Of a stretch of DNA of 44,814 nt, positions 1 through 44,814 are shown in pieces; position 1 is the stretch's first letter; each line of letters begins with the position of its first letter. The DNA is from Chiloscyllium plagiosum (lineage: Eukaryota). Under the pieces are notes generated by a model. That model searched no databases. It was given only the letters and a program-made list of their open reading frames with translations, and was not told where the DNA came from. A program made the position numbers and the translations under genes. The stretch spans positions 9,707,646 through 9,752,459 of the forward strand of contig NC_057757.1 in NCBI RefSeq assembly GCF_004010195.1, written 5' to 3'.

Positions 1-98
1 GGCATTCCAGATCTTAATCAGTCATTGCATTGGTGTATCTCTTTTGCTGCTTTTGCCAATTACATTAAGTGTGTTCTCTTTCACTCTGTGTCCTTTCA

Positions 99-860
99 TT
101 CAGAGGAGGTTAACTAGATTAATTGCAGGGCTGAAAGGTTTGTCTCATGCAGAGAGATTGAGCAGTTTATGCCAATTCTCTCTGGGGTGTAGAAGTATAG
201 GAGGTGATTTATTTGAGGTATATAGGATACTAGAGGTGATTGACAAAGTATACATAGAGCAGATGTTTCACATTGTGGGACAATCTAGAATGAGAGGTCA
301 AATTTTTAGGATAATGTTAAGGCAGACTTAATACAGAGATAAGGAGGAATGGCTTATCTTAAAGGGTTGAGAAGGGTTGGAATTCATGACCCCAGAACAG
401 CAGTGGACGCTGGGACCCTGAATACGTTTAAGGAGGAGTCTCATGCAGAGAGGTTGAGCAGTTTATGCCAATTCTCTCTGGGGTGTAGGAGGTGATTTAT
501 TTGAGGTATATAGGATACTAGAGGTGATTGACAAAGTATATATAGAGCAGATGTTTCACATTGTGGGACAATCTAGAATGAGAGGTCAAATTTTTAGGAT
601 AATGTTAAGGCAGACTTAATACAGAGATAAGGAGGAATGGCTTATCTTAAAGGGTTGAGAAGGGTTGGAATTCATGACCCCAGAACAGCAGTGGACGCTG
701 GGACCCTGAATACGTTTAAGGAGGAGACAGACAGAGTTTTAATCAGTAATAAGTTGAAGGATTATGAAGAGTGGGCAGGAAAGTGAAGTTAAGGCTGAAA
801 TGAGATCAGCCATGATCATATTAAATCGTGCAGCAGGATTGAATGACCTAATCCTGCTTC
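99..860 (+). mobile_element. CR1-type LINE 3' fragment containing a ~290-bp tandem duplication
   Basis: ORF 44..331 contains QRRLTRLIAGLKGLSHAERL...GDLFEVYRIL, typical of the CR1 ORF2 C-terminus. Segment 142-437 is repeated at 438-725. Confidence 0.9.
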
Positions 861-2032
861 TACATAAGAACATAAGAAATAGGAGCAGAATTCGGCCATG
901 TGGCCGTTTGAGCCCACTCCATCATTCAATAAGATCATGGCTGATCTTTTTGGGGCCTCAGCTCCATTTATCCACCCTCCCACCATAACCCTTAATTCCT
1001 TTGTTGTTCAAAAATCTATCTTTGCCTTAAAAACATTTAAACAGGTAGCCTCAACTGCTTCACCGTACAGGAATTCTACAGATTCACAATCCTTTGGAAG
1101 ATGCTCCTCTTCAACTCAGTCCTAAATCTATTTTGAGGCTCTGCCCGTGGTTCTAGTTTCACCCTTCAGTGGAAACAACCTCCCTGCTTCTACCTTATCT
1201 ATTCCCTTCATAATTTTATATGTTTCTAAACGATCCCCTCTCATCCTTCTAAATTCCAATGATAGGACCTTGGGTAGTGTTGTAGAACAGAGAGACCGAG
1301 GGGTTCAGGTACATAATTCTTTGAAGTTTGCATCACATACAGACAGGGTGGTTAAGAAGGTGTTTAGCACGCTTGCCTTCGTTGTTCAGACCTTTGAGTA
1401 TGGGAGTTGGGAAATCATGTTGAGGTTATATGGGACATTGGTGAGGCCTCTTCTGGGGTACTGTGTCCAGTTCTGGTTGCCCACTTATAGAGAGGATAGT
1501 ATTAATCTGGAGATTGTTCAGAACAGATTTACCAGGATGTTGCTGGGAATGCACGGTTTGAGTTATAAAGAAAAGCTGGATAGGTTAGACATCTTTGACT
1601 GGAATGTAGGAGGTTAAGACGTTTATAAAATAATGAGAGGTATAGATAGTTGTCTTTTACCGAGAATGGGAGATTTCAAGACCAGGGCGCACATTTTTAA
1701 GGGGAGAGGAGAGAGACTTAAAAATGACACAAGGAGCAAACTTTTCACACAGAGAGGTGTTCACGTGTGGAGTGAACTTTCTGAGGAAATGGTGGATGTG
1801 GGTACAGTTACAACGTTTAAAAGAGATTTGGTTAAGAATATGGATAAGAAAGGTTTGGAGGGATATAGGCCAGGAGCAGGCAGGTGGGACTAGTTTAGTT
1901 TGGGATAATGGTTGGCATAGACTGGTTGAACCAAAGGGTCTGTTTCCATGCTGTATGACCCTATGACTCCATAAACCAACTCTCTCAACTCCAGAATCAA
2001 CTTAGTGAACCTCCTCTGCACCCCCTCCAGTG
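861..2032 (-). mobile_element. CR1-type LINE 3' fragment (861-1260, resuming ~1973-2032), interrupted by a plus-strand CR1
   Basis: Tail CATAAGAACATAAGAAATAGG at ~863, then antisense CR1 3' sequence. It resumes as ...TTAGTGAACCTCCTCTGCACCCCCTCCAG after 1973. Confidence 0.8.
1261..1972 (+). mobile_element. CR1-type LINE, 5'-truncated (ORF2 C-terminus + 3' UTR)
   Basis: ORFs 1147..1617 ([15 protein letters not shown]) and 1633..1893; ends in a CTATGAC-type tail. Confidence 0.92.
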
Positions 2033-4000
2033 ACAGTCCGAGTTCTTATTATTTCTAGCAGCTGACTAGCAAGTTACCAAAGGTCATGTAGCCAACTTGG
2101 AAAAACATTCCTGTAAACAGCCTCAAGGATATTTCTGGCTGAAACAATTTGGATGCATTTATCAGGCACACTTGGGAGTCTTTTTTGTATAAAAACACAT
2201 CAGTTGATATTAAATAGCCTTCTAACACTGGAAAAGTTGATTTGTGGTGTTATTGCAGCCAAATCTATCACAAGTTCTTCTTAAAAGGAACATTCCTGAT
2301 AAAAAAGATCAGCCTAATGATTCAGAGAGAAAAAGAATTTAACTTATGAACTCTCCTAAGAATTTTCCAAAGTACTGACAATAAACTGCTTTGAAATGCA
2401 ATCTTTTTCTCCTTTGTTCATTTATGGGATGAGTATATCATTGGCTCGGCAAGCACTTAATATTCTTGAAAGTCAGTGGTGAATGACTATCTCGAGCTGC
2501 TGTGAATCATGTAACACAGAGGCAACTGATTCTCATTCAACAGTATCACACCAACGGTATTAAGATGAATAACTGACTTGCCCATATGTTTCTTTTGGTG
2601 ATGTTGGTTTAGGGAGGATCATTGTTCAGGACTTTGGCCAAATTACCTGCTACTGTCAGACAAAGACCCAATGATCTTCACCGTCAATCTTAAAGCTCAG
2701 GCATACCTTCAGTGACGTCTCACCCAAACGATGATTAAACAGTAAAGATGGTGACAGTACTATTTGAATCTATACCTATCATGAGTGGTGAAACAGATGC
2801 TAGCTTCACATTAATCCAATGAAAACTCATTGTTGAGTCCATTCATTCCTTCTCCTGTTTTAAAATATCATTAATTACCACCATGTGACCATGAGAATAG
2901 CCATTGCAATGGAAGTGATCATCTAAAGTTTTGTAAAGTTATTCTCAGGACATGGGTGGCATAAGCTGTTGTGCGAGGGCAACAGGACCCTGGAGTAGCC
3001 TTGAAATTATGTCACAGAGCTGCATATCACTGAGTATAAATAGCACAGCATGGGCAGAATTAATGCCCTCTGGAGGGTGATTGCACGCTGCAACAACACA
3101 CTGCAGAATGAGACAGAGAGTCTTAAGAGGACATGCATGAAGAAGATAATTTAGTCCTTAATCCATGTAACTGTAACTCAGAACCGGGATAGATCTGATT
3201 ACCACATCCAAACAATATTTAGTGTCAATGTATAATAGATAGTGTTACTTTGTGTTAGCCTAAATACAGTCTTAAACTTTACCTTCTCAACAATCTGTAA
3301 CAAACCCAAGCTGACAGTGTGGCATCAAGCTACACGATAAAAGACTTGCAAAGCATCATTTACTACTAATTCCTAAATTCCCACAGCCAATTGTGTAATT
3401 GTAACTGGAGTCACAGGAGGCTCAGGTCAGATAAGAAGGACAGGTTTCCTTCTTCTATTCTGTGCTATTGGATTTTTATGATAACATGGCAGCTTTGTGT
3501 TTTTGTTTTGGTTGGGCAGTGACCATTCAGGTCATTAATATATATCAGGAAAAAAGATCCCAATACCAACCCCTTGCTCCAAAAACCTTCCTTCAACCCA
3601 AAAAATATTCATTATCCATTTCTCTCTGATTTCTATCACTCAATTAATTTGGTATCCATGTTGCTTTTGTCCCTCTTATACCACAATCTAGAACCTTCCT
3701 CCTAAGTCTGTTGTGTGGCGTTGTATCAAATGGCTTCTGGAAATCCATGTACACCACATCCACAGCATCATCCACATTGAGTCTTTCTATTACTTCTTCA
3801 AAAATATCCAGTAAGTTAGTTAAACATGATTCCCCCTTTAGAAATGTATTTTGAGTCTTCTGAATCAACCTTTCTCCCCTTAATTTTGCCCCAAATAATT
3901 GTCTCTCAATGTTTTCCCCACAACAAAAGTTAAACTGACTGGTCTGTAATTTCTGGGATTATCCTTGCAATGCTTCTTGAACGAAACCACTGTTTATAAT

Positions 4001-4060
4001 TCTCCAGTCTCCTGGCACTTTCTCCAGTCTCCTGGCACTTTCTCCAGTCTCCTGGAACTT
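4001..4060. repeat. 20-bp tandem repeat x3 (TCTCCAGTCTCCTGGCACTT)
   Basis: Directly visible; the third copy has one mismatch. Confidence 0.95.
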
Positions 4061-4464
4061 TCTCTGAGTCTGGGGAAGATTCAGACCAGTGCCCCGCTGC
4101 AATTTCCACACTCATGTCTTCCAAATGCATCACATCATGAATGCATCAACTTGAAATACTAACAGGCTATCCAACATTCCTTGCTTATCAGTGTTGGACT
4201 CTTTTGCCAACAGAGTTTCCTCTTCAGTCACCTTAGTCTGGATAGAATCTCTCTCTTTGGTAATGACAAATGCAAGCATTCATTTAATACCTCATCCATT
4301 TGTAAATCTTGCTTCTTTACTCCTTCTTTTATCACTCTTTTATTATTTATAAGCCTATTGAAGACTTTGGGACACCAGCTTAGGTTTACTGCACATTTTT
4401 TCTCATAACTTCTCTTTGCTTCTCTTATTTGCTTTTTCACCTTCCCTCTTAACCTTTGTATTCA

Positions 4465-4612
4465 TTATAGAGTCAAACAGCATGAACACAGACCCTTTGG
4501 TCTGACCAGTCCATGCTGAACATAATCCTAAACTAAACTAGCCCCCCCTGCCTGCTCCTGGCCCGTATCCCTCCAAACCTTTCCTATCGATGTACTTATC
4601 CAAATGCCTTTC
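4465..4612 (-). mobile_element. CR1 3'-end fragment nested in the old CR1
   Basis: Reverse complement of the CR1 3' UTR seen at ~1830-1970 (AAACTAAACTAG...CCTGCTCCTGGCC). Confidence 0.8.
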
Positions 4613-5222
4613 AGGATTGTATCTTATGATGCCTGTCACAAAGCGCACTTTTGCTTCTTTATCTGGATCTCTGTCTCTTTTGTTATCCATGGAGATGTGG
4701 ATTTATTTGTTTTACCTTTTCCATTTGAGGCAATTTACCCCAACTGCCCCTGATTTGTCTCCTCTTTGAAGGGCGCCCGTTTTTCAGTTATTGTTCTTCC
4801 CACCAACCTTTCATTCCAGTTAATCTTGTTCAACTTTGTCCTTGCCCCACTGAAGTCAGGTCTCCATCAATTGAGTTGCTTACTCTGGATTAACCATTAT
4901 TATTCTCTGTCATGATCCTGAGCCTTCTGATACAATGATCACTGTCACTTAAACAATCTCCCATTGATGTTCGATTTACTTGGCACACTTCATTCCCAAA
5001 AACCAAATCTGACAGACAACCTTCCTTGTTGGCCAGGACGCATACTGCTGTCGTGGATTCTGAACACAATCTAGAAACACATGTCCCTCACTGCCCATTA
5101 CACTACAACTACCTCAGTCTTTTATGGATATTTAAAGTCTCCCCACTTTTTAATGCTGGCATGTCTCTGTAATTTCTTGTAGATTTGTTCCTCTAAGTTC
5201 TTGCCACCAGTTGATGCTCTAA

Positions 5223-5537
5223 TAGATTAGATTAGATTAGATTCTCCACAGTGTGGAAACAGATCCTTCAGCCTAACCAGTCCACACTGACCCTCCAAAG
5301 AGTAACCCACCCAGACCCATTTCCCTCTGACTAATGCACCTAACACTACGGGCAATTTAGCATGGCCAATTTACCTGCCCTGCAGGACTGTGGGAGGAAA
5401 CTGGAACATCCGGAGGAAACCCATACAGACACAGGGAGTATGTACAAACTCCACACAGTCACCTGAGGCTGGAATTGAACCTGGGACCCTGGTGCTATGG
5501 GGCAGCAGTGCTAACCACTAAGCCACCGTGCTGCTCC
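5223..5537 (-). mobile_element. HE1-like tRNA-derived V-SINE
   Basis: (TAGAT)n tail, V-domain GGAGGAAACTGGAACATCCGGAGGAAACCC, tRNA-like head; matches the reverse complement of 10979-11301. Confidence 0.92.
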
Positions 5538-6349
5538 TAAATAGACATAAAGGAGCGTCCCTGGGTGGGCACAAGCCACCAACCTTTCAGTTAACAGCCG
5601 ACTTCACCCAGCATTGCAATCTTTTTGTTCCTTTGCTCCAGCCAAATAGATCCTATCCTTGAAACCTCTGAGACTTCCTCTTTCTCCAGAATTGCAACGG
5701 TCTCCTTAACCAGTACTGCCCTTCTAGCTATTCTGAACACATTGCACCCAGGAATACTTAACATCCAGCCCTACCCTTCCTTGAGACATGTTTCTGTTAT
5801 TGCTACAACATTTTTCCACATAGCAATCTGTGCCTGTAACTCCTCAAAATTATTTACTGCACTCCCCACATTCACAAAAATCCACATGAACCCTGATTTA
5901 CACTTCATTTCTTACTTCCTTAGTCTGACTTCACCGATTAATTTGCTGCTGTCTCTACACCCATGATAACTGCATCTCGAAGTATTTTGCGAACCCTAGT
6001 AATATCCTCTACTGTCTTCCTTTGGTTCCCACTCCCCTACCAAGTTAGTTCAATGTCCTCTGAACAACACAAATAAAATGTCTGTCGAGGAACTCAGTCC
6101 CAGCTCTGCCCATCTGATTTGTCCAGGTACTATCTTCCCCAGATCCAGTCTCATGTCCCAGGAATCTAAAGACCTCCCTCCTGCACCATCTTTCCAGACA
6201 CTCATTCACCTGTGTTATCCTTTGAATCCGTATTCACTCGCACATGAAACTGGAAGGAATGCTGAGATTACCACATCTGAAATCCCTAAATTCTGATTGT
6301 GGGACCACATAGTCATTCTTCCCATTTTGACACAATCTTGATGGTGTCA

Positions 6350-6670
6350 AGATTTTGAAGTGTTGTTGGGGCTGCACCCATCCAGGCAAGTGGGGAGTAC
6401 ACCATCACACTCCTGACGTGGTTAAAAATCACACACCACCAGGTTATAGTCCAACAGGTTTAATTGGAAGCACAAGGAGCGTCACTCCGAAAGCTAGTGT
6501 GCTTCCAATTAAACCTGTTGGACTATAACCTGGTGGTGTGTGATTTTTAATTTTGTAACACCCCAGTCCAACACCAGCATCTCCAAATCATGACTCCTGA
6601 CGTGTGCCTTGTAGATGGTGGACAGACTTTGGGAATTAGGATGTGAGTTATTTGCTGAGGATTCCTAGGA
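6350..6670 (-). mobile_element. Fragment of a second (non-canonical CR1/L2-group) LINE, split by a PLE insertion
   Basis: Reverse complement matches 37255-37380 (YKAQ.RS.MEYSP.AWM.AAPTTLK). Confidence 0.8.
6421..6592 (+). mobile_element. Penelope-like family B short fold-back insertion
   Basis: Perfect 53-bp inverted repeat 6422-6474/6498-6550; 42-nt tail; exact 12-bp TSD ACTCCTGACGTG at 6409-6420 and 6593-6604; 3' half of a hammerhead (GGAG...CTCCGAAAGCTA) in the loop. Confidence 0.85.
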
Positions 6671-6989
6671 ATGTAATGTTTGTGTATAATAGTTAGCTGT
6701 ACTAAATTACTGTTGGATTCTTCACTGTCACCATCTCCACTCAGTTTCAGACATTCTGGGTGATCAGGTAAACATCCAGCTGGAGGCAAACTCACATCAC
6801 TTCAGGTTAAAGTTTATCCCCCAGTCACCATCACAAAAAAAAAAGATGAGCTTATCATTTGACTCTTTGCTGTTTCCAGGACCTTAGTGGGTGATAGTGG
6901 CCATATTACAACAGTCATCAATACCACTCTGTAACCTAAGGATGCCCCATGCCAATTTGTTTTTATCATGAATACATTTCAGAAGTAGC

Positions 6990-7283
6990 ATAGAATCCTT
7001 ACATTGTGGAAGCAGGACATTCATTCCATCAAGTCCACACTGACCTTCCAAAGAGCATCCCACCCAGACCCACCATCCTACCCGATCCCTGTAACCCTAT
7101 ATTTCCCATGGCTAATCAACCTAACTTGCACATCTTTGGACTGCAGAAGGAAACTGGAACACACCCACGCTGGCACTAGGAGGATGTGCAACCTCCACAC
7201 AGACAATTGCCCGAGGCTAGGATTGAATGCAGGTCCCTGGTGCTCAGAGGCAATAGCACTAACCACTGGGCCACCATGCCACC
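6990..7283 (-). mobile_element. HE1-like V-SINE
   Basis: Similar to the other copies across head, V-domain and tail. Confidence 0.88.
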
Positions 7284-7627
7284 TCAAAGTGCGACCCCTC
7301 TGTGGTATCCTCCAAATCTGCAACTCTCCAAGTTACCTGTGCCTTTTAATTTAGGCCTGTTATTCATTTCCAATTGGCTGTGCATGAAGTTTTCTGACCG
7401 TAAGCTCTGACAGCTCTAATGAATTGTCCTGTTGAGATCTGTTTGACATTGCCAGAGCTGCTGAGTTTTTCAAACCCTTCCTGTTTTATTCTGTAACTCC
7501 TGTGTTTGGCTGCAGAGGTGGGGTCACTGCTATGTCAGTCAGCAGTGCAGGCACAAAAAGGATCTAGAGGGCCACAAAGTGACCTAATCACTTTGTCTGG
7601 TAATTTTTACCTCGTACCAGGATTGGT

Positions 7628-8215
7628 TAGAGTCTTAGAGTCATAAAGTCCTCCAGCCTGGAAATAGGCCTTTTGGCCCAAATTGGTCCTTGCTGACCAA
7701 AATGTCTATTCACGCTAACTCCATTTCCTTGCACTTGGCCCAAATCTTTCTGAACCTTTCCTATCCATGTATTTGTCCCAATTGCCTTTTAAATGTTGTT
7801 AATGTACCCGCCTCAACTCCTTCCGCTGGCAGCTCATTCCATATGCTACCCCATTTTGTGTATAAAAATGTTGCCCCTCAGGTTCCCTTTTATTCTTTCC
7901 CCTCTAACCTTAAACTGATGCCCTCTAATCCTCAATACTCCAACCCTGGGAAAAAGACTGAGTGCTTTCACCCTAACCATGCCTCTCATGATCTTATACA
8001 CCTCCAAAAGCTCCCCTCTCAGGCTCCTACGTTCTGCAGAAGAAAGCCCTAGCTTGTCCAACTTCTCCCCATAACTCAGACCATTGAGTCTTTGTAAATT
8101 TCTTCTGCACTCTTTCCAGTTTAAGAACATCCTTCGTATATCAAGGCGACCAGAACTGAACACAATACTCCAAGTGAGGCCTCACCAGCTTGCTGTACAA
8201 TTACAGCATAACTTC
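7628..8215 (-). mobile_element. CR1 LINE 3' fragment
   Basis: ORF 7846..8163 (LSYGEKLDKLGL..ERRSLRGELLEVYKIM); TAGAGTC tail. Confidence 0.9.
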
Positions 8216-8391
8216 AGTGTCTTAGACACACACTCTTTCCGAGACTTTAACCTGAAAGATGATAAAGGAAGGTCTCACACTGCAGCTGCTACGTTGTTTT
8301 TGGCAAATTAATTTCACACAGCCCTGGGCACGAATGCACATTCACAGGACAGACTGTTCACATCACAAAGGGTTGCAAATCACTGTCTTAC

Positions 8392-8438
8392 CTCTGGTCC
8401 CTTGCTGAATCCATCTGGCCAGCAGAGACAGCCGAGAG
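8392..8438 (-). other. Candidate 47-nt exon of an unidentified minus-strand gene
   Basis: Minus strand: ccctgcttctcgtctcccccag|CTCTCGG...ACCAGAG|gtaaga; open in all three frames; unique sequence. Confidence 0.4.
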
Positions 8439-8559
8439 CTGGGGGAGACGAGAAGCAGGGTCACAGAGAATTGGAGCATTAGGGAGGCAGATGACTGGGT
8501 AAGAGCAACAGGGCATGGGTGAGGGGAGTATGGAGTGCAGTGCATATCGTGTAGCAGGG

Positions 8560-8895
8560 GGTTACTGACTGAGAAAGAGCTGTTGATTGAGGGGCAGAGA
8601 GTGAGGGAGGGCATAGTGAGAGAGTGTGTAAAGCGAAGGTGGTATAAAGTGAGTGAGTGAGTGATAAAATGAGAGGAGTATATATTGAGGAGGGTATAAA
8701 GTGAATGGTTATACAGTAAGGGGTTATAAAGAGTGGGGGAGCTGCGCAAGGGGATATAGACTGAAGGTGACACAGAGTGAGGAGGTATAAAGTGAAGGGT
8801 TTTACAGTGAGGGGTTATAAAGAGAGGGGGTATTGTGCAAGGGGATATAGACTGAAAGGGACACAGAGTGAGAAGGTATAAAGTGAAGGATAGGG
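8560..8895. repeat. Purine-rich degenerate tandem repeat (GGTATAAAGTGA-like units; ~110-bp higher-order duplication)
   Basis: AAGGGGATATAGACTGAA.G.GACACAGAGTGAG.AGGTATAAAGTGAAGG occurs at ~8748 and ~8839. Confidence 0.8.
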
Positions 8896-9263
8896 TCGCC
8901 CATGGGGTGATGCTGTTGGTTGGTACCAGGCTGGAGGACACAGAATCAGAGTATTTTTGGCCTGATCCCAGGATACTCCCTACTGAACGCCATCAATCAG
9001 GCTAACAAGGAGCAACTCTCTTCTACGTTCCAGCCAACAGAGCTGGGGTTGGGCTGGGAGCTTTAGCAACACACTGCAGCAGCTGAATCTTTATTATCCC
9101 AGCACATCGGGGGCAGGGCCTGCTGTCTGTCCCCTTCATGTGGTTCTGATTAAAGTTCATGTCTTGGTCAAAGGACGCAAGAGAGGAAACACAGGTAGAG
9201 AGAGCTGTAATTGGAGATGAGGGGTGCTGCAGCAACTCTGCAAGGTAGACCCAGCAGTGTGAT

Positions 9264-9391
9264 CGTCCTGAAGAAGGGCTTATGCCCGAAACGTCGATTC
9301 TCCTGCTCCTTGGATGCTGCCTGACGTGCTGCGCTTTTCCAGCAACACATTTTTCAGCTCTGATCTCCAGCATCTGCAGTCCTGACTTTCT
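9264..9391 (+). mobile_element. Penelope-like family A 128-bp insertion
   Basis: Exact 14-bp TSD CCCAGCAGTGTGAT at 9250-9263 and 9392-9405; matches 33830-33919 and 34990-35086. Confidence 0.87.
9268..9295 (+). ncRNA. Minimal type I hammerhead ribozyme motif (family A)
   Basis: CTGAAGA-A-GGGC(TTAT)GCCC-GAAA-C-GTC; helix I is weak (2-3 bp). Confidence 0.7.
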
Positions 9392-9654
9392 CCCAGCAGT
9401 GTGATTGACAGTGAAAAGTGGAGGTGCCTATTCTCACAATAGTACTTACTTCCAGCATTGGGAATGAGACCTCACTGACTTAGCATTAATTAAATTGTCA
9501 AGTGCTCAATGGTAAAGTAGTTTTTTAATTCTTTCATGGGATGTGGACATTACTAGCGAGGCCGGCATTTATTGTCCATCTCTAATTATCTGATTGGCTG
9601 GCACAATCATTTCAGAGGGCAGTTATGATCAACTACAGTTTTAAGACAAGGAGT

Positions 9655-9905
9655 AGGAGGTTTATTGAGGAAAATTACTTCACCCAGCAGTGAGTGGATA
9701 TAGAGAACTCGATGCCTGAAAGGGTGGCACAGCCATGAACAATCAAGATATAAGAAGTATTTAGATGAGCAGTTAAAATGCCATCTCATACAGGGCTATA
9801 GGCCAAGTGCTGGAAAATTGCGACGAGAGCAGATGGATGATTGATATAACTGGTGCAGATAAGATGGGCTGAAGGGCCTTCAGCAGTCCTATAAAAGCTC
9901 ACAGT
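9655..9905 (+). mobile_element. CR1 3' fragment
   Basis: TTGAGGAAAATTACTTCACCCAG...GGGCTGAAGGGCCT, a CR1 3' end. Confidence 0.75.
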
Positions 9906-9909
9906 GCTG

Positions 9910-10265
9910 TGAGTCATTGAGTCCTAGAGTCCTACAGCATGGAGACTGGCCCTTTGGCCCAAACTGGTCCATGCCAACCAAACTGTCCATCCATGCTAAC
10001 CCCATTTCCTTGCATTTGGCCCATATCCTTCTAAACTTTTCCTACCTATGTTTTTGTCCAAATGCCTTTTAGATGCTGTTAATGTACCTGCCTCAACTAC
10101 TTCCACTGGCAGCACATTCCAGCTCTGTGTTAAAAATATTGCCCCTCAAGTTCCCTTTTATTCTTTCCCCTCTAATCTAAATTGATCCCTCTCCCCAACC
10201 CTGGGAAAAAGACTGAGTGCATTCACCCTATCCATGCCTCTCATGATCTTATGCACTTCTACAAG
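9910..10265 (-). mobile_element. CR1 3' fragment, same subfamily as 7628-8215
   Basis: Closely similar to 7628-8010. Confidence 0.88.
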
Positions 10266-10978
10266 TGTCTGAAGTCACGTGTAGGCCAGACCAAGTAAGG
10301 ATGGCAGACTTCCTTCCCTGAAGGACATTAGTGAACCAGACTTTTTAAAAATAAGATGACAGTCACCAACAGAGAGATGAGTTTTCCCAGATCAATTTTT
10401 CAAATTCCACCCTTGCCCTGATGGGATTTGAACCAGGGCCCGCAATGCATTAGCCTGAGCCCCTGAATTACTGGCTCACTGACATTATCACAATGCCACC
10501 GTCCACCCCAAAGCAATACTATAGATCACAGGATGCACCACAACTCTTTCCAGTCAATGTGATACTTCTTAAAGTGTGAATGCAGGGAGCTGACAATATC
10601 ACATTAGTTAAGTTCAGCTGAATGCCAGCGGCTGGGAGGGTGGCAGGATTAGTAGCTGGACAATAATCTTATTGTGGGAGTGAGGGCGTGGGGAACTGCA
10701 ATGGGAAAACATTCCTTTTCTGAAACTTGTGCTAATGTTCATGGACTTGACCAGCGTAAAAAAATCACCAAATAAAGCCTCTGACCTAGAAATGATCCCG
10801 ATGTTAGTATATGAATACTAAAGGCCCTGGTGAGACTGCCTGAAAGCTGATGAGTTAACCTGCTCATCTTAAACAGGTACCAAACTGCTTTACCATACCA
10901 ACTCGCAGTCCGTTCAATCTGAGTTCCTGCCACCGTGTCCTTATCGGAGTGAATGGAGAAATGAAGGAAGACAACAGT

Positions 10979-11301
10979 GGGTGGCACGGTGGCACAGTGG
11001 TTAGCACTGCTGCCTCACAGCGCCAGAGACCCGGGTTCAATTCCCGCCTCAGGCGACTGACTGTGTGGAGTTTGCACGTTCTCCCCGTGTCTGCGTGGGT
11101 TTTCTCCGGGTGCTCCGATTTCCTCCCACAGTCCAAAGATGTGCAGGTCAGGTGAATTGGCCATGCTAAATTGCCTGTAGTGTTAGGTAAGGGGTAAATG
11201 TAGGGGTATGGGTGGGTTGCGCTTCGGCAGGGCGGTGTGGACTTGTTGGGCCGAAGGGCCTGTTTCCACACTGTAAGTAATCTAATCTAAATCTAATCTA
11301 A
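10979..11301 (+). mobile_element. HE1-like V-SINE, young full-length copy
   Basis: A box TGGCACAGTGG 10990-11000; B box GGTTCAATTCC 11034-11044; V-domain GTGTGGAGTTTGCACGTTCTCCCCGTGTCTGCGTGGG; CR1-like 3' end; (AATCT)n tail; CpGs retained. Confidence 0.95.
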
Positions 11302-11304
11302 ACA

Positions 11305-12020
11305 GAAAGCTACAGAACAGAGGGACTTGTGAGTCTTCATCCACAAATCACAAAAAGCTAGTATCTCAGTTCAGTAATTAAAAGGGAAGACTAAAATGTT
11401 GGTCTTTGTTTCAAAGGAAATGGGGTATAAAAATCAGGAGGTCTTGCAAAAACTGTACAAGTCAGACCCCAGGTACAATGCTTGTGAACAGTTTTGGGCT
11501 CTGTATATAAGGAAAGGTATACTGGCATTGGAGGCAATCCAAAGAAGGTTCACTTAGCTGATCCTGGATATGGAGGGACTGTCTTATGAGGAGAAGTTGA
11601 GGAGGTTGGACATGGACTCATTGGAGTACAGAAGAATGAGAGGTAATCTTATCGAAACGTACAAGGTTCCTATAGGAATTGACCAAGTAAATGTGGAGAG
11701 TGTGTTTCTCCTTGTGGGAGAGTCTAGAACAACAGGGAATAATCTCAGAGTAAGCGATCACACAGTGAAGACAGGGATGAGGAGGAATTTCTTCTCTTAA
11801 AGGGTCGTGAAAAAGTGGAATTCCTTACCATTGAGGGCTGTCGTGGTTGGGTCATTAAGTATAATATTCAAGGCTGAGAATGATAGAATTTTAATCAGGA
11901 AGGGAATCAAGAGTCATGGGGGAAAGGCAGGAGTTTAGGATGATCAGATCAGCCGTTGAATGGTGGAGCAGACTCAATGGGTTGAATGGTCTACTTCTGC
12001 TCCTACATCTTATGGTCTTA
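11305..12020 (+). mobile_element. CR1 LINE 3' fragment
   Basis: ORF 11570..11800 (EGLSYEEKLRRL..LEYRRMRGNLIETYK). Confidence 0.9.
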
Positions 12021-12249
12021 TGGTTGTACACCAACAATGGACACAGCCAGGATTTCCGGCACATTCCAATCAGGGAATAGGAGATTCTGTTTGTATCATT
12101 TGTGACAGAAATCAGTATCGAAGTATTTTGATGTAAGTACTGTAAATCAGAACTTCCACAGGGCAAATTAATCTTTAATGAAACTAGATGGAGATCAGGA
12201 AATCTCATATTTGTACAGCAACTTTTTGTGATGGCTCAAAACTTTTTAC

Positions 12250-12600
12250 AATTAACAGCATACTTTCAAAATGTAGATATTCTTGTCAGAAACACCACAG
12301 CCAATTTGCACAAAGGAAGCTCCAGCAGACAGCAATATGGAACAATCCAAATTATTTTTTGTTAACAATACTGATTGAGGGATAGACGCTGGCGCACTAG
12401 AACTCCTCTGTTCGACAGTAGTGTAACAGACTCTTTCTCCTCCCACCTGTTAGCACAGATGGAACCTCCACGTAAGGTTTCATTTAGAAAAACAACTCCA
12501 ACAATGGAGCAATGCTTGGCTGCTGAGCTGGGAGCAGCACTCTGCCTTAAGTGCTGAAACCTTTGGAGCAGGAGGCTTCGGAACAAAAGGTATTTTGAGA
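12250..12600 (-). mobile_element. Degraded DeuSINE-like (SacSINE1/AmnSINE1-type) relic
   Basis: CAGCCAATTTGCACAAAGGAAGCTCC...TGATTGAGGGATAGA; resembles the reverse complement of 18200-18505. Confidence 0.55.
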
Positions 12601-12825
12601 TATCTCACAGTTTTAGCAAATATCCAGCACTCCAGAGCAAAATCTAGAAATAGAACTGATAAGATTAAACTATCCCATGGATAAGGACGTGCTCAGAATG
12701 GATAAGGAGGATTTGTTTTGGCAAATCCATTTACCAACAATATTTCCCCAGCCAATGCAGGGAGTGAGACAGAATTCCCAACCTCTTTCCAGACTGCCAA
12801 ATAATTTATGGATTGGCAATAAACG

Positions 12826-12940
12826 GACACCTACACTCACACATGCATGCAAAAACATACAAACAAGAATACACACAGAAACACACACACACACACACTC
12901 ACACACACACACACTCACAAACACACACACACACATACAA
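12826..12940. repeat. (CA)n microsatellite
   Basis: Directly visible. Confidence 0.95.
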
Positions 12941-13504
12941 AATCAACTTCATTAATTCTGATCTCACTCCAAAGTTTGGAATTCAGAATGTGGAGAAAAC
13001 AGTTTTGAAAGCCAAAAGCGGTGACTATGGCAACGTTATTCTGCGAGCTCTAATCCCATCGCTGTGGCCAACTGTGAGCCTGCTAAAGCTTTCAACACAG
13101 TACTCAACACTGCAGAGGCTTCCTCTTCCTTCAATATTGTTTTGTCTGTTATTTTTGTTACAACTCCAATTTGCAGCTGGGCTGACTTTTGTATTGAGTG
13201 ATCTTTGTATTATATGAACTGGGCAGGGGGCCTCAGGAAATGAAACCATTCTGGAATTGAAGTCTGTGCTGGGCACAAAAAGTCCAGTCTGTTGTGCCAT
13301 AACGCCAGCAACCCATATTGGTGAGCTAATTTCCTTCCCCAAGTCCACTCTGCACAACGTCCAAGTTTAAGAGAGGCCTCAGATTTTAGGCATCCTCTCA
13401 TTTTTCTCTGGTGGAGACCCAGGGGTGTGTGTAAGGGCCCAAGGAAGTGCCTTTGCTGGCTCAAAACCTTCTATTGCCCTTTTCTCTACCATAAAGGTTT
13501 CAGA

Positions 13505-14063
13505 AAAGTGTTGTCAGTGTTGAAGGCTTTGAGCTATAGGGAGAGGCTGAATAGACTGGGGATATTTTCCCTTGAGCATCGGAAGTTGAGGGGTGACCTT
13601 ATAGAGGTTTATAAAATCATGAGGGGCATGGATAGGGTCAATAGCCACAATCGATTTCCTAGGATAGGGGAAAACTAGAAGGCAGAGGTTTAAGGTGAGA
13701 GGGGAAAGATTTAAAAGGAACCTAAGGGGCAACATTTTTCATGCAGAGGGTGGTGTGTGTTCATGATGAGCTGCCAGAGGAAGTGGTGGATGCCAGTACA
13801 ATTACAACTTTTAAAAGGCATCTGGAGGGTATATGAATAGGAAGGGTTTAGCGGGATATGGGCCAAATGCTGGCAAATTAATTTAGGATATTTGTTAAGT
13901 GGTGGATGCCAGTACAATTAAAAGGCATCTGGAGGGTATATGAATAGGAAGGGTTTAGCGGGATATGGGCCAAATGCTGGCAAATTAATTTAGGATATTT
14001 GTTCAGCATGAACGAGTTGGACCGAAGGGTCTGTTTCTGTGCTGTATATCTCTATGACTCTAT
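13505..14063 (+). mobile_element. CR1 LINE 3' fragment with internal tandem duplication (13781-13896/13897-14003)
   Basis: LSYRERLNRLGIFSLEHRKLRGDLIEVYKIM; CTATGACTCTA tail. Confidence 0.92.
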
Positions 14064-14084
14064 AACCTCTAGATGTCATCAAGA

Positions 14085-14725
14085 ACTACCAACAAAAGGA
14101 CCAGAAGCAGGAATAGACCATTCATCCGTCGCGTCCCCTCTGCCATTAAGTACAATAATGACCAATCGTCTGTTTCAGCCCAGCTTGCCTCTTAGTTCCC
14201 CAATTGCAACATTTAAGAGGCATTTGGATGGGTATATGAATAGGAAGGGTTTGGAGGGACATGGGGCAGGTGCTGGTAGATGGGACTAAATTGGGTTGGG
14301 ATATCTGGTCGGCGTGGACAAGTTGGACTGAAGGGCCTGTTTCCATGCTGTACATCTCTATGACTCTATATTCCACAATTCCCTAAGAGAGCAAATTGCC
14401 TGACCCAGCCTTGAATCTATTCAGCAATGGAGCATCCATAACCCTGGGGTCGACAATTCCAAAGATCCCGTTGGATGAAGATATTTCTCCCCATCTCAGC
14501 CATAAATGATCAACACCTCATCCTGAGTCTGTGCCTCTGTATTTCTGATTCCCCGGCTAGAGGGGAAGCATCTCATAATGTGTGCTCTGTCAGAATCATT
14601 TGTGTATCAATGAGCTCACCTTCCATTCTTCGCAACTCTCGAGATTATAGACACAATTTTCTCAGCAGCTCATCATAAGTCAACTCATGAATCAATGTCA
14701 GGAACCTGTGCAGTACCTTCTTCAG
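14085..14725 (-). mobile_element. Degraded minus-strand CR1 3' fragment interrupted by a plus-strand CR1 end (14200-14370)
   Basis: Resembles 861-1260; the nested piece ends CTCTATGACTCTATA. Confidence 0.7.
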
Positions 14726-14737
14726 GAAATTAAGAGC

Positions 14738-15080
14738 ATAGGATCATAGAATCCTTACAGTGCAGAAGCAGCCCATTCAGCCCATCAAGTCCAAACTGAT
14801 TGTCTGAAAAGAATCCCATCCAGACTCAGTCCATCCCTGAAACCCTGCATTTCCCATGGCTAATCCCCCTAGGTTGCTCATCCATGGATACTCGAGGGAA
14901 ATTTAGCATGGCCAATCCACCTACACACCTTTGGACTGAGAGAGAAAACTGGAGCACGCAGAGGAAACCCATGCAGACACGGGGAGAATGTCCACACAGA
15001 CAGTCACTTGAGAGTGGAATCAAACCTGGGTCCCTGGTTCTGTGAGGCAGCAGTGCTAACCACTGAACTACTGCCCCACC
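14738..15080 (-). mobile_element. HE1-like V-SINE
   Basis: V-domain and tRNA head on the minus strand. Confidence 0.88.
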
Positions 15081-15883
15081 GCCCCATCCTATATCTTTCC
15101 TTAAATATGCAGTCTAAAATTCCTGATACGTTCTTACCAAGCTGCAGTGCATTAGTAGCAAGGTTTACTTGCTCTTGTAATCGAAACCCCTCACAATAAA
15201 GACACACAGGTAACTTGCTTTTTTAATTGCTGGCCAAGACATTGTTCGAGCCTTTTGTCCTTCTTTTATGAGGCCAACCAAAGTGAATAAGCTCACACTT
15301 TGCTAAATAATATTCTTACTGTCACCTTGATGCCACTCACTTAACCATTTTGTACTGTCGTTGTGTCTGCCTCACGGTTTACATCCCTAATTCATTTTGG
15401 ATCATCAGCAGACTTGGATTCCTTGTCTCTTTGTCTAGGTCTGGAATATCGCTTGCAAATACTTCAGATTCTATAGCACTGATCCTTGTGACATGTCACT
15501 AGTACAGGTTAGAAATACCACCTGTATTCTTCTCTCTACTTCCTGTTATTGTGTACAATCATCTTTGGAACTGATGCCCTTTTAAGAACTCAATGTACAC
15601 ATGAGCCAGGCAGCAGGATGTTGTCACAAGACCACAGGCTCTCTGCAATGTAACACTCAAGGCACAGACTGTGTCTGAACATTACTCTCAAATGTATGTC
15701 ACACTTTAACTGTAAATAAGCGTTTGATTTTGGTGAAATTATTTGTGTGGTTTCTGATTGCTCCCCTCCTCCTTTGGGGCCCACAAGATTTCTTCCTTTT
15801 GTTGGGCTTTTGCCCATGGAGCCAATCACAATGAGCATTATAAAACCTCTACCTAAAATGGCAATCTGTGTCCTATTTACAAG

Positions 15884-16104
15884 TCAAAAATCACACAACA
15901 CAGGTTGTGATTTCAAATAAACAGTTTCATCTGAAATCACAAACTTTCGGAGTGCAGCCCCTTCATCAGGTGTAAACCTGTGCCTGAGGAAGGGGCAATG
16001 CTCTGAAAGCTAGTGTGATTTGAAATTAACCTGCTGGACTATAACCTGGTGTCATGTGACTTCTGACTTTGTCCACTTCAGTCCAACACCAGCAACACCA
16101 CATC
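15884..16104. mobile_element. Penelope-like family B fold-back (older copy) with two divergently oriented hammerhead motifs
   Basis: Minus CTGATGAAGGGGCTGCACTCCGAAAGTTT (~15941-15969); plus CTGAGGAAGGGGCAATGCTCTGAAAGCTA (15984-16012); tail CAGTCCAACACCAGCA as at 6564-6579. Confidence 0.8.
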
Positions 16105-16172
16105 AGGTAAGACAGGTGCCTGAAACAGGCAAATGCTTTGGACACCCATTGTCTAGGCCTTTTGAAAATGGT

Positions 16173-16315
16173 TGAAAAATGTGTTGCTGGAAAAGCGCAG
16201 CAGGTCAGGCAGCATCCTAGGAGCAGGAGATGCTTGGATGCTGCCTGACCTGCTGCACTTTTCCAGCAACACATTTTTCAGCTCTGATCTCCAGCATCTG
16301 CAGTCCTCACTTTCT
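16173..16315 (+). mobile_element. Penelope-like family A fold-back insertion (hammerhead absent)
   Basis: 45-bp inverted repeat 16173-16217/16236-16280 (1 mismatch); 35-nt tail; 15-bp TSD CCTTTT(G/C)AAAATGGT at 16158-16172 and 16316-16330. Confidence 0.85.
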
Positions 16316-17479
16316 CCTTTTCAAAATGGTGCCAGCCATGTTACTTGGAAATAGATTATCTGAGTATCACTGTTTGTAGATCTTGCTGTATGCAAGTTGA
16401 CTGCCACAATTTCCAATATCACAACAGTGACTACACTATACTCCATTGATTTTGCATAGCAAATAATTCCTCTCATACTCCTTCACATTATTTTCCTAAT
16501 TAGTTAAGCACATGAAGTCACTGTCAGTGGACAAAGTCTATGTCAGCTAAATTGGTCATCATTTACTTTAGTCAATGAAACAATGATGTGATAAAACAGT
16601 GGAACTGCTCACCTTCCTCAGCTTTTTCTTCTTCCACTTTTACGAGCTTTTAAAAATCAAACCTAGTGTCACTGAGCCTCAGTGTTTTGATCAGTCCCAT
16701 CATGTCTTCAGCTCAATTCAGCTAGAGTAAGATTTGAACTTTGAACCTTTGGCTGGCTTTCTCATTAAAAGTTGATTTATTTACTGTTTAGTCATCAAGG
16801 TTAAAGAATCTGTCAACATAGTATCCAGTCCAGTTGATAATCTGCTTGTTAAACTGGTTGCCTGTGTTTACATGATGTTGACATACTGGAACCTCACCAC
16901 TGAGTTTGTCTACAAACTCTGTTCCTGGCGAAGTCCCGGCAATGAGATTTCTGGCTCTCTGCATAGACCAGATGTCAGGAAATTCATGGATACTGATAAA
17001 CTTGAGCCCTGTTGATAAATGCTCTTAACTCAAAACCTAGCAACGAAATACCAATTGTGTGGAAAACAGATTGGATCAGTCATTCTTGTGCTGACCTGTA
17101 CTGTTCCCTTTTCCCATTCCCACAGAACAATTTAAACTCTTCCATCCTCACTTTTAAATCTGTCCAAGACCTCATTTGATTTAACTCTATATTCCGTCTC
17201 CCACACTCTGCCACCAAATCAGAGGGCGTGCCATATGCAGTGAGCTGAAACTGAACTGGACCAGTCAGGTAAGTATTGTGGTGTCAACAGGAATTCAGAG
17301 ATTGTAATTTCTGTGATAGGTAACTCACTTTCTGCCTTCCCAGTGCTTTTTCACCTTCTATATGTCAGGAGTGAGATATCGTCCGGTTCCCTGGATTACA
17401 GCAGTTCCAACAACACAGCACCATCCTATATAAAACAGCCTATTTGATTAGTACTCCATTCACCACTGTCTCATTGTGG

Positions 17480-17900
17480 TGAGTGAAGTGAGTATGTGCA
17501 TGTGTGTGTACAACTGTCTATGTGTGTGAATGTGAATGTGTGTGTAACTGTGAGTGTGTATCAATGTGTATGTGAGGGTATGTATTAGTGTGACTGTGTG
17601 TGTCAATGAGTACAAGTCTAAATGTGAGTTAGTATGACTATGAATGTAAGTATGTTTGTTAGAACAAATATATGTGTGTTAATGTCTATGTGTGAGTGAG
17701 TAAGTATGAGTGTGTTTGAATGTGTGAGTTGTAAATGTGTGTGCACGTGTGTGTGTGAATGTATGTTTGTGTGAATGCGAATGTGAATGTGTGTGCAGGC
17801 CCAATGTGTGTGTGCATGTGTGAGTATGTGTCAATGTGTGTGTGAAGGTGTATATGTGTGAGTGTGAATGCGTGAGGGTGAATGCATGAGTCAGTATATA
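17480..17900. repeat. Degenerate (TG)n-rich simple repeat
   Basis: Directly visible. Confidence 0.92.
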
Positions 17901-18199
17901 TCTCTATATTTGACATGGGCAGCCAAATAAATTGTTAAAATCAATGAAGGTGGAGTTGAGGTTTATCAGATCAGCCATTCAATGGTGAAGCAGACTCGAT
18001 GAACTCAACGGCCTACTCTGCTCCTACTTCTTCTGGTCTTATTGCATTATTTTTATGGAAAATATATGAGTATTTTAATATTGAGGAAAATGAATCAAGA
18101 GAGTCAGACGAAATTGTACAGTTAGCTCAAGTCATGTCTTTCAACACAAGTTGTGAACTTAGTTGTGTTTGGCTCTGTATTCTTCGCGCGTCAGGTTTA

Positions 18200-18505
18200 G
18201 TAACAGGTTCCATTGAAATGATTGACTCACAAATCGAAGGAGGATGGCGCAACTGGCAGTGTCAAATGGAGGCTCTGTCTGCTCCATGATGGATAATCCC
18301 ATGACATTACTTTGAATGGAAGCCAAAGAGTTAAATCTGATGTTCTGACCAATATTTGTCCCTTAAGCAACTTATGGAAACAGGTTATTCTATCATTATC
18401 ACACTGCTGTATTGGGAATCTTGTTGTACACACATTACAAAAGAACTTAATTGGCTGTAAAACACTTTTTGAGATATGCTGAGGTTGTGAAGTTCAAGTC
18501 TTTAC
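18200..18505 (+). mobile_element. DeuSINE-like (SacSINE1/AmnSINE1-type) relic
   Basis: ATCCCATGACATTACTTTGAA...GACCAATATTTGTCCCTTAAGCAAC...ATTGGCTGTAAAACACTTT resembles the recalled Deu-domain and tail. Related pieces at ~2570-2760, 16350-16450, 19490-19700 and 34490-34700. Confidence 0.6.
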
Positions 18506-18899
18506 TTTTCCATTGTGTTGTCAATGAAAGCAAAGTCCTTTTAAGTTGCACAGGCTAGAGCTGGGAATAAAGGATGGAAAGCTGAAAGAAAGGAACATTC
18601 TACATTCCTACTGTGTACTCCCTTGCAGCTTTGAAACACTTGTAGTCATTCCAATATTAAACTATCACTGCAGAATGCAGTGCTGGAAATTCAATTAATA
18701 GACTTGGATCATAAGCTGGAAAAGCTGGCTGCTTTAACAATGTGGTTAGTTGGTTATTATACTAGATTCTGGGCTGAAGAAATTGATTTAAAGAATTGAA
18801 GAAGAAACCAAAATACTTTATAGAGGAGGAGTAAATCTTTTTGATATTGTGGGGTGTATTAAAGGAGTGAGATATTGTGTGGTGTCATGCTAATAATTG

Positions 18900-19260
18900 G
18901 ACATAGAATAATACAGCGCAGGAACAGGCCCTTTGGCCCATGATGCTGTGCTGAACTTGACACCAAATTGAACTAATTCATTCTGCCTGCTCACAGTCTA
19001 TATCCCTCCATTCTTGCTTATTCATGTGCTTATCTAAAAGCCCCTTAAAAGCCCCTATCATATCTGCCACTGCCACCAACCCTGGCAGAGCATTGCAAGC
19101 ACCTACCACTCTCTGTTCAAAATCTTGCCCCTCACATCTCCTTTAAATTTCTCCCATCCCACCTTAAATGCATGCCCCCTCAAAGTAGACATTTCAACTC
19201 TGGGACAAAGATTCTGAAAACCCTAACTATTCCTCTCATAATTTTATAGACTTCTATCTA
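18900..19260 (-). mobile_element. CR1 3' fragment
   Basis: ACATAGAATAATACAGCGCAGGAACAGGCCCTT end, as at 44090. Confidence 0.85.
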
Positions 19261-19859
19261 CTATAAGAAATGCATTGTTAATCTTCTACACATCTGCTGG
19301 CAACTCTTCCCATGTCAAATGAAAATTGTCTATATTAACTTATCACTCTTAGTTACACCCTTCTGCCAGTGGAGGCATATTATCCCTCATGTGGCAGCTA
19401 TGGCTCAGTCATAGTGTTCTTGTCTCTGTGCCAGAAGGATGCAGTTTTGCGAAATGTTCATGTGAGGTGTTACTCAGCTCTGTGCTCTGAGGGGCTTAAA
19501 CAAATCCCAAGGCACTTTTCACAGAGAGCTCATTTATATCACTATCGTCATCTAAAGCAGTTGAACTGATGATTTCTCAGAGTGGCATTTGTGGGAACTT
19601 GCTCCTGTAGTGTAATGGTGACCGCAGTCCACGAAATGTACTTAATTGAACTTGAGGTGCTTTGGACAAAATGAACTCCAGAAATACAAGTTCTTTGTTT
19701 CTTTACCGTGGCATGATTCACTCTGCAGGAACTGGTGACACAGATGGGTTGCAGAATGAACCTTCAAATCCTGTCTCCTTGACTCAACTTATCCATTGAT
19801 TAGATTGATTACAATAAAACCAAGAACTTCATCGCTTAGACCTTTGAGTTCGAAGTTGG

Positions 19860-20402
19860 GATCTCATACTGAGGTTTACAGGAAGTGAGGCCTCTTCTGG
19901 GGTACTGTACCCTGTTATAGAAAGGAAATTATAAAGCTGGAGAGGGTACAGAAGAAATTTACTAGGATGTTGCCAGGTCAGGAGGGTTTGAGTTAAAAGG
20001 AGACACTGGATAGGCTGGGACATTTTTTCACCGGAAAGTAGAAGATTGAGGGGTGACCTTATAGAGGTTTATAAACTCATGAGGGGTATGGTAAGAGGAT
20101 TTGCAGATAGCTTTTCCCTATTGTGGGGTATTTCAAGACTAAGGTGCATATTTTTAAGATGAGAGGATGAAGATTTTAAAAATATACCTTTTTACACAGA
20201 GAGTGGTTTGTATGTGGAGTGAACTTCCAGAGGAAGTCACAGTCACAGCATTTAAAATACATTTGGATAAATACATGGATATGAAATGTTCAGAGGAATA
20301 TGGACCAATGCAAGCAGGTGGGACAAGTTTAGATGGGATTATGATCAGCATGGACTGGTTGGAACAAAGAATTTATTTGTGTGCTGTATGACTCTATGAC
20401 TC
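19860..20402 (+). mobile_element. CR1 3' fragment
   Basis: GTGAGGCCTCTTCTGGGGTACTGT...TATGACTCTATGAC tail. Confidence 0.88.
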
Positions 20403-20404
20403 CG

Positions 20405-20548
20405 TAACTGCGGATGCTGGAGATCTAAATAAACTAAAATAAAAATTGCTGGTGAAACGTTTCAAGTCCAGTGACCCTTCTTCTGTTTCCTCTCCAAGGA
20501 TGCGGCCAGACCAGCTGAGTTTTGCCAAGAATTTCTGGTTTTATTTGA
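20405..20548. mobile_element. Degraded Penelope-like family D fold-back
   Basis: AAACGTTTCAAGTCCAGTGACCCTTCTTC resembles 29008-29036 and is followed by inverted CTGTTTCCTCTCCA...CTGAGTTTT. Confidence 0.6.
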
Positions 20549-21324
20549 TTAGACCGACTGTCTGTTTTAACACACTGAATTTTCTTTCTCATTGACATCC
20601 AACAGTGGATGGTTGGAACCCACCATTAGATGGGTCAGATTGAAATCACCCCATTACGTAGTCTCAGGAGCATGCCCACTGAGATACACACCAAATGCAT
20701 TGATAGTTTACTGAATTACTGCCAGTCATTTTATTGTCTTCTGGCTTGCTCAAGAGTGGTTACAGAGAGAAAGCAAGGACACAAGAAGTTCAAACCCCCT
20801 GAGATTCTCCTCTCTCTCCTAATATTAATCCGGACAGTGCGTTCACTTGAAGCTCTATGTTTGAGCTGTCACTCAGTCTGTTAAAATAATAAGGTCAGGT
20901 TTTGAAAACTTAACTGTGAAGCTCCAAAACTGTACTGGCAACAGGACTGAAAGAATATGCCAAGTGCTACGTATTCACACTAATGTACCTGAATTATCCT
21001 TTCATCTTTTCATGAACTAATAACAACACCAACTTCATTGTCTACCCTGCAGACTGGACAGATTATTCTACCTCCAAGCACCCATGCCAGTTTAGATTGA
21101 GCGAGTGCCAACTGAAACTTTATCTTCAAGCCTCCGCAGAATGAAAGCTCCGTGCCCTACCCCCTAAATATTCTTGGCATTCTGCCTCTAACCTCAGCTG
21201 CAAATGTTCACTGGCTGCTGAGGAGAAATAGTTTGAGAATCAGTTTGAGTGGACAAATGCTTTCTTCAAATGGAAAGATGCAGCTAACTCCTGTAGGAAG
21301 TTTAGCAATGCAAGTAGGAGGAGG

Positions 21325-21920
21325 AGTCATAGAGTTTTACAGCCCTTCGGAACAATTTGTCTATGCCACCCAGTTTTCACAATTAATCTCGTCCCACTTG
21401 CCTGCAATTATTCCATATCCCTCCATATCTATTCCATGTACTTGTCAAATGTTTCCTAAATGATAAAACTGTACTTGCCTCCACCTCTACCTCTGGCAGC
21501 CTGTTCCAGACATTTTTTTTTGTTTTTAGTATAGAGTCCACCAGCTGCAACAATTTGATCTTACATTTTGTTAATCGACTGCTATGTCTCTTTGATGAAT
21601 GCTCACCCTTGAAAAAGATTTGCTCTTCCGCTAGACACTCACCACTCTCGTGTGAACAAATTCCCCTCTGGACCCTTTTGTATCTCTCCCCTCTCACTTT
21701 AAACCTATACCCTCCAGTTTAGACTCTCCCACCATGGGAAGGCTGTTGGCTATCTACCTTACCTACACCTCTCATTTTACAGACCTCTATCAGGTCTCCC
21801 CTCAATCTCCTGCACTCCAGGAAAAGAAGTCCCAACCTATCCAGCCGCTCTCCTTATAACTCAAAACTTCCAGTCCAGGTAGCATCCTGGTAAATCTTTT
21901 CTGTACTCTTTCTAGTTTAA
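21325..21920 (-). mobile_element. CR1 3' fragment containing a 120-bp poly(A)-tailed insert (21513-21632)
   Basis: Minus ORF VWNRLPEVEVEASTVLSFRKHL; the insert is flanked by AGACA repeats. Confidence 0.85.
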
Positions 21921-22667
21921 TATGCTTAAGTTAGCTTGCGATGGAAGCACAGCTCTCATCCTGCAGAAAACAGGGAACATTTCAGCAGCCTTGCACTTTA
22001 TGATATGGCAGTGATTATAGAGAGTACGTTGTTAAAGCAAAGTGGTTCGTTTTTATACCCACAAGCTGGAGATGGACCCTTCCCAAGCTCTTGTATCTAC
22101 TGGTCCCTCAGGATATAAAAGCCAGACTAATCTGATTTTTATGGTCAAATATTAATGGACATGTGATCATCAACAAACTGAACTAATCTCGTCAACTGAT
22201 CCTTCCAAAAGGATTCACCATTGTATCTTGTATTTAATTGGTGAATAGTTCTTTATTTGATAGTCTGATTAACTCGCTTTGTGTATTGCTGTTTAACTGG
22301 TCTTCTGTTGAGTTATGATCAGACCCTCTGAAAATTGCCTCTGTTATGCACAAACATCACATTGTGAAGTCTGTGAAAGTCTTGTTTTCTCCCTGAAATT
22401 TTTGGACCATGATAAAATATGTTTTTTTTTAGCTCATTGTGTGCTGAATCAACCTTTATTCTTTACTGAGGGTGATTATATCTCCCCAGGAGATGTTCAC
22501 GATGAATTAGAGGTGATCCTAATGTGTGAATCCTGAAACGTATTGAAAAAAACATGACATTTTGTAAGCCTGCAGAGGCTAGATATTAATAAACTGTTAT
22601 AGATTGTATCATTGATATTTACACACAGCTGAATACTAGATGTCAAAGGGCATTGTTTTCAGTCACA

Positions 22668-22822
22668 ATCTCCCATGGCCAATCCATCAGCACATTACTG
22701 GGCTATGGGAGGAAACCAGGGCAACCAGAGGAAACTCACACAGATGCAGGGAGAACATACCTGGGAGTGGAATCGACCTCCAGTCCCTGGCGCTTTGAGG
22801 CAGCAATGCTAACCACCCTTCA
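22668..22822 (-). mobile_element. Degraded HE1-like SINE
   Basis: GGGAGGAAACCAGGGCAACCAGAGGAAACTCAC...GCAGCAATGCTAACCAC. Confidence 0.75.
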
Positions 22823-23139
22823 CACCCACTGATGGATGTCTTCTGTTGTTACAGTCTTATCTCTGCCAATCTCAACCAAAGTCCCTTCACAAGAACACAA
22901 GAAAAAGGCAAAAGCAGGCCATTTGGCCCCTCAACCTTGGTCTTCCATTTAATATGATCATGGCCAATATTGGGCTTTAATCACACCCCTGCACCTAATC
23001 ACTGAACCCTTGATTCCCTCAGAGGCTAAAAATCCATCTAACCTAGCCTTGAATGTATTCAACAACCACATCCACAACCTCCCAGGAGATAGAATTGCTA
23101 AGGATCACAGCCCTTCAAGTGAAGTCATGCAACTCCTAT

Positions 23140-23420
23140 TATTTGGAGGCAGGTCATTTAGCTTATCAAGTCCACACTGAACCTTAGTACAACATCCCAA
23201 CCAAACCCACCCCAGCCTGCACATTCCTGGACACTATGTGGAATTTACTACTTAACCAATCATCTTTGAACTGTGAGAGGAAATCAGAACACCCGGAGGA
23301 GACCCACGCAGACACAGAGCAAATGTATAAACTCCAGACGGACAGTCAATTGAAGCTGGAATTGAACCGGGGTCCCTGACACTGAGAGGTAGTGTGCTAA
23401 TCACTGAGTCACCATGGCAT
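23140..23420 (-). mobile_element. HE1-like V-SINE
   Basis: V-domain and head on the minus strand. Confidence 0.82.
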
Positions 23421-23454
23421 CGCAAGTCATTTCTCCTCATCTCTATGCTAAATA

Positions 23455-23750
23455 GGTGGCACGGTGGCTCAGTGGCTAGCACTATTGCCTCACAGCACCA
23501 GGGTTCCAGGTTCGATTCCAGTCTTGGGTGACTGTCTGTGGGGAGTTTGCACATCCTCCTTGTGTCTGCGTGGGTTTCCTCCCACAGTCCAAAGATATAC
23601 AGGTCAGGTGAATTGGCCATGCTAAATTGCCCATAGTGTTAAGTGCATTAGTCAGAGAGGAAATGGGTCTGGGTGGGTTACTCTTCAGAGGGTCGGTGTA
23701 GACTGGTTGGGCTGAAGGGCCTGTTTCCACACTGTAGGGAATCTAATCTA
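23455..23750 (+). mobile_element. HE1-like V-SINE
   Basis: A and B boxes, V-domain, AATCTAATCT tail; CTAAATA on both sides (possible TSD). Confidence 0.92.
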
Positions 23751-24160
23751 AATAATTTCAGCTGTCTGCCTTTCCGTCTATGTTTCAAAACTCTTAAAAT
23801 CAATGTTAGTTCACCAAGTAACCAGTGGCCTCTCCGATCTCTTTTACCATGGCACTGACACTTTGTTTCTTTGATCTATTTGCCTATTTGCCTCTGCAAA
23901 ATGCATTGGGATGCTTTTCTATATCAAAAATGCCAAACAAGCTCAACATTCGTATTGTGATGTTTGTGTAATCATATATAAATCTGACTGTAAGATTTAA
24001 CCGGGAAGTAATAATAGTCAGATATTTATCATCTTTGGGAATGGAGAGCATGTCAGAAATGTCTGTTGTGCTGTAAGCAACATCATAAAAAGGGAAGCTA
24101 CATTATTATCATGGCATCAGATCATAAACAATTATCTGATAATAGATAATATCTGACAAT

Positions 24161-27100
24161 GGGCAGCATGATGGCTCAGTGGTTAACTCTGCTGCCTCAC
24201 AGCTCCAGGGAGCAGGGTTTAGTTCCAGCATTGGGTGACTGTCTATGTGGAGTTTGCACATTAGAACATAGAACATAGAACAATACAGCACAAAACAGGC
24301 CCTTCGGCCCTCAATGTTGCGCTGACCTGTGAACTATTCTCAGTTCGCCCCCCCCCCCCCACACTATCCCAAAATCATCCATGTGCTTATCTAAGGATTG
24401 TTTAAATCTCCCTAATGTGGCTGAGTTGACTACATTAGCAGGTGGGGCATTCCACACCCTACCACTCTCTGCGTAAAGAACTTTCCTCTGACATCTGTCT
24501 TAAATCTCTCACCCTTCAATTTGTAAGTTATGCCCTCTCGTACAAGCTGACATCATCATCCTAGGAAAACTTATTTCAGTTTATAATTCTCAGATCACCT
24601 TGTATGTCTCTATCAAATCCCCCCTTAGCCTTCTTCTTTCCAATGAGAACAGACCCAAGTCTCTCAGCCTTTCCTCATGAGACCTTCCCTCCATACCAGG
24701 CAACATCCTGGTCAATCTCCTCTGCACCTTTTCAAATGCTTCCACATCCTTCCTGTAATGGGGCAACCAGAACTGTACACAATATTCCAAGTGTGGCCGG
24801 CAACCAGAACTGTACACAATATTCCAAGTGTGGCCGCACGGGCGTTTTATACAGTTGCAACATGATATTGTGGTTCTGGTACTCATTCCCTCCACCAATG
24901 AAACCAAACACACCGTATGCCTTCTTCACAGCATTATCCACCTGGGTGGCAACTTTCAGGGATCTATGTACATGGACTCCAAGATCCCTTTGCACACCCA
25001 CACGACCAAGAATCTTTCCATTGACCCAGTACTCTGCCTTCCTGTTATTCTTCCCAAAATGCACCACCTCACATTTACCTGCATTGAACTCCATTTGCCA
25101 CATCTCAGCCCAATTCTGCAGTTTATCCAAATCCTCCTGCAACCTCTAACAGTCTTCTAAATTGTCCACTACTCCACCGATTTTAGTGTCATCCACCTAT
25201 GCCTGCGTCTAAGTCATTTATAAAAATGACAAACAGCAGTGGTCCCAAAACAGATCCTTGTGGCACACGACTAGTAACCGGACTCCAAGCTGAATATTTT
25301 CCATCAACCACCACTTGCTGCCTTCTTTCAGAAAGCCAGTTTCTAATCCAAACTGCTAAATCACCCTCAATTCCATGCCTCTGCACTTTCTCCATCAGCC
25401 TATCATGTGGAACCTTATCAAAGGCTTTCCTGAAGTCATGTATACCATGTCAACTGCCCTGTCCTCATCTACATGCTTGGTCGCCTTCTCAAAAAACTCA
25501 ATGAGGTTTGTGAGACATGACCTGCCCTTGGCGAAACCATGTTAACTATCTGAAATCAAATTGTTGCTTGCGAGATGATTATAAATCTTATCTCTTATAA
25601 ACCTTTCCAAAACCTTTCCTACAACATAAGTAAGGCTCACTGATCTATAATTACCTGGGTCATCTCTACTGCCCTTCTTGAACAATGGCACAACATTTGC
25701 AATCCTCCAGGTACTAAACCTATTGAAAATGATGACTCCAGTATCAAAGCCAATGGCTCTGCTATCTCCTCCCAGAGAATCCTCGGATAAATCCCATCCA
25801 GCCCAGGGAACTTGTCTACTTTCACTCCTTCTAGAATTGATAACACCTGTTTGTAACTAACCTCAATCCTTTCTAGTCTAATATCTCGTACCACATTCTT
25901 CTCCTCTACAATATTCTCCTTTTCCTGAGTGAAAACCGATGAAAAATGTTCGTTTACCACCTGTCCGATCTCTACAGGGTCCACACTCAACTTCCCACTT
26001 CTGTCTTTGACTGGCCCTATTCCTACCTTAGTCATCCTTGTATTCCTCACATACCTACAGAAAGCTTTATTCTATTTGCTAAAGACTGCTCGTGTCCTCT
26101 CTTTGCTCTTCTTAACTCTCTCTTTAAATCCTTCCCAACTGATCCGTATCTCTCCATTGCCTCATCTGAACCATCTTGCCTCATCAACACATAAACCTCC
26201 TTCTTCTGCTTAACAATTTCTGTTGTAAACCACGGTTCCATTACCTTATCGGTTCTGTTACCTTATCACTTCCTCCCTGCCTGACAGGGACATACCTATC
26301 AAGAACACGCAATATCTGTTCCTTAAACCAGCTCCACATTTCCATTGTCTGCATCCCCTGCATTTTGCTACCCCATTCTATGCATCCTAATTCTTGCCTA
26401 ATCGCATTATAATTGCCCTTGTCCCATCGATAACTCTTGAACTGTGGCATGGACCTATCCCTTTCCATCACTAAACTAAACATTACGGAATTATGGTTAC
26501 TCTCCCCAAAGTGCTCACCTACAACTAAATCAAAACCAGGTCTGGTTAATTGCCCTTGTCCCATCGATAACTCTTAACTGTGGCATGGACCTATCCCTTC
26601 CCATCACTAAACTAAACATTACGGAATTATGGTTACTCTCCCCAAAGTGCTCACCTACAACTAAATCAAACACCTGGCCTGGTTCATTACCAAGCACCAG
26701 ATCCAGTGTGGTCTCCCCTCTTGTCGGCCCTTCGACATACTGTGTCAGGAAACCCTCCTCCATACATTGGACAAAAACTGATCCATTTGACGTACTAGAG
26801 CTATAACATTTCCAGTCAATGTTGGGGAAGTTAAAGTTCCCCATAATGACCTGTTCCTTTCACTCCTACTCAGAATAACTTTGCTAATTCTCTCTCCTAC
26901 CTCCCTGGAACTCTGCGGAGGCCTATAAAAAACTCCCAGCAGTGTGACCTCTCCTCTCCTGTTTCTAACCTCAGCCCACATTACCTCAGTAGACGAATCC
27001 TCATCAAAAGTTCTTTCAGCCACTGTTATACTATCTTTGACTAACAAGGCCATGCCTCCATCTCTTTTACCGCCTTGCCTGCTTTTAACGAAAGATCTAA

Positions 27101-27614
27101 ATCCTGGAACCTACAACATCCATTCCTCACCCTGCTCTCTCCATGTCTCTGAAATGGCCACAACATCGAAGTCCCAGGGACCTAACCATGCCGCCAGCTC
27201 ACCCACCTTATTCCGGATACTTCTGGCATTGAAGTCGACACACTTCAAACCACTTCACTGTCTGCTAGCACATTCCTGTGACCCTGAAATCTTGTCCCTG
27301 TCCTTCCTACTCTCATCCTCCTGTGCACTACAACTACATCTCCAGTTCCCATCCCCCTGCTGAGCTAGTTTAAACCCATCCGAATAGCACCAGCAAATTT
27401 CCCACCCAGGATATTAGTACCCCTCTGTGCATTCTCCCTGTGTCTGCAAGGGTTTCTTCCAGGTGCTCAGGTTTCCAAAGATGTGCAGGTTAGGTGGAGA
27501 GGCCATGGGAAATGTAGGGTTACATGGATAGGATGTGTGGGTGGGATGCTCTTTGAAGGATTAGTATGGATTCGATGGGTCGAATGGTCTGCTTCTACAC
27601 TGTAGGGATTCTAT
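24161..27614 (+). mobile_element. HE1-like SINE split in two (24161-24262 and ~27427-27614) by a 3.2-kb CR1
   Basis: The V-domain breaks at GGAGTTTGCACATT and resumes GCATTCTCCCTGTGTCTGC. Confidence 0.88.
24263..27424 (-). mobile_element. CR1/HER1-like LINE: ORF1 end, APE endonuclease, RT, 3' UTR; frameshifted and internally deleted
   Basis: GTNILGGKFAGAIRMGLN* (~27365-27420); [60 protein letters not shown]; (TTCTATG)n tail at 24263-24281. Confidence 0.96.
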
Positions 27615-27819
27615 AAATATCAGAAGCCTTGGTTTCCTGATGGAGTTTCCCATATGTGGGAGGATAGGTGAGCAGAAATAATCCTATTAGTTTCTGTTTT
27701 CTGTGCTGGACTGGAACCTAGTCTAAGATCAGGATTTGAAGACTTGCTACTTGCCAATGACAACATCCTTCGCTCTAAGAACAGGGGCTGTGGGTTCAAG
27801 GCCTAAGCACCAAGTTTCT

Positions 27820-28640
27820 CAACACCATTCTCCTGCTTTCTCCCTGTAACCCTTTGATCCCCTTGACACTGAAGAAGCTATCTATCTCAGTCAATGTACC
27901 CAATGACCTGGCCTCAGCAGCCTTCTGTGGCAATAAATTCCACAGATTCCCCACTCTCTGGCTGAAGACGTTTCTCCTTATCTCTGTTCTAAAAGTTCTT
28001 CCTGTTACTCTAAAACTGTGCCCTCAGGTCCTAGTCTATCCTACCAATGGAGACATATTTCCAACATCTACTCTGTCCAGGCAATTCAGTATTCTGTATG
28101 TTTCAATTAGATCCCACGTCATCCTTCTAAACTCCATTGAGTATAAACCCAGAGTCCTCAAACGTTCCTCTTATGTTAAGCTTTTCATTCCTGGGACCAT
28201 TCTCGTGAACCTCCTCTGAACACAATCCAGGGCCAGTACATCTTCCTGAGATATGAGGCCCGAAACTATGCATAATACTCCAAATGTGGTCTAACCAGAG
28301 CCTTATAGAGCCTCAGAAGTACATCTCTGCTTTTATATTCAAGTCCTCTCAAAATAAATTCCATCATTGCATTTGCCTTCCTATTGACTCAACCTGCAAG
28401 TTTACCTTGACAGACTCCTGGACTAAAACTCTCAAGTCTCTTTGCCCTTTAGATTTCTGAATTTTCTCCCCATTTAGAAAATAACCTCTATTCTCCCTAC
28501 CAAAGTGCATGGCCTCACAGTTTCCCACATTATACTCCATCTGCCACTTCTTTGCCCACTCTCCTAACATGTCCAAATCCTTCTGCATTCTCCCTGCCTC
28601 CTCAATGCTATTTGTCCCTCTACCTATCTTTGTAAACTTA
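27820..28640 (-). mobile_element. CR1 RT/3' fragment
   Basis: QKDLDMLGEWAKKWQMEYNVGNCEAMHFG. Confidence 0.92.
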
Positions 28641-28674
28641 GCCAGAATAATCTCAGTTCTTTCACCTAGATCTA

Positions 28675-28803
28675 GGGACAGTAGGAGGAAACCAAAGCAT
28701 CTGGAAGAAACCCATGCAGACATGGGGAGAATGTGCAAACTCCACATGACAGTCGCCCGAGGCTGGAATGGAATCTGCGCTGTGAGGCAGCAGTGCTAAC
28801 CAC
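28675..28803 (-). mobile_element. HE1-like SINE 5' part
   Basis: GGAGGAAACCAAAGCATCTGGAAGAAACCCATGCAGAC...GCAGTGCTAACCAC. Confidence 0.82.
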
Positions 28804-28894
28804 TATTTATTGAACGGTGAACAAGATTGACAGGTCTATTCCTAACTCATGGACCCAAATGTACCTCCATGTATCTGCAAGGATGTTTAAAGGT

Positions 28895-29042
28895 TAAAAA
28901 AAGACAAAAGAAAGTAAAGAACTAAGGATGCTGGAAATAAAACAAAAACAGAAAGTGTTGGAAAAACTCAACAGGTCCGGCAGCATCGGTGGAGAGAAAA
29001 CAGAACTAACGTTTCGGGTCCAGTGACCCTTCCTCAGAACTC
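28895..29042 (-). mobile_element. Penelope-like family D short insertion
   Basis: Hammerhead at its 5' end; possible 11-bp TSD TGTT(T/A)AAAGGT at 28884-28894 and 29043-29053; related to 20405-20548. Confidence 0.72.
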
Positions 29043-29044
29043 TG
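29001..29044 (-). ncRNA. Minimal type I hammerhead ribozyme motif (family D)
   Basis: cagagtt-CTGAGGA-A-GGGTC(ACTG)GACCC-GAAA-C-GTT-agttctg; 7-bp helix I including two G-U pairs. Confidence 0.75.
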
Positions 29045-29074
29045 TTAAAAGGTAGGTGAGGAGGATGGTTGAAG

Positions 29075-30130
29075 TTGTTGGTGTGATGTTGATCAAATAG
29101 GTTACTTCATCCTGATTGGTGCCGAGCTTTGTGAGGGTTGTAGGAAGTGTTACTAACTACACAAGTATTCTATCTCACTCCTGCTTCCTGTGTGGTAGAT
29201 TGTAGAGGCTTTGGGGAATCAGAAGGACAATTACTTGCCACAGATTTCCCAGGCTTCGAATATCTGTTAGAGCCGCAGTTAACCTCTTCCTCAGCCCAAT
29301 AGAGATGTTATGACACACTTCTGGAGCAAGTAGGATTTGAACATTGGCCTCTTGGCTCAGGGGTAGGGGCACTACCACTCAGACACAACAGCACCCACAA
29401 TCCAGTTACTTTTCTGGTTGTTGATAATGGTAAATGAGGGGTTACGGGAATAGGGTGAGGGTGGGGGTAAGTCTAGGTTGGATGCTCTTTGGAGTGTTGC
29501 CGAGGACTCAATGGGCTGAATGGCCACTTTCTGCACTCTAGACTATCCTGTAATGCTGAGGGCATTGATGACTGGTAATTGTCATATAAAGTACATTGCT
29601 ACAAGGGTCATTGTTACATTGGTTCATGCAGTCTGAGGGTAGAGTCAAGGAGTTCATCTCCAGCTTTCAGAGAGAGCAGACATATCTGTACCAACTCCCT
29701 CAGCTCTTAATCACTATCCTGACCAAATGTGTAGTTGTATTCATTGCTAGCATTCAAAAAGCCTTTTTGTTATCTAAGAACAGTGCCTGTTCTTTAGATT
29801 CTCTGAAGTGCTGTAACACGAGATAGACTCAAGACTCAAAGACGAAGGCGGATTGGCGACCTTACCCAGTGCCATCTACCTAGAGAGAGATGGAAAATAC
29901 CAGAAGGTACCAGCTGTGGTCATTTGGGAAAATAGCACAGTCATGCTACTGAATATCAACAGAGCTTAGATTCGGTTTCTTGTGCTGGTTGGTGCCTGAT
30001 ACTTGTGTGCCATGAATGATCAGCCCAAAGGTGAATGTTGTCCACGTCTTGTTGTATGCAGACACAGATTGCTGCAGTGTTAGAGGAGTTACCAAAGGAA
30101 TTGAGTTGGAGTTTGAATGGCAGTGTCTTT
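29075..30130 (-). mobile_element. Fragmented copy of the second LINE family with interspersed SINE pieces
   Basis: 29075-29270 resembles the reverse complement of 37255-37420; tRNA-like head 29290-29390; HE1 3' part 29425-29545. Confidence 0.55.
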
Positions 30131-30202
30131 TCCTACTGACTGTCTCAGGCTATGTCACTGACAGTGAAACTAACAGTGTTAATTCCTTTAGCGATTGAGG
30201 GC

Positions 30203-31392
30203 CATATACACACACTATATATGTACTGTATACACATCACTGTACAAACACACTGTATGTACATCCACACTATACATGTACTGTATACACATACACTGTA
30301 CAAACACACTGTATATACATGCACACTATACATTACTTTATACACACATACTGTACAAACACTGTATGTATACACACGCTATACATGTTCTGTATACACA
30401 CACACTGTACAAACACACTGTATATACATCCATACCATACATGTACTGTATACACATACACTGTACAAACACACTGTATATACATCCACACCATCTACTG
30501 TATACACATACACTGTACAAACACACTGTATATATATCCACACTATATGTATACTGTATACACACACTATACAAACACACTGTATATACATCCACACCAT
30601 CTACTGTATACACATACACTGCACAAACACACTGTATATACATCCACACCATACATCTACTGTGTACACATACACTGTACAACACGCTGTATATACATCC
30701 ACACCATACATCTACTGTATACACATACACTGTACAAACACACTGTATATACATCCACACTATATGTATACTGTATACACATCACTGTACAAACACACTG
30801 TATATATACACACACTATACATGTACTGTATACACATACACTGTACAAACACACTGTATATACATTCACACTATACATGTACTGTATATATACACACTGT
30901 ACAAACACACTGTATATATACACACTATATATGTACTGTATACACACACTGTACAAACACACTGTATATACATCCACACCATACATGTACTGTATATACA
31001 TACACTGTACAAACACACTATATATGTACTGTACACACACACACTGTACAAACACACTGTATATACATCCACACCATACATGTACTGTATACACATACAC
31101 TGTACAAACACACTGTCTATATATACAGACACTATATACGCACTGTGTATACACACATTGTACATACTGTATACACATATAAACACTACACATGCACTGT
31201 ATATACACATACTATACAAATACACTGTATACACACTATACAGGCACTATATATACACACACTGTACATACACTTTGCATACACAATGTATATACAGACA
31301 TTATACTTACACATTACACACTATACACACTGCATACCCACTGTACACAAATGCTATAAACACTGTACTGACGTTGTACACAGCCACTGTAC
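30203..31392. repeat. AC/AT-rich minisatellite, ~56-bp unit (ACACTGTACAAACACACTGTATATACATCCACACCATACATGTACTGTATACACAT), decaying rightward
   Basis: CTGTACAAACACACTGTA recurs at ~50-57 bp spacing. Confidence 0.95.
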
Positions 31393-31766
31393 AGACCCTT
31401 GCGATTCCATCCGTTCTAAAGATTCTGTTATTGAGATGCATCTGAAATTCACTGCAGCTGCATTGTTGGATTTACTGCAGGGTTTGTCCTGGCTCAGGAT
31501 TCTTTGCTGCAGTTAATGCCACTTCATTGCAAAGTCCACTTATGTGATTTGGTTGTATCCTCCATTAAACTGAATACTAACGCCATTAAATATGCAATAA
31601 TCTCATGAATGAGTGTACACATAAAATATGGAATATCACAGTACGGGGTTGGATGAGAAATCCGGCTGCTGGTTATTTTTGGCTGGCATTGTTTTGTGAC
31701 TGGAAATTAGGAGTTTAGGTCAGAGGTATAAGTCCAACCGTAATCTTGATGGAGATTGTCCACTTA

Positions 31767-31988
31767 CAGTCAGTTCTTTCATAATGCTATTGTGTTCTGT
31801 TCTCGTGCAATCCCATGTTATAAGAAAATCGCATAATAGCGGCACCATTTAAAATAATGGAGCCAGAATATAACCAATACAACCAATAGCAGCTTTAAAA
31901 TCTCATGCTTTAGAAACAGTGTCTCCAATTCATCAATGGTGTTAGAGAATTTGTGTGAACGAAGCATGTATTATAGCAGAATGACCTT
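31767..31988. mobile_element. pogo/Tigger-like (Tc1/mariner) MITE
   Basis: TA|CAGTCAGTTCTTTCATAATGC ... GTATTATAGCAGAATGACCTT|TA; degenerate TIRs and TA flanks. Confidence 0.6.
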
Positions 31989-32159
31989 TACCTGTCAGTG
32001 AATTGTCCAGCCAGATTTCTGAACATCGCCTGTTCTGAGTGTCTCCAACAGAGGAAATTGCCACAGAACCTACTCAGCACAGGATTAGTGTTAGATGCCA
32101 AGGACATGCCAAGACATGTCCTTTTTTTTGGAATTAGCTGCGAATTCTGGCTTCCAGAG

Positions 32160-32520
32160 GGGAGGTGGTGGCCTGGCGGCATTATCATGGGACTATTAAT
32201 TCAGAGACCCAGATAATGTCCTGGGGATCCACGTTCAAATCCTGCCATGGCAGATGGTGGATTTTGAATTCAATTGAAAAAATAATCTAGAATGAAGAGT
32301 CTAATCATGATCACAAATCGATTATTTGGAGGGCGAGGGGAGCATTTGGTTAATTAATGCCCTTTAGGAAGAAAACTGCCATCCTTACCTGGTCTGGCCT
32401 ACATGTGACTCCAGACCCACAGCAATGTGGTTGACACTTTACTGCCCTCTGGGCACTGAGGGGTGGGAAATTAATGCTGACCTAACCAGTGATGCCCTCA
32501 CCCCATGAATCAGTAAAGGA
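32160..32520 (+). mobile_element. Second tRNA-derived SINE family, full-length
   Basis: B box GTTCAAATCC at ~32233; core CTGCCATCCTTACCTGGTCTGGCCTACATGTGACTCCAGAC; tail shared with the LINE at 37740-37800. Confidence 0.85.
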
Positions 32521-33729
32521 AGAATCAAATTCCAGTAAATACAAAGTCCAAAAGCCACTTCAACAGCTATTGAGAATGAAATTAAGTGTTTAGACTTGCA
32601 AGTGAGTGAGTGAGGAATTAGAATGGCTGGATTGTTGGGTGTAGGCTGCATGGTGAGTGAGGAGATATGATGACAAGTGGGTGCAGGGTGAGGCTGGTAA
32701 ATGGGTGAGAGGTATAGCACACCAGTTGGGTAAGGAGGTAGGATGTCAGGTCTGTAAAGGGTAGATAAAGGATTAGAGTAAGTGGGTGATGGAATAAGGT
32801 GACAAGTGAGGGAGTATGATGGTGAATGGGCGAGGTCTAGGGTGTGAAGGGGGTTGCAGGGTGGGTCAAGTGTTGGAGAGGGTCTCAAAATCTCCAGGGT
32901 GGAGGGGTGGGCTGTGTGCTGGGGAGGGGTGAGTGATGCATGTCCAGGTTGCGTGGGCAGTGGGTGCAGTCACAGTGAGTGATCGACGCCAGGGGTGGCC
33001 ACTTAGCCTGGAGTTAGCTCCACCATTTCCTGGGGATCTATTCAGATGAGTCGGTTTGAACCCTCTTATGTCTCTGACTCTAACTCCAAATTTGAGACAT
33101 TTGTGGAGGGCTTTTAGATCCAGAGTAATGACCGTTCTCAAGTTTAAACACCTTGGATAACTATTGCGTATGACTTCCGAGAGGTCTCAGTGTGTATCTT
33201 GTAGGATATGTCTGAAGACTCAAGGATTTGGGACAATGGGAATATGACAACAGGGCATCATGAAAGCCAAAAAGACTTTCTTGGAAATTTTGCCATTACA
33301 CCAGAAGGTTTACAGTGTGGGTGAGGAGCAATTTCTACACAATGTATCAAAGCAAAAAATGGTTGACTTTGTTAAAAACATCAACTTCAACTGAAGCATT
33401 TAAGACTCATTCCTCAGCTGAACCACACAGGGAAGTTCCAGTATGTTAACTTGCAGCAGTTTCAGGTAGGGAAATCTATTGTTCCTGGATTGCTGCAAAG
33501 TAATACATGTCACCCCAGAATCTCGGAAAATTAAATCAATCTTTGAGACATTCCCTCTTGTTTTCCGACAGCCAGACTCTTAACAAGCAGCAGAGTCACA
33601 ACATGACCTCTGGATGCAACATGATCTTGGCATGTTGAACAATTAACACCATTCAATGGATAGAGCACATTTGGGAATGCAGAAGATTATGGGCATTAGA
33701 GCCTCCATTACTGACTATTAACCAATGGG

Positions 33730-33919
33730 GAGAAAGTGAGGACTGCAGATGCTGGAGATCAGAGCTGAAAATGTGTTGCTGGAAAAGTGCAGCAGGTCAG
33801 GCAGCATCCAAGGAACAGGAGAATCAATTCCTGAAGAAGGGCTTATGCCCGAAACGTTGATTTTCCTGTTCCTTGGATGCTGCCTGACCTGCTGTGCTTT
33901 TCCAGCAACACATGTTCAG
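33730..33919. mobile_element. Penelope-like family A fold-back insertion with hammerhead (33831-33858)
   Basis: Exact 14-bp TSD TATTAACCAATGGG at 33716-33729 and 33920-33933; inverted arms ~33765-33827/33857-33919; 35-nt tail; CTGAAGAAGGGCTTATGCCCGAAACGTT. Confidence 0.88.
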
Positions 33920-34072
33920 TATTAACCAATGGGTATTTATTCCCACAATAGATAAATTCATCTCAGGCAGAATGGACTATAATGGAGATATTTTTAATTA
34001 ATCTGTCTAGATATATTATAAAATACCTCTGGAGCATGTGGGACTTGAACCCAAGCTATCTGGCTTAAAGAC

Positions 34073-34389
34073 GGGTGGCACAGTGGCACAGTGGTTAGCA
34101 CTGCTGCCTCACAGCACCAGAGACCCGGGTTTAATTCCCACCTCAGGCAACTGTCTGTGTGGAGTTTGCACATTCTCCCCGTGTCTGCGTGGGTTTCCTC
34201 CAGGTGCTCTGGTTTCCTCCCACAGTCCAAAAATGTGCAGGTTAGGTGAATTGGCCATGCTAAATTGCCCGTAGTGTTAGGTGAAGGGGTAAATGTAGGG
34301 GAATGGGTCTGGGTGGGTTGCGCTTCGGAGGGTCGGTGTGGACTTGTTGGGCTGAAGGGCCTGTTTCCACATTGTAAGTAAACTAATCA
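34073..34389 (+). mobile_element. HE1-like V-SINE, young
   Basis: Closely similar to 10979-11301. Confidence 0.95.
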
Positions 34390-34713
34390 AGATAGGGAGA
34401 TCTCCCCTGCACTCTTGTGGATTAGCCACCCATATCTAATGGTATGGTTAGATAGCAGCCAATGGAATTAAACATCAGGTGCAGGATATAATGCTGGCCA
34501 ATCCAATGCCCACTGAGACAAATTATTATCTCCTTTCTCTGACAGAGCGAAATGCGATTTTCTATGGCTATCTTGCAGACCCAAAAGGCAGCAACTCCAA
34601 GAGTTCTGCAGTCCTTGTGTTCAGTCTCACAAAAAGTACTTAAACAGGATTTGAACATATAACCACCTGCTTCAGAGGGGCAAGTGATACCACTGGTCAC
34701 AGCAAACACCAAC

Positions 34714-35086
34714 CATCTTCCGCCTAGGAACCCTCCAACCCACAAGGGATGAATGCAGATTTCTCCAGCTTCCTCACTTCCCCTCCTCCCACCTTTTCTC
34801 AGTCCCAACCCTCAGACTCAGCACCGCCTTCTTGATCTGCAATCTTCTTCCCGACCTCTCCGCCCCCAGCCCCTCTCTGGCCTATCAACCTCACCTTAAC
34901 CTCCTTCCACCTATCGCATTCCCAACGCCCGTTCCCCCAAGTCCCTCCTCCCTACCTTTTATCTTAGCCTGCTTGGCACACCCTCCTCATTCCCGAAGAA
35001 GGGCTTAAGCCCGAAACGTCGATTCTCCTGTTCCTTTGATGCTGCCTGACCTGCTGCGCTTTTCCAGCAACACATTTTTAAGCTCT
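34714..35086 (+). mobile_element. Penelope-like family A 3' fragment: GIY-YIG C-terminus, C/T-rich UTR, mutated hammerhead
   Basis: Begins IFRLGTLQP(+1 frameshift)QGMNADF; hammerhead core reads CCGAAGA; 10-bp TSD AAACACCAAC at 34704-34713 and 35087-35096. Confidence 0.85.
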
Positions 35087-35898
35087 AAACACCAACTGTA
35101 CCAAACGTGGGAATGAGTAACAGTCATCCTAGTTAGAATGAAGAGGCAGAATCTTGCATTCCTAAGTAGAAATATCCTCTCCTTCATAAATTGAAACATG
35201 TCATGCAGTAAATTAAACATTTCACTGCCAAAGAAATGGAACAGCTCATTCCATTGCAAACCAGTGATTGAGAAATCTTACCTGTTGCCCAAACCCAGCG
35301 CCAGCTTTACCTGAGGTTAATTACTGATGGTTGATGTAAACTCTCAGTGCAAGATATGCAACACTGGAGTTCAATGGTCTGACACAGAGAGCATCAAAAC
35401 CAATGTTTTCAGCAAAACCTTGCCACAATGCTTGTAGAAAACAGCCCCACTCAGATCGTCTGGAGAGGGGGAGACTCATTTCCCTCTCAACAGCTCAACG
35501 ACATAACAAGGAAGCTTTCCCAGGAAGCATATTTCAAAGGTCAGCAGGGGTTAGGCAGCAGAACCCGCTGTAGGAAGACCCTTTCCACTTTCCCAACTTG
35601 CACGGATTCTCTGCTGGTGGGAGATGCTTGACTTCTTCACAACCTGAGTCTGGCCCAGTCTACACGGATGATGATCAGTGAGGGGAGAGGAGAGGAAGAC
35701 TACAGCCAGCTCATTCAACTTGAACTTCAAGGCTGGCTGATTCAGAAGTGTGTGACAGTGTTAATCTTGTTGCATTTTGCAAATGTTCCCTGCAGCTTTT
35801 GAGAGAAAATTTAAAAGGAAACATATGGCACATCACTGTAAAATCATGTAAATCCAGCAAAGCACCCTGAACCTCGGAATGCTTTCAACAGACAAGAC

Positions 35899-36359
35899 TT
35901 GGAGGAGCTGGTGTTGGACTGGGGTGGACAAAGTTAAAAATCACACAACAACAGGTTATAGTCCAACAGGTTTATTTGGAAACACAAGCTTTCGAGGTGC
36001 TGCCTCTGCATCAGGAGGTTGTGGAACAGGACCATAGTACACAGATTTTATAGCAAAAGGGTTACAGTGTCATGGAGCTGCAATGATAAATTAAACAAAT
36101 TTAGATTGTCTTTCTTCTTTTAGAATGGGATATGCTAGTTAAAGAATCAAAACTAGCATATCCCATTCTAAAAGAAGAAAGACTTAACCTAAAATTGTTT
36201 AATATATCATTACAGCTCCATGATACTGTAAACCTTTTGCTATATATTCTGTGTATTATGATCCTGTTCCACAACCACCTGATGAAGAGGCAGCGCCTTG
36301 AAAGCTAGTGTTTCCAAATAAACCTGCTGGACTATAACCTGGTGTTGTGTGATTTTTAA
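35899..36359. mobile_element. Penelope-like family B long fold-back insertion
   Basis: ~208-bp inverted arms 35933-36140/36151-36360, 10-nt spacer; 34-nt tail; 13-bp TSD CAA(C/T)AGACAAGAC at 35886-35898 and 36360-36372. Confidence 0.88.
36276..36310 (+). ncRNA. Minimal type I hammerhead ribozyme motif (family B)
   Basis: cac-CTGATGA-A-GAGGC(AGC)GCCTT-GAAA-G-CTA-gtg. Confidence 0.7.
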
Positions 36360-37249
36360 CAATAGACAAGACATAAGGACCGAAGGGCTTGTAATGCACT
36401 GTAATGTTCTATAACCCTGAAGAGGAACACATGTGTAGGGTCAATAGGAGGAGAAAATGTCACTGTTCTGAGAGGGGGGAGGTGGTTTGGAAGAGCTGGG
36501 ATGAAGGCCTCCTCCATGACACACAGATGAAAACTACCATCCTGCGGTCACTGCTGACTCAGTTCACTGCACCGCAATCCCAGCACTGATCTGCTGGTGA
36601 GCTATGATCTTCAGGAAGTTCCAATGATTTCCCAACCTCCCAAAACATGGCCAGCAGCAGCAAGATACTCATTTTCTAACAGCTACTGATTTTTAATTGT
36701 GACTGAGTAGAACATTTGGTGAAAGTCTTGGGCCTGCACGAGCCCAAATCTCAGAACTATTCAGTATCATATTGAGCCAGAATGTTTGGAAGAAATAGCA
36801 ACGTGGACTGAGGAGATGGTGGAGTGGTTTTCGGTTCTATTTCCTCACACCGTTCTGCCCAGACATCAGATGGTGAGGCCTCAATTCATTGGGATCAGAA
36901 GGCCCGAAATGCTGTCAGGCTGCATGATGCCAATTATTCTATACCTTTCCACTGGCCATTCCAATATCTCCCAGCAGTTTGATTACTTCATTAGCTATCT
37001 CTGACAATATAGTCATTGTCCATCTTGCTGATCAACAATTCTAGGGTGCAGACCTACATTTACTTCATAATTTAATTAACTACTAGTGCATTGACATAGA
37101 AATTGTCATCATGCCTCAACTGACTACTGGTAAGACCATGAATGATGGATCTCACCTGCCTCACCAGACTGATGAGCTCCAGCCAGTTCACAGCTTGCAG
37201 CAGGCTCGATTCAGAATGGCTGTTTGGATCTGACAGCAGGTCAGAGGTT

Positions 37250-37812
37250 AGTGTGTAACTCAATTCCTGACTTCCCAAAACCTGCCCACTATCCTGCAAG
37301 GCACAAATCAGGAGTTTAATGGAATACTCCCCATTTGCCTGGATGAGTGCAGCCCCGACAACACTCAAGAAGCTCGACACTATCCAAAACAAAGCAATCC
37401 CTCTGATTGGAACCACATCCACAAACACCTACTCCCTCCACTACCGATGTTCAGTAGCAGCAATGTGTACTATCTACAAGATGCAGTGCAGAAGTTCACT
37501 AAAGATCCTTCTAAACCCATGACTACTTCCATCTAGAAGGACAGAGGCAGCAGATACATGGGAACACCACCCCCTGTAAGTTTTCCTTCAAGCCACTCAC
37601 CATCTTGACTTGGAAGTATATCACCGTTCCTTCACCACCATTGGGTTAACATCCTGGAATTCCTTCCCCAGTGGCATTGTTGGTCAACCCACAGCACGTG
37701 GACTGTAGCAGTTCAAGAAGGATGCTCACCATCACCTTCTCAAGGGCAGCTAGGGACAGGCATTAAACATTGGCTCAATCAGTGATGCCCACATTCCATG
37801 GGCGAATGCTAA
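37250..37812 (+). mobile_element. Second LINE family (CR1/L2 group, distinct from HER1-type CR1), 3' fragment
   Basis: ORF 37319..37522 MEYSPFAWMSAAPTTLKKLDTIQNKAIPLIG...; WNSFP-like motif at ~37655. Confidence 0.85.
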
Positions 37813-39099
37813 ATGGGCTCTGGTCGCTAACCCTGGATAAGTGTTGCAAGTCACAGGGTGATGATTACGCCAATAACAACCTTCAGATTTAATCTGGAGC
37901 TGTGGACAGCACTCCATTAATGCTTATGCTCAGTAAGTACAGTTTGCAATTCCTATTGGGCTGTCTCAATAGCAGCCTCAAAGTGAATTAAATTTGCCAA
38001 AGTGAATTAAATTTGTAGTGGGGTTTGAATCAGTCACCGGGGCCTCTGTTCACATAGACAAGGGGTTAAATGCCTGTTTCAGAGGGGTCAATAAAAATGG
38101 GTCGAGGAAAAATTGTATTCCCTAGACTTTCAGCAAGTACTTTCTGTTGACCACATTGGAGGCTTGGGAGGTGAATCAGGCCAAACAAATGTCCTCTGCA
38201 TTGGCTGAATTATTGGGTCATCATCTCACACAATGGAAACACTGGGCAGGAAAGTATTTCAGCTGCTGTTATCAGCGGATGATTGCTTCATCTGATTTTC
38301 CTCTTATTGCTTAATAATTCTCAAAACTATTCTGTTTCAAGAAGAAAACTGAATATTGCCCACATATTGATAAGTAGCTGTGTACTCTCACTGTCTATTA
38401 AATGTGAAAATCCCTTTCATCTGTGATTTCAACATGCTCAGAAGGCGCTTGATTTATTATGTCTAGCTCTGCTATAGGAAAGCAGAATCTTGAAATGCTT
38501 ACAACATTGAGCAAAGAGTCTACTGGGCTGGTAGCAGAAAGCAAAGGGCTAAAATTAGCAGAGTATTAGTGAGAACCATTTACCAATTCAAAAGATAACT
38601 GTAAACAGAAGTTAAATTGAATCATTCTGACCTCAGCCCTCAATCTGATGTAAACTGTTGTGGTTGATATGCAAGAGAGGAAATGTCTAAGGTCAGGAAC
38701 CATTAGTGCAGCCATTGGTGATATTGATTTGAGAATTGGTCCAAAATGCTGAGTTAGAGATCACAACTAAATGTACTGAGTGAAGGAACAGTTCCTCCAC
38801 TGTTTATCTTCCACTGCGGCTGCAATAGGTAGGAAGGAAAGAGCAGACGGAGCTGCCTCGCCCTTTCCTTCGGTGCTGAACTACAGATGGAAACAACCAT
38901 GAGGCTGCAAGGCACAATCTGATTATTTCTTAAAGAATTCCAGGATAAAACTCCACTATTTCCTCCAGATTTCAGCACATGCTCACATCGATTATCCAGG
39001 CCCTCCCTCATCAGGGGTCTCCATCAGCTCCCGGCTGTAGTTTACAAAACTAACATGGGGAAGGAGGGATTGGTAAGAGATGTGTGGGCTAGGGGAGGG

Positions 39100-39340
39100 G
39101 GAGACACAGACTGAGAGAGAGAGAGAGAGAGAGAGAGACTGTAAGAGAGATACACACAGACTGAGAGAGAGAGAAACACAGTCTGAAGAGGAAGAGAAAG
39201 AGAGAAACACAAATTGAGAGAGAGACAAACGGACTGGGAGAGGGAGAGAGAGAGACAAACACAGACTGAGAAAGAGATATACAAGCTTTGAGAAACAGAT
39301 CGAAGAGGAAAAGAGAAACACACATTGGGAGAGAGACTGA
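39100..39340. repeat. (GA)n-rich simple repeat
   Basis: Directly visible. Confidence 0.93.
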
Positions 39341-40049
39341 ATCCTAAGTCAGGTCTGACTTCAGATGTGCCTTGTTGTACAATGTGTCTGTTTTGTGAAT
39401 GGGTGATTTTGATGCTGCTTCTCCTGAGGACTGAATCTCACCTCTTTAAAGCTGGAGCAGTCAGTGTGTGGTGTTTCAGTCAGCGAACTGAATTGATTTT
39501 CAGTTTAATTCATAAACTTATAACTTGCTGTGCACTGTGAAAAGCCATCATTCTGTCCGAAAACTTTGATCAGAAGTTATTTCTAACAAGTATTTTGTTA
39601 GATTGGTGTTTCTCCTGGTGGTTGACACTAAAAGGCCATTGTGTAGTTTGAATTAAAAATTACTTCTCCTTAAATCTTTCTACCTCTTTGATTTAAAAAT
39701 GCTGTTATCCATCTCGTGATAAACGCTGCCAGTATTTTATTTGGGGCACAGTGATACTAAGACACAAAGATACATGGAACAACATTTTACAAACACAAGG
39801 CCCTATCTCAAATTCAAAGGCCATGTGGTCAAATGTCACATGATGGAAACTTCAGAACACCTCCAATCAGAGTGAGCAACCGTTTCTTTGCTGATGCTAA
39901 CAGAATGTAACAACCTCAAGATACTGTTGGCGATTTCACCATCTTGTCACCCTTTCAGGCAGCCATATTGAAAATGACTGACTTATACTAACATTGCTGA
40001 TGTCAATGTTTTTGTATTGGTTGCAGAGTACAGAAAAGCAAGAGGGAAT

Positions 40050-40381
40050 TTTATTTTTAGTTTATTCATGGGACATCAGCATCGCTGGCTAGACCAGCAC
40101 TTATTGGCCATGCCTAATTGCTGTTAGGGAAGTTAAGAGTTGCTGTGGGGTCATATGTGGGTCAGATCAGGTAAGGATGGCAGTTTGCTTCCCTAAAGTA
40201 CATGGGTGACAGATAGATTTACCCCCAGCAATTTCATGTCACCATTGGAGTATTAATTCCAGCTTGTTTAAAATTAATTCAAATTACATCATCTTTCGCT
40301 GCCAGATTCAAACCCCCAGAATATTACCTGGGTCTCTGGATTAACAGTCCCACAATAATACCACGAGGATGTCACCTCCCC
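40050..40381 (-). mobile_element. Second tRNA-SINE family copy
   Basis: Resembles the reverse complement of 32160-32520. Confidence 0.8.
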
Positions 40382-40414
40382 ACAACACAGTCACCATATG
40401 ACTCCTATAATATT

Positions 40415-40863
40415 TTGTTGTGGTTCTGTTCGCCGAGCTGGGAATTTGTGTTGCAGATGTTTCGTCCCCTGTCCAGGTGACATCCTCAGCGCTTGGGAGC
40501 CTCCTGTGAAGCGCTTCTGTGATGTTTCCTCCGGCATTTATAGTCATTTGTACCTGCCGCTTCTGGTTGTCAGTTCCAGCTGTCCGATGTGCTTATTGAT
40601 TGAATCTGTGGATGAGCACTCATCAACCTGGACCCAATATACCGGCCACTGCAGCGGACAGCTGGAACTGACAACCGGAAGCAGCAGATTCAAACCACTA
40701 TAAATGCCGGAGGAAAGATCACAGAAGCGCTTCACAGGAGGCTCCCAAGCACTGAGGATGTCACCTAGACAGGGGACGAAACGTCTGCAACACAAATTCC
40801 CAGCTCGGCGAACAGAACCACAACAACGAGCACCCGAGCTACAAATCTTCTCACAAACTTTGA
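40415..40863. mobile_element. Penelope-like family C fold-back insertion with ORF C-terminus and hammerheads
   Basis: Inverted arms ~40415-40583/40654-40826; 37-nt tail; 14-bp TSD ACTCCTAT(A/G)ATATT at 40401-40414 and 40864-40877; LDPIYRPL and inverted SSTDSINKHI peptides. Confidence 0.9.
40749..40788 (+). ncRNA. Minimal type I hammerhead ribozyme motif (family C)
   Basis: gca-CTGAGGA-T-GTCaCCT(AGAC)AGGgGAC-GAAA-C-GTC-tgc. Confidence 0.78.
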
Positions 40864-40967
40864 ACTCCTATGATATTGCCAGAGACAATATTTATAATAA
40901 TGAAAGGATTCTATAGGGTGGATTTGAAAAATGTTTCCAGTTGTGAGTGAGCTAAGAAAAACGGAGT

Positions 40968-41345
40968 ATTAGAATTAGATTTTATTATCACGTGTACTCG
41001 AGTACAGGAATACAGGAGTACACTGAAAAATGTACAATGTCACCATTCTTGGCACCAGCTCAGGTGCAACGGATTCTAGGTACAAAATCTTCGCGTAAAC
41101 TTGAAAAGTAAAGAAATAACATTATTAATTCAACATTACAATCCTCCTTAAGTGCTTAGCCGTGGGTATGGATCAGAACTCTTTCACCCTGCCAGTGAGA
41201 GCAACACTATGCCACCTCTGTTGGAACACAGTCGTCCTACTTCGCCGCCATCTTGCCTCTACTGACAACATTTCCGGCATGTATCCATGCTGGGCCGATC
41301 GCAGAACTGCAGCACTGTCAGGCTCCGTACTGCGTATTGGGGCCA
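40968..41345 (-). mobile_element. Unclassified non-autonomous retroposon with a Rex1/Babar-like tail
   Basis: Minus 3' end ...GAGTACACGTGATAATAAAAATCTAATTCTAAT; internal CAAGATGGCGGCG; CpG-rich 5' part; lies within a CR1 remnant. Confidence 0.5.
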
Positions 41346-41369
41346 AATTATATTAAATATATAGTCACC

Positions 41370-41585
41370 CTCAACAGGTTCATTAATGGGAAAGGAAATC
41401 TGCCGTCCATACCTGGTCTGGCCTACATGTGACTCCAGAGCAACAGCAAGATAGTGGACTTTAAAATGCCCTCTGAGGAAGCCCTATCAAGCCAGTCAGT
41501 TCAAGTGGCGATTAGGGATGAGTAATAAATACTGGTCTAGCCAGGGTATGCCCTCAGCCCACCAGCAAATATATTTCAAAAAAAT
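41370..41585 (+). mobile_element. Second tRNA-SINE family, 3' half
   Basis: GGAAATCTGCCGTCCATACCTGGTCTGGCCTACATGTGACTCCAG...ATTAGGGATGAGTAATAAATACTGG. Confidence 0.82.
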
Positions 41586-41690
41586 CATTTCGAAGGAAAT
41601 TCTTTTGACAGTGAGCTGTGCGAAAGTGAAACTTGCTGTTGTTTAGAGTGAAGCAGATAATTATCATGTGTTAACTCTGATATCCGGTTT

Positions 41691-42038
41691 GGGGGTGGCA
41701 TGGCGGCTCAGTGGTTAGCACTGCTACCTCATGGTGTCGGGAACCCTGGTTCAATTCCTGCCTCTAGCAACTGCCTGTATGGGGTTTGCACACTCTCTCC
41801 ATGTCTGCGTGGGTTCCCTCCAGATGTTCCAATTTCCTGCCGCAGTCCAAACAAATGCAGATTTAGGTGGATTGGCAGTGCTAAATTGCCCATAGTGCCC
41901 AGGAATGTGCAGGCTGGGAGGGTCAGCCATGGAAAATGCAGGGCAGGGCTACAGGGGTGGGGTTGGTCTGGGAGGGATGCTCTTCAGAGAATTGGTGTGG
42001 GCCAAGTGGCCTGCTTGTACACTGGAGGGATTCTATGA
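41691..42038 (+). mobile_element. HE1-like V-SINE (older)
   Basis: A and B boxes, V-domain, GATTCTATGA tail. Confidence 0.88.
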
Positions 42039-42494
42039 CCTCAACTGACTTAAAGCAAGCAAGGTCTCTGACTGATTGTTGTCACCTCAAAACCCATATC
42101 ATACATCAAGCTTATCTTATCACAACTTGCCAACTAGAAATTAGGACTTTGCTCTGAAGCTAGGCCCCATTTGATAATGAAGGTTTATAAATCAGCTATC
42201 ATTGTGAATACATAAGATCTGATTGATTTGTTTTGAAGGGAAAGCTAAGACATTTGCACTCAGCGCTAATTTTAACTAATCTGTTGTTTGTTTGAACTCT
42301 GGCCCCTTCTGATACCAACACAGATCCCAGGTCCATCACATTGTGGCTTCAGAGACATCCCCTCATCCTCTTGGCCTCAGAACTGACCAAGGCGTGACTT
42401 ACCCTTCTGTCTGCCAGGTTTGTGCTTCTTCCTAAAAACGTAGTTCGGGGATACCTCATCCAAATACAACAAAAAAAGTAACACAAACGGAATG

Positions 42495-42840
42495 CAGACC
42501 TTGTATCTTCATGACCTCATAACGTCACAAAGCCCTTTCCAGCCAATGAAGTCCTAGTGACGTACAATTACTCCTGTCAATTTAAGAAATTTGGCTGCCA
42601 TTTTAATATACGAAAATTGGCAGCCATTTTGTGCAAAGGCCTAATAAACAACAATGGAATAAATTACCTCTCGTGTTGGTTGATAGATAAATATTGACTA
42701 GGTGATGAAGGGAACTCTTCGGCTGTTCTAGCAATAATGCCATGGGATCATTTATGGGAACACAAGAGAGCAGATGGAGTCTTGGTGTAATGCTTCACCT
42801 GAAAAGCAACATCTCCAACTATGCAGCCCTCCCGACTGAG
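42495..42840 (-). mobile_element. DeuSINE-like relic
   Basis: CAAAGCCCTTTCCAGCCAATGAAG...GTTGGTTGATAGATAAATATTGAC...GCCATGGGATC; resembles the reverse complement of 18200-18505. Confidence 0.6.
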
Positions 42841-43739
42841 CTGTGAGTAGATTAGTTCAGTTTAGGAAACTTGGTCGGCATGGACCAGTTGGGCCAAAGG
42901 GTTGATTTCCATATTGCATGACTCTATGAAGCTATTCAAGCTTTTGGAGCAGGATTTGGAAACGCACCCTTCTGACTCACAGACAAAAAAGACCTCCTAC
43001 GCTGCCGAGTATCACAATCTGCTGTTGTACCCGAACCTAGCTCACTTCAGAAGAAAACAATTCATTCTATGCAGTTATCCAAAGTAAAAACAACAAGGTT
43101 CTAACAACTCAGCCACAGGTTCAGCTGAGACTGAATAAACAAAGCATTAAATCAATTGTATTTTTGCTTTTGGTTGACGAATTCCTGATAATTATTTTGA
43201 TATCTGCTGCCTCAGGACAGAGTCTATAAGTACATTCCTCAGCCCTTGGGATCTCCAGTTCATTCCACCCAGGACCAAAATTATTTTCAAATAAAGAGGC
43301 CAGCTGTACTTATGTTGCTGGGTGCTTGTTCAAGCATGACCATCCCCAAGTGAACCCAATCTTTACAGAGTTGAAATAATGTTCTGTGCTTTTGATTCAC
43401 TTCAGCAATTCAAGAAAACTTTCACAGGGCACTGTTTGTTTATGTTTTGTGGGTGGTTATACAATCCAAACTCCTGAATGGTGAGGCCTCAGTGATCCTG
43501 AAATTAGCCCTGGGCTACGTGGCATCACCCTTAAGACATCACCCTTAACCAAAATGCCACTTGGTGATCTTCAAACAAGAAGAGCCATTTACTGCCATTT
43601 GCAGCTGAAATATTGCAGTTAGATCAATGAAATGTTTGGTCAATTGAATCTGTCCACAACAGATGAGACATAGTGAATGAATTTGATGGGGAAATAGCCC
43701 TTCTGTGTTCTAATTTTCATGAACTGGTCATGAAATAAT

Positions 43740-44076
43740 GAGAACACCATGGACCAGGTTAATAGGCTTGAACAGATTAAGGAAGTGAACGTGCTGAAAA
43801 TTTTGGGAAGCATCAAGATCCCAGCGTGGACCAGATATATCCAAGGTTACTATGGGAAGTGAAGAATGAGATTTCTGCACCTCTGGTGATGATCTTTGCA
43901 TCCTCATTCTCGACGGGAGTAGTGACGGCTGATTGGAAGGAGGTGAATGTTGTTCCGCTGCTCAAGAAAAGCAATAGGGAAATTCCTGGCAATGACAGAC
44001 CAGTCAGTCTTATGTCTGCTGTACTGAAAAGGATTCTAAGAGACAGGATTTATGATTATTTGGAAAAAGATAGTTT
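43740..44076 (+). mobile_element. CR1 ORF2 pre-RT fragment
   Basis: DQIYPRLLWE...DWKEVNVVPLLKK...RPVSL. Confidence 0.9.
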
Positions 44077-44814
44077 GAACATAGAACATAGAACATAGTA
44101 CAGCACAGAACAGGCCCTTCAGCCCACGATGTTGTGCCAACCACTGATCCTCATGTATGCACCTCAAATGTCTGTGACCATATGCATGTCCAGGAGTCTC
44201 TTAAATGTCCCCAATGACCCTGCCTCCACAACTGCTGCTGGCAACGCATTCCATGCTCTCACAACTCTCTGTGCAAAGAACCCGCCTCTGACATCCCCTC
44301 TATACTTTCCTCCAACCAGCTTAAAACTATGACCTCTCGTGTTAGTCATTTCTGCCCTGGAAAATAGTCTCTGGCTATCGACTCTATCTATGCCTCTCAT
44401 TACCTTGTACACCTCAGTTAGGTCCCCTCTCCTCCTCCTTTTCTCCAATGAAAAAATTCCGAGCTCAGTCAACCTCTCTTCATAAGATAAGCCCTCCAGT
44501 CCAGGCAGCATCCTGGTAAACCTCCTCTGAACCCACTCCAAAGCATCCACATCTTTCTTATAATAGGGCAACCAGAACTGGACGCAGTATTCCAAGTGCG
44601 GTCTAACCAAAGTTTTATAGAGCTGCAACAAGATCTCACAACTCTTAAACTCAATCCCCCTGTTAATGAAAGCCAAAACACCATATGCTTTCTTAACAAC
44701 CCTGTCCACTTGGGTGGCCATTTTAAGGGATCTATATACCTGCACACCAAGATCCCTCTGCTCCTCCACACTGCCAAGAATCCTATCCTTAATCCTGTAC
44801 TCAACTTTCAAATT
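44077..44814 (-). mobile_element. Young CR1 LINE 3' part (continues beyond the window)
   Basis: Uninterrupted 215-aa ORF2 C-terminus (44164..44811); (TTCTATG)n tail. Confidence 0.96.

Follow-up and report, generated by a model that had tools for sequence, protein, structure and literature searches.

Short hammerhead-bearing inserts in a shark genome, likely the cut-down tail ends of Penelope-like elements

Inserts and ribozyme motifs in the window

The analysed stretch, referred to as the window, comprises 44,814 nt of the genome of Chiloscyllium plagiosum (GCF_004010195.1, NC_057757.1:9,707,646-9,752,459, forward strand). It contains 11 short inserts of three lineages that bear or adjoin a minimal hammerhead motif and cover 5.6% of the window, a count that agrees with the "about ten" of a first-pass annotation. 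They are listed in Table 1. The inserts are likely the tail ends of Penelope-like elements (PLEs), cut down to short stubs.

Table 1. Inserts and associated features, in window coordinates; duplications are given with the positions of their two copies.
Feature	Position	Strand	Hammerhead (cut triplet)	Target-site duplication	Arms and other features
B3	6421..6592	both	partial, 6474-6496 (+)	12 bp, 6409/6593	head-to-head arms meeting within the hammerhead; plus arm with the tail, from about A9 on; minus arm, read by eye, starts 2 nt past the predicted cut
D3	7443..7507	+	gone		decayed D-lineage fragment; nhmmer E 1.2e-10 (D3 itself part of the profile)
A1	9264..9391	+	9268-9295 (GUC)	14-16 bp, 9250/9392	solo; starts 2 nt before the core; tail at end
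B2	15880..16107	both	15969-15941 (-); 15984-16012 (+)	none found	back-to-back hammerheads; arms start 3 nt (minus) and 1 nt (plus) before their cores
A4	16173..16315	both	none	13-15 bp, 16158/16316	head-to-head; arms start 4 and 14 nt past the predicted cut, hence without hammerhead
D2	20403..20550	both	20483-20456 (-), motif minus first two bases	none found	minus arm starts inside the core, with ~45 nt past the cut missing; plus arm from 3 nt past the cut
D1	28895..29042	-	29037-29008 (GUU)	weak, 11 bp, one mismatch	solo; homologous to A; starts ~5 nt before the core
A2	33730..33919	both	33831-33858 (+, GUU)	14-16 bp, 33716/33920	head-to-head; plus arm from 4 nt ahead of the core; minus arm from the first base past the predicted cut, with the tail
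A3	34714..35086	+	34993-35020 (core mutated)	10 bp, exact, 34704/35087	longest lineage A copy; putative frameshifted GIY-YIG-type coding end (34715-34760), then pyrimidine-rich UTR, then hammerhead
B1	35899..36359	both	36279-36307 (+, CUA); 36015-35987 (-, core damaged)	13 bp, 35886/36360	175-nt arms, 90% complementary, reaching a central hairpin
Lineage B poly(A) signal AATAAA	35976-35971	-			poly(A) addition points 35959 and 35956, then GU/U-rich sequence
Twin poly(A) signal of B1	36317	+			on the plus arm
C	40415..40863	both	40752-40785 (+, GUC); 40489 (-, stem III mutation)	14 bp, 40401/40864	175-nt arms, 94% complementary; plus arm with last 47 codons of a putative Poseidon-type ORF (stop 40766-40768), ATG of the next ORF (40758) and 38-nt tail

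With a strict minimal-hammerhead descriptor, seven intact motifs were found in the window, compared to one match in total in 300 dinucleotide shuffles made in 1-kb blocks. All seven have the core CUGANGA ... GAAAN-N-UH without loop 3, and five damaged or partial copies accompany them. The first-pass annotation had listed five intact cores on the plus strand and one on the minus strand, all of which were found, as was its mutated A copy at 34993, with a core that reads CCGAAGA. Its B copy at about 15941 exists but lies on the minus strand, and the copy at 33831, to which GUC had been assigned, has GUU as its cut triplet. Previously unlisted are the damaged second hammerheads on the opposite arms of C and B1 and the partial hammerheads of B3 and D2. 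Damaged cores are intact in most family reads (655 of 677 at 34994, 211 of 225 at 36008).

The extra base after A9 and the loop-less stem III, both noted earlier, are present in seven of seven motifs. Stem III is palindromic as had been stated, i.e., ACGU in A, C and D and AGCU in B, except for the B copy at 15969, which has AGUU; the palindrome is also broken in the minus-arm motif of lineage C. That all stem II sequences pair is mostly correct. However, C has one A-G mismatch among seven pairs, and in B the first pair is G-U in two copies while the loop-closing pair is broken in three out of five. The G10.1-C11.1 pair is G-C in five of the seven motifs and G-U in two B copies, at a CpG site, and both forms of the first B stem II pair occur in family reads (404 and 449). 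Two of the five stem II pairs change on both sides among the five B sequences, which is not significant (32 of 500 shuffles score as high); 89% of the B stem II cells are paired, versus 18-57% when slid. At pair 4 of stem II, A and D show a C-G/U-A difference. Stem I is only 2-3 bp long in A, B and C, which differs from the minimal hammerheads (min-HHRs) presented in the available parts of PMC4209133.

Lineages and insertion architecture

The four families had been described as unrelated, but they form three lineages, A and D being homologous. The sequences of A and D 3' of the cut align with a score of 62, against a shuffle mean of 17.6 and with none of 2000 shuffles scoring as high, while for the other five family pairs between 31 and 1372 of 2000 shuffles score as high as the real sequences. 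Four independent origins were rejected. The PLE origin proposed in the first-pass annotation is upheld directly for C and indirectly for A/D, and for B by architecture only.

Target-site duplications of 10-16 bp flank eight of the ten inserts tested (D3 was outside the test), with the duplication of D1 being weak, and a search at B2 and D2 found none. Head-to-head (inverted) arms occur in seven of the 11 inserts, and in the six with both ends clear (A2, A4, B1, B2, B3 and C) a tail of 30-40 nt is found on one arm only. Each lineage has two fixed 3' ends. Those of B appear as piles in the contigs of two species, one at 35899/35900 (839 and 1569 in X1; 959 and 1668 in X9) and a second at 35930 (589 in X1; 684 in X9).

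Duplications, inverted arms and a one-sided tail together are the insertion signature given for PLEs in published passages on their insertion (PMC8557442; PMC3846280). Endonuclease-bearing PLEs are described there as likewise having 5′ truncation, an adjacent inverted truncated copy, a 30-40-bp tail at one end, target-site duplications and microhomology junctions (Craig et al., 2021, PMC8557442 and preprint; Arkhipova et al., 2013, PMC3846280). Unlike these elements, the shark inserts are mostly two inverted stubs and nothing else, their duplications measure 10-16 bp compared to 8-10 bp in the rotifer examples, and their 5' ends cluster at the hammerhead, a feature not stated in those passages. 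Altogether, the short, duplication-flanked, often head-to-head, hammerhead-bearing copies are very probably 5'-truncated reverse transcripts of PLE pLTRs from three lineages. The 44,814 nt of the window contain no full-length element of lineage A, B or D. The ribozyme motifs are probably mostly inert in their present positions, and since head-to-head arms place partner motifs on opposite strands, a dimer within one transcript is impossible.

The very large repeat population that had been suspected is supported: 101,697 contigs of one DNA run match one 1.6-kb stretch. Summed contig depth in one DNA run, which is not equal to copy number, is ~1.2e7 over the inserts versus ~21 on the flanks.

The protein link is strongest in lineage C. 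A 48-codon query matches four out of 29 candidate proteins at 81-90% identity, one of them with a reverse transcriptase (RT) and a GIY-YIG-type end. The frame from the ATG at 40758 has a 95% match to a 656-aa RT protein, and an 832-aa relative has the same start position, so that frame end and frame start both match database proteins with RT motifs. The C hammerhead overlaps two PLE reading frames where one stops and the following one starts, the start codon of the latter being within the motif. These matches support a tie of lineage C to a Poseidon-type RT/GIY-YIG protein; the clade name is suggested by the missing zinc-finger linker in protein P0002, in which the GIY-YIG end was read from its sequence and not from a Pfam score.

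The arrangement can be compared to that of the Poseidon element PAc of Anolis carolinensis, as far as the available sections of its description go (Frangieh et al., 2024, PMC11167929). In both, the ORF begins where stem II begins and the predicted cut falls shortly past the start codon (28 nt in C, 26 nt in PAc), and a GIY-YIG at the C-terminus without zinc-finger linker is common to PAc and the C relatives. The tail between the two 3' ends lies in an AC-rich stretch; in C, these ends fall ~70 and 106 nt past the start of the ORF, compared to one site at 111-118 in PAc. C differs in that the stop codon of the preceding ORF is also within stem-loop II, and in that the window holds only an end piece, known from sequence.

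For A/D, the endonuclease evidence amounts to ~15 codons. The first codons of A3, taken as two halves, rank first and second of 2811 window fragments against an endonuclease-end profile, with weak E values (0.034 and 0.6), and the extra base between these halves is missing in 23 of 26 family reads. A direct protein search with the A endonuclease end gave eight candidates, none significant. Near same-design hammerheads of other animals, an endonuclease-end motif lies 131-203 nt upstream in 21 of 99 cases and downstream in 0 of 119, and at one locus (L005) an RT, a zinc-finger linker and a GIY-YIG are all located between two such hammerheads. When the four families were compared by blastn with the 123 metagenome loci, no match reached 45 nt, so that these loci are analogues in design, not copies; the A-type pattern had no match in viral contigs. 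Indirect support is available for lineage A following a Neptune-type endonuclease end, a clade name suggested by the linker in L005.

In the available 135 nt upstream of B no coding sequence and no matching frame were found, and scans were blank, the B-specific pattern being absent from metagenome contigs. One RNA run has 1,036 reads that use the lineage B poly(A) site, which lies ~30 nt past the predicted cut. Internal oligo-dT priming was rejected for these reads, as the DNA after 35956 is GU-rich and not A-rich.

Starts at the hammerhead and competing readings

The 5' start lies within the hammerhead in 11 of 17 arms, with a step in read depth at the same place. The enrichment is mild in metagenome loci, where 21 of the 67 5' ends measured are within 20 nt of the core and 32 beyond 80 nt (of 124 motifs, 42 were in no family of four and 15 had no upstream DNA).

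Following published PLE work, the PLE protein would nick both DNA strands ~10-16 bp apart, and reverse transcription would begin within the RNA, from two sites that lie downstream of the hammerhead and 30-40 nt from each other. A solo copy would then arise from a single product, and two products joined at their far ends would yield a head-to-head pair in which one arm bears the tail. We infer that most products would end at the hammerhead. The most likely reason, although far from assured, would be that the copied RNA begins just upstream. A reasonable but lesser candidate is that the polymerase stops and two products anneal via the motif's own stems, and it seems unlikely that the RNA was already cut there. 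Cleavage by the motif within the parent element would be slow, and would take place in a dimer or with aid from the element's protein.

The last of these causes would make some copies reverse transcripts of hammerhead-cleaved RNA, with 5' ends that form a fossil record of cleavage in the cell. Four of the 17 arms do start 1-4 nt past the predicted cut (A2 minus at +1, B3 minus at +2, D2 plus at +3 and A4 minus at +4; post-hoc binomial P 0.003). However, seven other arms retain all or most of the motif, and annealing at stem I could explain the same junctions, as in A2, where core -4 is joined to cut +1. The RNA reads also argue against it: in no run does a base at the cut rank within the top six loose-end piles, which puts the number of RNA reads clipped at each such base below 367, and 853 RNA reads pass uncut through the B motif. 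In one single-cell poly(A) run, a library type that would lose the short 3' product, RNA read ends did not pile up at the cut, and Anolis RNA-seq is likewise without ends at the cut in the part of the report available (PMC11167929). The cleavage-derived origin of copies is therefore considered unlikely.

In a further, also unlikely reading, B, and perhaps A/D, could be a non-autonomous SINE- or retrozyme-like mini-element of ~100-130 nt, with its own transcription and borrowed PLE proteins, and not a full element that was truncated. Such an origin would fit the poly(A) site of lineage B and its lack of a protein link, as well as the ~900-fold fall in summed contig depth from 1.2e7 in the bin after the cut to 1.3e4 in the bin 50-100 nt upstream, and the consensus of clipped B contig ends, which in both species collapses ~3 nt ahead of the core. 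The fall in depth, however, is owed in part to B1 being a diverged reference (at its stem II, 853 RNA reads are clipped). Moreover, B1 reaches 128-139 nt further upstream on both arms and A3 runs into coding sequence. Polyadenylated B RNAs stop at least 26 nt before both 3' ends of the genomic copies and hence cannot be the template. Finally, none of the 28 tandem-repeat rows of the window overlaps a hammerhead, which rules out a tandem retrozyme array, tandem units being what defines non-LTR retrozymes in the portion of their description at hand (10.64898/2026.07.22.740005).

That the motifs are chance hairpins in ordinary repeats, without ribozyme ancestry, is largely refuted and hardly conceivable: although an Rfam search to E 5 gave 24 rows without a hammerhead and monomer folding energies are unremarkable (z -2.4 to +0.9; three of seven motifs lack a hammerhead at minimum energy), three otherwise unlike lineages share an identical 15-base core, and two features that the search left unspecified recur among 108 distinct same-design motifs of other animals, namely base 17 being C, U or A (106) and a stem I of at least 3 bp (82). 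MicroRNA genes were rejected as well, the Rfam microRNA rows being the inserts' own hairpins plus a tandem array, all below gathering score. As Rfam overlooks every motif here, routine annotation is blind to them.

Relation to known hammerhead-bearing elements

The truncated PLE copies carry ribozymes of an already known kind, as minimal PLE hammerheads with an extra base and a palindromic stem III were described in 2014. The surprise at their common design implied in the first-pass annotation is unfounded, since the features in question make up the consensus already published for PLE hammerheads of metazoans (PMC4209133). In the sections of that work at hand, min-HHRs sit in the pLTRs of metazoan PLEs and are reported in fish Xena, Poseidon and Neptune elements (Cervera and de la Pena, 2014, PMC4209133). 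Common to those motifs and the shark ones are a type I core without loop 3, an extra base between 9 and 10.1, G10.1-C11.1 and a palindromic 15.2-16.2 (also given as 15.1-16.1) that would allow dimer pairing. Multiple consensus families in one genome, a predominance of solo motifs left by truncated elements, and opposite-strand motif pairs 100-700 bp apart are described there as they are seen here.

Non-LTR retrozymes also have type I hammerheads, a PLE pLTR origin and solo monomers, and are reported in one chondrichthyan genome, according to the available text (Li, Clavereau and Pollet, 2026, bioRxiv 10.64898/2026.07.22.740005). They are defined, however, by tandem units in which two or more hammerheads follow one another, and none occur in the shark window.

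Less ordinary are the starts at the ribozyme motif and the use of the lineage B poly(A) site. If that site is used at many loci, the stubs would shape the 3' ends of shark transcripts. A far-reaching and improbable extension is that in this shark lineage a PLE end module seeded ~100,000 sites with a hammerhead and, 30 nt later, a functional poly(A) site, in many cases in both orientations, with host transcripts ending inside and the pile of 5' ends recording starts and cleavage of germ-line PLE RNA. In that case, a ribozyme cut would strip the poly(A) tail from host transcripts ending in an insert, and some insert 5' ends would lie exactly at the cut. Such a dense copy set makes the start of the PLE template RNA and hammerhead cutting in the cell testable by counting.

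The shark members extend the 2014 catalogue, in which no shark is named in the accessible text and two supplement files (PMC4209133). Their density looks far above that of coelacanth and Xenopus, for which 4,000-9,000 motifs are given in the part of that work available (PMC4209133).

Hammerhead lineages and insert architecture

Seven minimal hammerheads in the window satisfy a strict descriptor that requires the core, an extra base after A9, stem II of at least 4 pairs, loop-less stem III and a cleavable triplet, against 1 match in total from 300 dinucleotide shuffles in 1-kb blocks. A permissive scan recovered the motifs at the places listed in the first-pass annotation, with one correction: the triplet of the 33831 copy, for which a GUC ending was implied, is GUU. 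Its statement that stem II pairs throughout is slightly too strong, given an A-G mismatch in C and wobble or broken pairs in several B copies. Over five B copies, 2 of the 5 stem II pairs are changed on both sides, a level reached by 32 of 500 shuffles. At positions where a window copy has lost a core base, most family reads keep the intact form (34994, 655 of 677 reads; 36008, 211 of 225; among the best 40 differences listed). The hammerhead is absent from 24 Rfam rows with E up to 5.

The four insert families (A to D) had been called unrelated. When only the sequence 3′ of the predicted cut was aligned against 2000 shuffles, A and D scored 62 (shuffle mean 17.6), a value equalled by none of the shuffles, and the scores of the remaining five pairs were reached by 31 to 1372 of them. 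The lineages are therefore three, i.e., A/D, B and C. Profile searches of the window gave 10 A/D, 6 B and 2 C arms (single copies within inserts), counts that show only that these profiles, built from these very copies, detected no others.

Positions of repeats and motifs in the window
Feature	Strand	Positions
A inserts (A1-A4)		9264-9391, 33730-33919, 34714-35086, 16173-16315
B inserts (B1-B3)		35899-36359, 15880-16107, 6421-6592
C insert		40415-40863
D inserts (D1-D3)		28895-29042, 20403-20550, 7443-7507
Hammerheads, strict descriptor	+	9268, 15984, 33831, 36279, 40752
Hammerheads, strict descriptor	-	15969, 29037
Damaged or partial hammerheads	+	34993, 6474
Damaged or partial hammerheads	-	36015, 40489, 20483
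B poly(A) signal	-	35956-35976
B poly(A) signal	+	36317-36322
SINE-like copies		10980-11293, 23455-23754, 34074-34394, 41694-41908
SINE-like copies	-	near 5231-5526, 6984-7284, 14740-15080, 23121-23413
Many broken reading frames		1126-1966, 7846-8181, 24590-27110, 27779-28795, 43781-44807
AC/AT-rich minisatellite		30204-31347

The inserts, estimated earlier at about ten, number 11 and together make up 5.6% of the window (2505 bp). Of the 10 inserts tested, 8 have flanking direct duplications, 10-16 bp long, that of D1 being weak; a flanking duplication was searched for at B2 and D2 and found at neither. Seven inserts are head-to-head pairs, and in six of these one arm ends 30-40 nt before its partner. 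In two species, contig ends accumulate at both B ends, 35899/35900 and 35930; other B copies in the window have a long end that extends ~8 nt beyond that of the diverged reference. An inverted truncated copy, a tail at one end and a duplication form the published signature of endonuclease-bearing Penelope-like elements (PLEs; 10.1101/2021.04.23.441226; PMC8557442; PMC3846280), and all three occur among the window inserts. The Anolis tail corresponds to the sequence separating two internal sites at which reverse transcription begins, and each strand of the target is cut and then extended (PMC11167929); a head-to-head pair could represent two such products joined. Self-priming on an antisense template has been favoured instead (PMC3846280).

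D2 carries a ~45-nt deletion starting at the predicted cut, which leaves a 12-bp perfect palindrome (20450-20461) centred on stem III. The A3-B1 flank (35061-35922) is spanned by one second-species contig reaching ~25 nt into each insert (below the 31-letter bridging rule), hinting that both insertions are older than the species split.

Relation to PLE proteins and published motifs

In lineage C, the 48 codons ending within the hammerhead match 4 of 29 candidate proteins at 81-90% identity, all with the source name Chiloscyllium punctatum, which indicates a bamboo-shark-like host. One of the four, P0002, combines an RT domain with a GIY-YIG-type end and lacks a zinc-finger linker, which points to the Penelope/Poseidon clade (PMC8557442). 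The ATG at 40758 consists of A9, the extra base (middle position) and G10.1, and the frame starting there matches P0005, a 656-aa RT protein overlapping P0002 at 88%, at 95%; an 832-aa relative starts at the same methionine. The C hammerhead (40752-40785) thus combines the ribozyme motif with the last codons and stop (40766-40768) of one PLE frame and with the initiation codon of the frame that follows. A start codon within the hammerhead is likewise found in the Anolis element. Three predicted Chiloscyllium proteins (P0001, P0004, P0006) are chimeric, joining host exons to sequence of lineage C, e.g., a 5′-nucleotidase-domain isoform with a PLE endonuclease tail at its end; these may reflect exonisation or annotation error.

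Searching metagenome contigs for the A/D design gave at least 123 loci, about a tenth of the collection's matches; none of these loci is a shark family copy. Among the loci listed, an endonuclease-end motif lies 131-203 nt upstream of 21 of the 99 hammerheads with enough upstream DNA and downstream of 0 of 119. One locus, L005, encodes RT, zinc-finger linker and GIY-YIG (Neptune/Nematis type); its positions 1061-3608, on an animal-associated contig, form a near-complete PLE flanked by inverted and direct hammerhead-bearing repeats. With a profile built from 13 of these endonuclease ends, the two frameshifted halves at the A3 start rank 1 and 2 of 2811 window fragments (E 0.034 and 0.6), and the extra base between them is absent in 23 of 26 family RNA reads; a direct protein search with this short piece gave no match. 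For B, no protein link was found in the upstream sequence in the window or with a B-specific pattern in metagenome contigs. The proposed PLE origin is thus upheld by protein matches for C, whose motif is a PLE terminal repeat (pLTR) hammerhead; A/D is probably Neptune-type, and B is classed as PLE by architecture only. By analogy, the window motifs would work like the pLTR hammerhead.

The 2014 consensus already contains all shared features named in the first-pass annotation, among them the presence of more than one family in a genome and of motif pairs on opposite strands (PMC4209133). No shark was found in the passages and two supplement files covered, and a literature search found no paper on shark PLE hammerheads; a 2026 preprint includes one chondrichthyan (10.64898/2026.07.22.740005).

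Transcripts, copy starts and expected activity

In X21, a single-cell poly(A) library (one sample, ~2% read), reads leave B sequence into T runs at 35956 (669 reads) and 35959 (367) at a mean depth of ~1600, with first mates favouring the B-sense RNA strand (1181 to 430). AATAAA precedes these points by 15 and 12 nt, and the DNA beyond them is GU/U-rich, so that B carries an ordinary poly(A) site, located 28-31 nt past the predicted cut. The 1,036 reads of this one run show that the lineage B poly(A) signal is in use; they may stem from any B copy in the genome, with no reads on this locus's flanks. AATAAA or ATTAAA is kept in 4 of 6 B arms, and head-to-head inserts offer a signal on both strands. 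Polyadenylated B RNAs end before both reverse-transcription ends and therefore cannot serve as template. Uncleaved motif is present in polyadenylated RNA, since 853 reads pass uncut through stem II and core, a number that gives no cleavage rate because cleaved RNA would be lost from the library. Expression of mammalian Clec2 is reduced by a hammerhead that follows the stop codon and precedes the poly(A) signal (PMC6765202). A literature search found no published report of the B site.

The 5′ end could be read in 17 arms; D3 was left out as too decayed, and both B3 starts were judged by eye as aligner values differed because of the reference. The start falls 1-5 nt before the core in 5 arms, within the core in 2, 1-4 nt past the cut in 4, at +14 in 1, and far upstream, by 128-279 nt, in 5. 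Binomial tests made post hoc give 0.0008 and 0.003, with arms of one insert not independent. Raw RNA depth agrees with starts at the hammerhead: at the positions listed, it is 29-64 at 34777-34931, 677 at 34994 and 1163 at 35008 over A, and 170 at 36016, 66 at 36032, 36 at 36037 and 22 at 36089 over B. The DNA contig step for A is smaller (~7-fold), and depth steps are blurred by clipping at diverged positions and by subfamily differences. None of the largest loose-end piles listed falls at a single base of the cut. Enrichment is weaker in other animals (21 of 67 5′ ends within 20 nt, metagenome loci listed). No published account of this clustering was found by title or abstract in a search with most subscription journals outside its coverage.

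In published work, minimal motifs showed no activity as monomers and only weak activity as dimers (PMC4209133), and the Anolis motif requires the element's protein (PMC11167929). Partner motifs in the window inserts lie on opposite strands, and the long arms, 175 nt with 90-94% complementarity, would enclose the motif within double-stranded RNA. Of the monomer folds, only that of D stands out. Most window copies are probably inert as predicted ribozymes.

Abundance and neighbouring repeats

DNA runs of two species (X1, X9) were aligned to 34500-36140, which 101,697 and 128,350 contigs match, respectively; summed depth is ~1.2e7 at the A and B ends versus 21-30 on the flanks, which is not a copy number. 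The host genome measures a few billion bases. Combined with 11 inserts per 45 kb, these values suggest at least 100,000 copies per major lineage, in keeping with the very large population anticipated earlier.

The window also contains a dispersed family of ~300 nt on both strands, presumably resembling shark HE1-type SINEs, broken frames whose motifs resemble those of CR1/L2-type LINE reverse transcriptase and endonuclease, and a 1.1-kb minisatellite with periods of 13, 28 and 56 nt.
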